Source: a virus
DNA length: 64,000 nucleotides
Virus record (IMG/VR): IMGVR_UViG_3300023301_000006
Location: 8,424 to 72,423 of that record
Direction: 5' to 3' (one strand)
Below the pieces are notes generated by a model. It was not told the origin of the DNA and ran no database searches. It saw only the letters and a list, made by a program, of their open reading frames with translations. The position numbers were made by a program, and so were the translations under genes. Shown here piece by piece: positions 1 to 64,000 of this stretch; the first letter of the stretch is position 1, and each line of letters starts with the position of its first letter.

Positions 1-435
1 TATTATCTCATCAAAGCTATCTCCAAGTTCGAATAGTCTTTTGCTCCCTTTAAAAAACTCTCCCTTAAAAGTTGTCTTTAGTGTATAGGTTAAAACTGGG
101 ATTCCTCTCAGGTGTGCTATCCTATATAACTGTTCTACTTGTTCGCCACTTAGAAATTGAGACTCATCTATAATTATAACATCTGTTTCTATGTTCCTTT
201 GAATCCTTTGGTCTAATAACACTAATATATTGTCATGTTTTGTTATAGGTTCGGCAGGTGTACTACTACCCTCCAACCTAGACTGTATTTGGTTCGTTCC
301 TTCTCCTCTGTCACTGATGTCTAATTTTAAAGTCCAAACACTCTTATTTCTTCTTTTGTATTGGTAAACAACTCTTAATAAATCTAAAGTTTTACCAGCT
401 CCCATTGTCCCATGCTTGACATATAATTTTGACAT
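1..435 (-). CDS. tdk: thymidine kinase (runs off the window edge)
   Basis: Hand translation MSKLYVKHGTMGAGKTLDLL (P-loop) and later IIDESQFL; not in the ORF track. Confidence 0.85.
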   Translation of the reverse strand, partial: MSKLYVKHGTMGAGKTLDLLRVVYQYKRRNKSVWTLKLDISDRGEGTNQIQSRLEGSSTPAEPITKHDNILVLLDQRIQRNIETDVIIIDESQFLSGEQVEQLYRIAHLRGIPVLTYTLKTTFKGEFFKGSKRLFELGDSFDEII

Positions 436-606
436 TTAGTCCACTTTAAGTTTCTCTTTTAAATACGGACTTAAATCAATAGCTATCCATATTGGCAGAT
501 ATATTAAAATTATTTGCCACCAAGTAGCATCTGGGTAGTACATGCCACTCATTCTTGTCCAAACGATTGGTAATGCCATTATTAAAATGTAAAGTAATCT
601 TCTCAC
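436..606 (-). CDS. small membrane protein
   Basis: GTG start after GGAGG; MRRLLYILIMALPIVW...WWQIILIYLPIWIAIDL; stop abuts the tdk start. Confidence 0.6.
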   Translation of the reverse strand: MRRLLYILIMALPIVWTRMSGMYYPDATWWQIILIYLPIWIAIDLSPYLKEKLKVD

Positions 607-615
607 TTTGACCTC

Positions 616-879
616 CTATTTTTTATCCATTATATAAATACAAACCAATAAGAACAAAACCACTCCTATAAAATCAAAAGCCAAGTCTGGTAAAGAACTT
701 GTCCACCTCGAACCTTTGACGGTTATATCATATATTTCTTTTCCTATTCCTATCATTAAAGTTAAATTAAAACCATATCTAATTGCTCTTATTTTATCAT
801 ATTTGAGCAAAAGAACTCCTGATTGATAAATGGTATTGGCAATAATAAAACTACAAACTAAGTGTAAAATAGAACCCAT
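616..879 (-). CDS. small membrane protein (KEIYD...DL motif)
   Basis: ORF track; three hydrophobic segments; tight operon packing. Confidence 0.6.
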   Translation of the reverse strand: MGSILHLVCSFIIANTIYQSGVLLLKYDKIRAIRYGFNLTLMIGIGKEIYDITVKGSRWTSSLPDLAFDFIGVVLFLLVCIYIMDKK

Positions 880-880
880 A

Positions 881-1126
881 TTACATCATGTTCTCCTTCG
901 TTATACTTGCGATATTTTCTTGCATGTGACTTGAAACTTTAGCATATCCTTCGTCATTAACTTCTTCGGGAAATCCTCTAAATTCAACTCTAGCAGGGTA
1001 CACTTCTAATATCTCCCCATCTTCAACATCAAAGACAATAGCCCATCCGAATAGATGTAAAGTAGTATTTATGAACCAAAGCAAACCACTATCTTGAAAT
1101 TCTTTCCATTTTTTTCTTTTTATCAT
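881..1126 (-). CDS. hypothetical phage protein
   Basis: ORF track; start moved to the ATG after GGGAGG. Confidence 0.65.
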   Translation of the reverse strand: MIKRKKWKEFQDSGLLWFINTTLHLFGWAIVFDVEDGEILEVYPARVEFRGFPEEVNDEGYAKVSSHMQENIASITKENMM

Positions 1127-1139
1127 AGAACCTCCCATT

Positions 1140-1607
1140 TTAATCTGTGCTTCCTATTCCTCCAGCTCTCTCCTCTGTTACTTCTTCTTCATCGTCAACT
1201 GTTTTATAAGTCATAAATATTCCTTGTGCAATAGCGTCTCCAGCACTTATTGTCAATGGAACGTTACTCTCATTCCTCATCTTTAACCATATGTGACCTT
1301 CATTCGGTGAACCAATATAGTCTGCATCAATTACGGCAGTCGTATTAGCAAGTCTAACATAGTATTTAAACCCCAATGAACTTCTTGGCATAATGAGTAA
1401 AACCTCATCTTCTTCCATATCAACTTTTATTCCCGTAGGGAGTTTTATTTCGTCTCCGCTGTCTAGTATAAAATTATAAGGGGAGAAAAAATCATACCCC
1501 GCTGACATCTTCGTTCCTCTTTTAGGAATTTTTATATCTTCTCTACCCATTTCCTTCATGTCTTTGTCCATTTGGACTTGCGATATTCTATGAAACTTTC
1601 TACTCAT
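1140..1607 (-). CDS. dut: trimeric dUTPase
   Basis: Motifs SAGYDF, PRSSLG, VIDADY, IAQGIF, RAGGIGSTD. Confidence 0.92.
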   Translation of the reverse strand: MSRKFHRISQVQMDKDMKEMGREDIKIPKRGTKMSAGYDFFSPYNFILDSGDEIKLPTGIKVDMEEDEVLLIMPRSSLGFKYYVRLANTTAVIDADYIGSPNEGHIWLKMRNESNVPLTISAGDAIAQGIFMTYKTVDDEEEVTEERAGGIGSTD

Positions 1608-2268
1608 CGTCTTCCTCCTCTAAATCCTTTTCTCCTAGTATTATTTCATTAACTTCACAATCTTTTGAGTTCACATAGTAGATTTTACCGCCTACACTCA
1701 ATACATGTTCTTCTGTTAATTTTATAGCATTAATCAATTTGTCAACTGGAGGTGTATCTTCGTCCCAATTAAGCATTTTCATAACGGCTGTGCTATGGTA
1801 TTGACCACTACCAATTACATAGTAATCATTTTCTATAGGAACCATAGAGTAATCTCCACTCATAAGGTACATTTTATCTTTAAAAACTATTAATAATTCC
1901 CCATCAAAACGCTCCCCGTCTTTAGGACTATGCGTTGTAACAATTTCTATTACTTCCTTGAGTTCAAATTTTACCTGAGTGATAAATTCATAATCTCCTA
2001 AATTATTTTGAAATTCTTTATTAGCTCTCTCTAAAGCTCCTCTGACTTTCTCATTCCTTGTTTCTGACATTATCTTCGGCAAAAATTCATAATATTGTAA
2101 TTCAGACAAGCCCAATTCTCCCACCATTCCAATAAGTAAATTCCCATCCATGGTTGGGTTAACCTTGCATATATCTAATCTAGTATCTGTAAAAGAATTG
2201 CTAGCCATTGAATCACTAGCCATATGAATTACCCCTTCTTTATCTCTAATTGCTATTACTACACTCAT
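1600..2268 (-). CDS. proteasome-subunit/HslV-like Ntn-hydrolase
   Basis: N-terminal SVVIAI...MASDS, K near position 34, VIGSG motif. Confidence 0.55.
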   Translation of the reverse strand: MSVVIAIRDKEGVIHMASDSMASNSFTDTRLDICKVNPTMDGNLLIGMVGELGLSELQYYEFLPKIMSETRNEKVRGALERANKEFQNNLGDYEFITQVKFELKEVIEIVTTHSPKDGERFDGELLIVFKDKMYLMSGDYSMVPIENDYYVIGSGQYHSTAVMKMLNWDEDTPPVDKLINAIKLTEEHVLSVGGKIYYVNSKDCEVNEIILGEKDLEEEDDE

Positions 2269-2601
2269 TTATACTTTCCTTTCATATTCAATTATTTCTA
2301 CTGTGTAGGGTTCAACATAATAGAATTCTGGGTTTGTAGACTGTCCCTCTTGCATTTCCGTTAAAGGTTCATCATATTCCACTGCAACAAAGTAGTCATT
2401 TATCTTAAATATAGATTTTACTCTTGCATGCCATCTATGTTTTTCAACTTGTACGTCAACTATATACTCGAACTCTTCTGTACTGGCAAAATCCAACCTA
2501 TCTAAGGTACTAAAAACAATATCTTCGAAATATGAATCATAGTCAGTAGTCGAGCTTTGTAATTCCTTAAGCAATGTTCTTTCCTGCTCTGGTGTATACA
2601 T
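2269..2601 (-). CDS. hypothetical protein, paralog of 30402..30722
   Basis: Shared RW...SIF...LTExQ motifs. Confidence 0.7.
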   Translation of the reverse strand: MYTPEQERTLLKELQSSTTDYDSYFEDIVFSTLDRLDFASTEEFEYIVDVQVEKHRWHARVKSIFKINDYFVAVEYDEPLTEMQEGQSTNPEFYYVEPYTVEIIEYERKV

Positions 2602-2809
2602 TTTATCCTCCCCTTCATAAAAAAAATAGAAGTAAAAATACTCCTATTTAATTTTTATACCAATAGTTATTAAATAAATTCACAGATTTATCTCTTAACA
2701 AATATGCAATAATCATTTCTGAAAACATTTTCCCCTCCTCCTTTTTTTAAAGAGAAGTCTTTTTATCTTCTAAAATATATTGTATCACATATTACAATAT
2801 CTGTCAAGT

Positions 2810-5800
2810 TTATCTTACAGGACAGTGACCACTTTCACATCCTGCTCCATCGTCTATCTCGAAGTCCGAACCATCTTCATAATCTGATAGTAACTCTTCG
2901 TCGAACTTTGGAAGTTCTTGAACCATATTCTTGTATTCGTCTTCAGTTATACTCTCGAAAGGAAGTAACTCATAAAAGCTATCATCTAATGATAAGAAAG
3001 ATATTCCTACGAAACAATCCCAATTATCCCACAACCATTCCTCTACTAAGTCCCATTCATCTTTTCTAACATGGACAGTAATACTAGCATTATGGTCTAC
3101 GAATTCTTCCATTAATAATTTGTACTCATCCAATTGTTCAATTGCACCTACGTCGTACTTAGTCCTACCCTTTGGAGCTTTAACAGGAAATTCAAATACT
3201 TTCGTAGAATGCTCTTCTCTAGTTTGTCCTACTTCTGGCTTCCATTCGAATCCGGAGTCTATCATAGACATCGCAACAGGGTCTTTAGCTGATACTCTAA
3301 CTCTTCTTATATAAAAAGGACTATGTGACCAATGAATACCCGAAGAAGCACTGTTAGGTAATATTGAAACTGTTCCTGCTGGTTGTGCTGTTGTTACTAA
3401 TTCTGCTTTTGTTACATTATATTTCTTAGCTAATTCTTCATTCATGTTGTTTGCAACACTTCTCATGAATTTCAACAGCTTTTTCTTTTCATCTTGACTA
3501 ATATTTCCTTTGTTTATAAAGTCTTGATATCCAGTCATTGAAACGCCAATTATTCTATCTTCTCTTGCAACATCATCCCACTCCAGTAAGTCCAACTCTT
3601 GTAGACTAATAATGAATGCTATATAAGTTGCCCATTCTACTGATTGCTCTAATTCATCATATAATATCCCTCCTGATTCGTCTAAGAAAGATAACATGGA
3701 TATAATGGTTAAATTACAATGTTGTTTCGATTTTAAAAGTATTTCCGCACCTTACCACACTTACTTTCATAAGCCAACTTTAAGTTGTTGTAGTCTGGAC
3801 TATACCATATTACATTTAAGTAATGAGATATTATAGTCTCTGAACATCCCCTATAAAATAAGGTTTTGATGCTGATTGTCCAATTCATACAATTTTTAAC
3901 ATTCGCGTTTATAGTTTCCTATTACGCTGTAGTTTGTATGACTCTAAGGAGTTTCCAGCAGTTTAATCTCTTTTAAATCCACATGTTTGGTCTATGGATT
4001 AAGTCCTTCTGCGTCTGGTTTTCTTCTTTGAATCTCTTCTAGATTAGCTATTCCCACTTATATTAATCATAGACGCTATTCATATGACCAGTCCTTAAAA
4101 TGTAATAGGGACTGCTATATATTTCTATATAGGTTAGACTATATCATGACTCATTTGAGTCTCTTCCGCTTCGAATACCAATAACTTGTATTCTACTCCT
4201 TTTCAGGATAGTCGTTGAACTTTAACAGTGTTGGAAGTTACATGTAACACTATTCTTAGCTGCTGATTGTCTTTGCCATTACGCAGTAAGAGTTTCCAGC
4301 AATTCAAAAGATTTATAGAACCCAGTTTTTACTTTAGGCTCTCCAGAAACTTTCATAGTTTGAACATGCTCGTGTAAAGCCTCTCTTGCAGGTTTTTTCT
4401 TATACAGTACAGTGTTATTGCTCATTTGTCTATGTTTTATATCTGTGTCTATTTGCCATTTACCATTAACTTCTGTATATAAGTTAGTCTTTGCATTTCT
4501 TGTTTCGTAATCGTCAGCAGACACTAAGGCAATTTCAGCTGCTCTCCTTACCATTTATATTCGAACATGTTCGTTAGGCATATCCCGTTCTCCTATGAAC
4601 TGCTATATGTTGCCATATAGATTAGACTATATCTTCACTCTTATACATTTAAGCAAAAGAGGTTTCCTGTTTCCACTCACTTGAGTGTACGTCTTTCGAC
4701 TAGTCGTTGCACCTTTTATAATTAATCTTCTTTTTATTTTTTTTACCAATCTTCCTTACAGAAGATTAATTATAACTTGGCTCAGAATTGTCTTAAGATA
4801 CACTTAAGAGTTTCTCTGAATTTAAGAAATGTTTTTTTGTGTTGGAGGCATAAAATTTACCACCAACAACTATTGCTTCTGCTATTAAGCCATTAATATC
4901 TAACATATCAATAGGCTTTAGCTTAACTCTATGTCTGGTTATCTTACCACCGTTAGAATTTTTAATAATTCTGTCTATTCCACTAAAAGACTCTTTTAAA
5001 GGTATATGACCACTTGCTGTGCCACCAAATGTCTTTAGGACCTCTCCCGCAGGACGAACATTATCATAGTTGAATAAGATAGTTTTTATTAAACCATCAC
5101 TTGAACTAGCTTTGTAGTTGACTAAAAACTCTAAATAAATCTTTAATGATTCAGTCCAACCTCTTTTAGAATCTCCAACTACAATCTCTAGTATAGAATT
5201 ATTACTTAATGTCGTTGTTGTTAACTCTTGTCTAGCTAGTCTTGGAACAGGCTGATAGTCCTTGTGAATTATTTCTATGTCTTGTCTTACTGGTTGTATC
5301 TTTTCAACGTCTTCTTTCAGTATTCTATATCCGACACCACTACCCAACATTAATAAGTACATTGCGTCAACTAGGTTAAATATATCGTCCATTGTGACAT
5401 AACTACAATTAAAAGCACTTTGGAAATTTCTTTTAATGGATTCTGTCCCACCCGTATATCTGATTCTGCCAGAAGAAAATACTTTGAAATTGTACATCAA
5501 GTCAAATAATTCTTCTGCTTTCTCAGAGTCACCTTTGGGGTCTAACTCTATCATATAGTCCACAACTCTTGCGTTCATTTCCAACCAAGTTTCTCGTCTA
5601 TTTATGCCTTTAATAAATCTAGAGTATGTTCTATAGAAAGTAAATTTTGATAACTCTGAGTCAAATGGATTTGGGTCTCTAGCATAATCTCTTAAAAACT
5701 CTTTGTTCAAATATTTAAATTTCTTGTAAGGGTGCCACCTCTCCCTTATCTGTTTGTGCTTTTCTCTATATAATATAAAAGCTTTTACTACTTTGCCTTG

Positions 5801-6034
5801 GTCTGCGTGTACTAATTCAGACTCAACCATATCCTGTACTTGTTCTATTGTGAAACTTTTACCCATAAAATCTTCATGATGTTTAGCTTCTTCTTCTATA
5901 GTTCTTCCTATATCCGAACACAGCTTCATATCAAGTTCTACGTCTTTGACATCTGAAAAGGCTGAGGCTATAGCATTAATAACCTTGTCTTTCTGAAATT
6001 CTTCTTCACTTCCATCTCTTTTAATAATAAACAT
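2810..6034 (-). CDS. nrdJ: class II (B12-dependent) ribonucleotide reductase with ATP cone, 4 exons, 797 aa spliced
   Basis: Exons 6034-4859, 4551-4336, 4054-3994, 3750-2810; joins restore IVVGG|VRRAAEI, SGEP|GIAN, GLNP-C-AEI; also FNCSY, QPAGTVS and C-terminal CESGHCPVR. Confidence 0.9.
3751..3993 (-). mobile_element. group I intron 3 of nrdJ (243 nt), splitting the Cys codon of NPC
   Basis: AAT CCA T|...G|GT GCG GAA; core TCAGAGACTA ... GGTATAGTCC. Confidence 0.9.
4055..4335 (-). mobile_element. group I intron 2 of nrdJ (281 nt, no ORF)
   Basis: U|...G boundaries; P1 GAGCCT/GGGTTC; core TCAACGACTATC ... ATGATATAGTCT. Confidence 0.9.
4552..4858 (-). mobile_element. group I intron 1 of nrdJ (307 nt, no ORF)
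   Basis: Exon ends in U, intron ends in G; P1 GTTGGTGGT/GCCTCCAAC; core ACGACTAG ... AAGATATAGTCT. Confidence 0.9.
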
Positions 6035-6100
6035 ATATCACTCCTTTATTCTTTTACCGTGTAAACTCTATTATACCATAGATTTTTATTGTTGTCAAGT

Positions 6101-6625
6101 TTACGCGAAAAGACTTTCCATTACCATATCTATCTTTTGATATAATTCTTCTTTTGTTGTGTCATTAGATATGTCAATCATTTCTTTGTTTTCCGCTCCT
6201 CTTTCTGATTCATGGTCAAATCTATTTATATCGCATGAACCATCTCTGTTTTTTACTCTTTGTTCTGCTAAGTCTAATGAAGCAGAAATTCTAATAGGTA
6301 AAAAGTTATTTTTTAATCCCCAAAGATATTCATTCTCTTGTCTTAAGTCTGATATAACTAACTTATCTGTTCCTACTAATTTTTCTATATCTTTTATCTT
6401 TCTCTCCATTTCATTTATCCAAACATCTTGGTCTAAAGAACGAAATCCCTCTCCTATAGATTGTAACAATACCCTATCTTTATCTTTCATATCGAAGTAC
6501 TGATTAGCTATCGTATAAATAGCTCCAGCAAAAGAAACTTTGGTATATCCATACTTATTAACTAAATAGTCTGCTACTGTATCTTTACCACATCCTGGGC
6601 TAGGTGAACTTAACATTATTTTCAT
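6101..6625 (-). CDS. deoxynucleoside monophosphate kinase
   Basis: PGCGKDTVADYL, RVLLQSIGE, VISDLRQENE, HESE. Confidence 0.85.
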   Translation of the reverse strand: MKIMLSSPSPGCGKDTVADYLVNKYGYTKVSFAGAIYTIANQYFDMKDKDRVLLQSIGEGFRSLDQDVWINEMERKIKDIEKLVGTDKLVISDLRQENEYLWGLKNNFLPIRISASLDLAEQRVKNRDGSCDINRFDHESERGAENKEMIDISNDTTKEELYQKIDMVMESLFA

Positions 6626-6628
6626 ACT

Positions 6629-7114
6629 TTACTCTCCTATCCTTTTTAAATCATCAATCTGATAAGCCTCGTCATCTCCTTCTACATATACTAAGTTGCC
6701 AAGTCTAGCAAAAACTTTTAAAACCGTATTTGCCGAATACTTTTCCGTACTCTCTCTAAAAACAACAGAGTCTCCTATATTTATTCTCATATGGCTCCCC
6801 CTCTCACTTTTCATCAACTCAATGAATGAGAAACTTCCGATGCTACTTCTTTCATAAGTTTTTACAAAAGATGCTATAAAAGCTTTACTAACTTTCTTAA
6901 TTTCTACCGCACTTGGCGGAACGTCTATTATAAATTCTTTGTTCGAAGAAAGTAGACTTAGTGCAAATGTTAAGTTCAATTCGTTGTCTCCAAAATCAAA
7001 GAAATCATCCACTTCCTTCTTTTCTTCTTCTGTTATTAATTCAGTGCAGAAAAAATTGACTTTCTTTCCACATAGAATTTCTAATTCAAATGTTAATAAA
7101 TTACTATAATTCAT
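6629..7114 (-). CDS. hypothetical protein
   Basis: ORF track; start moved to the ATG after AGGAGG; own promoter at about 7150-7180. Confidence 0.65.
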   Translation of the reverse strand: MNYSNLLTFELEILCGKKVNFFCTELITEEEKKEVDDFFDFGDNELNLTFALSLLSSNKEFIIDVPPSAVEIKKVSKAFIASFVKTYERSSIGSFSFIELMKSERGSHMRINIGDSVVFRESTEKYSANTVLKVFARLGNLVYVEGDDEAYQIDDLKRIGE

Positions 7115-7196
7115 ATATTTCCTCCTATTTGTATTTTCTATCCTAATTATATTATACCATTTAAGTAAAAGAAAGTCAAGGTTTTTCTTACAAAAG

Positions 7197-10100
7197 TTAA
7201 CTATGTTTCTCACTTCTCATTTCTAATTTTCCATCGTCTGTTATTTTTTCAATTAAGTAAACTAAACTTTGCTTTGTCCTGGAATAATCTTTCCCCCTAA
7301 AAGTGGTTTCGCTCGACCTATATCCAGTAATCATAATTTTGTTGCCCCTACTAAAAAAACTACTATCTATAATAGAGCTATTCTTTTTGACTTGTCTATC
7401 GTAGTACGCAAAATCAGAACCTTTAAACTTTACAGTAACGACTCCACTCCTAGTTAATATTTGAGTCATATGTTTATTCTTATTTCTGCTAAGGCAAGTT
7501 CCAATTATCGTTGATAAGTGAAATACTGGGTACTTGTCTTTCCAATAAAACTTCACAGGTTTTATTTTTAAGTCTTTAAATTTATCCACGAATGGATAAT
7601 ATTCATAGTCTATATAGTCTAATTCATTGTCTGTGGCATAATAGGATATAGAATCCATTTCCCATTTACCTATTGTTCCTTCAGTATAGTGGGACGCTTC
7701 TTCCACTATTATGATTTTATTGTACTCTTTTAAAAGTTCTTTTTCATTCTCTTTAATAAATTTTCTTAACTTATCTGCATCTTTCTCATAAGTAGACTCG
7801 AAAACTGATGACTCTACTAAATATTTGTCTTTCTTGTAAACAACTTTTAACTCTGGGTGTTCTACATTTAAAAATTCAATCATCATTTCTTGTAATGGAA
7901 AATATTTTTTGTCATCTACCTTTATTTCTTCGTTTGAACGTAGTATTTTTCTTAAGTACCACATTATTGAGCTATTCTTAACTTTTGTATTACTAAAAAA
8001 TTTAGCATCAAATAGTCCAGCCATATTCCTTAAAGACAAGGAAGTTTTTACCTTTGCTTTTCCAGCAATATAATCCATTAATAATTCTCTTCTGTCTTTT
8101 TCTTCAATGTTCCTGAAGGCATTTGACTTAATCAAGGATATATTTTTCCTCTTTGACGGTTTTATTCTTTTATAAAAGTCTCCATAGCTAGTGTATGGTC
8201 TACTCTCTACTATTTCAGTAACAAGGTCATCACCAACGTAAGACATTCCTTTTAGTCCGAATAATATAACTCCTCCATCAAAGTCTGGGGTAAATACATA
8301 TCCAGATTTATTGATGTCTGGAGGTGCTATTGTTATTCCAACTTGCTCCATATTACTAATTGCCACAGCTACTTTACCATAGTTAGAAGATGTGTTCTTA
8401 TCTCCATCTTGGTCTATTGCACCACTTTCAACTGTTAAACAAGCTGAATTCCAAGCTAAGTCATTATACTCATATGTTAAGTTTAAAATTTGCAAAGCTA
8501 TCATAGAATAAGGTAAGGTATGATTCCGACTAAAACTATCATGTTGTTCCCACATTTTTGTGGGCATGGACTAACTCTTTAAAGTTTAATATCTCTCTAA
8601 TAAGGTATTAAACTTTATCCACTGTTTGGAGAATAGGAATTTCACCTAAACTCTACTTCCCTTGCGGGAATAGTCTCTACACTCGCTTTCGCTAGCACGG
8701 GATTGTCATATCCATAAATGGACTTAGATTTCCCCGTTAGCACTAAATTAATAGTACACCCTATATTTATAGGTTAAGTGGAATGGGCAATTTTATTTAC
8801 CCAAGTTGAGGAACTACACAATGATGCCATACGTAATTTATTATTTCCTCTCTTGCTCCAGTTCTTTCCTTCGCTTTATCGAAGTAATCTTCTTTTAACT
8901 TATCTATTAATTTAGCTTTCTTCTTTGCTATGGCTTTTCTAGCCTTATGTGCCTCTACAACAGTAAAGCCAGATATGGATTCGTCCATTAGGATTTCCAT
9001 AATGTCTTCTTGTGTAGCCGCAATGCCGTAACTTTTATCTAAGTGTTTCTTCATTGTCATTATCTCATCTTCGTTTAAGCCTTGTAGGTGCATTTCTTCA
9101 TACCAAAGACTTATATCCTTTCTAAACTTAATAAACTTATCTAATGGTTGAATACTTCCTCCACTAGATGATAATCTCATTAATGAGTTTGCTGTTGCCA
9201 TCTCCACCAATGAATGAGGTGCTACTTCTCTTATGGCTTTAGAACCCACCATTGTATCAAATTGGAATAGAGAAACAATTTCACCTTTCGCAGCTTTGTC
9301 CCACATTTCTAAGTTGTCATACTCAAGGACAGCAGGAGATAAATACTTATCATAAGTCTCCCTTAGTGTTTCTTGTCTTTCCATCGCACCGTTGGTGATT
9401 AAATGATTCATAGTTATTCTAATTTTATCTAGAATCTTTACAGTTAAGAAGTCAAATTTGACTCCTCCCATATACATCTTTATCCTATGTTTCCACAGGG
9501 ACGGACTATTTCATGTTCTATTTTAAAATAGAACTCTTGCACTTCGACTGGGACAATATCCAGTCTACGCCTCTCGGCTAGTCTCTACATCTTTCTCTTG
9601 CTTCAATAATAGTTTTTATAAAGTTCTGAGGTTTTAAAAGCCCTATAAAGTTGGGAATGCCCCTTTAAATTTAAGTCTCTTAGGACTAAAGTTACTGAGT
9701 CATATACCTCAACTAGATTCCAATTGATATCATATTTGTAAACTTTTTTAGAACTTGTTGCACCGACATCAACTTTACCAATATTAGAACCAACAACTCC
9801 TTTTTTAGATTCACTTATTTTTTATTGTTATTTACACTATTATTAAAACTTAAGACTTGACACGAGATTGCCATATTGCCGAAGCAACTTAGGTTTCCTC
9901 GTTAGCTTAACCCCTTTAATAAGGATTAAACACCCTTTTTGTCGTAAGGTTCACAAAATTTACTATAACTCTCACAAGTTATAGGGACTATATAATTAAT
10001 CCGAATCTGACATGTCAAACTGAGTTGTAGGAACATCACTCGGAGACATCATCAAAGCATTCCTTTTATAATAAGGTTCATTATATATATAGATACCAGA

Positions 10101-11810
10101 GGCATGTATGCTTCTCTTGTCTATAATTCCCTCGAATGCTAATATCGTCTCCTGTAATTTTTTATCTTCATATTCTTCCAACTTAGACAAAAACTCTTGT
10201 TGAACTCCTCTTTCCTTTTCTCTATTGCCGAATATAACGTCTGCCAATGGTCAGTTAGCACCCCTCTCTTCTGGAACCAATCCAGTTAAATATAATGCTT
10301 CTGACTCCTCGATACCTAAACCACGACAAGCAGATGTTATACTACTCCTAGAGCCAATTGTTCCAAAGGTGGCTATGTTTAATACTCTATCTTCTCCAAA
10401 CTCTACATTTAAAGCCTTAAGTATTTGACCTCTCTGTGACTTTTGTGAGTCCAAGTCAATGTCCATAATGTCTGGTCTGTCTTTGTGGAGAAACCTCCAC
10501 CAAGGAATGTCCCATTTTAAAGGGTTTATTTGTATTATGTCTATCAAGTAATTTATTAATAATCCTGTTGCTGAACCCCTTGAAGGTCCTACAAGACTGT
10601 CTCCCTCTTCCCACATTATTTCAACTAATCTCTTTGTTGTCAATAAATAATTAGCCATATTCTTACCAATTCTCTCACTCGTTCCTAGTATATGTTCTAA
10701 TTCTACATCCACTCTTTGTAGTACTTCTTCTGTTGGTTCAATATCTTTTTTACTCTTTATTCCTCTTAACGTATGATAAATTAGAGCCTTATCATATCTG
10801 TCCTGGCTATTTAAGTATCTAGTAATATATTTGTACCCCTTAAACATTTCTTTTGTCTTAGAGTCAAATTCATGGTCCTCAACTGGAACTTTGGTTATAT
10901 CCACTGATTGAGCCAGACTAATATTCTGACATTGCTCTCCTATAATCAATGTATTTCTAAAGCATTCGTCTATTTCTTCTTCTGGAATGTGATTGTGCAT
11001 TATTTCCTTTATTTCTTTTTCTGACATCATATAGGTAAAACCATAAAAGGCATCGACCTCTCTCTCTCCTTCTTGAGATTGTAAAAAAGCTCTGTGAATA
11101 CTTCTATCTTCTTTTGACAGATAATGGGAGTCAGTAGTTATTATACTCTTAATGTCTTTCGAATCCCCTATTGATTTTATCATTCTATTCACCATAGTTT
11201 GTTCTTCTGATGTTGATGGTTGTAATTCAAAAAAGAAGTTGTCTTTCTCAAAAGCATTGATACACCATTCGATAAACTTCTTAATCCTATCTTGAGCTAC
11301 TGATTTTTCTATCTCACCATTATACATCCCCATTAAAGTATTAGGCAGAAAACCACCTAAACAAGCTGTTGTAGCCATTAAGTGACCTCTGTTTGTACTA
11401 ATAATTTCTTCTATTTGGGAATAAGTTATTGGAACTCTTCTCATTCCTCTATCATAGTAAGAATTGGTCCAAGCTTGAGACGATATCTTTTTTAATTGCT
11501 CATAACCGATTTCATCTTTCGCTATTAATATAAAATGATAATACTGTTGATTGTTCCCTAGTGAATCTACTAAATATATTTCGTCTCCAAAAGCCACAGT
11601 AAAGTTTTCATCTATAACTCCTTCTTCTACTAATTTGGTTCTATATTTGTCTGCTTTCACATGTGAGCTTAATACCTCATGGTCTGTTATTGCTAAACCA
11701 CTTAATCCTAGCTCTATTGCCCTATCTATTAAGTCTGTAACTTTATTTGTAGAGTCTGCTAGTCTTAAGTTAGAATAATCTGTATGATTGTGTGAAGAAA
11801 AATAATTCAC
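7197..11810 (-). CDS. dnaE: DNA polymerase III alpha (DnaE-type), 3 exons, one in-frame TGA, 1276 aa
   Basis: PHP motifs HNHTDYS, AITDH; GPSRGSA, DIDLD; exons 11810-9999, 9474-8799, 8539-7197; joins DSD|YMGGVKFDFL and QLG-Y-SFSRNH; TGA at 10251 in ERGAN*PLADV. Confidence 0.9.
8540..8798 (-). mobile_element. group I intron 2 of dnaE (259 nt, no ORF)
   Basis: GGG T|AAA...ATG|AT AGT; core GTAGAGACTA ... AAGAGTTAGTCC. Confidence 0.9.
9475..9998 (-). mobile_element. group I intron 1 of dnaE (524 nt) with a homing-endonuclease remnant
   Basis: GAT|TAA...ATG|TAT boundaries; core GTAGAGACTAG ... GAAATAGTCC. Confidence 0.88.
9564..9821 (-). pseudogene. C-terminal remnant of an intron homing endonuclease (NUMOD3/NUMOD1-like DNA-binding modules)
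   Basis: Frame reads KISESKKG...KKVYKYDINWNLVEVYDSV...YKNYY*SK; no start codon and no catalytic domain. Confidence 0.65.
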
Positions 11811-11890
11811 TTATACCTCCTTTTCTTTTTTTTCTTATCTTATATATACATTATACCATTATTTTATAATTTTTACAATATCTTTTTTTC

Positions 11891-13633
11891 TTAAAAAACG
11901 AAAGAACTACTTGCTTTTATCTCACACTCATCTACGATAATTTGAGGGACAACCTTACCATTTCACTCATTCGTGTTCGGCTTACCTATTAAACTAATTT
12001 CAAGGGAGTTACCATTTGGTATATTTGCAATTATTTCCTCTGCTCTAAACATTATATACTCAACACCATTAAAAATAATCTTTATAATATTAGATTTCTT
12101 TCCGATTAGTTGTAGCTCTGATGCGTCTATTTTAATATTAGATACCATAATCTTAGGCTCTCTCAATCTAGTTCCCCAAAGGTGTTTCATATCATTTAAT
12201 TTAAAGATGTACTCGCTACTTACTTCAGTGGAGTCCATTAAGAAGTCTATGCTAAATACTTTTTCAAAATCATAGTCTTTTAATAGGTTGTTACTTAGCT
12301 CTATTAATGGTTTTATATTTTCTGGTTTTATACAAGTTCCGAAAGCTGCTTGATGACCTTCTGCGTATTCTACTAAACCAGTATTGTTTAAGTACTTCTT
12401 AAATTCATTTAGTTTTGTTCCAGAGGGGCATCTACCACTACCATAAAATAAACCGTCTTCTTCATTCTTTAAAAGTATTAAAGTTGGTCTATTATACTTG
12501 TCTTGTATTTTATTGGCAACTAGTCCAGTCATAGACCGCTCAATTATATTAGTCGCATTTAAGATTATAACTTTATTTCCTAATTGGTCTTTCTCAACTA
12601 ACTGTGTTAATTTTTTCATACCATTAGTTTCTGCCTTCTTTTGTCTTATCTTAATATTACCTGCCATTCTAGCCATTTCCTTTTCAATGAATACTAGTTG
12701 TCCTTTGTTGTTTCTACCAGAACCTATTACCTTACTACCGTCTAGTATAAATGCTTTAAACATCATAATCTTCTCTTGCATATTTCCAAGTCTAATGACA
12801 GCATTTATCAATGGAGCTATATAGAACATTATGTCTATTGGATAAACATTGTCACCCAAAGAGTAGCTCTTTTTCTTTATTAATGCCTTGATGAATAAGT
12901 TTCCTTCAATATCATCATTCATTAATTTTACGCCTCTTCTGACTATTACAATATTATCTCTCAACCTCATGTCCATATTATCTGAGGCTATCCCTAATGC
13001 TGCTAAATCTACTAACTGTTCTGAGAAATTAATACTATTTACATCATCTAGTGCTTGACAAAATTTAAACGCAACTCCAGCTCCACTTAAGAATTTATTG
13101 TTGTAGTCTGGAGATAATTGGTTGTTAACCACCATTGCATATTCAGATTCTTTACTTGCTTCATGGTGGTCTAGTACAATAATACTTGTACCAGCGTCTG
13201 AGAGTTCTTTATGCTTTTTATATTGACTACTACCCGCATCTGGAATTATTACTAAGTCATATTCTTTCATCTTTTCAAGCTCTTCTCCATCTGGTAGTCC
13301 TACTTCTTTGTTTTCGTGTATAAAAAAGTCCATATCAGTAAGATTATAAACCTTATATAAATACTTTCATATGATAGATGCTGAGGTATAACCATCAACG
13401 TCACTATCTACTACTATCATTACTTTTTTGTCACCTTGGCTAAGTTGTTCATCTAAGAACACAGATGTCTCTTTAAGATTCTTTAACCTATACTTATCTT
13501 CTTCGTAATCTACGCTTGTGTCTTCTCTACTTAAAAATATGTTAATATCATCTGGACTTACTCCTCTTTTTAAAAGTAAATCCTCTTGAATAGAACTAGA
13601 AAGTCCTACTAAATTGTCTAATGAAAATTGCAT
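11891..13633 (-). CDS. recJ: RecJ-like DHH ssDNA exonuclease, two in-frame TGA, 580 aa
   Basis: DSDVDG, PDAG, LDHH, GSGR, GHQAAFG; TGA 13367 (SASII*KYLY) and 11963 (NTNE*NGKVVPQII) join the fragments in one frame. Confidence 0.88.
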
Positions 13634-13657
13634 TTAATCACCCTTCTTTTTTTTAAT

Positions 13658-13867
13658 TTAACATTGGAAAAATTCCAATGGATATATTCAGTCAATACTT
13701 TCTTCTGGAATGTTGAATTCTAACCCTTGTGCTTCGTAAACATTTTGCCCAGTAAATAGGTAGTCTTCCGCAACACCTACTCACACAAAATGGAAGCTTT
13801 TACCATCCATTTCTACCATAGATTTAGATAGCCCTTTAGTGATTTTTGGTCTATAAATTCCCTTCAT
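13658..13867 (-). CDS. hypothetical protein, 69 aa, open only if TGA is read through
   Basis: GGAG RBS and ATG; TGA at 13781 and 13688; fills the primase-recJ gap. Confidence 0.65.
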
Positions 13868-13878
13868 ATTATCAGCTC

Positions 13879-14988
13879 CTACATTCTAATTTTTTTATGA
13901 TATATTTTTTCGAAGACTTCTTTGCCCTGGTCTATTGGAGATTGCTTTCTCCTTAATAATTCATGCTCATCAACCATTATAAAGACAGTAAAGTAAGGCT
14001 TTAAAAACTCTGCTAGTTTAAGCATGTTCTCAAAACATTCAACTCCTTCATCTGAGTAAAAATCTGTGTAATCTTTGTCTAAAGCCAAAACAACTCTATC
14101 TACATCTAAATGTAATAGCAATTTCACTTGTTGACTACTTATCTTTTTTCCAGCCATGGCTAAAGTAAAGTTGTTATTCGGATAAATCGTTTCTGCTTTT
14201 AGAACACTTTTTTCTGATTCAAAAATTACTACTTGTCTTAAATTACGTATTACTTTTTTATTCCTGTATATACCATAAAAGTTCATGGAGGTAGGATGTG
14301 AAAAAATCTTCTTTTGTATCGTCATAGGCATGTATTTATATCCATCATTGATTTCACTTTTTCTAAGTGCTCTACCTCTTATTCCTATCAGATTATTATT
14401 TATATCGTAGTGGGGAATAACTACCCTGTTATCTGTTATTGAATATTTTATATTAAACTTCTTCATTGAGTCTATAGATATTCCCTCTTGGATTCATCCT
14501 TTATAGAAAGCATCTTTATAAAAATTTATTGTGTAACTGGGTATCTTTTTAATTACCTGTATCTCTTCTTTACCATCTTCCATTGCTCTTTTGTATTCAT
14601 CTATAAAATCTCATGTAAACTGTGTGTCTCTTTCTCTCTCTGTTTCTGTTTCTATACCAAAACCTAAGTTTATAGTTGTATGGTTTACAACGTATTCTAT
14701 AGATTCTTCTAAACTTATCTTGTATCCTCTATACCACATTGTATCCTGTACTAACCCATATATATCATACGCATCTTGACCTCCTGTATAACATTTAAAA
14801 ATCCCAGTTTCGAGATAATAATATAATTTATAACTCATCTTATCGTCTGGGTGGTGGTGGCACACTGTTTGGAAGACAAGGCTATCTTTCCTTCTTTGAG
14901 GATAACTACTACCTAAGGACATTAAAACATCAATGATGTCATCCTCAGTTAGCTTGTCTCTTATGTCTTCTTTCATTTCAAAGAACAT
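13879..14988 (-). CDS. DNA primase (DnaG-like; Zn finger and TOPRIM), two in-frame TGA
   Basis: TVCHH...FKCYT, GIRGR, IFESEKS, LALDKD; TGA at 14611 and 14494 (KG*IQEGIS) keep one frame. Confidence 0.88.
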
Positions 14989-15003
14989 TTAAGCACCTCC
15001 CAC

Positions 15004-18000
15004 TTAAAAGGTTTCGCTAGGGACATCCTCTGTACCCTGTTGTCTTTTTTTCTGTTCATTCTCAATAGTTATTACTGTTGACTTCATTGGTATTAATTCA
15101 TATTTCGAATTAGTGACAAATAAATCAGTTATTCTACACGTTCCCAAATCTGCTATCGACCATAATTTTACGCCCTTGTACTTAGAACGTCTGTTCTTGT
15201 ATACATGGAACACTATATTAGGTACTTCTAAGAAATTCTCATCTAAGATATGGGATATAGCTTTAATATCTTTTTCTGTTGGTTCTAAAGCAATTATTCC
15301 AACATCAATTTTCGTTTATACCGTCACTTTCGTGATATTTAATACGGACTAGACTATATCTGCACCTCCCTAGATGGGAGGGACTGGCTCTTCGTAATAA
15401 GGAATTACACCTTAAAACTACTCCCTTTATTGGCTGGGATAGTCGTTACACCTTTAACTAAACTTGGCACGGGATTGTCATAGGATTTCTCCCTTAGAGT
15501 TTCCCCGTTAGCACTAAATTAATAGCACACCTTACATTTGTAAGTTCACCAGTACCTAACTACGCCATTGCTGACATAGACGACTCTAGTTTACTTTTTA
15601 TTCGCATAGATTTATAATATTTTCTATGCTACTTACTTCTATTTTTTTTCAATTTCAACACACCTTTCTAAGATGCGAATAAAAAGTTATTCAAATCTGC
15701 CATTGATTTTGCCGTGTTACTCTTGTGTTTCCACAAGCACTGACTATCTCTTACTCTCCTACCAAGGAGAGAATTTCTGTTTCGGTTCTCAGTAGTTTAA
15801 TTACTTAAAACTACGTTACTTATCAATAGTAACCCTACTTTCCATCTAACTGGAAATAGTCGATACAGCGACTTACTTAATACATTATTAAGTAATATGC
15901 CACGAGATTACCATAGCTCTCACCTTAGGCTTCCTCGTTAGCTTTAATTTGTTAAATTAAAACCCCACTTGATATGCGGATAAGAAATTTAGTGGCGTAA
16001 AAACACCACGTAATAAATTTTGTGTAGCTTGGTCTACTTTATCCCAGTCACCATTAACTTGCGTAGCAGTATATATAAAGACTCCTAACTCATTGGCTAT
16101 CTTCTTTAATCTACTTACAAACATCAACAGAACATTATCTTCTCTTAGTCTGACTCCTCTACTGGCAGAAGCAATTTCGGCAAGTATCTTTAAAGTAGTG
16201 TGAACATAATCGAAAAATACATAATGTACATCATGCTTTAATTTATGTCTCGTTACCATATTGTCTACTTGTTGAATATTATGATTAGACAAGTGTTCTA
16301 TCCAAATTGGAGCTCCCTTTATGATGTGTGCAGCTTCTATTACCCTTTCCTTTTCTCCTTCGTCATATTCTCCATCTAATATATGTGCCTCATTTACATT
16401 TGAGACAAAGGCAAGGAATAATGTTTGTATCTCTTGTATTTCTAGCTCTGTAGTAATAAATAGTGATGGCATACTTATACCATTAGATACTCAATCATTT
16501 TTCTTTGAGTCCCAAACTTTATCTACTGCTAGGTTTATAGCATCTCCCGCACTGAATCTAGTATTGTGAGTTACAATATAATCATTCATTAGGAACAAGT
16601 GTTCATCGTTGTCAACTGTAAAACAAGTCATCTCTGTAGAGAAACCCATTTTTTCTATATTTACTATTGGATTATAATCTTTATGCTCTTTTCTTTTTAA
16701 CGTTAAAACATACTTATTCGCAATATTTAATTTTCTAGAAAACCTAAATACTTTTAGCTTATCTTCGTGTGGCATTTGTATATTAATTTTATAACAAACT
16801 CCTGTAGAGTATTTATCTCTTATGTCCTCTATGATTGTTGGTATATAACCAAGACTTCTAGCTAAACTCACAACGTCATCTTTAAGTTTTACACTAATAG
16901 TGTGATAAGCAACTCTTCCTTTTTTATCTATTGAGCCATCTGTATCAAGAAGCCCCTGTAGTAGGCACATTCTTTGGTCTATAGACCCCAATAAATAGTC
17001 GTCAGGAATAAATTTATCTTCACTTTTGGCATTCCATAAGTCTTTGTAACCTATTGATTCTTCAACAGAAATTCTGTTGTTAGTGTTTTTTTCTTTCCTA
17101 AAGAACCAAGAATAGTTTTCACTTTTTTCTTTCTCATAGTGCCACCCCTCTAATTTGGACATTGTAGATATTATTTCTTCATCGGCAGCAGAGAACGTTA
17201 AATCTCTTCTTCCACTTACATACCTGAAACTTCCATCTCCCAATAGTGCTCCAAAAGTGTAGGGTTTAAGTCCATATTCTTTTTCATTATACTCAACTGC
17301 ACCATTTATCGGAACTTTAAAAGTATACCCACTTGTTCCTTTAAATCCACCAAGAGATTTAGCTTCTTCGAGTATCTGCTTAGTAGTTTTTGTCTTATGG
17401 GCACATCTTCTATCTGTAAAATATTCCCATAAGTGTTCGTCACATGTTTCGGCAACTCTACCATCAGCGAAAGTAACTTTGTTTATTTCTTTTTCACTCT
17501 CTTGCGGATGGACGCCCACTACTTTTGTTGGCTTTCCATTTCTTCCAAAAATGTAAGAACCAATTTTTACCTCATCAACCCTTTTAAATCCTTCTGGAGT
17601 TGGTATCTTAGTATAGTTTGGGATAGCCTTCCCCACACCAGTAGGAGCACTTCTCATATAGAGTTTTTTAAGTCTTGCACCTCTTACGATACCGTTTATA
17701 TAACTGCCATTTAAAGGTAGTCCAATTGCAGGTTTTTCTAATAAGTCATCTATTAAACCAACAATATTTTGACCAGCTCTTTGTCCATAACTATCTGCAC
17801 TCATTTCAAAGCTTTGTCTAACCTCTACTATCTTCATGTCTACTAGATTAATTATTTCATTTATAGACATCTTGTCTAAACCATTTTGCATTTTTTCTTT
17901 CTTGTCTGAATTAAGTTCGTCTGGGTCATATATAAATCTTATGTCTACCCCAGACTTCAAATAAGCCCTCAATAAAGAGAACTTTTTTACACGATTATAG

Positions 18001-18332
18001 TAATACACAAAATTGTCTCCATCAGCACTATTCTTTGCAAATTCAAGAGCTTCTAGTCCTCTATTACTCCGAAATATTTCATACTGCTCTGGATACTTAT
18101 TTAAATAACTGTCTATCGCAATAGAGTCCAACCTATCCACTCCAGAATTAACTAAATTATTTATCGCAGAGAAAACAATTCTATGATGTCTTGCTACAAA
18201 ATCTGACACCTCTAATTTAAATCTATCATGTTTTAATAATGTTGTTGGGTTGTTCAAAAGAGCACCAAATAACATTAATACTGCTTTGTTGTCGTACAAT
18301 TCTTCTATATTTATATCTTTAAAACTACTCAA
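15004..18332 (-). CDS. dnaB: replicative DnaB-like helicase with intein, in-frame TGA and two introns
   Basis: Walker A SAPTGVGK|T, FITTELE, FFDYVH, ATQVN, KNRRS; exons 18332-16005, 15712-15695, 15312-15004; joins LLRG|AKSMAD|KIDVG; TGA at 16491. Confidence 0.88.
15313..15694 (-). mobile_element. group I intron 2 of the helicase (382 nt)
   Basis: GAT|T...G|AAA; core GTAACGACTATC ... AGATATAGTCT; enlarged 5' region. Confidence 0.85.
15713..16004 (-). mobile_element. group I intron 1 of the helicase (292 nt)
   Basis: CGT GGT|G...G|GCA; P1 GTGGT/GCCAC; core ATCGACTAT ... AAGAGATAGTCA. Confidence 0.88.
16563..17627 (-). mobile_element. intein with LAGLIDADG endonuclease (355 aa, Ala1, class 3 signature)
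   Basis: Starts AIPNYTKIPTP after GVGK, ends IVTHN before T; DEHLW, MTCFTV; ALLGDG and GLLDTDG. Confidence 0.9.
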
Positions 18333-18342
18333 AGTTCACCTC

Positions 18343-18837
18343 CTATAATTCTTTCATATCTATCTTTCTTTTCTCGAAAACACTTTTTTTATCTGGTCTC
18401 GCTATAACTACCTTATGTTCTTCCTTATTCACTTTTTGGTTACCAGACTCCTTGCTCTCTTTAACCTTCCTATAGTAAATAGAAGCGTCCTCATAAACGT
18501 AGGGTACTATTCCTATTCCGCCATGAGCTTTCTTAGTAGAATTCCCTTCTAGTATAAACCAGTACTCTAGGGTTTTTCATATGCCAAAGTAAGTGTAACC
18601 TTTTTTTTGATAGTCTTTTATCTGTTTAAGTATTCTAGGACTTGGATATTTTATATCAAATATTTTTTTTATTATTTCCACCATATTTTCATGGTTTACC
18701 ACAGAATTCGCTTCATCAACTTCTGCTTGTTCTTCTACACATTCTTTGTGATAATATCTTCTTCCCTTCTTCACAAAATCCACTTCTTCTTTATAGAAGC
18801 GTTCCTCACAAACTGGACATTTTACTTTATTTGCCAT
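18343..18837 (-). CDS. Zn-ribbon protein upstream of the helicase (possible loader), one in-frame TGA
   Basis: CPVC...HKEC; TGA at 18577 continues KTLEYWF...GGIGIVPYVYEDA to a TAG overlapping the helicase RBS. Confidence 0.75.
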
Positions 18838-18894
18838 TTAACCACCTCTTCATTAATAAAAAAAATAGGAGTATTATACTCCTATTCAATTTTA

Positions 18895-19926
18895 CTACTT
18901 CAATTCGTTCTCTATTCTATTATTTATTAGGAATAAAATGTCTACTTGAGATTTACTCATCTCAGAAACCTTTCTTCCTTTTCCTAGTTCTTCTTCTACT
19001 AGGGTTATTATTTTGTCTGACAACTCTCTTTTGCCCTGAGTAACTTCATCAGGGTCTTCTAAATTACCTAGTAATGCAATTCCCTCTTCCATAAACGCTC
19101 CAGTTAAATCATCAAATCTATTTTTTTCTTCCTGGAAAGTTCCGTGGTCTTCTGCAGTTTCTTCTCTTAAGTTCTTTACTTCTTCAGAAACTTTAATGCC
19201 TTTTTCTTCCGCCTCAGACAAGACTGCATCTTTAACTGCCTCGGCTAATCCATCATGAGAAAACTCTACGAAAGGTTTGATATTTTTAAATCTACTTCCA
19301 GCTTCAAATCTCTCTGTTCCTCTTAAGAATAATTTTCTGCTTTCAACCCCCTCTGAATTTGTCACCATTCTAGCATAAGCGTAAATATCAACAGCTCTTG
19401 TTACAACCTTGTGAGCTCTCTTGTCTAATGTTGTTGTGATTTTATTGTACTCATGACCACTTTCATCAGTGAAGACTTTATCTTTATCATGAGAGATGAT
19501 TACTAGACCATATCCCATTTTTGGAATTTCTCTAATGAATCTATCAAATTCTTCTTCATACATTCCATAACCTTGTCCGTATCCAATATCTCCTATTTTA
19601 CCAACTTGTTCTCTGTTACAGATATAATCTTTTACGTACTCTACAGCTATGTCAGCAGTGTCGACTATGACAGTCTCATACTGGTCCTTGACTTCATCTT
19701 TCGACAACTGTCTTAATACTTCTTTAGCTTCAGTTCATTTATTAATTGATACAGCCTTTACTCCGAATAAAGCACTGTACCCTTTTTCAAAAGCTAATAG
19801 TAGAGGTTTTGGAAATTGACTTGCATTGTATGTTTTGCCAACTTTTTTCTCACCATAAATCATTACTGAATACCCCTTTAGATTGGTACTAGGGATATGT
19901 TCTTCCACATTCATTAAATCTAACAT
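18895..19926 (-). CDS. AAA ATPase, Sak4-like recombinase, one in-frame TGA
   Basis: YGEKKVGKT, AFEKG, IVDTAD, IISH; TGA at 19735 in SINK*TEAKEVLRQL. Confidence 0.8.
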
Positions 19927-19973
19927 CTAATCACTCCTTTTATTTTTTCTAATAACTTACGACTGCATTCTGA

Positions 19974-20861
19974 CTAAAAGTTTGATGGGTCAAAACTACC
20001 GCCAGAACCACTAGTCTCTTTAGCTTTAGGTTTAGCAGGCTTAGATGTTTTGCTTTTTGACTTTAAATTGATATTTCTCATCTTAAGTGCTTCTTTAACT
20101 TCTTCAATGGCATATTCTTTACCATCTGAGTAAGGAGTTGTTCCTCTAGTGACAAGCAATCTTTTCTTCGATACTGTTCTTTCTTGAACAATGTCTTCTC
20201 CAAAAGCCATCTCTTCTGTCTTGGTGATAGTAACTTCTTTATTTTTCATTTGACCGAATAATTTAACAGTGTCTCCTTTTTTATATTGAGACTCAACGTA
20301 ACTCACTCCTTGTGGACTTTCTACTGCAAATTCTAACTCCACAACGCTTCCTGCGTACCCAATAAAATAACCTTTTATAATCTTAGCTCCTGTTTCCATT
20401 TGTGTTTCCTCATCCATTTCATCAAATATAGAGTCAATTAATACTTCAACTTCGAATGTTCCAGTAGGTTCGAATTCTCCTTTTATTCTATTTGGGAATA
20501 CACCTCTTACATTGTAGTTCTCAAGTATACTTCCATCATCTGTCATAAAACTATTTGGAGATAACTCTGCACTAGTAAATTCTACATTATCTCCTTTTTG
20601 CCCTTCTCCTGCGTCTGCTGAAGACTTATAAGTTTCCATGATAGATTTGAAACTCTTGAATAATTTACTTTCCCCACCAGCTTTTTTAAACTTTCCTGCA
20701 TACATGTTTACTTTGACAATATTATCATCACTTGTTTTGATTGACAAGTCTCCTGCGATATAGGGGAAACCATCTCTCTTACTAATATTTTGCTCGAGAG
20801 TATTCTCCATTAATTCTCCCTTAATAACTACTGAACTGTAACCCTGTCTTAAATCTGACAT
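19974..20861 (-). CDS. putative single-stranded DNA-binding protein
   Basis: Beta-rich tandem OB-like sequence, flexible tail ending FDPSNF, first gene of the replication operon. Confidence 0.6.
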   Translation of the reverse strand: MSDLRQGYSSVVIKGELMENTLEQNISKRDGFPYIAGDLSIKTSDDNIVKVNMYAGKFKKAGGESKLFKSFKSIMETYKSSADAGEGQKGDNVEFTSAELSPNSFMTDDGSILENYNVRGVFPNRIKGEFEPTGTFEVEVLIDSIFDEMDEETQMETGAKIIKGYFIGYAGSVVELEFAVESPQGVSYVESQYKKGDTVKLFGQMKNKEVTITKTEEMAFGEDIVQERTVSKKRLLVTRGTTPYSDGKEYAIEEVKEALKMRNINLKSKSKTSKPAKPKAKETSGSGGSFDPSNF

Positions 20862-20948
20862 TACATCACTCCTTTATTTTTTTTTATACTTTCATTTTCT
20901 ACATCTATAATTATATCATATAAATTTAATTTTGTCAAATATTATTTT

Positions 20949-22016
20949 CTAAAAACATTCGTAACATATATCGTCTTCAGTCATATAACTCTTTCAATTA
21001 TATTCCCCACAAGACTTGCACTTAATCATAGTGTCACAGTCGCTACACATAATCATATCTTCACTATCAATATGTTTTTCGCCACATATTGGACAAGGGA
21101 TTTTCATAATCCCAATATCTACAGATAATTCCATACTTCCCTTCTTATGATATATAGCACTCATATCTTTTTCTTCAGAGGAGGATAATAATATATCATT
21201 GTAATCAAAAGTCATACCGACATCATTTATTGATTGTCTTATGATTCCCATCTTTTTCACTAACATCCATTTATTCTGTAAATTTTTATATTTAGATAAC
21301 AGCTCCTCAAGATTTTCTCTAACAGCAGTGCTTAAAATATCTGATTCATAAGGATAGTTCTTAGAAAACAATGCTTGAGACCTTTCTATATTAATATGTA
21401 CTAATTGCCTCCATTGTTTGTCGTCTATCTCAACCCCATTGATGACCGTTGTATTTGTCTTTAAATAAGCCACAAAAGTACTACTATCTAATAGATAAGC
21501 ATAAGTCCCACCCCTGTATATACCATCGGTGAGATTTAGACAACTACTCCAATTTTTATTATTTAAACTTATTGTGAGCATATCTAAAATATCTACACTA
21601 AAAACAAGTTGTCCAACTATCTTCGACTTCTGTATAATCATTGAATAGTCAGTTTGTAAATCGTACGGATTATAATTTACAGCTTTTTTGAGTATTTTGG
21701 ATACTTTCATTCCTTTATTAAATTTTTCCTCACTATACTCTATTTTGCTAGTAATTCTATTATTCAAAAATTCATCTTTGGTTATTAGCTCCAATAGTAC
21801 ATTTATGCCCTCATACTTCTTAGAAAAAACATTAAGAATCTTTCTATACTCTCTGTCACTTACTGTAGTTTCAATATCTATTTCTATTTTCTTTTGACCC
21901 CCAAACATATTGATTATTTCCTTTTTATTTTCATTGTGTAAGGAAATAAGAGGATTGGGGTCAATTATCTCGACCCCGTAACCATTCTTATAAAAGTCTT
22001 TTATGTCTTTTAACAT
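20949..22016 (-). CDS. W-x-S-C family protein with C-terminal Zn fingers, one in-frame TGA
   Basis: NWSSCL, DKQWRQL, KNYP; TGA 20994 readthrough adds ICYECF, completing a CxxC pair. Confidence 0.7.
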
Positions 22017-22029
22017 GTATCACCTCCGT

Positions 22030-22956
22030 TTAAGACGGAACCTCTAATAGTCCATGACATCCGTCACATAAATCCATACCATATACACTCTTCGAAAAAG
22101 TGTCTTTATGAAATTTCCCACACGCGTAACAGACTATATCAAATCCACCTTCTTCACTTTCTTGTTGATACATTCCTTGATAAAAATCAATAGTTTTATT
22201 TTTTCTCTTGTAGTAAACATATGTTTTTTCAATAAAAACTGGTTTCTCTTTAGGCAATGTATTTATCATCTTGGAAACTTTTTCGATAGTAGCAATCATT
22301 TCTTTAATGTCTACGTATTCATATTCTCTATGTTCATTGTAGTATCCTATTGACAAGTTTACGCCACATATGTCCCAGATAGGCATTAGTGTATCAATAT
22401 CTGTAAAGCTCCCACTAGTCTTTTTAAATCCGTACCCTTCTACTAAGGAATGAAAATCTGGGCTATCGCAACAATAAAACACTGCGTCTTCACTTCCTCG
22501 TCTATCCAGTTGAATTAAGTATTTTATATCAACTGGAACAATTTCTTCTTTTGAAGCCTTGCGAGCTCCAACTCCACCAATTTCTTCATCTTCAGTAAAC
22601 AGTATATGTGGGCGGTGTCCCGCTAAAAGTAGAGCTAGAATACCGAATATACCACATCTATCGTCTCCACCCAATCCATCTGGCGAAGTTATTAACTCTT
22701 GTTCCTTGTCGAATATAAAAGTTGTTGGTGGAGTTTTGAATACTGTATCCATATGTGCAAGTAACATCACATCTTCTTCACCCACAACCTTAATATATCC
22801 GTCTTTGCTTCTAATCATGTCTTTGCTGTAGAACAGTGGTAAAATATCTTTAACCAGTGTGTTCTTTAATTCTTTTTGAGTAAGACCCAAAATTAGTTTA
22901 AAGGTTTCCACATCTCTAAGAGTCTCACCTATGGCTATGTTTTTTTGTTTTATCAT
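22030..22956 (-). CDS. Zn-dependent peptidase (M20/M28-like)
   Basis: AHMDTV, LGGDDRCG, DEEIG, LDRRG, YYNEH. Confidence 0.8.
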   Translation of the reverse strand: MIKQKNIAIGETLRDVETFKLILGLTQKELKNTLVKDILPLFYSKDMIRSKDGYIKVVGEEDVMLLAHMDTVFKTPPTTFIFDKEQELITSPDGLGGDDRCGIFGILALLLAGHRPHILFTEDEEIGGVGARKASKEEIVPVDIKYLIQLDRRGSEDAVFYCCDSPDFHSLVEGYGFKKTSGSFTDIDTLMPIWDICGVNLSIGYYNEHREYEYVDIKEMIATIEKVSKMINTLPKEKPVFIEKTYVYYKRKNKTIDFYQGMYQQESEEGGFDIVCYACGKFHKDTFSKSVYGMDLCDGCHGLLEVPS

Positions 22957-22974
22957 TATATTCTCTCCTCCTAG

Positions 22975-24135
22975 TTAATAACTACAATCATTACAGGTAT
23001 ACCCGTAGTGACTATCTTCTCTTCCAAGTGAATAACCACAATCAATACAATAAGCTTCTGACCCAACTAGAAAATGTGGAATGTTTTTAAAACTCTCATG
23101 TGTTGTTTGAACTCCATGATGATTACTTCTTAAATCATAATAATGAGGAGCATTCTCATTTTCTTCAATATTCTCTGTTGGAATTACTTTTTTGTAAGAT
23201 AGATTCTCACCTGCGAAATCATTTATCTTAGACATTAAAAGTCTTCTACTAATACTTTCTGCGTCAGATATATCATTGGGATATTGTCTAGATTGAGCTA
23301 TTGTTAATGAATCATCAGAACAATTACTTTTCTGAATGTACATTAACTGTCTCCATTTTTTATCTAAGCAAGGGAAGTTATCGTTATACTTACCAATGAA
23401 TGCTACTACTGTTGACCCATCTAAGATATAAGATAGACTCCCTGCACCGTACTCTCCTTGTAATCTCAAACAACTTTGCCAAGAATAGCTATTTTCACTC
23501 AATGTTAAAATATCTAAAGGTGAAATAGATATATAAAGGTCTTCTTTCATTCTATTGTTTTGAATAGAGTTTGAAAAAGTTGTTGTTACTATATTATCTC
23601 CACCAAACATATTAGCATATAGCTTTGAAACTTTTATACCACCATATTTACTAGCAACATTCTTAGACATATCAGATGAATCTAATTTAATTTGTTCACT
23701 ACAAGCAAAATTCAAATTAATAATATCATTTATTAACGCTTCTTTCTTTGTTGTATTTGATTCACTTTGTAGTTCGCTTTTCTTATCAGACTTCGCTACT
23801 TCAAATGCTCTCATTAAGTTATTAAATACTTTATGTTCTTCTACATCAATATCAACTTCTTGAGTAATTCGAACACTTCCTAAAAGCTTATATAAGTAGT
23901 ACTTTGAAATAAAATAATCTCCTAACATTTTTTGAACCACACTAAATGTTTTTGAGCTTTCTGAGAAATACTCATAAAAGTCAATAAAAGACTCAGTTAA
24001 ATAATCTAAATCACAATATTCACGAACTACTTCCTCATTTAATTCTGAACCGTTAAGTATTGCTTTATCTAGTTTGCTAAAAGAGTCTTCTAAAACATCA
24101 TTGAAACTTTTTTCTTTATCGTTTATTGTTTTCAT
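22975..24135 (-). CDS. W-x-S-C family protein with C-terminal Zn finger
   Basis: SWQSCL, KKWRQL, RQYP; CIDC...CNDC. Confidence 0.7.
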   Translation of the reverse strand: MKTINDKEKSFNDVLEDSFSKLDKAILNGSELNEEVVREYCDLDYLTESFIDFYEYFSESSKTFSVVQKMLGDYFISKYYLYKLLGSVRITQEVDIDVEEHKVFNNLMRAFEVAKSDKKSELQSESNTTKKEALINDIINLNFACSEQIKLDSSDMSKNVASKYGGIKVSKLYANMFGGDNIVTTTFSNSIQNNRMKEDLYISISPLDILTLSENSYSWQSCLRLQGEYGAGSLSYILDGSTVVAFIGKYNDNFPCLDKKWRQLMYIQKSNCSDDSLTIAQSRQYPNDISDAESISRRLLMSKINDFAGENLSYKKVIPTENIEENENAPHYYDLRSNHHGVQTTHESFKNIPHFLVGSEAYCIDCGYSLGREDSHYGYTCNDCSY

Positions 24136-24310
24136 ATTCTTCTCCTCCTATTATTTTTTATAAACTCCAGTATTCAATAATTCTGAAAATAGACTACCAA
24201 CAAAGTATAAAATTCCCATTAATATAACACTCATTTACACCTCTTTCTTTTTTTTTATTATCTTATATTAATATTATATCAGAAAATAAACAGTTTTACA
24301 AGAACTATTT

Positions 24311-24925
24311 TTACAATTCTAAAAGATGAACTGGCTTATTCATTTCATCTACTAGCTTTTGCCATTTATGTTGGTTGCCTCTTATAATGTGAACGTAGAT
24401 ATGATAGTCGTTGTGTGTTTTCATCCATACATTTGCACCACCTATCCCCCTATTGTAAGACAATAGAGTCATATTCATCAAACTGTCCCCAGTATACCCT
24501 TGATTTCTATAATATTCTCTATTATTGTAAAGTATTGCTAAACCACCTGAAATGTTATCATAAATATCGTATGGGTCAACTTCACAACCTAGTATTTCTT
24601 CTGCGTTTGGGACTCCCCACCTACTGTTTAGTTGGAAAAGTCCTATATCTACACTTGTTGGATTAGTACTTACCACCTCATTGTTGAATTTCCCTCCTGT
24701 TTCTAACTCTATTAGAGATAAAACTAAAGAAAGCTCCAAGTCTAATTCAATTGCTAAATCTCTCAGAAACAATTCTACCTTGGGTTTTAAAACAGTTGTA
24801 GAAAAATAGAAAAAATCTTTATTTTTCTCTTGACTAAATGTATTAGTTATATTATAATGTTTAATAGAACTACTATTACTATAATTAATACTTATATTCT
24901 GTATATCAACGTCTTGTATCAGCAT
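24311..24925 (-). CDS. lytic transglycosylase (SLT/lysozyme-like)
   Basis: IELETG catalytic Glu, GLFQLN, DNISGG, SYNRG. Confidence 0.8.
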   Translation of the reverse strand: MLIQDVDIQNISINYSNSSSIKHYNITNTFSQEKNKDFFYFSTTVLKPKVELFLRDLAIELDLELSLVLSLIELETGGKFNNEVVSTNPTSVDIGLFQLNSRWGVPNAEEILGCEVDPYDIYDNISGGLAILYNNREYYRNQGYTGDSLMNMTLLSYNRGIGGANVWMKTHNDYHIYVHIIRGNQHKWQKLVDEMNKPVHLLEL

Positions 24926-25131
24926 ATATTTTTCCTCCTTTTTTTATCTCTAATAATATTATATCAAATTATGGGGAAAATATCAAGAAAAATTTTTAGT
25001 ATTTTCATCGAGAATCTATAAGGTCGGAAGGGAATTGTAAATACTACTTTACGAAATTGTTCTTGATATTTCTTTCATATTTTGATATAATATATATATA
25101 AGATAAAAGAAAAAAAATAAGGAGGAATAGT

Positions 25132-25572
25132 ATGTCCTTGAGTAAAAGTCTCTTATATAAAGACATAACTAATCAAGTAAGGGGTAACTTTAAAGTATTG
25201 AAACTAAAAGGGATAGAACACGGAGAGTATTATATTCCAATCCACAAAGGAGCGGTAAAAACAGGAATGAAAATTCCTCGTGAGAACTTAAAAAGAGCAA
25301 GTCTTATTTATCAAGTAGGAGATGTAGTTAGAATAAAAACTAAAGAGCAGTTTGCAAGGGATTTCAAAATAAACTACTCAGAACAAGAAAGAGAATTTTA
25401 TGTTAGAACCTCAAATACATTTTCAGTTAGTATGAATGTTTACTGTGGTAGAGAATTTGTCATTGTTGGATACACGCGTGAGAGGGGGTATATGCTAAAA
25501 GACATCCCTTTCTTTAGTTTTGACTCAGATATGTTTGTAGCAAATAGGTGTTTTCTGTATAAAGAAATATAA
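25132..25572 (+). CDS. family A (KOW/SH3-like) YxEV-tail protein
   Basis: YQVGDVVRIKTKEQF...MNVYCGREF...FDSDMF, ends FLYKEI. Confidence 0.75.
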   Translation: MSLSKSLLYKDITNQVRGNFKVLKLKGIEHGEYYIPIHKGAVKTGMKIPRENLKRASLIYQVGDVVRIKTKEQFARDFKINYSEQEREFYVRTSNTFSVSMNVYCGREFVIVGYTRERGYMLKDIPFFSFDSDMFVANRCFLYKEI

Positions 25573-25786
25573 AATTGTTCTTGATAATTTATTAATATTG
25601 TTATATAATATAAGTATAGAAAGAAAAAAATAAAAAAAGAAAGGAGTAACTATACTTAAAATAACTAGAAAAACTTATTGACATCTTGTTTATATTGTTA
25701 TATAATATAAGTATAGTAAAAAAAAAGAATTATTTTAAGTAACTAGTAGTGTTGACGAGAACATCATAAAAATAGTAGGAGGATTT

Positions 25787-26020
25787 ATGAAAAAAACTGA
25801 AAAAGAATTAACTATTGAAAGAGCAAAAACTTATATTGTCTTTTCTCAATTCAAAGCAGGCTTTCTTATGATGAAGGGATTTAAACTCCATGATATGGAA
25901 AAGAATAAGGATTTCCCCAATAAGAATGTATTTTTCTTTTCTAATATAGACGTATTGCATGAAGCCTTAAAGGATTTAGACAATAGGAATAAAGAAATTA
26001 ATGAATTGATAGGAGGATAG
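25787..26020 (+). CDS. small phage protein (DUF5659-like)
   Basis: FSQFKAGFLMMKGFKL...KNVFFF pattern; promoter and GGAGG. Confidence 0.6.
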   Translation: MKKTEKELTIERAKTYIVFSQFKAGFLMMKGFKLHDMEKNKDFPNKNVFFFSNIDVLHEALKDLDNRNKEINELIGG

Positions 26021-26023
26021 ATT

Positions 26024-26317
26024 ATGAAATTAAGTCAGAATGAAAAAGAAATACTAAAAAAGAAGTTGAATGAAATATTTAAAACGGCAGAAAGAGAAAT
26101 GTCTGCGTCTAAAGAGTTAATAACTAATTTAGATGAGGGACTTAGACCGTATGAAGCGAATAACATTATAATTTTATTTGATAGAGTAGACGTTAAAGGA
26201 ACTCAAGAAATATTACAAGTTGGTTCTATCTTGTCTAAATTAAGAACTTATGTTATTAATTCAGAAAAAGGAGGTAGTGATGAAAAAAATAGTGGAACTG
26301 ATTCAAGAGAAGACTAA
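26024..26317 (+). CDS. hypothetical protein
   Basis: ORF track; AGGAGG RBS. Confidence 0.65.
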   Translation: MKLSQNEKEILKKKLNEIFKTAEREMSASKELITNLDEGLRPYEANNIIILFDRVDVKGTQEILQVGSILSKLRTYVINSEKGGSDEKNSGTDSRED

Positions 26318-26591
26318 GAAAGAACTTTCCCTTGAAATGCGTAGTGTACTTTCAAAATACTTTAAGGGAATGACTGGTACGGAAGAAGAAAAGATGGTTT
26401 TAGTTAGTAATACATTAGAGGTATTGAATTCAGCAGAGTTACAATTATTAGATATTTTAGATTATCCAATGTATTCAGTAAAGTCTAAGAATCTTTTAAT
26501 GCGTGGAGCCTATGAACATTTAAGAGTTCCAAATACATTAGTTCTAGAAGAAGAATTATTTAAAGACTTAGTAGCAATTTATACTTATTAA
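26280..26591 (+). CDS. hypothetical protein
   Basis: Start moved to the ATG after AAGGAGGT. Confidence 0.65.
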   Translation: MKKIVELIQEKTKKELSLEMRSVLSKYFKGMTGTEEEKMVLVSNTLEVLNSAELQLLDILDYPMYSVKSKNLLMRGAYEHLRVPNTLVLEEELFKDLVAIYTY

Positions 26592-26665
26592 GAAAAAAGT
26601 TATTGACTAATTGTGTTTATTTTGATATAATATATATAGAAGGAAAAAAAAGAAAGGAGTAAACT

Positions 26666-26920
26666 ATTAAATATTTAAATCATCTACTTGGAAAGAATGT
26701 AAGTATTGTTCACGATGATAAAGCGGACCTATTCAAACATAACCTGTATGGTGTGGTAAGAACCATTGGAGGAAACGATAAGAATTTGGTATTGCAACTT
26801 ACCAGCGGAAAAGTTATAAACTTTTCTGAAAGTGGAGAAATAGTTAAAGTTGAATACTCCAATGCAATGATTAGAGTTACTTATGCTAATGGAGTAAAAA
26901 AATTCTTGGATTTCTTTTAA
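26666..26920 (+). CDS. hypothetical protein with apparent ATT start, paralog of 57941..58189 and 56443..56694
   Basis: Promoter and AAGGAG then ATT AAA TAT; ends IRVTYANGVKKFLDFF versus VRITYNDGSQTFLDFF. Confidence 0.65.
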   Translation: MKYLNHLLGKNVSIVHDDKADLFKHNLYGVVRTIGGNDKNLVLQLTSGKVINFSESGEIVKVEYSNAMIRVTYANGVKKFLDFF

Positions 26921-26923
26921 AAT

Positions 26924-27210
26924 GTTATTGACAAATTACTATAATTTTGATATAATACAAGTATAGTAAAAAAATAAAACATATTAAATAATAATACGAA
27001 AAAAAGTTATTGACGAATTACTTATAATATGATATAATATAAGTATAGTAAAAAAATAAAACATATTAAATAACAATATGAAAAAAAAGTTATTGACAAA
27101 TTACTTATAATATGATATAATATAAGTATAGTAAAAAAATAATATGAAGAAAAAAATGAGAAGAAGTTGTTGACAAATTGAGTAAAATATTATATAATAT
27201 TTATATAGTA
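26924..27210 (+). promoter_or_regulatory. four tandem SigA-type promoters (about 80-bp repeat)
   Basis: TTGAC(A/G)-N17-TATAAT near 26927, 27010, 27093 and 27170; the first three have an extended TG and near-identical flanks. Confidence 0.85.
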
Positions 27211-27246
27211 TAAAAAAAATAATATTAAAAAAGGAGTTGGACATTT

Positions 27247-27639
27247 ATGAAAATCACTATCAAAGATGTGTACGCAAGAATCGAACAGAACTTAGGTATT
27301 GACTTAACAGAACAGGGTGAATTAGCAATGAAGCAGTTAGAAGATGAAGCTAATCCATTCTCAGACGCAGACTTCATCAAAAAAGGTGATATCGTTATCA
27401 CTAAAGGTGGAGAAGGTAAGTCATTCATTGTTGTATTAGTTGATGAGAGATTAATCTTAGCTACTTTAGACCCTAACTCAGGTAAAAAGCATGACTTGAA
27501 AGAAATTAACACTTATAATGCTCATCAAGATAAGAACAAAGTCTTCTTATCTGAACTAAGAAACAAGTTAACTTCATTCTCTGATTGTGTTGTTATTGAC
27601 AAGTGCAGAGTAGATAGTATTGTTGTTAATGTAAAGTAA
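27247..27639 (+). CDS. hypothetical protein, probably highly expressed
   Basis: AAGGAG RBS, four upstream promoters, downstream hairpin. Confidence 0.75.
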   Translation: MKITIKDVYARIEQNLGIDLTEQGELAMKQLEDEANPFSDADFIKKGDIVITKGGEGKSFIVVLVDERLILATLDPNSGKKHDLKEINTYNAHQDKNKVFLSELRNKLTSFSDCVVIDKCRVDSIVVNVK

Positions 27640-27654
27640 TCTAAGTAAGTAAGG

Positions 27655-27688
27655 TTCTCTACCCACTCTTTAATTAGGGTGGGAGAGG
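27655..27688 (+). terminator. hairpin after 27247..27639
   Basis: TCTCTACCCAC-TCT...AGGGTGGGAGA inverted repeat; no clear U-tract. Confidence 0.4.
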
Positions 27689-27819
27689 TATCAACCTTGA
27701 CAAAAGCACAAGAGTGTGATATAATACAAACATGGTCTTTTAAAATTTAGTAATAACCACAACTAACCCAGTGAATAAAAAGTTTAACTAGCTTTTCTGG
27801 GACATATAGAAGATAGAGA

Positions 27820-28295
27820 GGTACGTTCTAAGGATATTTTGAATGTATAATCTTTTGCAGATAAGTAATTAAAAGCGAAAAGGAAGAAACTTCCAATTAT
27901 AATATGTGTTGCAAATCTATTATTGTACTCAAAAGTACAAACCTAGTCGTTGTAATAATCCGTCTTCTAACCGAAGATAACCTAAAATCTAGAGCCTATG
28001 GACGGCTTGTAGGGACTTAGGAATCCAACGAATACAATCAGTCTTGAACAGAGGAAACTCTGGTATAAGATTAGAATTTGGTGCAAGTAGCCCTATGACT
28101 AAACAAAATTGGAATAACTTAAAATATAAAGTTATCAAGATGAATAGCGGGTGAAAGTTGCAAGTACACAATCTTGCTTAGGATTTTATTGGGGTAGAAA
28201 GTATGGGGGTAGCTCCTCTGTGCTCATCCTACTCTGCCTAGTGACTGAATATGATATGGTAATAGACTTGTAGAGTGAAGATTCAGTTGTGATTA
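27820..28295 (+). ncRNA. probable ROOL large ncRNA (ends approximate)
   Basis: About 500 nt with no credible gene, after a promoter and before tRNAs; segments recalled as ROOL-like: GTCTTGAACAGAGGAAACTCTGGTATAAGAT, GTGCAAGTAGCC..ATGACT, AAAGTATGGGGGTAGCTCCTCTGTGCTCA, GTGACTGAAT. Confidence 0.65.
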
Positions 28296-28322
28296 TTACT
28301 AAGTTTTAAAAGACTTGTTAAT

Positions 28323-28391
28323 GGGGGTGTAAAGAGGTCGACAGGTGCTTTAGTATACTGGACATGAGTTTAATTCTCATCACCTCCACCA
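28323..28391 (+). ncRNA. minimal tmRNA-like RNA, tRNA-like domain only (69 nt)
   Basis: GGGGGTG/CACCTCC-A-CCA with G3:U70; stemless D-loop ending TCGAC; GGAC then T-arm ATGAG/CTCAT; no tag ORF or pseudoknots. Confidence 0.8.
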
Positions 28392-28398
28392 TAAACTT

Positions 28399-28473
28399 GG
28401 GAATATAGTCAAGCGGTTAAGACACTACACTTTCACTGTAGTATCGCAAGTTCGATTCTTGCTATTCTCACCA
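28399..28473 (+). tRNA. tRNA-Glu(TTC)
   Basis: Cloverleaf, CTACA-CTTTCAC-TGTAG, CCA. Confidence 0.85.
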
Positions 28474-28527
28474 TATACCTTTTCCCCTTTGTTGTGTGGG
28501 AAATTAAATATAGCACAACTACATTAT

Positions 28528-28602
28528 TGCCCTTTCGTCTAATGGTTAGGACGCCAGACTTTCACTCTGGAAACTTGAGTTCGACTCTCAAAAGGGTAAC
28601 CA
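28528..28602 (+). tRNA. tRNA-Glu(TTC), second divergent copy
   Basis: CCAGA-CTTTCAC-TCTGG, CCA. Confidence 0.88.
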
Positions 28603-28607
28603 AATAA

Positions 28608-28693
28608 GGAGTAGTATGCAAATGGTTAAGCAAACGGGTTGCTAACTCGTGGCGGTTAAACGCTTGTAGGTTCAAGTCCTATCTACTCTTCCA
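28608..28693 (+). tRNA. tRNA-Ser(GCT)
   Basis: ACGGG-TTGCTAA-CTCGT, long variable arm, CCA. Confidence 0.88.
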
Positions 28694-28697
28694 ATAT

Positions 28698-28775
28698 GTA
28701 AATATAGCTCAGTTTGGTTAGAGCATCTGGTTGCCAATCAGAATGTCGTGGGTTCAATTCCCACTATTTACTCCA
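28698..28775 (+). tRNA. tRNA-Gly(GCC)
   Basis: TCTGG-TTGCCAA-TCAGA, CCA. Confidence 0.88.
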
Positions 28776-28781
28776 AAATAA

Positions 28782-28858
28782 TGCAGAGTGGAACGTTGGT
28801 TTTTCCATCGAGGCTCATATCCTTGATTACATGGGTTCGATTCCCATCTCTGCATCCA
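28782..28858 (+). tRNA. tRNA-Met(CAT)
   Basis: CGAGG-CTCATAT-CCTTG, acceptor TGCAGAG/CTCTGCA, CCA. Confidence 0.8.
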
Positions 28859-28861
28859 TAA

Positions 28862-28953
28862 GGAAGGTTACTCAAATGGTTATACGAGCGTAGCTTTGAA
28901 AGCTAATGTGTCTGAAATACGGCTTGGGGGTTCGAATCCCTCACCTTCTTCCA
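28862..28953 (+). tRNA. tRNA-Ser(TGA)
   Basis: TAGC-TTTGAAA-GCTA, long variable arm, CCA. Confidence 0.85.
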
Positions 28954-28959
28954 AAATGT

Positions 28960-29034
28960 GTATGTATAGCTAAAAGGCTTAGCATTCGGCTGTTAACCGA
29001 AAGTATATTGGTTCGAATCCAATTACATACGCCA
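28960..29034 (+). tRNA. tRNA-Asn(GTT)
   Basis: TTCGG-CTGTTAA-CCGAA, GCCA end. Confidence 0.88.
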
Positions 29035-29035
29035 T

Positions 29036-29250
29036 AAGTCCCACTATGAGGGCATAAAGGCTTTGATGGAAACCCCATCTGAAAGAGCGTATGGAAGCTC
29101 TAGTGTCTAAATCACATTAGTTTATAGATACGACATTTAAAAACAAATTTTTAAGAAATTGAATTGTGATAGCCTATTAAGACTAAGGGCTTAAAATACA
29201 GAGTCTCACCATTGGCGGCAACCGAAAGTCGTGGGCTTAATTGCCCTTTC
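29036..29250 (+). ncRNA. unidentified structured RNA in the tRNA cluster
   Basis: Long-range pairings AAGTCCCAC/GTGGGCTT and AGGGCA/TGCCCT plus several hairpins; no ORF. Confidence 0.45.
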
Positions 29251-29305
29251 AAGTTATTAGGAACCCATTGGGGCTAAAGGTTTAAAATAGATAGTCCTAT
29301 TATAA

Positions 29306-29376
29306 CTAGGTGTGGGATAATGGTTGTCCGCTAGCTTTGGGAGCTAGTGACGGGGGTTCGATTCCTCCCACTTAGA
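29306..29376 (+). tRNA. tRNA-Pro(TGG), CCA not encoded
   Basis: CTAGC-TTTGGGA-GCTAG; acceptor CTAGGTG/CACTTAG. Confidence 0.85.
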
Positions 29377-29501
29377 AGTGGATATAAGTATATTGTATCT
29401 AGTTCTAAGTGCACAATAGTTTTGAGTAAATAAAAAAATGTTGTTGCAAGATTATTCATTTAATGATATAATATAAGTATAGAAAGAAATAAAAAAAATA
29501 A

Positions 29502-29578
29502 GGTCGTCTAATCCAACTGGCAGAGATAATAGGTTTAAGCCCTATCAAGTGTGGGTTCAACTCCCACGGCGACTACCA
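29502..29578 (+). tRNA. tRNA-Leu(TAA), short variable loop
   Basis: ATAGG-TTTAAGC-CCTAT, CCA; own promoter at about 29445-29475. Confidence 0.82.
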
Positions 29579-29585
29579 ATAATAA

Positions 29586-29659
29586 TGTGATATAGTCAAG
29601 TGGTAAGACAATAGACTTTGAATCTATCAGCCTTGGTTCGAATCCAAGTATCACAACCA
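29586..29659 (+). tRNA. tRNA-Gln(TTG)
   Basis: ATAGA-CTTTGAA-TCTAT, CCA. Confidence 0.88.
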
Positions 29660-29828
29660 GAATGAAGGAGTAGAGGTCGCACCTCGAGGTAGGATGAAAG
29701 CTATCCGTAAAGGGAAAGCGGATAAATATCTCTGATTGATAGTTAGAGAAAAGTTTTTTGTAGTCTTAATAATACCACCAACGCATTGGCTCTAAACGTT
29801 GAAAAAAATATAGAGAGCCATTAAGTAT

Positions 29829-29903
29829 GGTGGTTATAGCTCAATGGTAGAGCACATGGTTGTGGTCCGTGCTACTTGGGTTCGATTCCCAATAATTACC
29901 CCA
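29829..29903 (+). tRNA. tRNA-His(GTG)
   Basis: CATGG-TTGTGGT-CCGTG, G-1:C73, CCA. Confidence 0.88.
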
Positions 29904-29907
29904 ATAA

Positions 29908-29984
29908 GCTCCAATAGCTCAATCTGGTAGAGCAACTGCCTTGTAAGCAGTAGGTTGTAGGTTCAATTCCTATTTGGAGCTCCA
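29908..29984 (+). tRNA. tRNA-Thr(TGT)
   Basis: ACTGC-CTTGTAA-GCAGT, CCA. Confidence 0.9.
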
Positions 29985-30020
29985 AAATCTTTTCCATACC
30001 AAAGGAAAAGTGTTTAATAT

Positions 30021-30105
30021 GGTATAGCTGAGCACTGGTGAGCTCCGCAGACTGTAAATTTGTCGTCGAAAGGCTTTGTTGGTTCAACTCCAACCTATAC
30101 CACCA
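30021..30105 (+). tRNA. tRNA-Tyr(GTA)
   Basis: GCAGA-CTGTAAA-TTTGT, variable arm, CCA. Confidence 0.85.
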
Positions 30106-30110
30106 AATAT

Positions 30111-30186
30111 GTTCCAGTAACTCAGTTGGGAGAGTGTCTGCCTTACAAGCAGAAGGTCGTAGGTTCGAGTCCTACTTGGAACACCA
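30111..30186 (+). tRNA. tRNA-Val(TAC)
   Basis: TCTGC-CTTACAA-GCAGA, CCA. Confidence 0.9.
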
Positions 30187-30192
30187 AAATAT

Positions 30193-30267
30193 GCGGATAT
30201 CGTATAATGCTTATTACCTCTGGCTTCCAACCAGATGACGAGAGTTGAATTCTCTCTATCCGCTCCA
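30193..30267 (+). tRNA. tRNA-Gly(TCC)
   Basis: TCTGG-CTTCCAA-CCAGA, CCA. Confidence 0.88.
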
Positions 30268-30290
30268 AATTACTAATAGGAGGCAAAGAA

Positions 30291-30383
30291 ATGTGAATAT
30301 GTGAAAAATGTTCAAAAACTTATAATTATCGTCCAAAAGATGATATTTGTGAGAAATGTACTGCAGATTGTTATTTTCAATAA
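30291..30383 (+). CDS. 30-aa Zn-ribbon peptide beginning ATG-TGA
   Basis: AGGAGG RBS; with TGA=Trp reads MWICEKCSKTYNYRPKDDICEKCTADCYFQ. Confidence 0.6.
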
Positions 30384-30401
30384 AAAGGAGGAGGTACTAC
30401 A

Positions 30402-30722
30402 ATGATGACTGAAGAAGAATTATTTGAAGACTTTGACACTTGAGAAGATAGGTTCTTAGAAGCTTACGAAAATGGTGTGAAATTTGATGAAAGTCTTATG
30501 GGAAATTTAGCTTGGGAAGCAGAAGTACAAAATGAACATGACAAGCTTCGTTGGCAAATAGTAATGGAATCTATATTCCAAGTCAAGAACAGATACTTTT
30601 GTATTGACTGGCAAAAAGGTTTAACAGAGAGCCAAATAGATTCATTCTCAGAACAACCATATGAAGTTGAGAAGATAGAAAGAGAAGTTACTAAGATGGT
30701 TGTTACTTGGGTAAAGAAATAA
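30402..30722 (+). CDS. hypothetical protein with in-frame TGA, paralog of 2269..2601
   Basis: GGAGGAGG RBS then ATG 30402; TGA 30441 in frame with ORF 30477..30722. Confidence 0.72.
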
Positions 30723-30730
30723 CCATATTA

Positions 30731-30807
30731 GGACCTGTAACTCAGTTGATTAGAGTATTCGACTCATAATCGAACGGTCATTGGTTTAAATCCAATCAGG
30801 TCCACCA
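30731..30807 (+). tRNA. tRNA(CAT), probably Ile2 (lysidine type)
   Basis: TTCGA-CTCATAA-TCGAA; GGACCT acceptor as in Firmicute tRNA-Ile2; CCA. Confidence 0.75.
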
Positions 30808-30812
30808 AATAT

Positions 30813-30895
30813 GGGTGTGTAATCTTAAACTGAGCTGAGCTTAGGTGAGTCTCCAACACTCATGATAAAACGTTTGATTCGTTACATGCCTGCCA
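30813..30895 (+). tRNA. tRNA-Trp(CCA), atypical D/T arms
   Basis: TGAGT-CTCCAAC-ACTCA, G73, CCA. Confidence 0.7.
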
Positions 30896-30900
30896 ATTAT

Positions 30901-30998
30901 GAGAGTGTATAGCAGTGAAGTACTGTGGCGGTCTTCAAAACCGTACGGCTGAGGTCCAAACTTGGTTTATGAGGGAGCGTTACCTTCCATTCTCGCCA
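30901..30998 (+). tRNA. UGA-decoding tRNA (anticodon TCA), probably Trp
   Basis: Acceptor GAGAGTG/CATTCTC-G-CCA; anticodon arm GCGGT-CTTCAAA-ACCGT; long variable arm; T-arm GAGGG-AGCGTTA-CCTTC. Confidence 0.82.
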
Positions 30999-31036
30999 AC
31001 AATAAATGTTTGCGGAGCATACCAAAACCGTTTTAA

Positions 31037-31166
31037 TAGTGTGGGAAGTCCAGAGAGTGGACGCTTAAGACAATAATGTGAGTTAAATAAAGGTGGGTAA
31101 TCGTCTTTCCTTGTGAAGATTGAACCACTTTAACTCGATGCTAGGTTAAAATCCTAGCCCCACTAC
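31037..31166 (+). ncRNA. tRNA-like RNA with a long insert in place of the anticodon arm
   Basis: D-arm GTCC/GGAC, T-arm CTAGG-TTAAAAT-CCTAG, acceptor-like AGTGTGG/CCCCACT, inner stem GAGTTAAA/TTTAACTC. Confidence 0.5.
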
Positions 31167-31276
31167 ATATACATATAAACATACACTCTTAATAAATTAA
31201 ATCTAAATGAATTTGGAAACAGCTCTCTATTAGGAGAAGAGTTGTACAACATAAAAATTTACCAAGGAGGAAGATT

Positions 31277-31792
31277 ATGACAAATTTAAAGAGGAATACA
31301 AGTGCTTTACTGGTAGTATTGGGTTTATTAATGCTAGGTTTACTAACTGGGTGTGGTGTAAACCAAATTGAGCCAAAAGAAACTGAAGTCGAAGTAGAGG
31401 AACCTACGGTCGAAGTAGAAGAAACTGAGGTTGCATTAGAAGACAGAGGTGTTGCCGCAAGTGATATATACACTCCAGAAGTGTTAGCCGCTTTTAGAAA
31501 GACTTGTGATACTTTTGAGAATAAACCAGAGAATGTAAGAGCAATGCAAAAGAAAATTGCCATCGAAGATTGGACTGAAAACGGTGTAACTGATTGGGAT
31601 ATGGTTGATTATATAATTGAAAAACAGATGGAAAACTACCATTGGTTCTTAAGTGAAGTAAATAGAACTGACTTTGACGGAACAGTTAATGAAGAAATAA
31701 TAATAATGTCACTTGCTACATGGTCATATGATTTTGAAATGATTAAATATGACTATGAAAAACAAGTAACAGCTTATTTAAAAGTGAATTAG
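31277..31792 (+). CDS. putative lipoprotein
   Basis: Signal peptide with lipobox LLTGC and acidic linker. Confidence 0.75.
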   Translation: MTNLKRNTSALLVVLGLLMLGLLTGCGVNQIEPKETEVEVEEPTVEVEETEVALEDRGVAASDIYTPEVLAAFRKTCDTFENKPENVRAMQKKIAIEDWTENGVTDWDMVDYIIEKQMENYHWFLSEVNRTDFDGTVNEEIIIMSLATWSYDFEMIKYDYEKQVTAYLKVN

Positions 31793-31801
31793 GAGGAGAT
31801 T

Positions 31802-32344
31802 ATGTCAAAGGGAAAAATGAGAGAATGTAAATCATGTGGAAAAGAAATTTCAGCAAAAGGTAAAGTTACTTGTCCAGAATGTGGAGCAGTAAATAAAAAG
31901 GCAATATATAAGAGAGCTTGGTTTATTATATTAGCTGTTTTAATAATCATGGGGGTATTAGGCTCTGGTGTGGAAGATGAGGCACAGTTGGCTGATGCAA
32001 CTCCAAATAGTCAAAATGAAGAAGAGATTGAAGTAACTGAAGTTAATATAGGAGAACTTTATGATGAATTAGAAGACAATGCTTTAAAGGCTTCTAATAC
32101 TTATAAGGGGAAATATATCCAAACAACTGGTAAATTAAGTAGTATTGATAGTTCTGGCGGTTATTTTACTTTAGAGCCTCTAGGTGGAGATTACATGTTT
32201 CAATCATTGCAGTGTCATATTAAAGAGAAGCACTTAGAACAAGTAATGGAATTTAACTCAGGACAAGAAGTAACTATAAAGGGTAAAGTTACTATGGTTG
32301 GAGAGTTTTTAGGCTACAGTGTAGATGTCGAAGTTATTGAATAA
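31802..32344 (+). CDS. Zn-ribbon membrane protein with OB-fold (tRNA_anti-like) ectodomain
   Basis: CKSC...CPECG, TM helix, NALKASNTYKGKYIQTTG, GQEVTIKG. Confidence 0.75.
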   Translation: MSKGKMRECKSCGKEISAKGKVTCPECGAVNKKAIYKRAWFIILAVLIIMGVLGSGVEDEAQLADATPNSQNEEEIEVTEVNIGELYDELEDNALKASNTYKGKYIQTTGKLSSIDSSGGYFTLEPLGGDYMFQSLQCHIKEKHLEQVMEFNSGQEVTIKGKVTMVGEFLGYSVDVEVIE

Positions 32345-32357
32345 TTAGGAGGAGATT

Positions 32358-32759
32358 ATGTCAACTAATGCCAATGTTAAGTTTTACAACGATGGTCAGT
32401 TCGTTGCAAATATGTATAAGCACTGGGACGGTTATCCAGAAGGTATTCTTCCTGTATTGTTGAGAAATATCGCATTAAAAGAAGAAACACAGGGGATTTC
32501 TGAAAATGCAACTATAAAAACACACTACAATGGATTTGGTTGTCTAGTTGCTCAAATTATAAAGGGATTCAAAAAAGGCATAGGTGATGTTTACTTAGAG
32601 CCAGAGGGAGATTCATCAGAATTCAATTACATTATTGATTACAATAAGGGTGAACTTAATTTTAGGGCTTATCATTATGATGAATTAATTTTTGATGGTG
32701 GTCTTGATACATTAATAGACAATTCAAGAGACCCCATGTACTGGCGTGAATTACGGTAA
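32358..32759 (+). CDS. conserved phage protein (YKHWDGYPEG motif)
   Basis: ORF track; RBS; terminator follows. Confidence 0.7.
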   Translation: MSTNANVKFYNDGQFVANMYKHWDGYPEGILPVLLRNIALKEETQGISENATIKTHYNGFGCLVAQIIKGFKKGIGDVYLEPEGDSSEFNYIIDYNKGELNFRAYHYDELIFDGGLDTLIDNSRDPMYWRELR

Positions 32760-32798
32760 TTAATCCAATGGAATAGGACATATAAATACAATTATCTT

Positions 32799-32833
32799 AA
32801 GAGCCTATTCTTAAAAAATAGGTTCTTTTTTTT
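32799..32833 (+). terminator. intrinsic terminator
   Basis: AGAGCCTATT...AATAGGTTCT followed by a T-tract. Confidence 0.7.
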
Positions 32834-32933
32834 ATTTGACAAGTCATAGGTTTTGTGTTATAATATATGTATAGTAAGATAATTGAAAAGAGCAATTGGT
32901 CTTTCTATATAAGAATATCTTTAGAAAGGAGGT

Positions 32934-33173
32934 ATGGACATGAAAGAAGACGTTTTAAAGAAAGTAGATAAGTTATCAGAACTGGTAAGAGAAATAGAAA
33001 GTCTCTATGTCGAAGTAGAGTCTATGTTCGATGAGCAATACGCAGAAGATTTTATCGAAGACGAAATAGAAAAGCAACAAGATGTCCTTTCCTCTTTATA
33101 TGACTTGAAGTCTATGTATGGCGACGCTTATAAACAGTATTGCATAATTTCAGAAGAGTATGAAGAAGAATAG
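32934..33173 (+). CDS. acidic hypothetical protein
   Basis: Own promoter and terminator (33181-33208). Confidence 0.65.
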   Translation: MDMKEDVLKKVDKLSELVREIESLYVEVESMFDEQYAEDFIEDEIEKQQDVLSSLYDLKSMYGDAYKQYCIISEEYEEE

Positions 33174-33335
33174 ATTGAGTAAGCCTCTAGTGTGGAGGCT
33201 TTTTTTATGAGAAAAATGTAGGTCGGAACGATTTTGTAATCTTTAATTTACATAGAATGTTATTGTAATTTTGTTCATTTTTTGATATAATATAATTAGA
33301 AGATAAAAAAGAAAAATAAAAAGAGAGAAGGTGTT

Positions 33336-33668
33336 ATGATGATTTTGCGAAGTTTTTTATTCGAGAGAGACATAACAATTATTAGACCAGAGAGTAAGAA
33401 ACAAGCCGAAGAACTAATGTTGGAGCTAAGCAGGAATGGTATTCGTTGGAATGGCGGTCGTTCGTTATTAGATGAAATGCACCTCCATACACGAAATAGG
33501 GAGTTCGCGTATTTACTCCAAAAATCTAGTGAAGGAGTATACTCTCTTACTCGTGGGTATTATTGGGGTTACCTTGAAGATATGAAAAAATATAAAAGAT
33601 ATCCTAGTGGTTCTATATACTCTTATACCAACGTTGTGGTAGGTAGCTTCATTTATAGTGTTATATAG
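33336..33668 (+). CDS. family B protein
   Basis: ELSRNGIRWNGGRSL; ends FIYSVI. Confidence 0.7.
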   Translation: MMILRSFLFERDITIIRPESKKQAEELMLELSRNGIRWNGGRSLLDEMHLHTRNREFAYLLQKSSEGVYSLTRGYYWGYLEDMKKYKRYPSGSIYSYTNVVVGSFIYSVI

Positions 33669-33681
33669 AAGGGAGGTAGTA

Positions 33682-34044
33682 ATGCAAAAATTAAAAAAAT
33701 TTAAACTTGACAAAAACGAAAGCTTTGTTGTTCACGTTATTGATGAAGAACAAGGGGAAGTCTTATTACGCATTTTAGACTCCATGGGATTTAAGTGGAG
33801 TGGAGGATTCTCCTTATTAGAAGAGACACATTATAAAGATAAGTCAAGTATCGCTTACGAGATACAGGAAGGAGAAGGCAATTTTGTGGTCTACTATTCT
33901 TCATTAGGGTTTTATGAAAGATACTACGAAGTTAATTGTAAAAAGTACACACATGCTCTTGAAAATCCAGTAAGATTAGAAGCATACAAAATTTATTCAT
34001 TCGAAGATGCGATTTCAAGAGACAGTATATATCAAATTATATAA
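33682..34044 (+). CDS. family B protein
   Basis: LDSMGFKWSGGFSL; ends SIYQII; start after GGGAGGT. Confidence 0.7.
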   Translation: MQKLKKFKLDKNESFVVHVIDEEQGEVLLRILDSMGFKWSGGFSLLEETHYKDKSSIAYEIQEGEGNFVVYYSSLGFYERYYEVNCKKYTHALENPVRLEAYKIYSFEDAISRDSIYQII

Positions 34045-34119
34045 AAATAGTTATTGTAATTTCGCTTATTTTTTGATATAATATAAGTATAAGATAAAAA
34101 AAATAAAAGGAGTGAAAAA

Positions 34120-34374
34120 ATGTTTGGTATTCATTGTGAGGTAGCAAAAGGAAAATATGACTTCCCTATAAAAATATTATACATATTTGATGAGAAGTTT
34201 GAAGGAGAAAAAAACTGGGACAATTTCTATAGAATTTTAAACACTAGATTTGGTATTAGAAAAGTAAAAACTCTCGAGACATTTATTTTTGAAGATTACA
34301 ATAAAGTTTCATTTAAATATGGTGGATACATAAATCTATCTTCTCACTTAGAAAGTTTTGATATTGAAAAATAA
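34120..34374 (+). CDS. hypothetical protein
   Basis: Promoter, RBS, ORF track. Confidence 0.6.
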   Translation: MFGIHCEVAKGKYDFPIKILYIFDEKFEGEKNWDNFYRILNTRFGIRKVKTLETFIFEDYNKVSFKYGGYINLSSHLESFDIEK

Positions 34375-34457
34375 TAAAAATTGTTATTGAAATTTTGTCC
34401 ATAATGTTATATAATATATATAGAAGATAAAAAAAAGAAAAACTAAGGAGGAAGATT

Positions 34458-35000
34458 GTGAAAACAAAAAAATTCTTATCTGAAGAAAGTTTAAATAAGA
34501 TGGCAAAATATATTACTGAGTTAGGTGAAGGTATTAGAGAAGAATCAATTGCAGATATCTTTAAATCAGATTTTGAAAAAAAGAAGTTCCTAGATTTTAA
34601 ATTAGAAGAGGTGAAGAAAAACAAGAAGTATCTTCCAATAATGAATTTCACTGACTGTTTACCTTATGAAAAAAAACAGGGAGTCTTAGACATTTTTGAA
34701 AAAGAATATGGGATGTCAGGGTATACTCACGAGATTTTAATAATTACAGAAATGTTCTTATTATTGGGAATAGATATTAAATTAGAAGACGTGGGGAAAA
34801 TTGCAACTGCACAGAAGTACGCGAAAGAAGCAGTCGTATATTACCTACTTATAAATTTTGATGTAACTACAAGTATGGAAATGTTAATCTTTCACCAGAG
34901 AGTGTCTTCTTCTATTATAAAAGGGACAAGCAAAGTAAAATTATACAAGTCTAAAGTTATTAAAAATAATATAGTGGATAGTATGAAAGGGGTAAATTAA
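34458..35000 (+). CDS. hypothetical protein
   Basis: Promoter, AAGGAGG, GTG start. Confidence 0.65.
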   Translation: MKTKKFLSEESLNKMAKYITELGEGIREESIADIFKSDFEKKKFLDFKLEEVKKNKKYLPIMNFTDCLPYEKKQGVLDIFEKEYGMSGYTHEILIITEMFLLLGIDIKLEDVGKIATAQKYAKEAVVYYLLINFDVTTSMEMLIFHQRVSSSIIKGTSKVKLYKSKVIKNNIVDSMKGVN

Positions 35001-35647
35001 TGGAAATGCAAAGAAAACCTTATGAAAAAAAATCATTTTATTTACTTTATGGCAGTTTCGTAGGTAACTTCATATTTAAGAATCTATTGTCTGGTTTAAA
35101 GTTGGAGGGGAAACCTTATGGCTCAGGAATAGAAATACTTAACATAGGAAACAGAATACTTTCTGGAGGATTAGTAGGTTTAGATGTTTTTGACGAAGAA
35201 GAAGTTCTTAGACCATTTTTTAATTCAGTGCATGCTTTGTTCCTTTATGAAACACATTTATTTTACACTGGTCATTCTTTCTTAGAAATATATTTCCCAA
35301 GTGAAGAGCAAGTTATTGAACTAGACTTAATTATAAAGTCAAAAGGGGATTACAAAGGGTATTTAGACCAAGAAGAGATAGAGTATCGTCTAATGAGTAA
35401 TCTAGACGAGTATAATTTTGATAACTTCACGTTCGAAAAAGAGAATTATATCGATACTATAGTAGACTATCTTCCAGACGGAGGATTCATTCCTAATTTG
35501 AAGTTAATTAAAAGAGAAATAGACTACTTCTTTAATGAAAGTAAATCCTTTCTTGAGGGGTGGAGTGGAGACTTTTTCGATGGAATAGGACAAATTTATA
35601 GTAGCGAAAAAATTGAATTTACTATTATGGGTGAATTACTAGAATAG
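35000..35647 (+). CDS. hypothetical protein
   Basis: TAATG overlap with the upstream gene. Confidence 0.65.
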   Translation: MEMQRKPYEKKSFYLLYGSFVGNFIFKNLLSGLKLEGKPYGSGIEILNIGNRILSGGLVGLDVFDEEEVLRPFFNSVHALFLYETHLFYTGHSFLEIYFPSEEQVIELDLIIKSKGDYKGYLDQEEIEYRLMSNLDEYNFDNFTFEKENYIDTIVDYLPDGGFIPNLKLIKREIDYFFNESKSFLEGWSGDFFDGIGQIYSSEKIEFTIMGELLE

Positions 35648-35670
35648 AAGAGTGATAGGGGGATTTAAAA

Positions 35671-35964
35671 ATGATTACTAAAAAAAGTGATAAGATAGAC
35701 TACGACAAAATAATCAATGAAGATGTTAAAGAAAAATTATCAGAGAAAGCACAGGCTGTATTGAAAGCAGTTATAACGTTAAAAAACAACGGCGAAGAGA
35801 ATATAACTAATCAAATGGTTAGTGAACAATTAGATTTAACTCCAAGACAAGTAGTGGGAGTTATGAATGGGATCGTAAAGAAAGGGTTGCTAGTTCGAGA
35901 CAAGGCAGAGATGATGGTAAAAAAAGAAGTTACTATTTTTAAAATGCCTAAATTGGGGGAATAA
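35671..35964 (+). CDS. winged-helix DNA-binding protein
   Basis: ITNQMVSEQLDLTPRQVVGVMNGIVKKGLL HTH pattern. Confidence 0.65.
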   Translation: MITKKSDKIDYDKIINEDVKEKLSEKAQAVLKAVITLKNNGEENITNQMVSEQLDLTPRQVVGVMNGIVKKGLLVRDKAEMMVKKEVTIFKMPKLGE

Positions 35965-35965
35965 T

Positions 35966-36235
35966 ATGGAGAATAAGATAAGAGCTCTAATGAAAGAAAA
36001 GGAAATGGAATTAGAGAGTGAATTAAATACTTTTTCCCACGCAGTCTATGAGGTAGATGGAAGTATTTATGTTAACGCGACAAGTGAGATTTTTAATGGC
36101 ATAACTTATAAAATAGACAATCCAAGTATGAATTTATGTCCAAGTGAAGACAAGGACTTGGAGTGGTATATTGACAAAATTGTTGATTACTACAACTTCA
36201 TTTTAAGTTATTTAGAATTAACACAATACCAATAG
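35966..36235 (+). CDS. hypothetical protein
   Basis: ORF track, operon packing. Confidence 0.6.
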   Translation: MENKIRALMKEKEMELESELNTFSHAVYEVDGSIYVNATSEIFNGITYKIDNPSMNLCPSEDKDLEWYIDKIVDYYNFILSYLELTQYQ

Positions 36236-36246
36236 GAGGTAGTAGT

Positions 36247-36591
36247 ATGATAAATTTAGTAACAGGAATGACATACTTAAATAGAGATAAAGTATTAAAG
36301 GTGGAGTTAACCCTCGACCAAGACAAAGAAATACTATCTAGTGGTGACTTGGGTAAAAATCTTTTTGGCAAACACGTATTCTACAAAGAAAAGCCTGAAG
36401 ATAGTAAAGTTGCTAAAGGTCAAGGCATATTGACGGCTGACCCATTTATTGACTATCCAGAAGAATCAGTTTTAACTTATGTAGGGTTGGATAAAAAAAA
36501 TAATGGCGAAAAGAATTTCGATTTAATGTGTAAGGTTCTAAATTCTAATGGTTTACTAAATCAGAGGAGACTGTTAAAGTTAAGAAAATAG
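36247..36591 (+). CDS. hypothetical protein
   Basis: AGGAGGT RBS; terminator follows. Confidence 0.65.
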   Translation: MINLVTGMTYLNRDKVLKVELTLDQDKEILSSGDLGKNLFGKHVFYKEKPEDSKVAKGQGILTADPFIDYPEESVLTYVGLDKKNNGEKNFDLMCKVLNSNGLLNQRRLLKLRK

Positions 36592-36597
36592 AGTTGT

Positions 36598-36628
36598 AAT
36601 ACTACCTTCGAAGGGTAGTATTTTTTTA
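36598..36628 (+). terminator. intrinsic terminator at the strand convergence
   Basis: AATACTACC-TTCGAAG-GGTAGTATT then a T-tract. Confidence 0.75.
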
Positions 36629-36707
36629 CGTTAAAATGGGTGCTGTCCCTCGGAAACGAATTGTAAATTTTAATATACAAAAAAAATAAGACCCAAGTTT
36701 CTAGGTC

Positions 36708-38030
36708 TTAGAGGAATCAGTTTTGTTTATGTGTTTTCTCTTCTACACAATACTCGCAGACATTATCTACCATCTCTTCTGAAAGGACAAATTCAGCACA
36801 TTCTTCACAGCAAGAGTATTCTCTTGAGCACCTATTACAAACCCAAGTATCGTATCCAGTGAAGTGTGCACTATCTACATGCTCTGTAACACCACAATCT
36901 TCACAATATATGAAATTCTCATTGAAACAAATTTCACATACGTTGCCCTCTTCTGTCGCATATATGTTTTCACTGTGATGGAAGTCTCCACAATAAGCAC
37001 ACTCTTCTCCTTCCCTATAACAATTACACAAATCAACACTACCGCAACTTGGACAAGAGTAATCTTCAATTTGTCTTAAACCTGCGATGTATTCGTTGTC
37101 TGCCCTAAACTTTACATTAAGGACAGTAGAATCAACATAAGCATGGGTAAAATAATAATTATCAAGTGTCTGTTTAGTTGTTATCTCCCCATCTGCTAGC
37201 TCTTGAATCTTTTCTTTGATTTTTTCATTAAAGAATTTATTCTCAAAAGGGTAATTCTTTTTTAAGTCTACTGAAACTACAGGGTCGTTGTCATTAAATG
37301 ACTGAGTGGAAGTGACAAAAATTAAAGAACGCCATTTCTTATTATCAACTGCTCCAAGATAAGGCTTTGATGATTTAGTGTAGGCTACTGCTATCGAAGG
37401 ACTGTTTAGATACTCTATTAATCCTAATTTATAACTGTGTTCTGAGTCTGTAGACATACAACTTCTCCAATTATTTGTATTACTACTCATGGATATGATA
37501 TCTTCCAATTTTGTACTAATGTATATTGTCTCTTTCCCTTGTAAGTTTTGTATGAGCATAGAATACTCTTTCAAAAAAAACGTTGCAACTTCATCGTTTA
37601 AATAGGTTTTAAAAATCTTACTAATCACCTTTGTAATTTTCATACCTTTTTGGAATTTTAAATCCCTATACTCTTTTTTTTCTTCAAGTCTATTATTCTT
37701 TATATACTTGAAAATACCCACTGATGAATTAATTCCAGAATCTTTAACAAACTGGTACATGTGCTCTACGACTAGATAAGATAGTTTAATCTTATTACTA
37801 AAATTCAACACCTTGGAGAAAGTACTTAATAGCTTATCAGAGGTATCTTCCCTACTTTCAGAGTGTTCTACCTCGAATGAAATCTTTTCTTTTCCGCCCA
37901 ACAGGAACTTACGTATTGTCTTCTTCTTTTCGTCCCATTCCTCGTACATTTCTTCAATAAAAAGTCTTGCAAAGTCAACGTTCTCATAAATCTTACCTAA
38001 TTGTACTGACATGAAATCAATTTTATCCAT
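36708..38030 (-). CDS. W-x-S-C family protein with multiple C-terminal CxxC repeats
   Basis: NWRSCM, KKWRSL, KNYP; TGA at 36717 followed by FL-TAA. Confidence 0.72.
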
Positions 38031-38044
38031 AGTATTTCCTCCCT

Positions 38045-38539
38045 TTATATTAAGAACTCTTTATCGTATCTGTTTACTAAATTAGCATTATAAAAATCAT
38101 AATCTCCAGTTACTTCTTCAGCGATATCTTCAATAGCTCCAACAAAACTCTCTGCATCAACAACACTTTCAAATTCCTTTTCTATTAAAACTAGTGACCT
38201 ATCTTGAAAAACGTCTACTTCATATTCTTCAGAACAATATACAACAACAAGTCTACTTTTAGACAGGGAGTTCACTTCTTTTCCACCGAAAAGCTCCATC
38301 TTTTCATCAAAGTCCTTCATTGTTGTTCTGAAGGTTAGTTCATTCCTTACAAGTCCAAACCCTTCTTTATATACAACTAAAGGCTCTTTTTGTTTAAGTC
38401 GAATTCTAATTTCATGTTCTCCCATGGATAAATATTTTTGGTATATATGGATTATCTTAATTATTTCACACTCTCTTAAGAATTCTTCAACGTCACCTTT
38501 AAACCACCATTTTCTTTCTATTTCCATCTTCTGTTTCAT
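38045..38539 (-). CDS. CYTH-domain protein
   Basis: MEIERKW, IRIR, KEG.GLVRNE, KSR, IEKEF. Confidence 0.8.
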   Translation of the reverse strand: MKQKMEIERKWWFKGDVEEFLRECEIIKIIHIYQKYLSMGEHEIRIRLKQKEPLVVYKEGFGLVRNELTFRTTMKDFDEKMELFGGKEVNSLSKSRLVVVYCSEEYEVDVFQDRSLVLIEKEFESVVDAESFVGAIEDIAEEVTGDYDFYNANLVNRYDKEFLI

Positions 38540-39045
38540 TATTCTACGCCTCCTTTAGCTTCAAAAAAAATCTCAATTTCATGCATTGGGACTGGTTTGT
38601 AGTTGCTTAGTTCAACTCCTACGTTACAGTGGAATTTATCGTCCATTTTGCCGTTGTGTAGATGCCCATGGATATTAGCATAGGGCATATGCTCATTCAT
38701 AAAAACTGGTTCATGTGAAAGAATATAAACTCCTTTGTAAATAATTGGAAATTCAGACACTTGCCAAAACCCACATTTTCCCCACCAGCTTGCAGTTCTA
38801 TGTTTATCATGGTTCCCCATAATAAGAACGATGTGTCCGTTCAGTTGTGAAAAGATTTCTTTAATTCTATCTTGACCAGCAAAGGCGAAATCTCCCATGT
38901 GAAATACCTTGTCTCCTTTACTAACAATATTATTCCATGCTTTAATCATTTCTTTGTCCATTTGCTTTGTATTTTCAAATGGTCTGCCAGTGTATTTAAT
39001 AACGTTCTGATGACCAAAATGATGGTCTGATGTAAAGTATACCAT
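38539..39045 (-). CDS. calcineurin-like metallophosphoesterase
   Basis: DHHFGH, GD, GNHD, SHEP, HGHLH. Confidence 0.88.
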   Translation of the reverse strand: MVYFTSDHHFGHQNVIKYTGRPFENTKQMDKEMIKAWNNIVSKGDKVFHMGDFAFAGQDRIKEIFSQLNGHIVLIMGNHDKHRTASWWGKCGFWQVSEFPIIYKGVYILSHEPVFMNEHMPYANIHGHLHNGKMDDKFHCNVGVELSNYKPVPMHEIEIFFEAKGGVE

Positions 39046-39152
39046 ATTGTTACCTCCTTAATATTTTTTTCTTTTTTTATCTTCTAATTATATTATATCA
39101 TTAAACAAAAAAAATAGCAATAACAAATTTTATTTTGTTACTGCTTGAGTAT

Positions 39153-39635
39153 TTAGTTTTTAAGCACTGTAAAATTATCCAAGTCCAGTCCTTTGAATCT
39201 TCCTATGTCTAATACAAACCTTCTAATTCCTTTTTTAAACCCATCTCTTTTAATAAGCCTAATTACCCTTGTGTACCATTTAGAGTCAATAAATATAGGA
39301 ATAACATTTTTTGCCCCAACAACTTTGGCAAACTGTTCAGGACCATCAACACCAGTAACTAAAATATTCACACAGTGTTCATGTAAATGCTCAACACTCG
39401 TGCCATATGTATTACCATAGATACTCATTTGTTGGAGTATGTTTAAGTTTTTAACTTCATCTTTAGTTATAAAATGATAATCGACCCCGTCTACTTCATT
39501 AGGTCTTTGCGGTCTGGTAGTAAAACTAACCAACTTCCTCCACTGCAAAGAGGATTTTAAAAACTTACTCTCAAAAAAAGTTTTTCCTGAGCCGCTAGGT
39601 CCTACTATTACTATTACTACTGCATGTAATTTCAC
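39153..39635 (-). CDS. gmk: guanylate kinase-like protein
   Basis: GPSGSGKT, TTRPQRPNEVDGVDYHF, YGNTYGT. Confidence 0.82.
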   Translation of the reverse strand: MKLHAVVIVIVGPSGSGKTFFESKFLKSSLQWRKLVSFTTRPQRPNEVDGVDYHFITKDEVKNLNILQQMSIYGNTYGTSVEHLHEHCVNILVTGVDGPEQFAKVVGAKNVIPIFIDSKWYTRVIRLIKRDGFKKGIRRFVLDIGRFKGLDLDNFTVLKN

Positions 39636-39645
39636 ACTTACCTCC

Positions 39646-40248
39646 TTAATCCAACATCTTATAATCTGCTTTTGGGTTCTTAAATATTTCTAAATATCTT
39701 TCTCTAATTTCTTTATAATTCTCTATTATTACTTCAGGACAGAATTGCTCTATGCAATCAAAATCGTCATTCTCAAAGGCTTTTCTTATCTTCGTGGCAC
39801 TAAGTGCATTAAATACTTTTTGTCGCTCTACGTAGATTATAGAAACTCGTTTTTGTATAAAATGACTATGTTTGAACCAAAGTTTGATAAAATTTAAGTC
39901 ATCAGAGTAATAAATACTAAAGTGCTTTTGGCGAATTCTTGCTACAATATTGTAATATAAATATTCTCCCCACTTATCTAATTCCATCATTCCATTTTCT
40001 TTCCCCCAGTCAGGTAATTCCATAACTTTAATTTTCGACACGTCTTCTTCTGAAAAATTCTTAGATATGTGTCTGTACAGATATGTTACTCTTTCTGAAT
40101 GGGAGAATGGGTTTCTTAGAGTTTCTTGTTTGTTGCTTGAGCCTAATACAATAAGCACCATGTCGTTTTCCTTACAGGCTTTCTCAATCATCCATAAATG
40201 TGCATTGTGCATTGGTTGCATTCTTGCTAAAAATACTCCTACTTTCAT
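39646..40248 (-). CDS. NMN adenylyltransferase (NadM-like nucleotidyltransferase)
   Basis: ARMQPMHNAH, GSS, RNPFS..ER, SATKIR. Confidence 0.8.
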   Translation of the reverse strand: MKVGVFLARMQPMHNAHLWMIEKACKENDMVLIVLGSSNKQETLRNPFSHSERVTYLYRHISKNFSEEDVSKIKVMELPDWGKENGMMELDKWGEYLYYNIVARIRQKHFSIYYSDDLNFIKLWFKHSHFIQKRVSIIYVERQKVFNALSATKIRKAFENDDFDCIEQFCPEVIIENYKEIRERYLEIFKNPKADYKMLD

Positions 40249-40249
40249 A

Positions 40250-40567
40250 TTAAAAGTCCTCCTTTTTTACGTGATACTTAGCATAATTTTGAATTGCACT
40301 CTTATATATTTCTTTACCTCTCACTAAGAGGAAAACGGCAATTAAGAATAGAATTATTATTCCTACCAACATAAAGTTAAACAGGAAGTATAGAAGCGTG
40401 AACAACAACGTAAAAAACAATATCGATTCCATAGTTCCAAGTATAATAGTAGATAAGACATCAACTTGTCCGTGGTATGCCGTAGGGAAAAAATAGTATC
40501 TCATGAAAACTGGTAAAGAGAATAGAGCTATTGAAAGCAACATACAAATTTGTATAGACATACCCAT
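40250..40567 (-). CDS. membrane protein
   Basis: Three hydrophobic segments; overlaps the nadR stop. Confidence 0.6.
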   Translation of the reverse strand: MGMSIQICMLLSIALFSLPVFMRYYFFPTAYHGQVDVLSTIILGTMESILFFTLLFTLLYFLFNFMLVGIIILFLIAVFLLVRGKEIYKSAIQNYAKYHVKKEDF

Positions 40568-41592
40568 TAAACAACACCTCCTGAATTGATTAAATCATTG
40601 ACCAACTTAAAAGATTTATTAAATCTGTTTAGATAGTCTCCATTGATTATCTTATACTCTATCCCAAGTTCATCAAACATTCCTTTTAATACTTCATTGT
40701 TGTCTTCCCTAACCTTTTCCTCACCTTGGTCACGTAGTCCGTCTGCAACCCATTTTACATCAGGTTCAAGAAACAAGTATAAATCATACTCTTGATTTTT
40801 TGCCATCTCATTATATAGTTTTTTCTCATTATTGAAGTATATATCAAAATAGTATTGTGTTACAACTACCTCACTATCAATGAACAATACTTTGTTTGAG
40901 TCTTTTACCTTATCTATCTCATGTACTTTCTGTTTAAAGGCAATCTCATCGAACATATCCTTTGTAAGGAAGTTGGAATATTCTTCGCAAATATCTCTCC
41001 CATACTCTGCAACGTAATTGGTATTGAATACTCTTGCTAAGTTTTTAACAAGAGTGGATTTACCACAACTCTCTGTTCCAATGACTGCAATTCTTTTAAC
41101 AAATTCCGCACGAACGTAATTAGGCATCTTGTCCCAATTCCCATAGACATCTTGTCTAATTTCTGTCGCACTTACGTTTACTACATTTCTTTCATTGTCG
41201 ATTACGATATGTTTCGCATTTGGGTATAATCTATCAAAGGTTTCAGAATATCCAATCTCTGAGCTAAAGACAAAATCTATTTTTTCCCCTATCTCTTTTT
41301 TAATTTTCTCTGCTCCTTCTTCCCATGAATAATCTTCAACCCCATAATCATCTTCAATTTCTATTATGAACACGTTGTCTATCTCTGAAGCAAGTTTCCC
41401 CAACCAAGAGAGTCTTGTGGAAGGGTCTACATAAGGAAAGTTGTCCTTGATACTTAGTTTCTTCTCTCTCTTTTCTGAATGTGTCATTACAACATATAGT
41501 TTATCTACTAAATTTGACGCATAAGTTATTGCAAACACATGCCCTGAATGTAATGGATAAAATTTACCACCAATAAAACCTACTGTTTTCAT
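40567..41592 (-). CDS. nadR: NadR-like NMN adenylyltransferase / nicotinamide riboside kinase (no HTH)
   Basis: GKFYPLHSGH, VSATEIR, GTESCGKSTL, EYGR, WVADGLR. Confidence 0.9.
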   Translation of the reverse strand: MKTVGFIGGKFYPLHSGHVFAITYASNLVDKLYVVMTHSEKREKKLSIKDNFPYVDPSTRLSWLGKLASEIDNVFIIEIEDDYGVEDYSWEEGAEKIKKEIGEKIDFVFSSEIGYSETFDRLYPNAKHIVIDNERNVVNVSATEIRQDVYGNWDKMPNYVRAEFVKRIAVIGTESCGKSTLVKNLARVFNTNYVAEYGRDICEEYSNFLTKDMFDEIAFKQKVHEIDKVKDSNKVLFIDSEVVVTQYYFDIYFNNEKKLYNEMAKNQEYDLYLFLEPDVKWVADGLRDQGEEKVREDNNEVLKGMFDELGIEYKIINGDYLNRFNKSFKLVNDLINSGGVV

Positions 41593-41604
41593 ACTATTAA
41601 CCTC

Positions 41605-42291
41605 CTATAATATCTTAAGAACTCTACGGAACATTCCATGAAATCTACCAATGTCTCTATCAAGATGATAGTGTCCGTAATACCATTGATAATCATGCTT
41701 GTGCTCTCTTAGTCTATTTCGAATAACGTTCATTTGAACTTCTGTGGGGTCGTCATAGTTGTTTTCCACAAGCTTTTCAGCAATTGAGTAAGGAGGTGCG
41801 TGTGTAATAACAAAGTCAATGTTCTTCTGACACTCCTCAATTGCTTTTATTGCTCTAATAGCTTCTTCATAAGTTGGTTCTTCTTCTTTCCACCAAGAAA
41901 CAAACTCTGTTCTAAAGGCTTTGTCATGACTTCTTGCTCCGCCGAATGTCAAGAAAGTTTTTCCTTGAATATCATACACTTGACCTCTTTTTAAATGAAA
42001 TACAGAATCATTAATTTTCCCAACCTTACCACCATACTTGTCAATAACAGGATATTGGTGAAGTAAATTAAAATTCTCATGGTTGCCGTCAACGAATAGA
42101 GTTGTAAAACTCTTTTCACTCAACCAATCCAACCAATACCTCATCTCGCTATTGTCTTTCCAAATTATACCAAAATCGCCACAGATAATAACAACATCTT
42201 CTTTAGTCATTTTCCGTTGGTCTGGAAAGTTATCTATACTTAGTCTTCTAATGTCAATGTTACCATGGGTGTCCCCAGTAATATAAATCAT
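41605..42291 (-). CDS. calcineurin-like metallophosphoesterase
   Basis: GDTHG, GDFG, GNHE, GGA.S.D, THAPP, GHYH. Confidence 0.88.
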   Translation of the reverse strand: MIYITGDTHGNIDIRRLSIDNFPDQRKMTKEDVVIICGDFGIIWKDNSEMRYWLDWLSEKSFTTLFVDGNHENFNLLHQYPVIDKYGGKVGKINDSVFHLKRGQVYDIQGKTFLTFGGARSHDKAFRTEFVSWWKEEEPTYEEAIRAIKAIEECQKNIDFVITHAPPYSIAEKLVENNYDDPTEVQMNVIRNRLREHKHDYQWYYGHYHLDRDIGRFHGMFRRVLKIL

Positions 42292-42305
42292 CGTTTCACT
42301 CTCCT

Positions 42306-42623
42306 TTAAATTTCTTTGTACAAATACTCTATATTCTTTAAATCAGCAATCTCATAAATTTCTTCATTAGAACGAACTTCTTTCATTTCGAGATAAGTGT
42401 TTACACTTCCATAGTTTACCATTTTAGTGTTGTATCTATTAGTATAAATTCTATAACATAAATCTCTAGTATACATATTCCAACGGTTGTTTATTAAAGG
42501 CTCCTGGCAAAATGAAATGTACCCTAATCTATCAAGTTCTTTGCACAGTTCTCTTTCGTCTTCGCCATTTCGGACTCTTACTATCGTTGTTTGTCCATTT
42601 AGGATTTCCTCATTTATTATCAC
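42306..42623 (-). CDS. family B YxEV-tail protein
   Basis: ELCKELDRLGY; ends YLYKEI. Confidence 0.7.
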   Translation of the reverse strand: MIINEEILNGQTTIVRVRNGEDERELCKELDRLGYISFCQEPLINNRWNMYTRDLCYRIYTNRYNTKMVNYGSVNTYLEMKEVRSNEEIYEIADLKNIEYLYKEI

Positions 42624-42718
42624 ACCTAACTCCTCCTTTTTTTTCTTTTTCTCTTATATTAATATTATATCACTTTTTAGATATTTCTGCAATAAAAAAA
42701 TGCAGTTTTTACGCTGTA

Positions 42719-43387
42719 CTATGCTTGTTGATTCATTTTGTTCCAATTATATAAACCATACACTGAATTTACTAAATAAGCAATCCACATAACCAACACA
42801 GAAATATCAGTTCCACCATTACTCAACGCATAAATCCAAAGGCATATGGAAGCCACATTAACGCCTATCCATAACACCCATTGTTCTACATAACGCATCA
42901 CCATTAAAATCATTGCTATAATAGATAGAATAGTTGATATTGAATCAAAGTAAGGCATATTACCACCAAGAGAAGCCAACCATTGCCCATAAAATAAAAT
43001 GGCTACAATTGCAATTACGAACCAAGTAAAACGTTGTTTTTGAGTCATAATTTTAGTTTTAACTTCTTTGACTTTTGAATTCATATATTTTCGCCACAAT
43101 AGAATACCAACAAATTGCATTGGTAAGAAAAATATTAGGTTTAACATCACTTCTCCGTAAAATTTCCATGAATAAGCCACCCAAGCATATGCTAATACGT
43201 TAACAATACCAACGTAGTAATTAGATATTTTACCTTTGGCTGCTAAAACTACACACCATATACCAGTTAAAGATGCAGTTACTCCAATCAGACCATCTCC
43301 CCAATAAAGGGATAATGATAATATTAATAGGGTAGATACCCCCAACCATATTTTTTCAAACGTCTTCCAATCATTAAAGTAATTCAT
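42719..43387 (-). CDS. pnuC: nicotinamide riboside transporter PnuC
   Basis: Multi-TM; GKISNY, YGE, PYFDS, EQWVLW..VN, NSVYG. Confidence 0.9.
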   Translation of the reverse strand: MNYFNDWKTFEKIWLGVSTLLILSLSLYWGDGLIGVTASLTGIWCVVLAAKGKISNYYVGIVNVLAYAWVAYSWKFYGEVMLNLIFFLPMQFVGILLWRKYMNSKVKEVKTKIMTQKQRFTWFVIAIVAILFYGQWLASLGGNMPYFDSISTILSIIAMILMVMRYVEQWVLWIGVNVASICLWIYALSNGGTDISVLVMWIAYLVNSVYGLYNWNKMNQQA

Positions 43388-43395
43388 AATTCCTC

Positions 43396-43695
43396 CTATA
43401 CTTCTTTATATAATGGACAGTCATCTTTTATTTCTTCATATTTGTATAAGAATACGCGAGAATTGTTGTTTGCCTCCTTTATTGAAGATTTGTAGATTGA
43501 TTTTGATGGAGGCTTGGGTATTTCATATATTATACCTTTTTCTTTCTCATCAAAGTACTTCAAATCAATTAAAGTTGAACCACTCTTCCATCTATAACCA
43601 TTCTTGTGTAGTTCTTTAGACAACTCATTTATTTGGTCTTTATTTGTGAGTATGACTCTAAGACCTTGGCTCAATAGTTCTTGCCTTATTTTCAT
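43396..43695 (-). CDS. family B YxEV-tail protein
   Basis: MKIRQELL...NGYRWKSG; ends PLYKEV. Confidence 0.75.
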   Translation of the reverse strand: MKIRQELLSQGLRVILTNKDQINELSKELHKNGYRWKSGSTLIDLKYFDEKEKGIIYEIPKPPSKSIYKSSIKEANNNSRVFLYKYEEIKDDCPLYKEV

Positions 43696-43696
43696 T

Positions 43697-43975
43697 TTAT
43701 ACCTCCCCGTATATTGGTTTTAATAGTGAAATGGCATCTATTTCAATTATCTTATAATTTTGACGATAGTGACTAATAAAGCTATCTGCTTCTCAGGAAG
43801 AACTGGTCTCCCAAATATATCCTTCCCCCATCAAAAATAATGTACTATGCTCAATAGTGCGAAGTGACTTTACCAATGGACCATCGAAACTCCAGCGGAG
43901 TTTTTTGTCAATTGCATATGACTCAAACAACTTAAGTATTTCTTTAGTTCTTATTGATACCACATAGTAATTCAC
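43697..43975 (-). CDS. family C-like YxEV-tail protein with in-frame TGA
   Basis: GTG after AAGGAGGT; TGA 43793 readthrough gives ...IDAISLLKPIYGEV, like 47965 (INAIDLLSPIYKEV). Confidence 0.72.
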
Positions 43976-43976
43976 T

Positions 43977-44264
43977 TTATACCTCCTTATATAAAAAGAT
44001 TGCTTCCCATATGTCCTCAAAGTTTAGTGTGATATCATCTTTTATGTCCAAATTTTCAATTTTATCATATGACACACGAAGTTTATCTAAACGGACTTTA
44101 TAATATAAAGGATACATATATTCAGGAGGAAGCCACTCTGGCAAAAAATCCCCATCTTGCCAACGGTAACCTAACTTATTCAATGCTTTACTTACATCAA
44201 TTACATCTGGTTGATTTTCTAATATAACGCAAAATTCATCTGGTAATCCTTTTCTCAATATCAT
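43977..44264 (-). CDS. family B YxEV-tail protein
   Basis: LGYRWQDGD; ends FLYKEV. Confidence 0.75.
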   Translation of the reverse strand: MILRKGLPDEFCVILENQPDVIDVSKALNKLGYRWQDGDFLPEWLPPEYMYPLYYKVRLDKLRVSYDKIENLDIKDDITLNFEDIWEAIFLYKEV

Positions 44265-44267
44265 ATT

Positions 44268-44681
44268 TTACACCTCCTGGTATAGATGGAATGGTCTAAC
44301 TAACATATCAGAATGAAAAGAATAGCCAGTCTCTCCGTCTAGGTTGTATAAGTCATTTTGCTTTCTTGTTATTTCAAAAGTTTTTCCGCAGAACTTATTC
44401 ATCTCTGCCGAAAAACCGTATCGAACGTCACTTATCTCAAATTCCCCCTGTAGATGATGGGTAGGGTTAATTAGAAAGTGTTTTTCAAACTCCTTTTTGG
44501 TTTTTACCCTTACTATGTCCCCAACTCTATAGACAGGAGAATATAGTTCTAAACTATCTGGTTTGAACGTAAAATCGAGTCTCTTTCTCTTGAGAAATGG
44601 TCGATTGTCGTTAACCTGAAAAGCCATTCCTTTGTGGGTTCCATCTTTCGTTGTATGTAACACATCCATTGCAATTCCCAT
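44268..44681 (-). CDS. family A YxEV-tail protein
   Basis: YRVGDIVRVKTKKEF...MNKFCGK...FHSDML; ends LYQEV. Confidence 0.75.
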   Translation of the reverse strand: MGIAMDVLHTTKDGTHKGMAFQVNDNRPFLKRKRLDFTFKPDSLELYSPVYRVGDIVRVKTKKEFEKHFLINPTHHLQGEFEISDVRYGFSAEMNKFCGKTFEITRKQNDLYNLDGETGYSFHSDMLVRPFHLYQEV

Positions 44682-44892
44682 AAATTCACCCCTTTAAAAT
44701 TTTATTTTTTATTTCTTTCTTATACTTATATTATATCACTTTTTAAGAAAACTTACAACAAAAAAAAGTAGAAAAATAAATTCTACTCTGGATTTCATAC
44801 TAATTAAACATTATAACTAACATGATTATGATAAACGCTCCCCCAACTAAAGTCAATAAGAATGTGATTAGTAAATCTCCCATAATCTCCTC

Positions 44893-45090
44893 CTAGCCTA
44901 TTAAAATTGTACCAATGACGAAACTAAAACAAATTACAACAAAGGTTAAGTACCATACAAAAGGTTCGTCTTTTCGTTCATTTATGCCAAATGCGACCAA
45001 TTCTGCAACAAGAAATACTATTGTTACTGTAATTACAATTACTAGTATGCCAGTAAGGAGCCTTGTAAAAAGACCAATCATTGCTTCCAT
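44893..45090 (-). CDS. small membrane protein
   Basis: Two TM segments; RBS supplied by the upstream YEEV codons. Confidence 0.6.
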   Translation of the reverse strand: MEAMIGLFTRLLTGILVIVITVTIVFLVAELVAFGINERKDEPFVWYLTFVVICFSFVIGTILIG

Positions 45091-45092
45091 AA

Positions 45093-45392
45093 TTAAACCT
45101 CCTCATATAAAAAATTTTTATCTAAGATTTCTTCAAAACTAAAAATGTCATAACCCTTCCTAAGATAAACACAAACAGAAGCTTGATACACTTCTTTTTC
45201 TCCACCAAATGGCTTAACACGGTAAGCACGATTTCCCCCCGTTAAACCGAAGTAATTTAATTCCCTTAAGTCTTGTCCCATAGCCCAACTGTAGCCAATG
45301 CGATTTAACTCCATTGAAAGCTCATCAATTTGTTTCATCGTTCTTACTTTTACTACAAATCCTGTATCTAGTAACTTTCTCTTTATTTTCAA
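45093..45392 (-). CDS. family B YxEV-tail protein
   Basis: IGYSWAMG; ends FLYEEV. Confidence 0.75.
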   Translation of the reverse strand: MKIKRKLLDTGFVVKVRTMKQIDELSMELNRIGYSWAMGQDLRELNYFGLTGGNRAYRVKPFGGEKEVYQASVCVYLRKGYDIFSFEEILDKNFLYEEV

Positions 45393-45395
45393 TGT

Positions 45396-45845
45396 TTACA
45401 CCTCCTTGAAGATGATTGGGATTTTAGTCAACATGTCTGCATCGAAAAGGTGGTAGGCGGTTTCATCATTAGCGTAGTCTTTACACTCATCTAGAATGTA
45501 CACACCTTCTTCTTCAATACTTTTTATCTTAAAGATTTTACCACTAAGCTTATTCATATTTGTAGAAAAATAACACCTAGTTGTTACAAAAAAGCCATCA
45601 GAGAATGGGGATTTTTCAACTCTAAAATATCTACTAAATTCTTCTTTGGTCTTAACCCCAACTATTTCTCCAATTCTAAACTTAGGACTATAAGGTGTTA
45701 AATTACTCTCTTTAATAATTATTGAGGTGTCTATCTCACCTAAGTAGCACGGAAAAAAAAGACCCTCACTCAAAGAACACAATTGAAAACCACCTTTAAT
45801 ACTGTTGTCTTTAGTACTGTATAGTCGTGTCGTTATTATTTTCAT
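45396..45845 (-). CDS. family A YxEV-tail protein
   Basis: FRIGEIVGVKTKEEF; FDADML; ends IFKEV. Confidence 0.75.
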   Translation of the reverse strand: MKIITTRLYSTKDNSIKGGFQLCSLSEGLFFPCYLGEIDTSIIIKESNLTPYSPKFRIGEIVGVKTKEEFSRYFRVEKSPFSDGFFVTTRCYFSTNMNKLSGKIFKIKSIEEEGVYILDECKDYANDETAYHLFDADMLTKIPIIFKEV

Positions 45846-45847
45846 TT

Positions 45848-46276
45848 CTACACCTCCTTGTATATAATATTGTGTAACTTGACAAGCATGTCTGAATCAA
45901 AATAAAACCCCATTCCATTTACTAATCTAAAAGTACCATCACTGGTTTTATGACTTATCTCATATTCTTTTCCACAAAATTCATTCATGTCTTGTTGAAA
46001 ATTAGAACAAGTAATTACCCTAAATCCCCATGGTTGGTCATTTAAGATTGTAAAGTCTTTTTCAAATTCTCTTTTAGTCTTAACTCTAACCGTTTCTCCA
46101 ATTCTAAATCTAGGAGCAGTCAACTTAATGACAGATGAATCATCAATGTGAATATTAAAGTAGGAACCTTTTTGGAAAATCTCATATCTATTACCATTTC
46201 TTATTGACTTGATAAAGAAATTTCCTTTTATAGTTCCATCAGTTGTTTTATATAGAGTTTCTTTTTTAAAGTCCAT
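45848..46276 (-). CDS. family A YxEV-tail protein
   Basis: FRIGETVRVKTKREF; FDSDML; ends IYKEV. Confidence 0.75.
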   Translation of the reverse strand: MDFKKETLYKTTDGTIKGNFFIKSIRNGNRYEIFQKGSYFNIHIDDSSVIKLTAPRFRIGETVRVKTKREFEKDFTILNDQPWGFRVITCSNFQQDMNEFCGKEYEISHKTSDGTFRLVNGMGFYFDSDMLVKLHNIIYKEV

Positions 46277-46675
46277 TTATACCTCCTCGTAAATACTTAA
46301 TACATTAACCAACATATCAGCGTGAAAGTAAAACCCTCCATTTTCCTCTGATAAATAAGTGTCAGAAGTGTCATCTTCTTTTCTAACCCTAAAAATCTTT
46401 CCACTATATTTGCTCATCGCCTCAAAAAACATAATAGATGCACCATGTACGGAAAATAAATTGTCATACTTACTTTCTTTAATTAAAAAATGTTTACTGA
46501 ATTGCTCTTTAGTTTTTATTGCAACTAACGTCCCACTCCTAAAATTAGGAGAATACTTTCTTACTCCCTCTTTCTTTGGATTAAAATTAAGAAACTCACC
46601 TTTTAAAAAAGCTTCACCCCCTTGAAGTTTAAAAACTTCTCCTTCTTTAGTGATATACAGTACATATTCCTCCAT
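46277..46675 (-). CDS. family A YxEV-tail protein
   Basis: IKTKEQF; FHADML; ends IYEEV. Confidence 0.75.
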   Translation of the reverse strand: MEEYVLYITKEGEVFKLQGGEAFLKGEFLNFNPKKEGVRKYSPNFRSGTLVAIKTKEQFSKHFLIKESKYDNLFSVHGASIMFFEAMSKYSGKIFRVRKEDDTSDTYLSEENGGFYFHADMLVNVLSIYEEV

Positions 46676-46677
46676 CT

Positions 46678-46968
46678 TTAAACCTCCTTATAGATTACAT
46701 TTTCTTCCCAAATGTCTTTAAACTTATAAGACCCCTTCCAAGAAGGTGTGTAATCAGATAGTTCGCTATATGTTATCCTGGCAAGGTCTATATGAATTTC
46801 ATAATAAACAGGGAAAAAGGATTCTGGTGGAAACCAGTCTAGAGGGGCGTCACCCTCTTGCCACTTATATCCAATCGTATCTAATTCCTTAGAGATTTGA
46901 ATGGCTTCTGATTTATCCATTACTTTAACAATAAATCCTCTTTCCAATAATATTTTCTTTATAAACAT
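46678..46968 (-). CDS. family B YxEV-tail protein
   Basis: IGYKWQEGD; ends IYKEV. Confidence 0.75.
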   Translation of the reverse strand: MFIKKILLERGFIVKVMDKSEAIQISKELDTIGYKWQEGDAPLDWFPPESFFPVYYEIHIDLARITYSELSDYTPSWKGSYKFKDIWEENVIYKEV

Positions 46969-46980
46969 GTTCTACCTCCT

Positions 46981-47406
46981 TTAGATTTCTGAATATATTT
47001 CATTGTTTTCTGCGAACATTTCTCTAGAGAACACATACGAGCCAACACCTTTTAAATCATATGAATTTATTGAAGGGTTAGCGTGGATTATAGTATACGT
47101 TTTACCACAGAATTTATTCATGACTTCTGAGAACAAACGTGGAACTCTAGCTCTAAAGTTAGATTGGCTCCCTACAACAAGATTACTATGATTTTTTTTA
47201 AACTCTTGAAACGTTTTTATTCTAATCCTACTTCCTTTTCTGAATTGGTTTATCCTATATACATCAAAAGTTTCTCTCAGTTGACTCTCTGAGTAGACTT
47301 TGCCTTCCACAGTTCCTCCCCCTACTACTCTTCTGTGTTTCTCAATGATAGATATTACTCCAGTTTTCTTATGTATCAATTGACTCCCTCTTTCTATTAA
47401 ATCCAT
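46981..47406 (-). CDS. family A protein, tandem duplicate of 47435..47869
   Basis: RIKTFQEF; MNKFCGKTY; ends EIYSEI. Confidence 0.75.
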   Translation of the reverse strand: MDLIERGSQLIHKKTGVISIIEKHRRVVGGGTVEGKVYSESQLRETFDVYRINQFRKGSRIRIKTFQEFKKNHSNLVVGSQSNFRARVPRLFSEVMNKFCGKTYTIIHANPSINSYDLKGVGSYVFSREMFAENNEIYSEI

Positions 47407-47434
47407 CTATTCTCACTTCCTCTCCAAATATTCT

Positions 47435-47869
47435 TTAGATTTCTGAATATATTTCATCGTTCTCTGCAAACATTTCTCTAGAAAACCCATACGAATTAAT
47501 ACCGTCCAACTCATATAAATTCCATTCAGGTGTGGAGTGAACTATAGTATACGTTTTGCCACAGAATCTATTCATTTCTACTGAAAATGAACGGGGAACC
47601 TTAACTCTGAAGGGAGGTTGGTTTCCTAGAACAAGACCCTTATGACTCCTTTTAAACTCTTGAAATGTTTTTATTCTAACTCTGTCCCCCTCCTTAAATT
47701 GATGTATTCTATATCCCTCAAAAGTTTCTTTTAGTTGACTCTCTGATAGGTAGTTACCCCCCACTAAATAAGCTATAGTTCCATTGTCTCTTCTTACGTT
47801 TCCTTCATTAACAAATACTTCTTTGGTTTTTATAGATACTAATTGGCATCCTCTGTTCGTAAGACTCAT
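47435..47869 (-). CDS. family A protein
   Basis: FKEGDRVRIKTFQEF; ends EIYSEI. Confidence 0.75.
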   Translation of the reverse strand: MSLTNRGCQLVSIKTKEVFVNEGNVRRDNGTIAYLVGGNYLSESQLKETFEGYRIHQFKEGDRVRIKTFQEFKRSHKGLVLGNQPPFRVKVPRSFSVEMNRFCGKTYTIVHSTPEWNLYELDGINSYGFSREMFAENDEIYSEI

Positions 47870-47964
47870 TTATTTCCACTCCTTTATATTTTTTATTTCT
47901 TTTCTTATACTTATATTATATCAGAAAATGAATAAAATTACAAGAAAAAAATGTAGCTTTCAAG

Positions 47965-48246
47965 CTACACCTCTTTGTAAATTGGTGAGAGTAAATCAAT
48001 TGCGTTAATTATTTGAAAATTACTTGGATTCTTTTCTTGTTGAATGTATCCATCATTAACTGCTACATCAATCGTCCAGAAGTCTTGCTCACCCATCAAG
48101 ATAATCTCAGTTCTTCTTCCCATAAGTATTTTGAAATCAGAGTCTATATTATCATTATTATAAAAAAGATTATTAGTCTGTGCGTAGTGATATACTATTT
48201 CTATATCAGTTTTATTTCTTATTCGGATTATTGTGTAGTCCTTCAT
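47965..48246 (-). CDS. family C YxEV-tail protein
   Basis: IDSDFKILM; ends PIYKEV. Confidence 0.75.
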   Translation of the reverse strand: MKDYTIIRIRNKTDIEIVYHYAQTNNLFYNNDNIDSDFKILMGRRTEIILMGEQDFWTIDVAVNDGYIQQEKNPSNFQIINAIDLLSPIYKEV

Positions 48247-48250
48247 ATTA

Positions 48251-48532
48251 TTACACCTCTTTATAAAATCCTAAGGGCAAGTCAATTGCGTCAATTACTT
48301 GAAAATTGTCAAGATTCATTTTTTGTTGGCGATATCCATCTCTCAGTGCTATATCAACCGTCCAGAAGTCTGTCCCATCTATCAAGATAATTTCAGTTTC
48401 TCTTCTCATAAGTATTTTGAAATCAGAGTCTATTTTATTCTTATTATAAAGAAGATTATTTGCAAGTGCATAGGAGTATATTAACATTATGTCAATTTCA
48501 CTTTTTACTCGGATTATCGTATATTTTTTCAC
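48251..48532 (-). CDS. family C YxEV-tail protein (tandem duplicate)
   Basis: IDSDFKILM; ends GFYKEV. Confidence 0.75.
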   Translation of the reverse strand: MKKYTIIRVKSEIDIMLIYSYALANNLLYNKNKIDSDFKILMRRETEIILIDGTDFWTVDIALRDGYRQQKMNLDNFQVIDAIDLPLGFYKEV

Positions 48533-48536
48533 GTTA

Positions 48537-48794
48537 CTATACCTCCTTGAATATCACTTCAAACATGGTTTCTCTTATGTCTATTGTTTCATAAGTGAAA
48601 CCCATAGATTGTAGAGCTTTTAATTCCTTGTTGTAATCTACGCCAAAACTAACCCGATTCCATACACTTATACACCCCACTTGTGCCCTTGAGGGTATAT
48701 CAGAAGAATAATTGTGAATTCCTGCTGACCTTAAGTACTCTGGGAAATGTCTACGATTAAATCCAATTCTAAAATCTATTACTTTATAATCCAT
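48537..48794 (-). CDS. YxEV-tail protein
   Basis: Ends VIFKEV. Confidence 0.7.
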   Translation of the reverse strand: MDYKVIDFRIGFNRRHFPEYLRSAGIHNYSSDIPSRAQVGCISVWNRVSFGVDYNKELKALQSMGFTYETIDIRETMFEVIFKEV

Positions 48795-48795
48795 A

Positions 48796-49071
48796 CTACA
48801 CCTCCTTGTAAATGTAAATAAAATCTTTTATATATTTAATGCCTAACTCTTTCACTTCATTTCCTCTTTTTTTCTCATATCCAAGAGAATCATCATAGTT
48901 CTCCACAAGCCAGATAGAGTTATTTTCTATTATTACTCCTTGACAAGGGTAATTAATTAGTGCGTTTTCGTTTCCTGCGTGTTCTCAGACGTAATCCTTT
49001 ACTTTTGAAAAAATATAGAACATGTGTTTCTCAGAAAGATTAGTTAATCTAATTAAATCTATGGAACTCAT
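48796..49071 (-). CDS. YxEV-tail protein with in-frame TGA (absent from the ORF track)
   Basis: ATG after AGGAGGTG; TGA 48985; ends IYIYKEV; fills the gap exactly. Confidence 0.72.
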
Positions 49072-49073
49072 AA

Positions 49074-49364
49074 TTACACCTCCTGATATAATGGAAAAGT
49101 GTCTAGAACTTCTATAAAATCATAAACTCGATTACCCTGTCTTTTATAATAAGAAACGGGACATTTTGTTACTAATTTAGAACTACGTATGTGGTAGGCA
49201 ATATCCCTTTCTGCTCCTTCAAAGTAGTTAAGTTTTTCTAAGTCTCGTCCACTTTCCCATTGACAACCATCGTCACTTAACATTTTTGAAAGCATTCTGG
49301 TTTCATCGAGAGTTCGTAATCTTACTACAAATCCATTTTCTAATAAATCTCTTCTTATTTTCAA
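49074..49364 (-). CDS. family B YxEV-tail protein
   Basis: DGCQWESGRDL; ends LYQEV. Confidence 0.75.
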   Translation of the reverse strand: MKIRRDLLENGFVVRLRTLDETRMLSKMLSDDGCQWESGRDLEKLNYFEGAERDIAYHIRSSKLVTKCPVSYYKRQGNRVYDFIEVLDTFPLYQEV

Positions 49365-49367
49365 AAA

Positions 49368-49814
49368 TTACACCTCCTTGTACGTTTTATCAACGGGTCC
49401 AATTAACATATCTGCGTCAAAGCTATAAGGACTTCCTTCAAGACGATAAGTCCCATCAAAAGTAACAGTAGACACTTTAAATTTTTTGCCACAATGGTCA
49501 TTCATACTGGGTAAAAAACCCTTTTTTGTATCAACTAAGAATCCACTGAATTCATCTTCTGGGAATCCCTCAACGACTGTAAAATTCCTTTTAAACTGCG
49601 ATTTAGTTTTTACCCACACTATATCTCCGACAGAGAATCGAGGAGAGTCGAGAATTAGCTCCTCTTCTTTAAGAATAACATCAAAATCCGTAACTCCTTT
49701 ATAGATAGGGTGATATACGGGGTTGTGATTACAAGATGAAGCAGGTCTAGTGGTAAATCCACCTTTGATTCTATTCCCCTTTGTCTTGTAAAGTACACAT
49801 TGACATTCTATCAT
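49368..49814 (-). CDS. family A YxEV-tail protein
   Basis: FSVGDIVWVKTKSQF; FDADML; ends TYKEV. Confidence 0.75.
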   Translation of the reverse strand: MIECQCVLYKTKGNRIKGGFTTRPASSCNHNPVYHPIYKGVTDFDVILKEEELILDSPRFSVGDIVWVKTKSQFKRNFTVVEGFPEDEFSGFLVDTKKGFLPSMNDHCGKKFKVSTVTFDGTYRLEGSPYSFDADMLIGPVDKTYKEV

Positions 49815-49816
49815 AT

Positions 49817-50119
49817 CTACACCTCCTCGTATAAGAATTTGCATACGTAAATTTCTTTATAATTATAAACAACAAGTCCTTGTTCTTCATATGTCACAGC
49901 ACTATTGTATGACACAAACCCACCTTTCCAGCCAGGTTCCATACTATACGCCAAGGTACCTAGGGACATTCCGAAGAAGTTATGTTGTATTAAATTTCTA
50001 CCTGACCACCACCTATAATCAAGAGAATCAAGTACTATTGAGAGTTCTCTAACTTCTTCCAACGTTTCTAACTTAACTACAAATCCTTCGTCGAGTAACT
50101 TCTGTCTTATTTCCTTCAT
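49817..50119 (-). CDS. family B YxEV-tail protein
   Basis: LDYRWWSGRNL; ends FLYEEV. Confidence 0.75.
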   Translation of the reverse strand: MKEIRQKLLDEGFVVKLETLEEVRELSIVLDSLDYRWWSGRNLIQHNFFGMSLGTLAYSMEPGWKGGFVSYNSAVTYEEQGLVVYNYKEIYVCKFLYEEV

Positions 50120-50123
50120 AGTA

Positions 50124-50423
50124 TTATACCTCCTTGTACAAAAAACTTTCCTCAAGAATTTCTTCATATTCGCAAAAAATCTTCCCCGTTTTTCTACAAG
50201 ACTCAGAGTTAGTAAATCCTACGTAATGGCTTCCAGAATAAGGCTCTATTACGTATACTAAATCTCCTCTTTCTCTTGGACTAGGAGTAAAGGTCACTAG
50301 ACTTTCATTTGACCACCATTTGTAGTTAAGAAGGTCAAGTAATATTGAAAGTTCTTTGATTTCTTTCAACGTTTTTAGCTTAACTCTAAATCCTTCTTCG
50401 AGTAATTCCTGTTTTATTCTCAT
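50124..50423 (-). CDS. family B YxEV-tail protein
   Basis: LNYKWWSN; ends FLYKEV. Confidence 0.75.
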   Translation of the reverse strand: MRIKQELLEEGFRVKLKTLKEIKELSILLDLLNYKWWSNESLVTFTPSPRERGDLVYVIEPYSGSHYVGFTNSESCRKTGKIFCEYEEILEESFLYKEV

Positions 50424-50691
50424 TACATACCAGCTTCTTTCATTAGCTCCTTTTCGTAGGCGTCAGAAGCTTCAATAGATTCAATGTTCCCTTCTAGTGC
50501 ATCTCTGTACTCTCTTTCGTTAATTGCGTCCATTCCTTCGTGCTCCATAGCTTCTACTAGTTGGCATTGGTCTTCATATCTGTTAATGATTGTCATATTA
50601 TCTCACTCCTTTTTATTTTTTATTTCTTTCTATACTTATATTATATCAAAATACGAACAAAATTACAACAAAAAAAAGTAGAAAATTAATT

Positions 50692-50922
50692 CTACTCTAT
50701 TCGTTCTAAAAGTATCTTACTAGACTTTCTAAGAACATCATTTGATTCTTTACTGTCTGGTTTAAAACCAAGATTATGTTCAATGTAGTCTTGAGCTTCC
50801 TCAATATATTTCGCCATAGTCATCATCTTTCTTGTTGGATTCCCAGTTCTTAAAACATCAAAATCTTCTTCTGACATGAATGAATCTATACTACTTATGA
50901 ACTTATTTAAATTTTTACTCAT
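50692..50922 (-). CDS. hypothetical protein
   Basis: AAGGAGGTG RBS. Confidence 0.6.
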   Translation of the reverse strand: MSKNLNKFISSIDSFMSEEDFDVLRTGNPTRKMMTMAKYIEEAQDYIEHNLGFKPDSKESNDVLRKSSKILLERIE

Positions 50923-51027
50923 ACTAACACCTCCTTACATAAGTAAATACCCTAAGACGAACACAAATCCCATAATAAAACACATGAATAACAATACAAT
51001 AATTAGTTTATTCATATTATTTACCTC

Positions 51028-51330
51028 CTAGTTTAAAGTTCTTCTTAAAATTTCCCAGTACTCTAATGTGATAACTTTTTCCACAAACTCATAATCCACT
51101 TTACCTAGTGCAAAGCCAGCTATCATTCCATCTAAATATGTGTCTAAGTTTAAATGGTTGGTATCTGCATAATCAACTATTGAATTTGTTTCTGTGTTTA
51201 CTATCGCAAAGGTTTGCCCATCACTATTGTATATGTCATCAAATCTTATGTCCCCAAAATTCATGTCCATACTGGTAAAATATGACATCACTTGCGGGTC
51301 CACGATGTAATATTTCTCAATTATTAACAT
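51028..51330 (-). CDS. hypothetical protein
   Basis: ORF track, operon packing. Confidence 0.6.
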   Translation of the reverse strand: MLIIEKYYIVDPQVMSYFTSMDMNFGDIRFDDIYNSDGQTFAIVNTETNSIVDYADTNHLNLDTYLDGMIAGFALGKVDYEFVEKVITLEYWEILRRTLN

Positions 51331-51331
51331 A

Positions 51332-51727
51332 TTACTCGCCTCCTTCTGGGTCTTCTATTTTATAAGTAGTGACTGGGGTGATTTTAAGTGATTGAATAAA
51401 AACACATGAGGTTTCAGCAAATCCACGAATACTATCTTCTTCTTCTTCTTCGACTTTGCTAAAGTCAAACATCTCACACTCTGAAAACTCAAAGTAAGGT
51501 GTATTGACGATTGCCCCAAGAACATCATTCTTGTCTGTTAAACACACTGGAACGCAACGTACTTCACTGTGTTTGCCATCTAAATCACTCATCATCCATT
51601 CATCTCTTAATATATCAAACAATTCTTCAGCCTTATCTCTGCGGCACAATATTCCTTCAAATTTTATTGCTCCTGAGTACCACCCTTTTCCACGAAACCC
51701 CACATAAGCTAAATTCTCTAATTTCAT
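51332..51727 (-). CDS. hypothetical protein, paralog of 62596..63021
   Basis: Shared DLDGKHSEV motif. Confidence 0.7.
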   Translation of the reverse strand: MKLENLAYVGFRGKGWYSGAIKFEGILCRRDKAEELFDILRDEWMMSDLDGKHSEVRCVPVCLTDKNDVLGAIVNTPYFEFSECEMFDFSKVEEEEEDSIRGFAETSCVFIQSLKITPVTTYKIEDPEGGE

Positions 51728-51872
51728 AATTACAATACCCCCTTAGGCTTATAGTCCTTACAATTACTCACATCTGGGATTCTAAGAGATAAATCTAAAT
51801 CCCAATGACCTTCAAAACACGCCATACCATCTTTCTTCATATTCTTGCAACCGTTACATTTTAATTGCTTCA

Positions 51873-52316
51873 TTATGCCTCCTCGTAATACGCGTAGTCT
51901 AATAATTCAAAGTTTTTTAACGTCTTTACTACTTCAGAAGTTTCAAGACCAAGACTGTGAAATGTAATAACTAGTCCATGGTACAGAACCTTATAGTCAC
52001 AAATTACGAACTTACCGTCATACTTAGCATATACTTTCGCCCCTGACCTAATGTTTTCCATAGCAGTCTTAAAATCAATTTCTTCATACTTCTTATTCTC
52101 TAGTAACTCTAATTGATTTTCTTTTGCGTACAATACATTATAAATTAATCCACCTCTCTTTGAATGAATGATAATTCTAGGGTATACTTCTACAAAATCT
52201 GCTTCACGAGAGTCAATATCCAACATATCACAATAATCTGCCCACACTTCCCATGGAAAATCACTCTTGAGAATAGTAAATACTCCATTTCTCTTACTTT
52301 TACGAATATTATCCAT
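51873..52316 (-). CDS. hypothetical protein with a YEEA tail
   Basis: ORF track. Confidence 0.6.
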   Translation of the reverse strand: MDNIRKSKRNGVFTILKSDFPWEVWADYCDMLDIDSREADFVEVYPRIIIHSKRGGLIYNVLYAKENQLELLENKKYEEIDFKTAMENIRSGAKVYAKYDGKFVICDYKVLYHGLVITFHSLGLETSEVVKTLKNFELLDYAYYEEA

Positions 52317-52340
52317 TTGACACCTACTTCCTTTTTATAA

Positions 52341-52619
52341 TTATAATTTACTATCTCTAAATGCAAGTTCAGGGGAGAAGAATTCTTCATATCTCTTTTT
52401 CCCCATCAATTGAGATACTCTCACTGGTTTAGTGTTAGACTTCAAAGAGTCAAATTTTACCGCAAACCCACCCAATTCTATTCTATCTGGGGCGTTATAG
52501 CAACTTCCCTCTTTCTCAGGTTCTTCCATAGAAACCATTGCACAGTTGTGAGTTTTCCATACCCATTCGTATCTGTCTTTTAGCAATTTTAGTAACAGAT
52601 ATTCATTTTTAGTTAGCAT
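52341..52619 (-). CDS. hypothetical protein
   Basis: AAGGAGG RBS. Confidence 0.6.
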   Translation of the reverse strand: MLTKNEYLLLKLLKDRYEWVWKTHNCAMVSMEEPEKEGSCYNAPDRIELGGFAVKFDSLKSNTKPVRVSQLMGKKRYEEFFSPELAFRDSKL

Positions 52620-52639
52620 ATTAATCCTCCTTTTTTCCG

Positions 52640-53326
52640 TTATATTACCTCCTTGTAAAACGTATGGTCGGATAAATCACAAAAATTATAAATTTTATCA
52701 CTCCCCAAGCACTTCACAGGTGCATATCTATCGTATTTACACATATAAACCCTAACTAACTCAACCCCCACACCATCTTCTTTTATAAATACATTGCTTT
52801 CTTTAGATAAATACTCACTTTCTGAAATTTTTAAAAAGGCTTCTTTAAAACTTATTTGTTTATACTCTTTGGCTTTTTTAAATGCTATGTTGCCTTTTAG
52901 CAACCCGATTAACACACTTAGTTCATTGACCTCTTTTAGAGGTATTGACTCAGTACCAAAGCTAATACTGGAATATATTCTATCATCACCTACCCACCAG
53001 TCGTAATCTGAGTATTTGTGGTCTAACAACTTTATTCTTCCGCCACACTCTATTCCATTGTCTAATCTGAATTGCTCAACATAGTTTTTTCTCATTACCT
53101 CCTCAATTATTTCTGTCCAAGTATCAACAGCCCCTACAATTGTGCCATCAGGATATGATATTTCAAAGTAGAGCATGCCAGACGAAAACGGCATAGAGTG
53201 TTTTACTTTAGATATAGTGCCTATTTTTCCCTCAAACTCTCGCATTTCCTTGTTGAATAATTCCTTTTCTTCGTCTAATACGATTTTTACTTTTCTACCT
53301 ACTAATACTTCTTTCATAGTATTCAT
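52640..53326 (-). CDS. multi-module protein with a family-A-like N-terminus and a YKEVI tail
   Basis: VGRKVKIV...MREFEGKIGTI; ends FYKEVI. Confidence 0.65.
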   Translation of the reverse strand: MNTMKEVLVGRKVKIVLDEEKELFNKEMREFEGKIGTISKVKHSMPFSSGMLYFEISYPDGTIVGAVDTWTEIIEEVMRKNYVEQFRLDNGIECGGRIKLLDHKYSDYDWWVGDDRIYSSISFGTESIPLKEVNELSVLIGLLKGNIAFKKAKEYKQISFKEAFLKISESEYLSKESNVFIKEDGVGVELVRVYMCKYDRYAPVKCLGSDKIYNFCDLSDHTFYKEVI

Positions 53327-53507
53327 CTCCTATTCATTAAACAAGTATTCTGTAGTTACAATGACCACAGAAGATTACTTCATTATAGTCCCATAGTGAT
53401 GTGTCATCATATTGTATTAAGCTACCACAGTGTCTACAGGTCACCGTTTTTATTAAGCGTATGTGGTTAAAACCTTTACTGTCATGATATTTCCTCCTTT
53501 TGTAAGA

Positions 53508-53744
53508 TTAACAATCCTTATATATTATATTTAATTTTGTTCTTACATAATAGTTATAGTGAAATAATTGAAACATTTGGATTCCATAGGTAGTAGAATC
53601 GTTTATTTCAAAAAGAAGGTATTCGTCAAACGTCTCGCTATACTTTACCACATATTTTTCCTCACGGTACTCAACAAAAGTTTCCAACCCATGGTTTAAC
53701 CTTTCAAACATTTCTCTTGACGGTATTTTATGGTATTCAGTCAT
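53508..53744 (-). CDS. hypothetical protein
   Basis: Promoter, AAGGAGG; ends IIYKDC. Confidence 0.6.
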   Translation of the reverse strand: MTEYHKIPSREMFERLNHGLETFVEYREEKYVVKYSETFDEYLLFEINDSTTYGIQMFQLFHYNYYVRTKLNIIYKDC

Positions 53745-53988
53745 TTTGTTTTCCTCCTTTTTTTATCTTCTATATATATTATATCACCAAATGAAGGATT
53801 TTTCAAGGACAATCTGTAGATTTCCATCGTGGGTGGGGGACTACTACCAGCGTGTAAGGTGGGGGAGTTACGAATAGTCAATGAATGTGTGTGGTGAATT
53901 ATGGAAAATAAGGTGAAAATGAGGGTGGTTTATCGACACCACTCCACTGTGGAATAAACATTAATTACCAAATTTTTACTGCCTCCCT

Positions 53989-54040
53989 CTATTTATATCT
54001 ATTTATATCTATTTAAAGACTATTTAAAGACTATTTCAGA
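53989..54040. repeat. AT-rich 10-11 bp repeats (putative DNA unwinding element)
   Basis: CTATTTATAT x2, CTATTTAAAGA x2, CTATTTCAGA next to the iterons. Confidence 0.65.
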
Positions 54041-54097
54041 GAAAACGCCACTCCCCATAAACCCTTCTATAGCCTCATCTATTGGGGTTTCAATAAT

Positions 54098-54202
54098 TAG
54101 TTAAACGGAAAATATAACTAGTTAAACGGAAAATATAACTAGTTAAACGGAAAATATAACTAGTTAAACGGAAAATATAACTAGTTAAACGGAAAATATA
54201 AC
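54098..54202 (+). repeat. five perfect 21-bp iterons (plasmid-type origin)
   Basis: TAGTTAAACGGAAAATATAAC x5 with no spacers, directly upstream of the rep promoter. Confidence 0.9.
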
Positions 54203-54219
54203 TTATTCGGAAAACGCAC

Positions 54220-54248
54220 TTGACAAATTCCGTATGTTGTGATACAAT
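54220..54248 (+). promoter_or_regulatory. rep promoter
   Basis: TTGACA-N17-TACAAT with extended TG. Confidence 0.75.
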
Positions 54249-54267
54249 ATAAATAGGAGATGATAAT

Positions 54268-54987
54268 ATGAACAACTTAGATGTAGTCAAGCACGGTAGC
54301 TTGATAGACGCAACGTCAGAGAAACCCTTTTCACAATTTGAACAACAGTTTATAGCAGAGGCACTGTCAAAGATTTCTATGGAGGACAATGAACTGAAGG
54401 ATACGGAGATAGACGTAGATGAACTTTACGAAGAGTGTTTTGGAGGTGTTCCGTCAGGGGTCACTAAGAAAAAGGCTTATGGAGCCCTAGAGGGATTGAC
54501 AGAGAAAAAGATAACGATACATGTAAATGGACTAAAAAGGAAAGAGAGAGCATCATTCTCGTGGCTCAGCTTGTTCGTATATGACAAAGTTACAGGCAAG
54601 GCTACAGCCCATATTAACAAAGATGCAGCAATATATTTGTTGAATCTTGACGATAATTTCACAAAGATAAAAAGGGAGATATACATGCTAATGAGTAATA
54701 CTTATGGTACAAGACTCTTAGAACTCATGAGTAAGGTATATGGTGCTGTGAATGAGAGACTCTTTACAATAGAAGAATTGAGAAAACTGCTTCATGTGGG
54801 GGACAGGTATCCGAGTAACTACGACCTTAAGAGATATGTAATAGAGCCAGCCATCGAAGGAGTGAATGAACTAGCAGACTTTGTATTAAGTTATGAACAG
54901 ATTAAAACAAAAAGGAGAATATCACACTTCAAATTTACAAAGCACAAGAAGAAAGATTTAGATGAGCACAAGCCTATAGAGTTTTAA
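54268..54987 (+). CDS. repB: plasmid replication initiator (Rep_3/RepB family)
   Basis: FSWL, YLLNL..NFT, SNTYGTRLLELM, FTIEELRKLL, DLKRYVIEPAI..VN; adjacent iterons. Confidence 0.88.
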   Translation: MNNLDVVKHGSLIDATSEKPFSQFEQQFIAEALSKISMEDNELKDTEIDVDELYEECFGGVPSGVTKKKAYGALEGLTEKKITIHVNGLKRKERASFSWLSLFVYDKVTGKATAHINKDAAIYLLNLDDNFTKIKREIYMLMSNTYGTRLLELMSKVYGAVNERLFTIEELRKLLHVGDRYPSNYDLKRYVIEPAIEGVNELADFVLSYEQIKTKRRISHFKFTKHKKKDLDEHKPIEF

Positions 54988-55210
54988 CAGCTCCATTTGT
55001 GTGTATCCACAACGCACCGTAGAAAGGAGGTCCACACCACTTTACACAGCTTAGTAACTACTGCTTTTGTTGACACCCTACCTTAACAATAAGGGTGTAT
55101 TTAGCATACAAAGAATACAGTAAAGGTGAATCAAATCCTTACAAGCTCAATGATTTCCTTACAATGCCTCGGAATAGTTTTGTAAATAAAAAATAACCTC
55201 CGTTAAGAGG

Positions 55211-55450
55211 TTACATAATTCCTAATACTTTAAATACAAAAGATACAACAGCCCCTATAAATAAAATGGGGATTGTGAACGCCAGAAAGGATATTATATT
55301 ATCCATCAGTTTGTCAAATACATTCGACCAATTAGTGTTTATAATGAATGCTTCATACATTTCTTCAAAGGCAAAGACTATCAACATAGCCAGAGAGCCA
55401 ATTACAAAAAGTGAAAGAAGAGAATTTAATATGGACTCTATAGCAGCCAT
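55211..55450 (-). CDS. two-TM membrane protein (tandem trio)
   Basis: Hydrophobic pattern shared with the next two ORFs. Confidence 0.6.
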   Translation of the reverse strand: MAAIESILNSLLSLFVIGSLAMLIVFAFEEMYEAFIINTNWSNVFDKLMDNIISFLAFTIPILFIGAVVSFVFKVLGIM

Positions 55451-55674
55451 AACATATCAAACCCAAACAAGTGTAAGATGAATCCCACTATAAAGCCAAT
55501 GGACGCAAGACACAACGTAACAATAATTGTACTAAAGAGAGCAAGTATAGTAGCATATAGGAACGTTCCTACCCATTCCAACGCTTCTACGTAATTAAAG
55601 AGTCCTCTTATGATAAAAAATATCAGGACCACTATAATCCCTAGCCCCATGTATAAAACAATTAAATCTATCAT
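55438..55674 (-). CDS. two-TM membrane protein
   Basis: Start after GGAGG; ends IGFIVGFILHLFGFD. Confidence 0.6.
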   Translation of the reverse strand: MIDLIVLYMGLGIIVVLIFFIIRGLFNYVEALEWVGTFLYATILALFSTIIVTLCLASIGFIVGFILHLFGFDMLWLL

Positions 55675-55780
55675 GTGTACCTCCATTCCTAAGTTTTTCG
55701 CATAATTGTATATGCTAGAACACCCAAAAGCCCAATTAATGTATATGAAACAACAACAATGTACATAGGGACTTCCTGTG

Positions 55781-56014
55781 CTATCCAATCCAAAAGTAAT
55801 CAACTCCAAACAAGTATAAGATGAACCCTACGGTGAGTCCAATTGTCATAATGGCTCCTATGGCTACCATAACTATAAATATCCCTAAGGCAACGTCTTT
55901 AAACGATACTATCCAACGATAGTGGTCACTTACATAGTCAAAGATTTCCCCCAACACAAAATACGCTATCACACAGGCAAGACCCAGAAATGTAATTTTA
56001 AAAAGTATTCCCAT
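55781..56014 (-). CDS. two-TM membrane protein
   Basis: Ends IGLTVGFILYLFGVD, paralog of the previous ORF. Confidence 0.6.
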   Translation of the reverse strand: MGILFKITFLGLACVIAYFVLGEIFDYVSDHYRWIVSFKDVALGIFIVMVAIGAIMTIGLTVGFILYLFGVDYFWIG

Positions 56015-56063
56015 ATATACTACCTCCTTAGTTTAGACAAGAAAAAGTAACCCCCTGGAGGGA

Positions 56064-56354
56064 TTACTCAGTGTCTTCATCTTCTTCATCAACGTCGTCA
56101 TCTTCATCTTCATCTTCAGCAACTTCGTCTTCAACTTGTTCAGTCAATCTCTCAATAGACTCAGCTTCAAAATCCACTTTAGCCTTCTTAAGGATTACCT
56201 TAACGATTACGTGCTCTTTAGTCTCAACATCTTCCATTAGCATACCTTGCTTAACGTTGCCAAGAATAGCGAAGCCCTCGAATTCTACTTTGGAGATAGT
56301 GTCGTAAATTGCATTTCTCTTAAGTTCATTTGCAGTTATTTTTCTTTCAGCCAT
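56064..56354 (-). CDS. NELKRN family protein, copy 1
   Basis: TANELKRNAIY...VKQG...KVILKK, acidic tail. Confidence 0.72.
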   Translation of the reverse strand: MAERKITANELKRNAIYDTISKVEFEGFAILGNVKQGMLMEDVETKEHVIVKVILKKAKVDFEAESIERLTEQVEDEVAEDEDEDDDVDEEDEDTE

Positions 56355-56442
56355 TAGTTAGCCACCCTTCATATTGTTTTATGTTACAAGAGACAGAACC
56401 ATTCTATCCCCCACTTCTATAGGTACATCATTATAGACTATA

Positions 56443-56694
56443 TTATGTGTAAAAGTCCAAGCAATCTGTGGAACCATCTTCAAATGTAACCTTGATAAGC
56501 CCAATCATATACTCAATCTTTCTGACATTTTCTTTGATTTCTTCAACCTTACCATCTGTGAAATTAATAACCAGTGAATCGTAAGTTCCTACAATAGTCT
56601 CAACTGTTCCACTTCTGACATTACTCAAGTTGCCCTGGTAGTTACATAGGACATCAACTCTCTTACCAACAAATCTATTTAAGTTTTTAGTCAT
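56443..56694 (-). CDS. small beta-rich protein (LDF-tail family)
   Basis: Paralog of 57941..58189. Confidence 0.7.
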   Translation of the reverse strand: MTKNLNRFVGKRVDVLCNYQGNLSNVRSGTVETIVGTYDSLVINFTDGKVEEIKENVRKIEYMIGLIKVTFEDGSTDCLDFYT

Positions 56695-56947
56695 AGTATT
56701 CTCAACCCCTTTTTTTATTTTCTTTCTATACTTATATTATATCATTAGACTAACAATTTTGCAACAACAATTTTAATTCATTTCTAATTTGCTTTTTTTA
56801 TGAGTATACCGAAAATACTATTAATGTTATTATAGCCATTATAATCATATACACAACTGTTCCTCCTGTCATATTATTACCTCCTTTTTTTATTTTCTTT
56901 CTATACTTATATTATACCACCAAAGGAACAATTCTACAAGAACAATT

Positions 56948-57151
56948 TTATTTAAATGTAATCTTGACTTGTCCCAATAGCAATTCTTTAAGGAGTGCAG
57001 AGTCTTTCCATCCGCTTGAGTTAGGCTTGTAATATTGCAGTCCTGTGTTGTTGATTCTATAGAAGTATCTCCTACCCTCAATTCCAAATTCCTGATTCTT
57101 TTCCACAGCAAGGGTCTTTAGTGCTTCGTCTAACAATTCATTTGACAGCAT
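56948..57151 (-). CDS. hypothetical protein
   Basis: Own promoter and AAGGAG. Confidence 0.6.
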   Translation of the reverse strand: MLSNELLDEALKTLAVEKNQEFGIEGRRYFYRINNTGLQYYKPNSSGWKDSALLKELLLGQVKITFK

Positions 57152-57577
57152 TCTAACCAGCTCCTTTTATTTTTTATTTTCTTTCTATACTTATATTATA
57201 TCACCAGATGAACAATTTTGCAACAACAATCTGTGTCTAGTTTGCCTTACAGCTCCATTATTCGTGTAAGCAAACCCTTACAGGTCCTATATGTGCTTAC
57301 AGCTCCAATATACGAGTAGACAGAGGGGTGGATACCACCCATTTATACAGGATGAGGCTATTGCAGGTTCTCTCAGCTCCAGTCACCGTAAGAAAAGTTT
57401 ACTTTAAATTTACAATAAGGGTGCAGGAAAATTGTTGAATGTAATGTTTTCTATACGTTGGTAAGGGAAACCTTACAAATCCCGGGTGCTTTACATAATC
57501 CTTACAAACGAGGACCGGTCCCAATTGTAAAGTTTTCCTTACAAATGTAATCAAAAAAAAAGCAACCCTTGTAAGGG

Positions 57578-57841
57578 CTACTCTTCTTTTGTATCTTCTT
57601 CCTTATCCTTTGTATCTTTTTCCTCAACTTGTACGGTTGGACGTTCGATACTGTTGGTTTCAAAGCTAACCTTTGTTTTCTTAAGGATTACCTTAATAAT
57701 CACATCTTCTTTGTCATCTTTACTTCTCATAAGAATTCCTTGCTTTACATGACCAATTGCATTGTAATCTTCAAAGTCAGTTTGTGCGATAGTTTCGTAA
57801 AGTCCGTTTCTCTTAAGTTCGTTTTTTGTAAGTTTTCTCAT
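57578..57841 (-). CDS. NELKRN family protein, copy 2
   Basis: LTKNELKRNGLYETIAQ. Confidence 0.72.
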   Translation of the reverse strand: MRKLTKNELKRNGLYETIAQTDFEDYNAIGHVKQGILMRSKDDKEDVIIKVILKKTKVSFETNSIERPTVQVEEKDTKDKEEDTKEE

Positions 57842-57940
57842 AGTGTTTACACCCCTTTACAATTCTGGAACAGAACCTTTTTTCTGTTCCTTTTCTATAC
57901 TCTTATTATACATCTTTTTTGCCATTTTGTCAAGACTTTT

Positions 57941-58189
57941 CTAAAAGAAATCTAAAAAAGTTTGAGAGCCGTCATTGTACGTAATTCTTACAAAGTTACT
58001 GAAATATCCGATTTCTCTTACATTTGTTTTATACTTCTCACGTCTGCCGTCTCGATATCTTACATCTAAGCTTTCATTTGTACCTTCCATTGTACAAACT
58101 GTACCAGTTGTAACGATTAGCATTTTTCTACCTGTGTAAAGTACAACGTCCATTTCCTTACCTAAAAATCTTTCAAAATTCTTTTCCAT
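57941..58189 (-). CDS. small beta-rich protein (LDF-tail family)
   Basis: Own promoter; paralog of 56443 and 26666. Confidence 0.7.
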   Translation of the reverse strand: MEKNFERFLGKEMDVVLYTGRKMLIVTTGTVCTMEGTNESLDVRYRDGRREKYKTNVREIGYFSNFVRITYNDGSQTFLDFF

Positions 58190-58546
58190 AATATTTTCCC
58201 CCTTTGTTCTATACTTATATTATATCAAATTATTTTCGACTTGTCAAGAGAAAACTTTTTTTATTTTCTGACCAGTCTTTTTTTATTTCCTTTCTTGCTA
58301 TGCTTATATTATATCAGATTGCCCCAAAAAAGTCAAGGAATTTCTTTGTCTAGTTTATATTTTCTTTGTATACAGCTCCTAATTTTGTTAAGTAATACCT
58401 TACACGGAGTTTTTTTATATTGAGACCTTACATAATCCTTACAAAGGGTCCCGGGTTCGAACTGTAAAGTATTCCTTACAAGTGTAAACAAAAAGAAAAG
58501 CAAGGTTTCCCTTACTTTAATAAGATTAGTGGAATTAATGTATTTT

Positions 58547-59089
58547 TTATAAATTTAGACGAGAAATATCAAGTTTTCCTTCTTCCAATGGGAAGAACCC
58601 TTGTTCTTCTAGTTCTTCATACACAAGCTCATTAATTTCACGTTCTGTAAAGTCTTCTATATTTGATAAAAATATTTCGATATTTGTTTCCATTTCTAGA
58701 TGGTGGTTCATAAAAGTAACAAGGAAAGCTGATGTTATTTCTTTTTCTACAATCTCATAAGCTTGTCCTGTTTTTCTTATGTTTATTTCTACATCACTTA
58801 CATATATATCTGTAATTATAGAGTCTTTTTCAAAGTATTCTGCAATTGTATCTTGATTTAACTCAGTTATACCGAAATTTCTAAATCTGGACCCATCTGT
58901 AAAAACCCCACAATATTTCTGACTATAAGCTCCTTGACTTACAAATGTCCACGTTTGACCGTTTACTGTAACTGTGTAACTTTCACGACCACCTACCATA
59001 GCATCAAAAATTCTTTCAATTAAATCTTCTCTTGTGATATCCTTTGATTGTTCATCTTTAATTATTTTTACTGTTGTCATAATTTTCAT
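58547..59089 (-). CDS. hypothetical protein
   Basis: Promoter cassette, MKIM start. Confidence 0.65.
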   Translation of the reverse strand: MKIMTTVKIIKDEQSKDITREDLIERIFDAMVGGRESYTVTVNGQTWTFVSQGAYSQKYCGVFTDGSRFRNFGITELNQDTIAEYFEKDSIITDIYVSDVEINIRKTGQAYEIVEKEITSAFLVTFMNHHLEMETNIEIFLSNIEDFTEREINELVYEELEEQGFFPLEEGKLDISRLNL

Positions 59090-59163
59090 CTCCTTTTCTT
59101 CTATACTCTTATTATATCATACCTTGACTATCTGTCAAGGGTTTTTTTAAATTCTTTTGTAAA

Positions 59164-59430
59164 CTATACTATACACAAATGGTGTGGTGAAAATTCCAAA
59201 CACTCTGCCAACATTTTTTCATTTCTTGTTATTTCTGCCTTAAGCATTTCAATTCTTTCTTCTAATTCGTCTTCTGTTACTTCTTGAATTCCCATTTCCA
59301 TATGAGAATGTCCTCTAAATGCGTCTTTTTCATCTTCTGCTTTAATGTAGGCAACTGTTTCGCCCACGCCGTAACCCTTCATTTCGTCTGTGTAATGGTA
59401 TATTTTAAATAATTTTGTCATAATTTTCAT
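59164..59430 (-). CDS. hypothetical protein
   Basis: Promoter cassette, MKIM start. Confidence 0.65.
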   Translation of the reverse strand: MKIMTKLFKIYHYTDEMKGYGVGETVAYIKAEDEKDAFRGHSHMEMGIQEVTEDELEERIEMLKAEITRNEKMLAECLEFSPHHLCIV

Positions 59431-59481
59431 CTCCTTTTTTCTATACTCTTATTATATCATATCTTCTTAAATTGTCAAGCT

Positions 59482-59730
59482 TTATTTTAAGATTTTAATA
59501 ATTATTAAATAATCAACTTGCAAGTCATACGGATTATAGTCTACGGCTTTTTTAAACATTTCAGAAACTTTCATTCCTTTGTTGAATTTTTTTTCACCGT
59601 ATTCTAATTTTCTAGTAAGTCTATTATTTAAAAACTCTTCTTTAGTCATCATTGCTAATAGTACATTTATACCTTCATATTTCTGAGAAAAAACATTAAG
59701 AATTTTTCTGTACTTTCTATCGCTTATCAT
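59482..59730 (-). CDS. stand-alone copy of an internal segment of 20949..22016
   Basis: SDRKYRKILNVFSQKYEGINVLL...YNPYDLQ nearly identical to about residues 53-127 of that protein. Confidence 0.7.
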   Translation of the reverse strand: MISDRKYRKILNVFSQKYEGINVLLAMMTKEEFLNNRLTRKLEYGEKKFNKGMKVSEMFKKAVDYNPYDLQVDYLIIIKILK

Positions 59731-59918
59731 AATATCTACCCCTTTTCTTCTTCTTCTGTACCTTAATTATACCACAATCAAAACCATTGTCAAGCTTTAT
59801 TTCACATTTATTTGTGTAAATTTTACCTTACAAAACGCCCCGGGTTGGGATTGTAAAGTATTCCTTACATATGTAAACAAAAAAAGTACCAGACGCTATG
59901 TCCAGTACTCTTTATAAA

Positions 59919-61034
59919 CTATTCTTTTTTCACACTTTTGATAACTTTTGTAATTTTTTCTTTACTTTTGTTTAATGTTTTCATTAAGTTTTCTTTAAAA
60001 TTCTTAAGCTTTGTTTTTACTACTACCTTTGTAGCCAAAGATTTAATTCTGTCTTGATTTAAATACAGTACGAATGCCAAACCTAAAAGCCCAATTGTTA
60101 TCTGTCGCTTACTTAAATTACTTACTTTTGTTTTTAACTCTGCTTTATAGTTCCAAATATTAAATTCTTCATCAAAATCAAATCCAGTTAATTCAAAAGC
60201 GATTAAACCAATAGGTAAAATTGTTTTAAACGTTTTGGACTTTACAACTTCTTCAAAATTAACTTCAGAAAGCTTTGAGGTTATTAAATGAAAGTTATCA
60301 TTGATTAACTCTTCAACGTTCCCAGTTCTAAAGCTATTAAACAAAGTCATAAATAAATTTACGATTGGATTAATTCCACCGTCATACTCAAAAGGTGTTA
60401 TAAGCTTTTTAAAAGTTTTGTTTCCTAAGATATCTATAGTTGGTGCGATTGTTTTAACTTGTTCACTAGAATAACTAATTGCAATTACTTCATTCTTTTC
60501 TATTCGTCTAACTCTCAATAGTTCGCCGTCCATTGATTTTACTGTATCGTTAGATTGAATATCTTTAATAGTTGTAGGAATTAAAACTCCCACAGGAATA
60601 TTCTTAATAAATTCAGTACCCTTTGTTTTTACCATACCGTCAACAGATTTTGAATATGTCTTGCCATAAAATGACAATCCAGTTGGTGTTAAAGCTACAT
60701 TTTCATCATTTACCAAAAACTTACTAATATTACCCAATACATTTTTCATAATTTTTCCCCCTATTTTTTTATTTATCATATCATTTTCTGTATCATCTTG
60801 AAACATGTCATCTGTCCAAGTATGTCCATAAATTGTACCAAAAGGTTGTCTTAACTGATACCCATATAAATTTACTTTCCTAATCGTTGCTGAGTCCCCA
60901 GAATAACGTTCAATCATTTTCTCGTTTGCTTTTTCTGAATGGTCTCCGTCGTCCATATAATAAAAGTCTTGAGTATTTAAATCTGTTCTAATTTTCACTT
61001 GGTCCCCTACTTTTAAGTTTCTCATAATTTTCAT
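59919..61034 (-). CDS. protein with a family-A-like N-terminal domain and C-terminal hydrophobic segments
   Basis: LKVGDQVKIR...WTDDMF; possible internal start at 60749. Confidence 0.65.
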   Translation of the reverse strand: MKIMRNLKVGDQVKIRTDLNTQDFYYMDDGDHSEKANEKMIERYSGDSATIRKVNLYGYQLRQPFGTIYGHTWTDDMFQDDTENDMINKKIGGKIMKNVLGNISKFLVNDENVALTPTGLSFYGKTYSKSVDGMVKTKGTEFIKNIPVGVLIPTTIKDIQSNDTVKSMDGELLRVRRIEKNEVIAISYSSEQVKTIAPTIDILGNKTFKKLITPFEYDGGINPIVNLFMTLFNSFRTGNVEELINDNFHLITSKLSEVNFEEVVKSKTFKTILPIGLIAFELTGFDFDEEFNIWNYKAELKTKVSNLSKRQITIGLLGLAFVLYLNQDRIKSLATKVVVKTKLKNFKENLMKTLNKSKEKITKVIKSVKKE

Positions 61035-61335
61035 TTTCCTTTCTTCTTCTTCTGTACCTTAATTATACCATATTATAGCAAGTTGTCAAGGACTTTCTTC
61101 AAATTCTTTTTTTATCTTTGTCCCTTTGCTATACTTATATTATATCACAATTGAGGACTCTGTCAAGTGTTAAATTTAAGTTTATTTGTGTAAATTTTAC
61201 CTTACAAAATGCCCCGGTTCCGAATTGTAAGGTTTTTCTTACAAATGTTTTATTACAAGGGAAAAGCCCCTACTTATGTAAGGGCTAAAAGGGAAAAACT
61301 TTGTTTCGTATACACACCTTTAAGTATGTAATGTA

Positions 61336-61410
61336 TGGCGTACCTGGTAGGACTCGAACCTACATACCCTTGATTAACAGTCAAGTGCTAAGCCTTTTAG
61401 CTACAGATAC
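61336..61410 (-). tRNA. tRNA-Asn(GTT), second copy
   Basis: CTTGA-CTGTTAA-TCAAG, GCCA end. Confidence 0.88.
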
Positions 61411-61416
61411 AAATTT

Positions 61417-61494
61417 TGGTTGCTGTGGTTGGACTCGAACCAACATATGACAGTCTATAAAACCGTTTAGGAAACCATTATCCCAACACTCGCA
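61417..61494 (-). tRNA. tRNA-Ile(TAT)-like with an irregular acceptor stem
   Basis: ACGGT-TTTATAG-ACTGT, T-arm GTTGG-TTCGAGT-CCAAC, ACCA end. Confidence 0.65.
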
Positions 61495-61665
61495 TTATGT
61501 AAGCGACTACTGACACGTGCCTCGAAGAACACAGTTTTCGTCGCTTTTGTAAATTATTTTCTATATACTGAACTGTCAAATAAAGCTTGAATTAATTTGA
61601 GAATGAACATTTACCAACCTCCTTTTCAATTGTAAGGTAATGAAGAAAGAAGTAAGGCTTTCGCC

Positions 61666-61944
61666 TTAGTCTTCTTCTGTTTTTTCATCATTCTCAACTT
61701 TTTCTTTATCTTCTTTTTTCTTTTCTTCAACTTGCTCAACTAATCTTTCAATCTGCTCAGTTTCAAAATCAACCTTTTCTTTTTTAAGGATTACTTTAAT
61801 AACAATGTTATCGCCGTTTTCCTTGTCTTCGATTAATAGACCTTGCTTTACATGACCTTTTACTAAAAAGTCCTTAAATTCTGCTTGAGCGATTGTTTCG
61901 TATAAACCATTTCTCTTTAATTCATTAGCTGTTAATTTTCTCAT
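61666..61944 (-). CDS. NELKRN family protein, copy 3
   Basis: LTANELKRNGLYETIAQ. Confidence 0.72.
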   Translation of the reverse strand: MRKLTANELKRNGLYETIAQAEFKDFLVKGHVKQGLLIEDKENGDNIVIKVILKKEKVDFETEQIERLVEQVEEKKKEDKEKVENDEKTEED

Positions 61945-62595
61945 AATATTCAACCCCTTTTAATTTTTAGAATAACAACCTTTTTGTTATCCTTTTCTAT
62001 ACTCTTATTATACCAAATATTTCATAGAATGTCAAGACTTTTTTTAATTCTTTTTTTCTTTTATTGCCTTTCTTTCTATACTCTTATTATAACATTTTTT
62101 CTACAAGGTGTCAAGCTTTTATCCAAAGTATTTAATAATTTTAATCATTAGCCAAAATGCCAAACCCACAACACTAATTTGGAATAAGCCAACTGCTACC
62201 ATTGTAGCGACAACAGTTTTATCAGTAGTTTCGCTTTTCATAATGTTTCCCCCTTTTCTCTATACCCTTATTATATCAGACAAGAGATAAAATGTCAAGA
62301 CTTTTTTTATTTTTATTTTACCTTGAGAAATACTTTTCATCTCTTTGCTATACTCATATTGTATCATTCCGAATACAGTTTGTCAAGAGTTTTCTGAAGT
62401 TTTTTCTTCAAGGTGCTTTTTGTTTATCTCTTTTCTATACCTTAATTATACCAAAATATGCCCAAAAAGTCAAGGGTTTTCTTTGTCTAATTACAATTAT
62501 TTGTGTAAACAAAACCTTACAAATCGTCCCGGGCACACTTTACACAATCTTTACAATTGTAAGCAAAAAAAAGTCCCTATTTCTAGGGATATTTT

Positions 62596-63021
62596 CTAAA
62601 GGATAACCGTTTCGTCGCCAGAAGTCATTTTGAATTTTGTTACTTTTTCAATTTTCATTCTGCCAAATTTTTTATTTAATTCTGATAGCTCTAATTTTTT
62701 TTCTTTAAATTCTTTTTCACTTTCAAAGGTTTTATTTACAAACAACTCAATTCCGTAATTAATGCCGTTTCCATCAATCCCATAGTCCCAAATATTTTTC
62801 ACAAAGTCATTTGGTTCAATTGTTGTAAAAAAATCTCCTTTAACTTCACTATGTTTCCCGTCCAAGTCCCCAAAATACCATTCTTTTCTAATATTCTTAG
62901 ATAATTTTTCTAAGTCTTCTTTTTTACAAATAATACCACATAAACCTGTAGAATTAGAATATTCGCCGTAACCCCAATAACCAATAAAAGCATAATCTTT
63001 AAATTCTAACATAATTTCCAT
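62596..63021 (-). CDS. hypothetical protein, paralog of 51332..51727
   Basis: DLDGKHSEV. Confidence 0.7.
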   Translation of the reverse strand: MEIMLEFKDYAFIGYWGYGEYSNSTGLCGIICKKEDLEKLSKNIRKEWYFGDLDGKHSEVKGDFFTTIEPNDFVKNIWDYGIDGNGINYGIELFVNKTFESEKEFKEKKLELSELNKKFGRMKIEKVTKFKMTSGDETVIL

Positions 63022-63079
63022 CTCCTTTTCTATACTCTAATTATACATCAATATTATTAATTTGTCAAGGAATTTCTTC

Positions 63080-63832
63080 CTAAAGTGACAATCAAGCCAC
63101 TTTAAAGAAGTTTTTCACTTTTCGCCAAGGTGCTCCACAAAATCCAGTTTTATATGTTTTTGTGTTATATACTAATTTTCTATCTAAGTTGTGATAAATC
63201 ATACTTTCATCAATTGCGTCTGCTAGTCCAGTATGTTCCTCAATATAATAGTCATCGCCAAACATAAATCTATAAGTAACTTCTGCATTTGTTTTGTAAT
63301 TTCCTTTTTCTGTTACATGTCCATTTTCTAAAACAAATTCTTGAAAACTTTCTTGTAGTAAAACTGTCTCACATACTAGACCCCAAATATCTAAAAATTC
63401 ATATTGACCTTTTACAATTAATTTAAATGACTCTTTGTAGTCAACTTTTTTGTTGTCTTTATATTTTAAAGTTCTTTTTCCTTTTGCTAAAATTCTCATA
63501 TAGCTATGAACCAAAGCTCTAATATCAAATAATAAGTTATAAGCTAATACTTTTGAAACATTATTTATTTCAATATCATTTCTTAAAATTTTAACCATTT
63601 CTAAAAATGGAATTGTAATATGCTCTAAAGCTAAGTAATGTTTTTTTACTTTATCCGCAAAATATGCACTATCCATTAATTCTTTGTTGTTAAAAATTTC
63701 TTCTACTAAAAATCTTCTTTTCTTTAATGTTTTGCCTTGTGGTGAAGTAATTACCCAACCGATATCGTAAATTAGTGGTTTGTAAACTGAACCTGCTGTT
63801 TCTACATCAAATGTTAAGTTATTCTTTTTCAT
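63080..63832 (-). CDS. DEDDh 3'-5' exonuclease
   Basis: FDVETA, AYNLLFD, EEHTGLADAIDE; TGA at 63092 followed by LSL-TAG. Confidence 0.82.
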
Positions 63833-64000
63833 AATTTTTTCCCCTTAATCTTTTTTTAGTTTCCCTTTGTCTTTCTATACTCTTATTATACCATAGTGAT
63901 TGAGATTGTCAAGCTTTATTTTAATTCTTTTTTAGATTATTTATCTCTTTCTTTCTATACTCTTATTATAACACATCTGAGACCCTTGTCAAGCTTTATT

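Follow-up and report, generated by a model that had tools for sequence, protein, structure and literature searches.

A phage of salt-lake metagenomes, known from a partial genome of one 72-kb contig with an SPbeta-like replication module, very probably uses TGA as a minority tryptophan codon, and the most likely decoder of this codon is a tRNA(UCA) of its own. That UGA is read as Trp, as the original prediction had it, is supported by homologs that carry Trp at the testable sites and by swaps between TGA and TGG in close relatives. The recoding of TGA to Trp in phages has already been published (Borges et al., bioRxiv 10.1101/2021.08.26.457843). Coordinates given here are those of the window, a stretch of 64,000 nucleotides of the contig that is AT-rich, with a G+C content of 32.6%.

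Across 113 ORFs open under table 4, 193 TGG codons stand against 35 TGA, bearing out the expectation that recoding is sparse and that TGG dominates. Twenty-four of these TGAs are internal; 8 are among the opening 20 codons of ORFs whose start is ambiguous, and the other 3 are within 5 codons of the end. With no more than 3 of 113 ORFs in this last group, TGA seldom serves as a terminator, in keeping with the earlier claim that credible genes end in TAA or TAG. The TGA share of Trp codons (0.154) is far under the share of A-ending codons for Lys, Glu and Gln (0.706), which makes TGA a costly codon. Every TGA that had been listed was found in frame in an ORF open under table 4, on the replication side at 10251, 13367, 11963, 14611, 14494, 16491, 18577, 19735, 20994, 13688 and 13781 and elsewhere at 30294, 30441, 43793, 48985, 36717 and 63092, and the peptides quoted around these codons agree with the table-4 translations. 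The proposed comparison of coding density under tables 4 and 11 gave a mixed answer: counting TGA as sense lifts density from 0.785 to 0.838 (a gain of 0.052), yet a control with TAG as sense reaches 0.818 (a gain of 0.033), and coding density is a weak signal for recoding in this genome.

The replication genes, all on the minus strand, follow the yorF-yorL order of Bacillus phage SPbeta: YorF-like, Sak4 (yorG), yorH, DnaB (yorI), primase (yorJ), RecJ (yorK) and DnaE (yorL). Between 9996 and 22016, 8 of 10 ORFs have one TGA or more; Pfam and PHROGs identify among them the N-terminal part of DnaE, RecJ, the primase, Sak4, a YorH-like protein and a DnaB that contains a LAGLIDADG intein. The RecJ is 36% identical to that of SPbeta. 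SPbeta differs in having no TGA at the aligned sites; the DnaE studied here, unlike that of SPbeta, is in three pieces, and the DnaB, again unlike SPbeta's, holds an intein.

In the YorJ-like primase (13879..14988, phrog_47), homologs have W in 118/120 cases at codon 165 (14494-14496) and in 79/120 at codon 126 (14611-14613). In the Sak4-like ATPase (18895..19926; AAA_24, phrog_124) codon 64 (19735-19737) faces W in 5/5 homologs, and codon 614 (16491-16493) of the DnaB-like helicase with its intein (15957..18332; Pfam DnaB, DnaB_C and LAGLIDADG_3) faces W in five phages and Y in one. The 604-aa N-terminal piece of DnaE, the Pol III alpha subunit (9996..11810; Pfam PHP and DNA_pol3_alpha, phrog_405), has its TGA at codon 520 (10251-10253), a position held by W in 6/6 phage homologs; among aligned representatives W is the plurality (60/129, against 22 Y and 18 R), and the distant representatives have it in under half. 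The tabulation of residues that had been proposed therefore favours Trp at the primase, Sak4, DnaB and DnaE sites, but not at codon 87 (18577-18579) of the YorH-like protein (18343..18837, phrog_4680), where homologs have Q, E, R, R and R and never W, nor at codon 89 (13367-13369) of the RecJ-like exonuclease (11891..13633; DHH and RecJ_OB domains, phrog_2484), which is mostly Y in eight phages (six Y, one I, one A). The second RecJ site, codon 557 (11963-11965), has three W, four Y and one F in eight phages. A 355-aa protein in table-4 translation (20949..22016, minus strand) has its TGA at codon 341 (20994-20996), flanked by two CxxC motifs.

Smaller genes follow suit. A 69-aa ORF (13658..13867, minus strand) contains TGAs at 13781-13783 and 13688-13690, and the predicted restoration of a YxEV tail by readthrough was seen in two minus-strand genes, at 43697..44020 (TGA 43793-43795, ending in ...IYGEV) and 48796..49071 (TGA 48985-48987, ending in ...YIYKEV). 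On the plus strand, within 30291..30722, TGA is codon 2 (30294) of a 30-aa CxxC...CxxC mini-ORF and codon 14 (30441) of a 106-aa ORF whose phrog_6343 match is confined to residues 35-104; both starts are ambiguous. Two TGAs close to gene ends had been set aside as uninformative. This holds for the 440-aa protein at 36708..38030 (minus strand), whose TGA at 36717-36719, 2 codons ahead of a TAA, may be either a stop or a sense codon. It does not hold for the 250-aa protein at 63080..63832 (minus strand, phrog_20187), whose TGA at 63092-63094 lies 3 codons ahead of a TAG; here P0278, a protein 97% identical to it, reads W and likewise ends in WLSL.

Close relatives exchange TGA for TGG and for nothing else. 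Two independently assembled relatives, L001 and L016, with identities of 89-97%, cover 11 of the window's TGAs, of which 8 are TGA, 3 are TGG and none is another codon. L001 keeps TGA at 10251 (DnaE), at 13688 (the second site of the 69-aa ORF) and at primase site 126, and has TGG at 11963 (RecJ site 557), at 13781 (the first site of the 69-aa ORF) and at primase site 165; the 22 TGG codons in the part aligned with it are all kept as TGG. L016, whose DnaB is without the intein, keeps TGA at 16491 (DnaB), 18577 (YorH-like), 19735 (Sak4) and 20994 (the 355-aa protein). The TGA-to-TGG base change at 11963 is present in three further runs (X2, X3 and X5), and P0278 supplies a fourth swap, at 63092. 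Since single HSPs of 92-93% identity span the TGAs (92% across 20994 in L016), translation would continue past them. A search for relatives of this phage that span the tRNA region found none, and no RNA runs are among the listed runs that contain the stretch.

The TGAs are unevenly spread. Two blocks together have 22 TGA and 53 TGG, against 2:140 elsewhere (Fisher p 1e-9, with block borders set after the data had been seen). One is the replication block (12:29) and the other, upstream of the window, comprises lysis, protease, permease and RuvC genes (10:24), including an 883-aa lysin with 4 in-frame TGAs and an S8 protease with 3. Between both blocks on the contig, directly downstream of DnaE and on the same strand, nucleotide-metabolism genes stand at 0:27. 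DnaE itself has 1 TGA in about 1286 codons, as its second and third pieces (8797-9477 and 7197-8567, minus strand, matching phrog_405 profile positions 590-782 and 790-1089) show zero in-frame TGA and 8 TGG over 7197..9477. The original prediction had suggested that the lytic replisome may be made conditional on the suppressor tRNA outcompeting host RF2. The strong unevenness supports this only in part, and gating specific to the replisome is not supported, because the lysis block is equally rich, DnaE has one TGA and the nucleotide-metabolism genes have none. In some recoded phages, replication genes are described as "variably" or "mostly" in the alternative code in passages of the Borges et al. 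preprint. There is about an even chance that no selected replisome switch is involved and that the TGA-rich blocks owe their TGAs to mosaic ancestry or to passive tolerance in genes expressed when the tRNA has already built up. The equal richness of the two blocks around TGA-free genes speaks for this, as do the single TGG-to-TGA changes by which relatives gain or lose TGA and the occurrence of this replication module in many Bacillota phages. Against it stand the very strong contrast with 22030-63832, where 76 ORFs hold 2 internal TGAs and 113 TGG, and the absence of TGA from a Rep_3 plasmid-type initiator in that region, which fits the proposal in Borges et al. that quiescent-state genes keep the standard code.

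The same contrast bears on the host. A host that itself reads UGA as Trp (table 4, without RF2), to which the UCA tRNA would be a mere supplement, is improbable: the AT-richness of the window would suit it, but TGA makes up 15% of the Trp codons although A-ending synonymous codons reach 71%, the 76 ORFs of 22030-63832 avoid TGA (PnuC alone has 14 TGG and 0 TGA), and the phage has its own UCA tRNA, of a class that sits on TGA-recoded contigs like those given standard-code hosts by Borges et al. In the preferred reading, the host would use the standard code with RF2, for which TGA underuse is the sole basis, and the modules that tolerate TGA would chiefly be those whose expression follows the appearance of the tRNA.

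The TCA tRNA that had been predicted at 30901-30998 (plus strand, 98 nt) was recovered with exactly those ends. The features of the locus support a phage-encoded UCA tRNA, which is Sec-shaped and unlike an ordinary tRNA-Trp. It was missed by default ARAGORN and by the Rfam tRNA model, but relaxed ARAGORN (-ps) calls it tRNA-SeC(tca), whereas a single tRNA, neither SeC nor tca, was called in 60 shuffles. R1, a covariance model made from 32 phage tRNAs that resemble it but not from this tRNA itself, gives it 58.9 bits (E 1.6e-13); in folding it does not stand out from shuffled sequences (z -0.4 to -0.5). In structure the tRNA combines a 7/5 acceptor/T helix with a long D stem and non-canonical T and D loops; the anticodon loop is CUUCAAA, and G73 is followed by an encoded CCA end. 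Seven base pairs form the stem of its long extra arm, whose G-U-CCA-A-A loop copies the Trp anticodon loop.

This tRNA belongs to a widespread class of phage tRNAs tied to TGA-recoded contigs, with 41 unique sequences (42 with the copy studied here). A xUCCAAx loop closed by at least 4 bp occurs in 35/42 members, the present one included, compared with 1.5% of shuffled controls; the search patterns used account for part of the loop's invariance. There are 33 distinct extra-arm stems, and 15/21 predicted pairs have compensatory changes. Loci with such tRNAs have a median coding-density gain of 0.10 under table 4, and the gain exceeds 0.05 in 30/37 of them versus 16/51 other loci. The window's copy shares with the class the anticodon loop, the xUCCAAx hairpin and G73; it differs in its G1-C72 pair (33/42 members have A1), in a D stem that is long, as in tRNA-Sec, and in a T loop that lacks the usual UUCGA. 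A literature search found no published description of UCA tRNAs with a Trp-anticodon-like extra arm, and we know of no published name for such a "two-headed" tRNA(UCA).

Bacterial Trp identity rests on the anticodon, G73 and the 1-72 pair, which speaks for Trp here; a long extra arm with G73 could draw SerRS instead (both according to passages of PMC9976931). Charging by SerRS or further conversion, which would make TGA Ser, Sec, Cys or ambiguous, gains from these two features, from a 20-nt anticodon arm identical to 5/5 metagenomic genes called tRNA-SeC by ARAGORN, and from tRNA-Sec (RF01852) being the best Rfam family, although its 24 bits fall short of the gathering score (47). With bacterial tRNA-Sec it also has the UCA anticodon and the long D stem in common. 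Such charging is nonetheless very unlikely, for the TGA sites are Trp-conserved, with no Cys or Sec positions, and alternate with TGG only; the 7/5 helix departs from the 8/5 of bacterial tRNA-Sec; and in its extra arm the tRNA has a loop copied from the Trp anticodon loop. A control scan found the TCCAA arm absent from 6 selC-like long tRNAs and present in 22 others. We infer that the tRNA would be charged with Trp, possibly by a TrpRS that recognises the extra arm through its CCA loop.

The tRNA(UCA) is the last gene of an array on the plus strand, downstream of three consensus sigma-70-type promoters (27093, 27170 and 27697), a ROOL RNA (27743-28303) and 16 ordinary tRNAs (28399-30807). Just 5 nt upstream of it lies a candidate aberrant tRNA(CCA) of 83 nt (30813..30895, plus strand), the other odd tRNA at the end of the array. 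Inspection by eye shows an acceptor stem of 8 bp and a T stem of 4 bp, together with G73 and a CCA end. Its score with R1 is 28.1 bits (E 2.5e-5) and its fold z-score -1.8; neither ARAGORN, even relaxed, nor the Rfam tRNA model recognises it. Bacillus subtilis reads UGA as Trp at a low level, and the TGAs might likewise be leaky stops without a dedicated decoder, read by a tRNA-Trp(CCA), the host's or this odd one, to keep the proteins scarce. The adjacency of the candidate and the rarity of TGA, usually once or twice per gene, agree with this, but the presence of a UCA tRNA of a class tied to recoded contigs does not, and for the lysin with 4 TGAs and the protease with 3, low readthrough per codon multiplies to almost nothing, which leaves this explanation with a slim chance. 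The TGAs are, on the evidence of their recurrence in two other assemblies (8/11), no assembly errors, and errors or pseudogenes, for which no support was found, can be dismissed, as both flanks of each TGA are conserved and a source-like run has the stretch in one contig, where the word depth is 354 and 0 other letters occur.

The closest published counterparts are Agate, Jade and other table 4 phages of gut microbiomes with a suppressor tRNA(UCA), as described in parts of Borges et al. Shared with them are in-frame TGAs opposite Trp, a UCA tRNA, the near absence of TGA as terminator, recoded codons clustered in some modules, lysis genes included, and a quiescent-state gene (here Rep_3) without recoded codons. 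Judged by the same parts, this phage differs in coming from a salt lake, in its SPbeta-like replication module and in its sparse recoding, no TrpRS or RF1 being seen on the partial contig; its replication genes are as TGA-rich as its lysis genes, whereas those of Agate are in standard code. The allo-tRNAs and selC* tRNA-Cys(UCA) are also irregular and Sec-like, some on phages, and some UCA-anticodon members are opal suppressors, but according to passages of that study their helices are 8/4 or 9/3 and their identities Ser, His or Cys (Mukai et al., PMC5389517). These passages leave Trp identity and a CCA-loop arm unmentioned, and the main text contains neither "Trp" nor "tryptophan". The phage would thus add one more case to a kind of code change already known in phages, with an odd UGA-reading tRNA of its own.

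Across this contig, TGA acts as a sense codon at positions that homologues fill with tryptophan. All the TGAs picked out in the original prediction are in frame, the ORFs concerned stay open under table 4 and the quoted peptides agree with our translations. In a codon-usage-scored, non-overlapping set of 113 ORFs covering the whole contig, with those inside the RNA region removed, there are 35 TGA against 193 TGG codons, which bears out the view that TGG is dominant and recoding sparse. Internal positions account for 24 of the 35; another eight fall within the opening 20 codons, where translation could begin further downstream, and three are in the final five codons. One of the nominally internal codons, at 8644 in a 42-aa ORF in the gap between DnaE pieces 2 and 3, is probably not coding. 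Between 9996 and 22016, eight of ten ORFs hold an in-frame TGA with no frameshift, and in two small genes readthrough restores the Y-x-E-V family tail, as predicted. TGA is also depleted as a terminator, being found in the last five codons of at most three of the 113 ORFs. One of these lies three codons from the end of a 250-aa protein (63080-63832); a protein 97% identical to it has W there and also ends WLSL.

The genes were translated with X at each TGA and compared with eight phage loci (L002-L009) that have the same replication module. Tryptophan was found opposite DnaE site 520 (6/6), Sak4 site 64 (5/5), primase site 165 (6/6 aligned) and DnaB site 614 (W 5, Y 1). Wider samples gave W in 118/120 homologs at primase site 165, the other 2/120 having F, and at DnaE site 520 a mixture of W 60, Y 22, R 18 and others 29 among the 129 aligned of 150 representatives. 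Primase site 126 is variable in the eight loci and W in 79/120 of the wider sample, and RecJ site 557 has W 3, Y 4 and F 1. The exceptions to the Trp rule are RecJ site 89 (Y 6, I 1, A 1) and YorH-like site 87 (Q, E, R, R, R).

The most direct evidence for a tryptophan reading comes from two close relatives, L001, with 91-99% nucleotide identity to the window over aligned pieces, and L016, with about 89%. Together they cover 11 window TGAs: eight of these sites are again TGA, the other three read TGG and no further codon occurs, and all 22 TGGs in the part aligned with L001 remain TGG. The change from TGA to TGG at 11963 recurs in contigs of three further sequencing runs, X2, X3 and X5 (among the 40 differing places listed of 933), and TGA/TGG swaps number four in total. 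In tblastn, single segments at 92-93% identity span the TGAs, and because they are unbroken, selection acts on the sequence downstream; a pseudogene reading was rejected, as eight of the 11 TGAs recur in the two other assemblies and the flanks on either side of each TGA are conserved, and split genes with a translation restart after the TGA were also rejected.

Coding density rises from 0.785 under table 11 to 0.838 with TGA as sense (0.818 in the TAG-as-sense control), or from 0.843 to 0.884 under table 4 with a shorter ORF cut-off, and is a weak discriminator in this genome because recoding is sparse. There are weak trends in the base that follows, which is A after 13/24 internal TGAs versus 64/193 TGGs (p 0.07) and T after 2/24 versus 48/193 (p 0.08). 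The A-ending share of Lys/Glu/Gln codons is 70.6%, versus a TGA share of 15.4% among Trp codons (binomial p 3e-67). This underuse speaks against free reading of TGA by the host, and is the one, indirect, pointer to a host that may use the standard code.

The TGA codons are also unevenly placed. Internal TGA:TGG counts were taken in blocks whose borders were set after the data had been seen, with negative positions denoting the contig before the window. They are 10:24 from the contig start to -236 (five-domain lysin, S8 protease, permease and RuvC), 0:27 from -152 to 6625 (nucleotide-metabolism genes), 12:29 from 6629 to 22016 (DnaE to orf355) and 2:113 from 22030 to 63832 (76 mostly small ORFs, including PnuC and the Rep_3 initiator); for the two TGA-rich blocks versus the rest, Fisher's test with these post hoc borders gives p 1e-9. 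The original prediction had proposed that TGA makes the replisome conditional on the suppressor tRNA. The replication genes are enriched, but the lysis genes are equally rich, and gating specific to the replisome is not supported. A broader gating, of lytic modules versus the rest, is possible. The uneven placement may also reflect mosaic ancestry of the genome, or passive tolerance of TGA in late-expressed genes, both of which are possible readings of the same counts.

Several genes in these blocks deserve mention. The 883-aa lysin (1585-4236 of L010, the contig locus that includes the bases before the window) joins an S8 subtilase, an amidase_2, two PG_binding_1 domains and NAGPA and has four in-frame TGAs; the alignments from a PDB search with it miss these sites. 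The 269-aa S8 protease that follows it has three. The PnuC-type NMN transporter at 42719-43387 (-), with 14 TGG and no TGA, shows strict TGA avoidance in its region. A Rep_3-type plasmid initiator (Rep3_N plus Rep3_C) at 54268-54987 (+) is TGA-free and lies on the strand opposite to its neighbours. Three paralogous proteins of 355, 386 and 440 aa, in 20949-24135 and 36708-38030 (-), share the motifs NNW-x-SC and K-x-WR-x-L and Cys-rich C-termini, with no match to a Pfam family.

The window, bases 8424-72423 of a single contig of 72,423 bp, has a G+C content of 32.6% and contains a tRNA array, a ROOL RNA and group I introns. Its replication module resembles that of Bacillus phage SPbeta in both homology and order, yorF-yorL (yorF-G-H-I-J-K-L) being represented by YorF-like, Sak4, YorH-like, DnaB, primase, RecJ and DnaE genes. 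The annotated ORFs include none for a terminase, portal or capsid protein and the contig reaches its ends, so that the phage genome is probably incomplete. The whole stretch is contained in a run labelled hypersaline lake metagenome, relatives occur in runs from other studies labelled salt lake or lake water, and no RNA run is among the sequencing runs listed as containing the stretch. DnaE is in three pieces, 7197-11810 (-). In L001, window 9473-9999 is missing and its flanks adjoin each other, and this relative carries inserts of its own within recJ (at 12355 of the window) and dnaE (10476-10489) as well as at 8593/8594. An Rfam search of 8400-16100 gave no match, and no intron family at the DnaE inserts. 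DnaB holds a LAGLIDADG intein, 16557-17628 (-), that is not in L016 and is skipped in contigs of runs X3 and X5. The ribonucleotide reductase gene, 2810-6034 (-), is split into pieces at 4793-6034, 4279-4554 and 2810-3697, and Rfam recognises two group I introns that interrupt it, at 4603-4868 and 4115-4386. Between primase and helicase, a tRNA-Leu(aag) of 98 nt is called by relaxed ARAGORN at 15206-15303 (+), without Rfam support, and 64 nt at 15298-15361 (+) match two Staphylococcus phages at 92%.

The phage does encode a tRNA with a UCA anticodon, as had been predicted. Default ARAGORN finds 16 tRNAs in the window, none with TCA, and Rfam adds a tRNA-Gly(UCC) at 30193-30264; relaxed ARAGORN calls a tRNA-SeC(tca) exactly at 30901-30998 (+), and the same search on 60 dinucleotide shuffles of the contig made one call in all, with no SeC. 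The UCA tRNA closes the array, 5 nt after a candidate tRNA(CCA) at 30813-30895 (+) whose helices look 8/4 by eye only. It has G73, an encoded CCA end and a long extra arm, and its T loop lacks the usual motif; in the predicted ARAGORN fold the acceptor/T helix is 7/5 and the anticodon loop reads CUUCAAA. Five metagenomic genes, all of them called tRNA-SeC by ARAGORN, share its 20-nt anticodon arm without a mismatch. The ROOL RNA and the array are preceded by three promoters that match TTGACA-17-TATAAT perfectly. The ROOL RNA is full-length, 27743-28303 (+), scores 293 bits (gathering score 99.1) and directly follows the promoter at 27697, before the tRNA array; a tmRNA-like 69-nt element at 28323-28391 (+) scores 44.8 bits, just below the gathering score of 47, with a fold z of -2.4. 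Relatives covering the tRNA region were sought with an exact 20-mer, a paired-loop pattern and the neighbouring protein in viral contigs and with a tRNA-Met 25-mer, with no matches; the paired-loop pattern gave one chance match, without a tRNA, in genome contigs, and blastn against phages gave no relevant match.

In the UCA tRNA the extra arm consists of a 7-bp stem and a 7-nt loop, G-U-CCA-A-A, that is a copy of the Trp anticodon loop. It has the feature that delimits a wider class, an xUCCAAx loop closed by at least 4 bp. A pattern scan of IMG/VR for a UCA arm with TCCAAA 6-22 nt after it returned 61 matches; a rough estimate puts the number expected by chance at about seven. An unconditional control scan with a 15-mer UCA arm returned at least 118 loci; among the 80 listed, ARAGORN found a tRNA(tca) in 37, of which 22 are long with a TCCAA arm, nine of ordinary length and six long and selC-like without the arm. 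Both scans pooled give at least 41 unique class sequences. Among the matches listed, with the window added, the loop is closed by at least four consecutive pairs in 35/42, versus 1.5% in shuffled controls, with 33 different extra-arm stems among the 42 sequences, and the first base is A in 33/42. The search patterns partly impose the loop invariance across the class; they do not impose the covariation in the stem, the outcome of the control scan or the association with recoding. RNAalifold on 15 members gives a five-helix cloverleaf with compensatory changes in 15/21 pairs. A covariance model (R1) built from 32 IMG/VR members, with the window excluded, scores the UCA tRNA at 58.9 bits (E 1.6e-13), the best in the window, the next best tRNA having 40.6 bits; the CCA element scores 28.1 bits, and a weak tRNA-like match (16 bits, E 0.04) at 61417-61494 (-) adjoins the tRNA-Asn at 61336-61410. 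Among the matches listed, median coding density in loci of at least 6 kb with a class tRNA rises from 0.70 with table 11 to 0.85 with table 4, and a gain above 0.05 is seen in 30/37 class loci versus 16/51 others (Mann-Whitney p 3e-9). The UCA tRNA belongs to a class tied to TGA-recoded contigs.

This tRNA departs from the systems it most resembles. Bacterial tRNA-Sec (selC) has a 13-bp 8/5 helix, whereas the UCA tRNA is 7/5 and scores 24 bits with the Rfam tRNA-Sec model on 30901-30994, against a gathering score of 47; allo-tRNAs have a longer acceptor and shorter T stem (8/4 or 9/3). True selenocysteine use was rejected, since the TGA sites of the window are Trp positions, unlike the Sec or Cys positions at which bacterial tRNA-Sec reads UGA. 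Irregular Sec-like phage tRNAs with Ser, His and Cys identities are described in the text available of PMC5389517. A 2025 preprint (PMC12636597) has 213 phage suppressor tRNAs and tests of 31 phage UGA suppressors, and an extra hairpin is not mentioned in its main text. Bacillus phage Basilisk was reported to have a tRNA-SeC beside a tRNA-Trp (PMC6145125, in the portion available). In its genome (L019), some 450 nt beyond the tRNA-Asn and tRNA-Trp genes in the downstream direction, we find a 75-nt tRNA-like element at 11016-11090 that has UCA in the anticodon loop, scores 26 bits as an Rfam tRNA and lacks an extra arm; this is probably the reported gene. We found no paper describing the CCA-loop arm, and the supplements to Mukai 2016 (irregular tRNA polycistrons), Borges et al. 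(suppressor tables) and PMC12636597 may show such tRNAs.

We infer that the UCA tRNA would be charged with tryptophan. The main identity elements of bacterial TrpRS, according to the text available of PMC9976931, are the anticodon, G73 and the first pair, so charging should be weaker with a UCA anticodon, for which a second arm that presents CCA could plausibly compensate. Charging by SerRS is a formal alternative, in keeping with the long arm of this tRNA, but the codon evidence speaks against Ser. If tryptophan is the identity, the extra arm might be a decoy anticodon that shows the host TrpRS its CCA loop while the real anticodon reads UGA. A temperate phage with a plasmid-type Rep_3 initiator might thereby keep its lytic modules, the replisome and lysis genes, untranslatable until the promoter-rich ROOL-tRNA array is on, and the same architecture would explain many "missing" suppressor tRNAs of table-4 phages. 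We put this scheme forward tentatively, considering it somewhat less probable than its being wrong.

TGA-to-Trp recoding with suppressor tRNAs is already established in gut phages (Borges et al., bioRxiv 10.1101/2021.08.26.457843). In the text available of that study, some recoded clades have replication genes in the standard code and others have them in the alternative code, close relatives hardly ever use TGA as a stop, and only 35% of table-4 genomes have a suppressor tRNA that can be detected. The new elements here are the sparse pattern, covering replication and lysis genes, in an SPbeta-like phage from a salt lake, and a Sec-shaped tRNA with a CCA arm. Gene callers using table 11 would fragment the polymerase, helicase, primase and lysin of such a phage. 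The tRNA is the more useful result, as it shows why standard tRNA finders overlook such suppressors, which may be compared with the 35% of Borges et al., and it suggests a testable route to Trp identity despite a UCA anticodon. Stop-codon recoding, so far known mainly from gut and rumen viromes, is extended to a phage of salt lakes whose replication module is SPbeta-like, and is caught there while still sparse, with single TGG/TGA changes separating close relatives.

Follow-up and report, generated by a model that had tools for sequence, protein, structure and literature searches.

A predicted tag-less tmRNA, reduced to its alanine-accepting tRNA-like domain, lies between ROOL and a tRNA array in a phage genome

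Trans-translation is the main bacterial ribosome-rescue and protein-tagging system and a drug target. The locus described here raises the question of what a phage might do with a gene of 69 nt that carries both ends of a tmRNA and nothing of its tag-encoding middle. This gene, hereafter the mini-tmRNA, lies in a stretch of 64,000 nt with 32.6% G+C (the window), which is part of a linear virus record of 72.4 kb (IMGVR_UViG_3300023301_000006) estimated to be 48% complete. The DnaE-type polymerase of the phage shares ~43% identity with its counterparts in SPbeta-like Bacillus and Enterococcus phages.

The mini-tmRNA, which comprises the tRNA-like domain (TLD) only, occupies positions 28323-28391 of the plus strand (69 nt, 46% G+C, CCA end encoded) and reads, in letter order, GGGGGTG, TAAAGAGGTCGA, CAGGTGCTTTAGTATACTG, GAC, ATGAG, TTTAATT, CTCAT, CACCTCC and ACCA. 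Its 5' acceptor strand GGGGGUG (28323-28329) forms 7 bp with CACCUCC (28381-28387), among them the pair G3:U70 (28325 with 28385). A stemless D region of 12 nt follows, UAAAGAGGUCGA (28330-28341), whose last four bases, UCGA, begin the tmRNA signature UCGAC; the final C of that signature (28342) is also the first base of a 19-nt hairpin, CAGGUGCUUUAGUAUACUG (28342-28360), with seven pairs, one bulged A and the loop UUUA, which takes the place of the ~300-nt pseudoknot and tag region. Positions 28360-28380 hold the GGAC signature and then the T arm, with a 5-bp AU-rich stem (AUGAG with the 3' strand CUCAU, CTCAT in the DNA) and a 7-nt loop, UUUAAUU, that has U and not C at position 3; the partner of this U in the D region is GA at 28334-28335. 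The discriminator A and an encoded CCA, read from the sequence, end the gene (28388-28391). The first-pass annotation of this DNA had described tmRNA ends, G3:U70, a stemless D-loop and a 19-nt hairpin at 28323-28391, a description that was borne out exactly.

The Rfam tmRNA model RF00023 spans the mini-tmRNA (model positions 1-374), the two ends mapping to model positions 1-22 and 341-374 and 13 nt replacing 318 internal positions. This Infernal search, which had been proposed together with the first description, gave an end-to-end alignment with the middle missing, but the scores remained below the gathering score of 47, both in a 141-nt search (36.2 bits, E 1.4e-13) and in a search of the whole record (44.8 bits). 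Like canonical SsrA, the RNA represented by RF00023, the mini-tmRNA has an acceptor stem with G3:U70, a stemless D loop, the UCGAC and GGAC signatures, a T arm and ACCA. It differs in that pseudoknots PK1-PK4 and helices 2 and 5 are absent from the RF00023 alignment, as is the mRNA-like domain with its resume codon, tag ORF and stop codon, just 19 nt lying between UCGA and GGAC. ARAGORN, run on the window, called no tmRNA and no tag at the mini-tmRNA. A motif pattern made from the features of the mini-tmRNA matched the window once and none of 100 dinucleotide-preserving shuffles. Energy minimisation favours another fold (-21.9 kcal/mol vs -17.5 kcal/mol for the TLD fold), so that support for the TLD fold comes from homology and covariation rather than from thermodynamics. 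Based on the RF00023 alignment, the family model and the covariation described below, we conclude that the 69-nt gene is a tag-less tmRNA reduced to what is predicted to be an alanine-accepting tRNA-like domain, which is the identity first proposed for it.

The family to which the gene belongs was scanned with the pattern GGGG-N11-TCGAC-N5-35-GGAC-N5-TTNNA-N10-CTCCACCA, which matched at least 120 stretches in IMG/VR and 9 stretches, 8 of them MAG contigs, in prokaryotes (one genome each, 185,579 species). Judged by these matches, the family is large and almost entirely restricted to phages. The family set comprises 129 loci (the IMG/VR matches listed and the nine prokaryotic ones) with 87 distinct sequences, in 18 of which the D region is 9 nt long and the 5' end is extended by one more G. 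Two tight size classes are found among the listed loci, one of 64-68 nt with a plain hairpin, as in the window copy; the other, of 74-85 nt, has an inner hairpin in addition to a helix, and its 5' bulge is rich in A (often UAAR). When RF00023 was applied to 48 sampled carrier records, the mini-tmRNA scored above threshold in 48/48 (50.2-81.1 bits, 64-84 nt long) and no full-length tmRNA was found in any of these records. The window copy is the lowest-scoring and most divergent member seen, and the one below the RF00023 gathering score. A narrow pattern of its own type (T loop TTTAATT, acceptor GGGGGTG) matched no other viral contig, and BLAST searches of 50,697 phage records with the 69 nt or the 1-kb region returned tRNA-Glu matches or noise alone. 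A covariance model (R1) was built from 88 family sequences, the window copy among them, so that its own score of 59.5 bits is partly by construction; the next best match in the window, a tRNA-Met, scored 28.3, and two sequences outside the model, a relative of the window phage (L204) and mycobacteriophage DS6A, scored 59.6 and 59.4 bits. ARAGORN overlaps 7 of the 129 elements (three as 'tmRNA', two as 'tmRNA*' and two as 'tRNA-Glu'), and annotation by ARAGORN alone would therefore miss most copies.

Covarying homologs in phages, for which a search had also been proposed, were found, and all three helices of the element covary in the family. When pairs were counted with the invariant motifs as anchors, a procedure that needs no fitted alignment, acceptor pairs 5-7 were paired in 261/264 cells and covaried, the T stem was paired in 440/440 cells with three to five pair types at positions 1-4, and the helix after UCGAC was paired at its positions 1-5 in 420/440 cells, again with covariation; 0/1000 shuffles gave values as high. 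In a model-made alignment of 100 members, which is fitted to the structure and therefore biased towards it (a bias of which the anchored counts are free), 97.7% of cells were paired vs 70.2% in shuffles, and both sides change in 12 of the 18 pairs. The covariation score of this alignment was 0.710 vs 0.152 after shuffling (0/500 shuffles equalled it); with slid partners it did not exceed 0.133. The D-loop and the T-loop also change together: GA in the D-loop goes with U at T-loop position 3 in 13/13 distinct sequences, the window copy among them, and GG is present in 54 of the 74 sequences with C at that position. Such a switch is what a tRNA-like elbow would require.

The surroundings of the mini-tmRNA in the window suggest how it would be expressed. 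A putative sigma-70-type promoter, TTGACA-17-TATAAT with a TG extension (27697-27725, plus strand; 12/12 hexamer matches, by consensus only), stands 18 nt upstream of the ROOL RNA (Rfam RF03087), which extends over 27743-28303 of the same strand (293.2 bits vs a gathering score of 99.1; model positions 1-574). The 3' end of ROOL is 19 nt before the mini-tmRNA, no terminator-like site was found between the two, and a plus-strand tRNA array (28399-30807; 15 ARAGORN calls and a tRNA-Gly(UCC) at 30193-30264 detected by Rfam alone) opens with a tRNA-Glu 7 nt after the mini-tmRNA. The putative promoter probably drives the unit of ROOL, mini-tmRNA and tRNAs, for which the simplest reading would be one precursor cut by tRNA-processing enzymes. 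ROOL has been described in phages and prophages as 'often near tRNA islands', with its function unknown (Kretsch et al. 2025, PMC12286853); the window has the same neighbourhood, and a tmRNA-type gene beside ROOL is not mentioned in the parts of that article considered here. Our literature search found no paper holding both 'ROOL' and 'tmRNA'.

ROOL neighbourhoods elsewhere were collected with a motif pattern that matched 57 IMG/VR stretches, all counted as pattern matches; five were checked with Rfam and 5/5 were ROOL. An earlier ROOL pattern had been dropped, as none of its seven stretches was ROOL by Rfam. The mini-tmRNA comes 51 nt after ROOL at one locus (L182) and 1.36 kb after it, with three tRNAs between, at another (L164). 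A ROOL-linked copy at L158 looks degenerate (55.6 bits, odd T loop), and L181 repeats the ROOL and tRNA layout of L158 with no mini-tmRNA match listed. Adjacency to ROOL recurs but is not the rule. Where the two do adjoin, the mini-tmRNA could be mainly a processing signal, an RNase P substrate that sets the 3' end of ROOL, as flanking tRNAs do elsewhere, and has no role of its own in trans-translation. The distances of 19 nt in the window and 51 nt at L182 would suit such a role, as would the many loci among the 57 (five Rfam-verified) that have a same-strand tRNA directly behind ROOL (offsets of ~+200 to +360), others having one in front (~-400). However, any tRNA would do for this purpose, and the tRNA-Glu comes 7 nt later; such a signal would require neither the UCGAC/GGAC signature nor G3:U70; the copy at L164 is separated from ROOL by its three tRNAs; and no tRNA gene was found in the DNA retrieved around 104 of the 129 family loci. 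We consider a mere processing signal quite improbable.

Conservation within the lineage of the window phage was assessed by aligning a neighbouring 130-aa protein, which led to three metagenome loci and no viral loci. One of the three, L204, alone reaches the RNA island; on this contig the neighbouring protein is 93% identical to that of the window, and the order is the same, with ROOL (293.5 bits), a 19-nt spacer, a 69-nt mini-tmRNA and tRNAs. Identity between L204 and the window is 91.9% in the ORF, 92.3% in ROOL and about 90-100% in the adjoining tRNAs; the spacer before the mini-tmRNA agrees in 12/19 bases (7 changes) and the mini-tmRNA in 68/69. The sole change in the latter, T to C at 28354, turns the hairpin pair G25.U32 into G-C and makes the TLD fold more stable, at -19.5 instead of -17.5 kcal/mol, leaving the rival minimum-energy fold unaffected. 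DNA contigs of four more runs (X2-X5) cover all of 27700-29100 at ~93.5% identity. A more distant, 63%-identical relative (L206) has tRNAs directly behind the gene, and its 1083-nt contig, which holds no ROOL or mini-tmRNA, is too short to mean absence. From these comparisons we conclude that the mini-tmRNA is under purifying selection in the window lineage.

This conclusion bears on the possibility that the element is a functionless relic, either of a decaying full-length phage tmRNA or of an attP-type fragment of host ssrA. Phage tRNA islands do hold full tmRNAs, for example at L179, where one of 312 nt (107 bits, with the ARAGORN tag GNYSYAMAA) lies in a tRNA array 2 kb after ROOL. The mini form at L125 has the acceptor stem and T arm of this full tmRNA, and based on this we suggest that the mini-tmRNAs probably descend from phage-borne full tmRNAs by an internal deletion, that is, by loss of the middle. 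The degenerate look of the ROOL-linked copy at L158 also fits decay. The first-pass annotation had itself named simple decay, seen as relatives that carry a full tmRNA with a variable deletion, as the outcome that would speak against it; what we found was the opposite, both in L204, with 68/69 bases kept between flanks of ~92% identity, and in the wider family, in which 48/48 sampled members are 64-84 nt long in records with no full-length tmRNA. The sizes are tightly kept in their two classes and covariation is present in all helices. An attP fragment would not need both halves of the acceptor stem, yet both are present and covary, and no integrase (PF00589) was found in the 72-kb record, which is incomplete. 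A relic is therefore highly improbable in our estimation.

G3:U70 is the alanine identity element, and its behaviour in the family was followed in a rescan with positions 3 and 70 left free, which matched mostly the same loci as the first scan. G3 and U70 were present in 119 of the 120 matches listed (76 of 77 distinct sequences), and the remaining match appears to reflect a shifted register; neither G-C nor A-U occurred at pair 3:70 in this rescan. Since the pair is kept when left free while the adjoining pairs vary freely, its constancy indicates selection for alanine identity, and so for charging by alanyl-tRNA synthetase.

The UCGAC/GGAC platform of tmRNA is the place where SmpB binds. No SmpB gene (PF01668) was found in the window's own record, and none in the 48 carrier virus records, including the eight that are at least 90% complete; the mini-tmRNA of the window would therefore have to use the SmpB of the host. 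Nor did clustering of the 2,230 ORFs within 2.5 kb of the 129 mini-tmRNAs reveal any widespread conserved partner gene, the clusters reaching at most 19 loci and the broadest by distinct elements spanning 15 loci with 11 elements. tRNA islands are often read as counter-defence, and the window element sits in such an island. It may thus be asked whether the RNA is a decoy for a factor other than SmpB, for instance a defence protein or nuclease of the host with affinity for tmRNA or tRNA-Ala, or an RNase R regulator, especially as there are phage factors that act by way of tRNA/tmRNA fragments and RNase R (AcrIIIA1; PMC11662646). Against this, the broadest neighbour cluster covers 15/129 loci, and the features that are kept are exactly the part of tmRNA that faces SmpB and AlaRS. 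We regard such a decoy as unlikely.

Phage-encoded RNAs of this kind have a precedent. 'Mycobacterium phage DS6A (TLD only)' was listed by Hudson, Lau and Williams in 2014 (PMC4131195; tmRNA Website tmID 11587), and this entry is repeated in a 2025 database paper alongside CDS-less plastid tmRNAs of ~65 bp (PMC11915505). The R1 model located the DS6A copy at 28478-28560 of the DS6A record, where it is unannotated in GenBank. The DS6A and window copies both consist of a phage-encoded TLD with a short helix, G3:U70 and UCGAC/GGAC and no tag reading frame, and are alike in R1 score (59.4 and 59.5 bits). They differ in that the DS6A copy is 83 nt long, belongs to the longer class with an inner hairpin, has 69% G+C, ends in ACUA and stands alone between protein genes, whereas the window copy, of 69 nt, has a plain hairpin, 46% G+C and an encoded CCA and stands between ROOL and a tRNA array. 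The window copy has the characters of the DS6A type, being phage-encoded and within 64-85 nt, with joined TLD ends, compensatory changes in its helices and no tag ORF. Judged by these characters it is a further TLD-only tmRNA of the DS6A type, a kind already known in a mycobacteriophage; new here are its position next to ROOL and its presence in a phage that is probably recoded.

Other reduced or phage-borne tmRNAs differ more. The CDS-less tmRNAs of jakobid and oomycete mitochondria and of Mallomonadaceae plastids are cut in the same way to a TLD of ~65 nt (PMC11915505, PMC4131195); an SmpB encoded elsewhere is presumed to be their partner, and they are believed to help with incomplete mRNAs (PMC11915505). 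These organellar forms are inherited vertically and have a dedicated imported SmpB, whereas the window RNA is viral and would use the SmpB of the host against the host's full tmRNA. Full-length phage tmRNAs, as in mycobacteriophages Bxz1 and Wildcat and Bacillus phage G (PMC4131195), share the niche of RNA-gene islands with the window copy; unlike it, they keep the tag ORF and the pseudoknots, as L179 does. Two-piece tmRNAs have been reported from marine phages (PMC9004378). DS6A is the one phage TLD-only tmRNA that we found in print, together with one indirect report of a tmRNA block. A phage-wide family of TLD-only tmRNAs was not found described in the literature searched, and the supplementary lists of PMC11915505 and PMC9004378 may hold more examples. 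The family reported here is large, and its pattern suggests a phage strategy, common but little studied, that is directed against host ribosome rescue or exploits it.

The genetic code of the window phage may also be relevant, as the first-pass annotation had remarked that a decoy or rescue RNA of this kind would suit a phage whose ribosomes pause at recoded UGA. In DnaE, an in-frame TGA stands at codon 520 of 604, and both an alignment with PDB 2hpi and the Pfam domain DNA_pol3_alpha run through it; in DnaB, the DnaB_C domain continues past an in-frame TGA, the same gene also containing a LAGLIDADG intein; and in RecJ, TGA codons stand in frame at codons 89 and 557, the first of them spanned by the DHH domain. 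These domain alignments across TGA codons are informative, whereas stop-codon read-through coverage of the ORFs is not informative alone. TGA ends 8 of 87 table-11 ORFs. At the end of the tRNA array behind the mini-tmRNA, at 30901-30994 of the plus strand, there is a weak tRNA-Sec-like match (24 bits vs a gathering score of 47, E 0.009, 231-nt search) with the anticodon loop CUUCAAA (anticodon UCA), which we consider a candidate UGA reader. Taken at the level of sequence, the phage probably reads UGA as sense. The recoding half of the earlier remark thus agrees with the in-frame TGA codons and the weak tRNA(UCA), but a family-wide link did not emerge: as 104/129 loci have no tRNA gene in the fetched DNA, recoding cannot account for the family in general. 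As to whether UGA recoding explains the retention of the mini-tmRNA in the window phage in particular, the family at large lends no support to a general link.

Specific to the window is the row of consensus promoter, ROOL, mini-tmRNA and tRNA array in a phage with in-frame TGA codons. The window therefore adds to the family its most divergent member seen, a fixed place directly behind the abundant nanocage RNA ROOL, and a phage that probably reads UGA as sense, and provides a concrete system in which to ask whether ROOL, phage tRNAs, a code change and interference with rescue work together.

Based on our findings, we propose, with a probability of roughly 55%, that the mini-tmRNA is a functional TLD-only tmRNA which, charged with alanine, competes with host tmRNA for SmpB and lowers ssrA tagging. 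We infer the following course from sequence features. Transcription would start at the predicted strong promoter before ROOL and yield a precursor of ROOL, mini-tmRNA and tRNAs, from which the mini-tmRNA would be released like a tRNA, by an RNase P cut at G1, its CCA being already encoded. Host alanyl-tRNA synthetase would charge it, as G3:U70, A73 and CCA are all kept, and it would bind host SmpB through the retained UCGAC/GGAC platform. It would then compete with host tmRNA for SmpB and, together with EF-Tu, for stalled ribosomes, and fewer proteins would be ssrA-tagged and degraded during infection. Inhibition of trans-translation by a DS6A-type molecule is stated in PMC4131195 and PMC11915505, citing Mao et al. 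2009, and the two roles first suggested for the window RNA, an SmpB decoy and a tag-free rescue RNA, agree with what these articles print on that molecule.

The second of these roles differs from competition in being productive: alanyl-mini-tmRNA, with host SmpB and EF-Tu, would accept the nascent chain, and a stop-independent release factor or drop-off would free the ribosome, leaving a product with one added alanine and no degradation tag. EF-Tu needs a 12-bp stack of acceptor and T stems, and this stack is intact in the mini-tmRNA. Consistent with productive rescue are also the retention of A73 and CCA and of G3:U70 (in 119 of the 120 matches listed, with the pair left free), and the in-frame TGA codons in the replication genes of the phage, where pausing could be frequent. 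A TLD-only tmRNA is described as taking part in peptidyl transfer in vitro (PMC3895274), and the help with incomplete mRNAs ascribed to organellar CDS-less tmRNAs and their partner SmpB (PMC11915505) points the same way. However, no release step was identified, and, for want of a resume codon, peptidyl-mini-tmRNA would sit on a ribosome whose A site is empty; moreover, the sole functional statement for such molecules in the printed sources considered here is one of inhibition (PMC4131195, PMC11915505). Productive, tag-free rescue is in our view improbable but a serious alternative.

We also offer a more speculative and rather unlikely scheme, in which promoter, ROOL, mini-tmRNA, tRNAs and the candidate tRNA(UCA) would form one early 'translation take-over' transcript. 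The mini-tmRNA would not be a passive sponge here but would work on the ribosome: alanylated and joined by host SmpB, it would seize ribosomes stalled on UGA-containing replication genes, or on host messages that are read through. The chains would end untagged by ssrA, and alanine might be added to them repeatedly in a template-free manner; such additions are conceivable because each round leaves an empty A site that SmpB recognises. ROOL, as a product of the same precursor, would act in the same ribosome-directed pathway.

For the competitor that we favour, the strictness of G3:U70 has a further implication. The inhibition cited for a TLD-only molecule was independent of its chargeability (PMC4131195), and the pair is kept more strictly than a passive SmpB sponge would need, so that the mini-tmRNA may act on the ribosome itself. 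Such action would blur the line between competition with host tmRNA and tag-free rescue.

A full-length tmRNA was found in a phage contig that also carries a ROOL RNA (locus L179), where it lies at 3426-3737 (+) within the tRNA array, 2 kb 3' of ROOL, scores 107 bits and has the ARAGORN tag GNYSYAMAA. We compared it with an 81-nt mini-tmRNA, reduced to the tRNA-like domain (TLD), from another locus (L125, 1467-1547, (-)), and the acceptor stem (GGGGTCG/CGACTCC) and T arm proved identical between the two. Judging from this sequence comparison, the mini-tmRNA resembles a full tmRNA of the L179 type as if its middle had been excised. Two mini-tmRNA-like genes, separated by 84 nt, are present on the (+) strand of a further contig (L130, 6146-6224 and 6308-6373; 54.6 and 71.1 bits, respectively), which also carries 22 tRNA genes. 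This contig was assigned to an archaeal MAG and is probably a misbinned phage contig.

The mini-tmRNAs of 74-85 nt (e.g., L049 1365-1446) share a conserved A-rich 5' bulge, often UAAR, located after the helix that follows UCGAC and before the inner hairpin of 3-4 bp; in some members, although not in all, this bulge contains a stop codon. The published TLD-only tmRNA of Mycobacterium phage DS6A maps to positions 28478-28560 of GenBank record JN698994 (L207 979-1061), between gp33 and gp34, the latter a DNA polymerase III gene, and has no annotated feature in that record.

In the window, TGA terminates only 8 of the 87 ORFs predicted with translation table 11. In-frame TGA codons lie within the conserved domains of three replication genes on the (-) strand, with one in the DnaE-type polymerase (9996-11810), two in RecJ (11891-13633) and one in the DnaB helicase (15957-18332), and domain alignments show homology to be continuous across them. 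UGA is probably a sense codon in this phage. A weak tRNA-Sec-like match, located where the tRNA array ends (30901-30994, (+)), has the anticodon loop CUUCAAA, i.e., anticodon UCA. Its score of 24 bits (E = 0.009) falls below the gathering score of 47, and it was called neither by ARAGORN nor by Rfam at the gathering threshold. Rfam detected a tRNA at 30193-30264 (+) with 57.8 bits that ARAGORN did not call, and its anticodon loop, CUUCCAA, was judged by eye to be that of tRNA-Gly(UCC).

Residues ~450-519 of the DnaB-like helicase match a LAGLIDADG homing-endonuclease domain (Pfam PF14528, PF05204). This domain separates the N-terminal helicase part from the C-terminal one, the placement expected of an intein. 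Two group I introns, at 4115-4386 (-; 94.8 bits) and 4603-4868 (-; 71 bits), both adjoin a ribonucleotide-reductase-like ORF. Upstream of ROOL, four sigma-70-type promoter-like sites with 12/12 matches occur within 800 nt on the (+) strand (26928-27198 and 27697-27725), the last of which (27697-27725) is immediately 5' of ROOL.

Follow-up and report, generated by a model that had tools for sequence, protein, structure and literature searches.

A compact cassette in which AT-rich repeats, tandem iterons, a promoter and a rep gene follow one another is, with high confidence, a genuine Rep_3 iteron origin of replication lying within a phage genome. It is located in a window of 64,000 nucleotides, the whole stretch of DNA that was analysed (positions 8,424 to 72,423 of IMG/VR record IMGVR_UViG_3300023301_000006; coordinates below are those of the window). 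The record is a linear 72,423-bp fragment of a phage of salt-lake bacteria, 48% complete according to CheckV, and is best explained as part of the genome, roughly 150 kb in size, of an SPbeta-like phage in which TGA encodes Trp. The order of the elements is that of theta plasmid and phage-plasmid origins, as a preliminary description of this DNA had claimed, and on present evidence the module is a Rep_3 replicon of an ordinary kind. The cassette was probably captured from a plasmid and now resides in the accessory or early arm of the phage.

The rep gene (54268..54987, plus strand, TAA stop) encodes a 239-aa Rep_3 initiator with the winged-helix domains WH1 and WH2. The preliminary description had assigned Rep to this type and proposed an HMM search, which bears the assignment out: Pfam Rep3_N (PF01051, WH1) matches with an E value of 2e-16 (61.1 bits against a cut-off of 22.4; Rep residues 6-154 on profile positions 2-140 of 141) and Rep3_C (PF21205, WH2) with 1.6e-17 (63.9 bits against a cut-off of 21.1; residues 167-224 on positions 1-58 of 59). 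Further matches of Rep are phrog_4402 “replication initiation protein” (1.8e-24) and, over residues 47-224, seven distinct sequences of the RepE/RepB family in the PDB (2z9o, 1rep and others; E values of 6e-4 to 2e-3). The gene is the sole plus-strand ORF of at least 200 aa between 36.7 and 64 kb, in agreement with the earlier remark that it opposes its neighbours, and it is compositionally foreign (GC3 of 0.40, rank 76 of 77 among genes of at least 100 aa). Its 10 nearest neighbours are without any Pfam family, PHROGs and Pfam together yielded nothing for most of the small neighbours, and the proteins encoded at 52640-53326 and 59919-61034 had no relatives among viral contigs.

Upstream of rep lie five perfect 21-bp iterons, the putative Rep binding sites (54098..54202, plus strand), head-to-tail and 100% identical, in an array that ends 66 nt upstream of the rep ATG. 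The number and the perfection of the copies are as described before. Copies with up to three mismatches are absent from the rest of the 64 kb (shuffle expectation 0.01), and an exact iteron scan of viral contigs gave no match. The AT-rich direct repeats, a putative DNA-unwinding element (53988..54036), consist of a 10-nt unit present 2.8 times (53988-54015) and an 11-nt unit present 2.5 times (54009-54036), both with 100% matches, 60 nt from the iterons; the limits given earlier (53989-54040) were nearly the same. Local AT content reaches 82%, in a window with a G+C content of about 0.28-0.39. We also considered the iterons as a packaging or terminase site only and rejected this, since binding by Rep is the simpler explanation, given the Rep_3 gene that immediately follows them.

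Next to the iterons stands the rep promoter (54220..54248, plus strand), the presence of which had likewise been predicted correctly. It is a near-consensus sigma-A promoter, TTGACA-17-TACAAT with an extended -10 TG (11 of 12 positions matching), and an AGGAG sequence lies 8 nt upstream of the rep ATG. A sixth copy of the iteron core, CGGAAAA, is found at 54208 just upstream of the -35 box, and the spacer contains TTCCGT in inverted orientation at 54228, with 5-6-nt CGGAA/TTCCG motifs thus bracketing the -35 box. By analogy with Rep_3 plasmids, from which this role is drawn, these half-iterons would constitute an autorepression operator (54208..54233), a putative element recognised from its sequence only. 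On the left, a divergent minus-strand promoter (53778..53806, TTGAAA-17-TATAAT with TG, 11 of 12 matching) sets off leftward transcription anew into the gene at 53508-53744; on the right, a terminator-like hairpin (55193..55214, minus strand) would stop minus-strand transcripts coming from that side before they run antisense into rep. This arrangement is best explained by a self-contained, transcriptionally insulated cassette.

DnaA boxes occur in many, not all, Rep_3 origins. The two DnaA-box-like 9-mers pointed out in the preliminary description are indeed present on the plus strand, TTATCGACA at 53930..53938, within a short hairpin (53925-53942), and GTATCCACA at 55003..55011, downstream of rep; however, they do not exceed chance level, the window holding 20 one-mismatch matches to TTATCCACA against 22.6 expected. 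A search of 53300-55400 with Rfam, at E values up to 1, returned no RNA family, and thus no known antisense control RNA was seen in this interval.

The locus is contiguous. An independent 6,575-bp contig (L002) is collinear with the window over 50310-56839 at 99.74% identity, and both it and the record cross the iteron array with the same flanks and no gap; the locus is therefore not chimeric. As to the coverage check that had been suggested, the Logan contigs of run X1 break within the array and differ two-fold in depth on its two sides (mean depth of 377-380 on the left and 731-826 on the right). These breaks and the change in depth would be in line with an assembly error at the tandem repeat that fused the replicon to phage DNA. 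We regard such an artefact as extremely unlikely, however, as 21-bp tandem repeats necessarily interrupt a 31-mer graph and the breaks, at 54127 and 54174, would fall at just such points, the record and L002 run through the array with identical flanks, and small phage genes of like style occur on both sides. The doubling of contig depth exactly at the iterons, seen in one run (X1), stands as an unexplained lead. None of the sequencing runs listed with this sequence is an RNA run.

The same contig holds an endolysin, a replisome, tRNAs and Rep_3; no structural genes were found in the 72-kb fragment. The replication module (7197..19926, minus strand) is of SPbeta type and comprises AAA_24, a Zn-ribbon ORF, DnaB with an intein, primase, a RecJ-like protein and DnaE in three exons. 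The DnaE, primase and helicase that the preliminary description had listed are thus all present, together with RecJ-like and AAA_24 proteins. Its gene order is that of yorG-yorH-yorI-yorJ-yorK-yorL in the SPBc2 annotation of SPbeta, and DnaE is 35-38% identical to SPbeta DnaE; among viral contigs the C-terminal part of DnaE had a single match, on a 14.8-kb contig (L025). Group I introns are present in this phage, and DnaE is split by a group-I-intron-like RNA. Six ORFs of the module together contain 8 in-frame TGA codons, and the earlier statement that the lytic replisome needs both UGA suppression and splicing agrees with these features. No other origin-binding protein was recognised in the module. 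A predicted complex of Rep with the N-terminal part of the phage DnaB (residues 1-235) scored 0.16 against a mark of 0.32, with controls that were not folded, and weighs on neither side as regards binding. A wall-less (Mollicutes) host was rejected, as the phage encodes an 883-aa amidase/PG-binding lysin.

In-frame TGA joins ORFs of this phage into full proteins. Codon 557 of recJ, a TGA, aligns with the W of NEWNG in PDB 8y30, a conserved Trp, while codon 89 aligns with a non-conserved position. Although 19 ORFs end in TGA under code 11, at most four of these look like real gene ends, and in each of the latter a TAA or TAG follows 2-14 codons later; the stops used are TAA (79) and TAG (34). 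The preliminary description had entertained two genetic codes in one genome, which is not borne out, as no part of the genome is in a code with TGA as a stop. Since TGA is avoided as a stop genome-wide, the block around rep (46 genes, wholly TGA-poor) is code-neutral and not standard-code. A candidate long-arm tRNA with the anticodon UCA, a putative UGA suppressor (30901..30994, plus strand; anticodon loop CUUCAAA), resembles the tRNA-Sec model below threshold (24 bits against a gathering score of 47), and ARAGORN called no tRNA with this anticodon.

Relatives of Rep are found on phages and on small contigs. A tblastn search of a phage collection with Rep gave 10 records, among them phiSemix9P1 and HGP05 (Clostridioides) and KS14. 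The nucleotide sequence of 53700-55200 had no megablast match in the same collection. An identical Rep is encoded on a contig of 115.5 kb. The nearest relatives are 33-67% identical and all lie on small metagenome contigs, and the subfamily of this Rep was otherwise seen on contigs of 0.9-3.3 kb only. Neither a single-protein scan nor a two-sequence profile detected a Rep relative in 185,579 species genomes, which leaves the element without a sighting inside a host assembly, and the single-protein scan of viral contigs found no close relative. Rep_3 relatives occur on 17 IMG/VR contigs, of which five were examined for ParA and integrase. CbiA/ParA is encoded on four of these five, including all three that are at least 90% complete, and lies within about 4 kb of rep on three of the four; a tyrosine integrase is encoded on one of the five. 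At another IMG/VR locus (L008), five 22-bp repeats directly precede rep. In X3, another salt-lake run, a fragment about 94% identical to rep (record 19) suggests that the cassette has been retained. Two phages have the replisome type found here, SPbeta and Enterococcus phage EF1; Rep3_N was detected in neither (the phiSemix9P1 control was positive), and Rep_3 is therefore not a conserved initiator of this module.

One molecule thus carries both a plasmid replicase and phage genes, and L002 confirms that they are contiguous. We tentatively propose, as the most likely use of the cassette, that the phage is kept as an extrachromosomal plasmid prophage, like phiSemix9P1, KS14 and SSU5. Our reserve reflects the outcome of the searches suggested earlier for partition, repressor and integrase genes. 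In the available 72 kb (48% of the genome), profiles for CbiA/ParA, ParB (ParB_N) and tubulin/TubZ found no partition gene and no HTH_3 repressor was found; neither a tyrosine integrase (Phage_integrase) nor a recombinase with a Resolvase domain was detected, the last result being the one that had been predicted. In the search with StbA_N (StbA/ParM) the control was silent. With only 48% of the genome available, these absences are weak evidence either way. ParA is close to rep in three of the four ParA-positive comparator contigs and in KS14, and no Pfam family stands beside rep here. The presence of a replisome of its own is no argument against plasmid carriage, since SSU5 is annotated with its own replisome as well.

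The main rival to a plasmid prophage is an early lytic origin, in which Rep and the iterons would be the phage’s own infection-cycle initiator in one programme of two steps. Host RNA polymerase would express rep at once, Rep would open the origin for the first theta rounds, carried out by the host replisome or through loading of the phage DnaB, and the SPbeta-type replisome, delayed by UGA suppression and by intron and intein removal, would take over later. The rep promoter and its position fit this scheme: rep lies beside an early-looking block (57905-63992) with 13 of the record’s 21 perfect sigma-A promoters, a cluster about 3 kb from rep and of the same promoter class. TGA is found in the replisome genes, whereas rep and the block around it have no or few such codons, the module is without another recognised origin-binding protein, and no lysogeny or partition gene was found in the available half. 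No known origin competes for this replisome type either, as SPbeta replication is described in a review as uninvestigated (PMC8270828). Against it, neither of the two phages with the same replisome has Rep_3, and rep is not only foreign in composition but also 35 kb away from the replication genes and on the opposite strand; moreover, its relatives in the phage database include known plasmid prophages. In plasmids, control by iterons and autorepression limits copy number. Such tight control would suit copy-number limitation here, rather than runaway lytic replication (PMC4980987). On balance an early origin appears somewhat doubtful to us. The cluster of sigma-A promoters near rep, taken by itself, fits an early lytic origin just as well as a plasmid prophage.

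Alternatively, the replicon could be a captured passenger, dispensable for phage propagation, that is either a selfish hitch-hiker or a weapon acting by incompatibility or titration against rival phages or resident plasmids that depend on the same Rep. The compactness of the cassette, insulated by a terminator on its right (55193-55214) and a new minus-strand promoter on its left (53806), is in line with this, as are the atypical GC3 of rep, its absence from two phages with the same replisome and the occurrence of its subfamily on small contigs. However, the five iterons are free of mutations, Rep is full-length and the cassette as a whole intact, its arrangement recurs in an independent assembly, the rep fragment in X3 suggests retention, and no target plasmid was found for a weapon; we consider a passenger or weapon unlikely. 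The preliminary description had gone further and made the genetic code itself the lifestyle switch, with a plasmid mode run in the standard code of the host through Rep and a lytic mode unlocked by the phage tRNA(UCA). The general idea is not new, as the code has been hypothesised to act as a lysis/lysogeny switch for the integrases of recoded prophages (10.1101/2021.08.26.457843). For it speak the real in-frame TGA codons, one at the conserved Trp of RecJ, their enrichment left of 25 kb, among lysis and replication genes (TGA:TGG of 22:84 against 6:97 on the right; Fisher p 0.002), and the candidate tRNA. The presumed contrast with Rep is, however, nearly uninformative. That rep has neither TGA nor an intron was confirmed, and so was the caveat attached to it: the expected TGA count is 0.37, which gives a probability of 0.69 for none, the single Trp codon is TGG with a probability of 0.87, and 79 of 96 called genes are without TGA, among them those for RNR, thymidine kinase and dUTPase, which are clearly lytic-phase. 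With TGA shunned as a stop genome-wide, the tRNA candidate below threshold and the plasmid lifestyle itself unproven, a code switch is very unlikely, and the missing TGA of Rep, being expected by chance, does not support it.

Returning to the cassette as a plasmid-type origin, we infer that it is active and autoregulated and, more tentatively, that it serves a plasmid lifestyle. By homology with RepE/pi/TrfA-type systems, Rep monomers would bind the five iterons, open the neighbouring AT-rich 10/11-bp repeats and load a replicative helicase, whereupon a replisome would start theta replication; Rep dimers on the inverted half-iterons around the -35 box would repress rep. Since rep has a host-type sigma-A promoter, no TGA and no intron, the origin could fire without any other phage product, and the SPbeta-type replisome would serve lytic growth. 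In a more elaborate version, which we hold to be quite improbable, the origin is active and unidirectional and the two replication systems hand over to one another, gated by the genetic code. The depth step in X1 would then be the sawtooth of unidirectional theta replication or reflect a co-resident, Rep-driven sub-genomic replicon; the TGA-free Rep, expressed from a host-type promoter, would run first, in a host-replisome phase (carrier plasmid or early infection), and the replisome, placed behind UGA codons, introns and an intein, would take over once the phage tRNA(UCA) accumulates.

Rep_3 iteron plasmids (F with RepE, R6K with pi, pPS10 with RepA and Acinetobacter with RepM/Rep_3) have in common a two-winged-helix initiator made up of Rep3_N and Rep3_C, and Rep is 24-32% identical to RepM and other replication proteins over about 97% of its length. 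As in the cassette, tandem iterons of 21-22 bp immediately precede rep and have AT-rich repeats next to them, the canonical layout of such origins (reviewed in PMC4980987). Unlike in these plasmids, the cassette is embedded in a phage genome, DnaA boxes do not rise above chance, and neither an OrfX-type gene nor a partition gene stands beside it. The best full-length matches in the phage database are the RepB proteins of phiSemix9P1 and HGP05 (23-24% identity over 94% of Rep). In phiSemix9P1, which has a Firmicute host, the order is the same as here, an AT-rich tract, eight 22-bp iterons and RepB; these RepB proteins are longer, however (404-412 aa against 239 aa), and the phages are 56-64 kb in size. 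phiSemix9P1 is reported to be extrachromosomal in lysogens and to carry parA, for which no counterpart was found here, and the same report describes phiCD211 as a Firmicute plasmid prophage of 130 kb (PMC6127314). KS14 is described as a plasmid prophage with RepB as gene 37 and ParA as gene 39, that is, two genes from rep, whereas none stands beside rep here (PMC3091744).

The combination of a plasmid replicon and phage replication genes on one molecule is shared with SSU5-type phages and P1. Separate replicons serve the plasmid state (RepA/iteron) and the lytic growth of P1. SSU5, called a phage-plasmid in PMC7969092, has annotated genes for ParA, helicase, primase, ligase and Pol III alpha. 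Both differ from the present phage in host phylum, probably in Rep family, in the use of the standard code and in the presence of known partition genes. SPbeta has the same order of AAA_24/Sak4-like protein, small ORF, DnaB, primase-like, RecJ-like and DnaE and, like the present phage, an RNR with introns, but neither Rep_3 nor an iteron cassette; according to the review cited above, its code is the standard one and it integrates by means of a serine recombinase (PMC8270828). With the recoded phages described by Borges et al. (10.1101/2021.08.26.457843) the present phage shares a concentration of in-frame TGA in lysis genes and a candidate suppressor tRNA, as well as the rarity of TGA stops (4 of 146 in a relative treated in that preprint, at most 4 of 96 here). 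Unlike there, core replication genes are recoded as well, and the putative maintenance gene is a plasmid Rep instead of an integrase.

Neither the code-switch hypothesis nor a phage-plasmid that carries a DnaE replisome, as SSU5 does, is thus new. Among the papers listed we found no recoded phage-plasmid; in the main text of the preprint, the word “plasmid” occurs 0 times (10.1101/2021.08.26.457843). Were the plasmid prophage real, the range of phage-plasmids would come to include SPbeta-like phages of salt-lake Bacillota and a phage with a recoded stop codon, hosts that are without genetic tools would gain a small clonable Rep_3 origin, and the published idea that recoding separates carrier-state from lytic genes would gain a concrete system. 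The main value of the analysis lies in a correct annotation and in pointing to the depth step at the origin as a lead that can be tested. Runs X2 and X3 contribute small shares: in X2 only 6 short contigs match the phage, and the relatives in X3 are mostly less than 95% alike.

Judged from its sequence, the cassette is a textbook iteron origin placed between two divergent promoters. Two sets of AT-rich perfect direct repeats, 10 nt x 2.8 (53988-54015) and 11 nt x 2.5 (54009-54036), were located by a tandem-repeat scan in a region where the AT content reaches 82%, and about 60 nt further on a repeat search identified five exact, head-to-tail 21-nt iterons (54098-54202, plus strand), the only five occurrences of this unit in the window with up to three mismatches allowed (0.01 expected). 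A sixth iteron core, CGGAAAA (54208), and an inverted TTCCGT (54228) flank on both sides the -35 box of the rep promoter found by a promoter scan (TTGACA-17-TACAAT with a TG upstream of the -10 box; 54220-54248, plus strand), and an AGGAG lies between this promoter and the start of the 239-codon rep ORF (54268-54987, plus strand, stop codon TAA). The AT-rich repeats, the iterons and the promoter adjoining them are thus all present as in the preliminary description, every one of the five iterons being exact; both of its DnaA-box-like 9-mers also exist, but such sites with one mismatch are not above chance (20 in the window, 22.6 expected) and we give them no weight. A terminator-like hairpin with a T-run (55193-55214) is the predicted end of minus-strand transcripts coming from the right, and leftward transcription is predicted to restart at a minus-strand promoter (53806-53778), on account of which the rep/iteron unit would be transcriptionally insulated.

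Rep matches Rep3_N (2e-16) and Rep3_C (1.6e-17) of Pfam over almost its full length and far over both curated cut-offs, matches PHROG 4402 ("replication initiation protein") and retrieves RepE and RepB-family chains from the PDB with E values around 1e-3, which corroborates the proposed Rep_3-type initiator. By its domains, iterons and layout we assign the cassette to the Rep_3 iteron replicon family. An exhaustive HMMER search yielded 3,535 cluster representatives at E ≤1e-3 and just six at E ≤1e-30; the closest is 67% identical to Rep, the following five 33-46%, and all six stem from metagenome contigs of 0.9-3.3 kb. Identity to Acinetobacter RepM and similar proteins of named plasmids is about 30%. 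A tblastn search of the phage collection gave 10 records in total: phiSemix9P1 and HGP05 (Clostridioides), KS14 (Burkholderia, two records) and one relative, four small Acinetobacter records (4-8 kb) and one 30-kb virus. We regard this divergent Rep_3 subfamily as modestly new.

The locus is spanned without a gap by L002, an independent 6,575-bp metagenome contig, which is collinear with 50310-56839 (99.74% identity) and has the same five iterons and flanks. X3, a second salt-lake run, contains a ~94% identical rep fragment (340 nt, 19 differences) and a fragment of the downstream DNA. On these grounds the join between cassette and phage is taken as real. In run X1, in which 95% of the words sampled from the searched stretch 52000-57000 occur, the iteron array interrupts the Logan contigs (breaks at 54127 and 54174), presumably because a 31-mer graph cannot continue through a tandem repeat of 21-bp units. 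The mean depth in X1 is 377 (48431-49612) and 380 (50619-54127) to the left of the array, where one contig over a variable stretch has a depth of 239, and 731 (54174-55768), 765 (56108-56740), 759 (57171-58369), 826 (58527-59128) and 765 (59102-59773) to its right. The depth thus doubles within about 100 nt of the origin. Because such a depth is a single value for a whole contig and does not allow genes to be ranked, we treat this two-fold step as a lead, not as evidence; it may reflect a long direct terminal repeat that starts near the iterons and includes the early block, a sawtooth caused by unidirectional theta replication, or a second co-resident replicon or strain having only the right-hand part in common.

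The record is one linear IMG/VR contig of 72,423 bp (CheckV completeness 48%), and no terminal overlap of its ends was found. The DnaE, primase and helicase attributed to this phage are all found in its replication module, which comprises, in order, AAA_24, a small Zn-ribbon ORF, DnaB (with a LAGLIDADG intein), primase, a RecJ-like protein and DnaE. This is exactly the gene order of yorG-yorL in the Bacillus phage SPbeta, whose YorL has 35-38% identity to the DnaE found here. The claim of splicing also holds: DnaE (7197-11810, minus strand) is split into three ORFs with group-I-intron-like RNA in the gaps (8548-8808 at 48.3 bits, slightly below the gathering score; 9483-9902, partial matches), and the ribonucleotide reductase gene (2810-6034, minus strand) is interrupted by two group I introns (4115-4386 and 4603-4868), both over threshold. 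The intein of DnaB (15957-18332, minus strand) is situated at the P-loop; a 435-aa form without it (P0157), 99% identical, is on another contig, and 43-46% identical relatives are listed for Priestia megaterium and Niallia circulans, a hint that the host range of the replication module is Bacillaceae-like.

The gene set further includes a protease, thymidine kinase, dUTPase, dNMP kinase, NAD salvage genes of the NadR/PnuC type and an 883-aa multidomain lysin, whose frame (G000:C1:1585-4236, L003, outside the window) joins S8-protease-like, amidase/endolysin and PG-binding parts (PHROG endolysin families). The phage RNAs comprise 17 tRNAs and a ROOL RNA (27743-28303, 293 bits). Directly 3' of the latter lies a 69-nt RNA (28323-28391, plus strand) that resembles tmRNA at its ends and has its CCA encoded, but is without the tag-coding part (44.8 bits; tmRNA gathering score 47). 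One tRNA (30193-30264, plus strand; Rfam 57.8 bits, anticodon read as UCC) was missed by ARAGORN.

TGA recoding in this phage is real. When TGA is read as Trp (code 4), the fragmentary ORFs of DnaE, RecJ, primase, DnaB, AAA_24, the lysin and other genes become continuous frames whose full-length products are completely covered by Pfam or PHROG profiles, in agreement with the need for UGA suppression that was attributed to the lytic replisome; the coding density is then 0.86 instead of 0.82. Codon 557 of RecJ, a TGA, aligns to the Trp of NEWNG in a RecJ of known structure. As a gene end TGA is plausible in at most four cases, each with a TAA or TAG 2-14 codons downstream. A Sec-shaped, long-arm tRNA-like RNA (30901-30994, plus strand; anticodon UCA, GCCA end encoded), scoring only 24 bits and missed by ARAGORN, is a candidate UGA suppressor. 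The TGA:TGG ratio is 22:84 left of 25 kb and 6:97 right of it (Fisher p 0.002), the lysin being the richest gene with four in-frame TGA. The preliminary description proposed that the code acts as a lifestyle switch, with a TGA-free Rep for maintenance and a lytic replisome that needs UGA suppression and splicing; a code-as-switch idea is in print for the integrases of recoded prophages, in a preprint (10.1101/2021.08.26.457843). However, 79 of the 96 called genes are without TGA, Rep is expected to have 0.37 TGA (P(0) 0.69), and the plainly lytic-phase ribonucleotide reductase, thymidine kinase and dUTPase are also TGA-free, so that the lack of TGA in Rep is an empty argument; the caution already voiced, that Rep has a single Trp, was well placed (P 0.87 for that Trp being TGG). 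The TGA-free state is a property of a 46-gene block, not of rep, and this block fits a split between early and later genes at least as well as one between plasmid and lytic genes. A switch keyed on Rep is highly improbable.

Rep3_N was found in neither SPbeta nor Enterococcus phage EF1 (0/2; phiSemix9P1 as positive control), which have the same replisome type, and the third-position G+C of rep (0.40) is atypically high, the second-highest among the 77 genes that encode 100 aa or more (mean 0.286, s.d. 0.046); both point to an acquired cassette. An SPbeta-type, TGA-recoded phage from salt-lake metagenomes carrying such a cassette is a modestly new combination. The Rep type is common to phiSemix9P1 and KS14. 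The order in phiSemix9P1 is the same as here, with RepB preceded by eight 22-bp repeats and these by an AT-rich tract, and five 22-bp repeats stand immediately upstream of rep in the IMG/VR locus L008. phiSemix9P1 is reported to be extrachromosomal in lysogens (PMC6127314) and KS14 to be a plasmid prophage that has both RepB and ParA (PMC3091744). Maintenance as a plasmid prophage is the reading to which we tentatively lean here.

Five of the 17 IMG/VR contigs with Rep_3 relatives were tested: CbiA/ParA was present in four (in 3/3 of those at least 90% complete), within about 4 kb of rep in three of these four, a tyrosine integrase in one, DnaB_C in one and DNA_pol3_alpha in none. Judging by these five, Rep_3 in viral contigs is usually accompanied by ParA and usually lacks a phage replisome. 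In P1, a plasmid replicon coexists with phage replication genes. SSU5, which the abstract of PMC7969092 counts among the phage-plasmids, likewise has a plasmid replicon alongside phage replication genes, as in the present setting (ParA, helicase, primase, ligase and Pol III alpha are annotated in its record); that a phage encodes a DnaE replisome of its own therefore does not speak against its carriage as a plasmid. Neither Phage_integrase nor Resolvase was detected in the 72 kb (48% of the genome), and no match to the partition proteins and repressor likewise sought (CbiA/ParA, ParB_N, tubulin/TubZ, HTH_3) was found there; no ParA lies near rep, whose ten closest neighbours match no Pfam family. 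As the record covers half of the genome, these absences weaken but do not refute plasmid carriage; the setting resembles known phage-plasmids, save for a partition gene in the available half.

Perfect TTGACA-N16-18-TATAAT promoters number 21 in the record (shuffle mean 0.2), and 13 of them, all on the minus strand, are clustered in 57905-63992, just right of rep; six more (within 25678-32836, plus strand) lie upstream of the ROOL/tRNA block. Terminators are also dense in 44-64 kb (23 found, 7.4 expected). The cluster looks like an early or host-takeover block, similar to the strong-promoter blocks of large virulent phages such as SPO1 or T5, and the position of the cassette at its edge is modestly new. 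The rep promoter is of the same class as this cluster, which keeps alive the rather unlikely alternative in which Rep activates the origin as soon as infection begins; that the cassette is a passenger or has an incompatibility role is more doubtful still. In all three cases, plasmid maintenance included, Rep would bind the iterons, the AT-rich repeats would then melt and the helicase would be loaded, as outlined for iteron-Rep systems in a review (PMC4980987).

The early block also contains small paralogous gene pairs about 1.5 kb apart (56064-56354 and 57578-57841; 56443-56694 and 57941-58189), one of which has an acidic C-terminal tail. A 286-nt x 1.9 tandem repeat is found at 47966-48517, and an 82-nt unit x 2.7 (26919-27142), with a consensus promoter in each copy, precedes both the ROOL RNA and the tRNA array.
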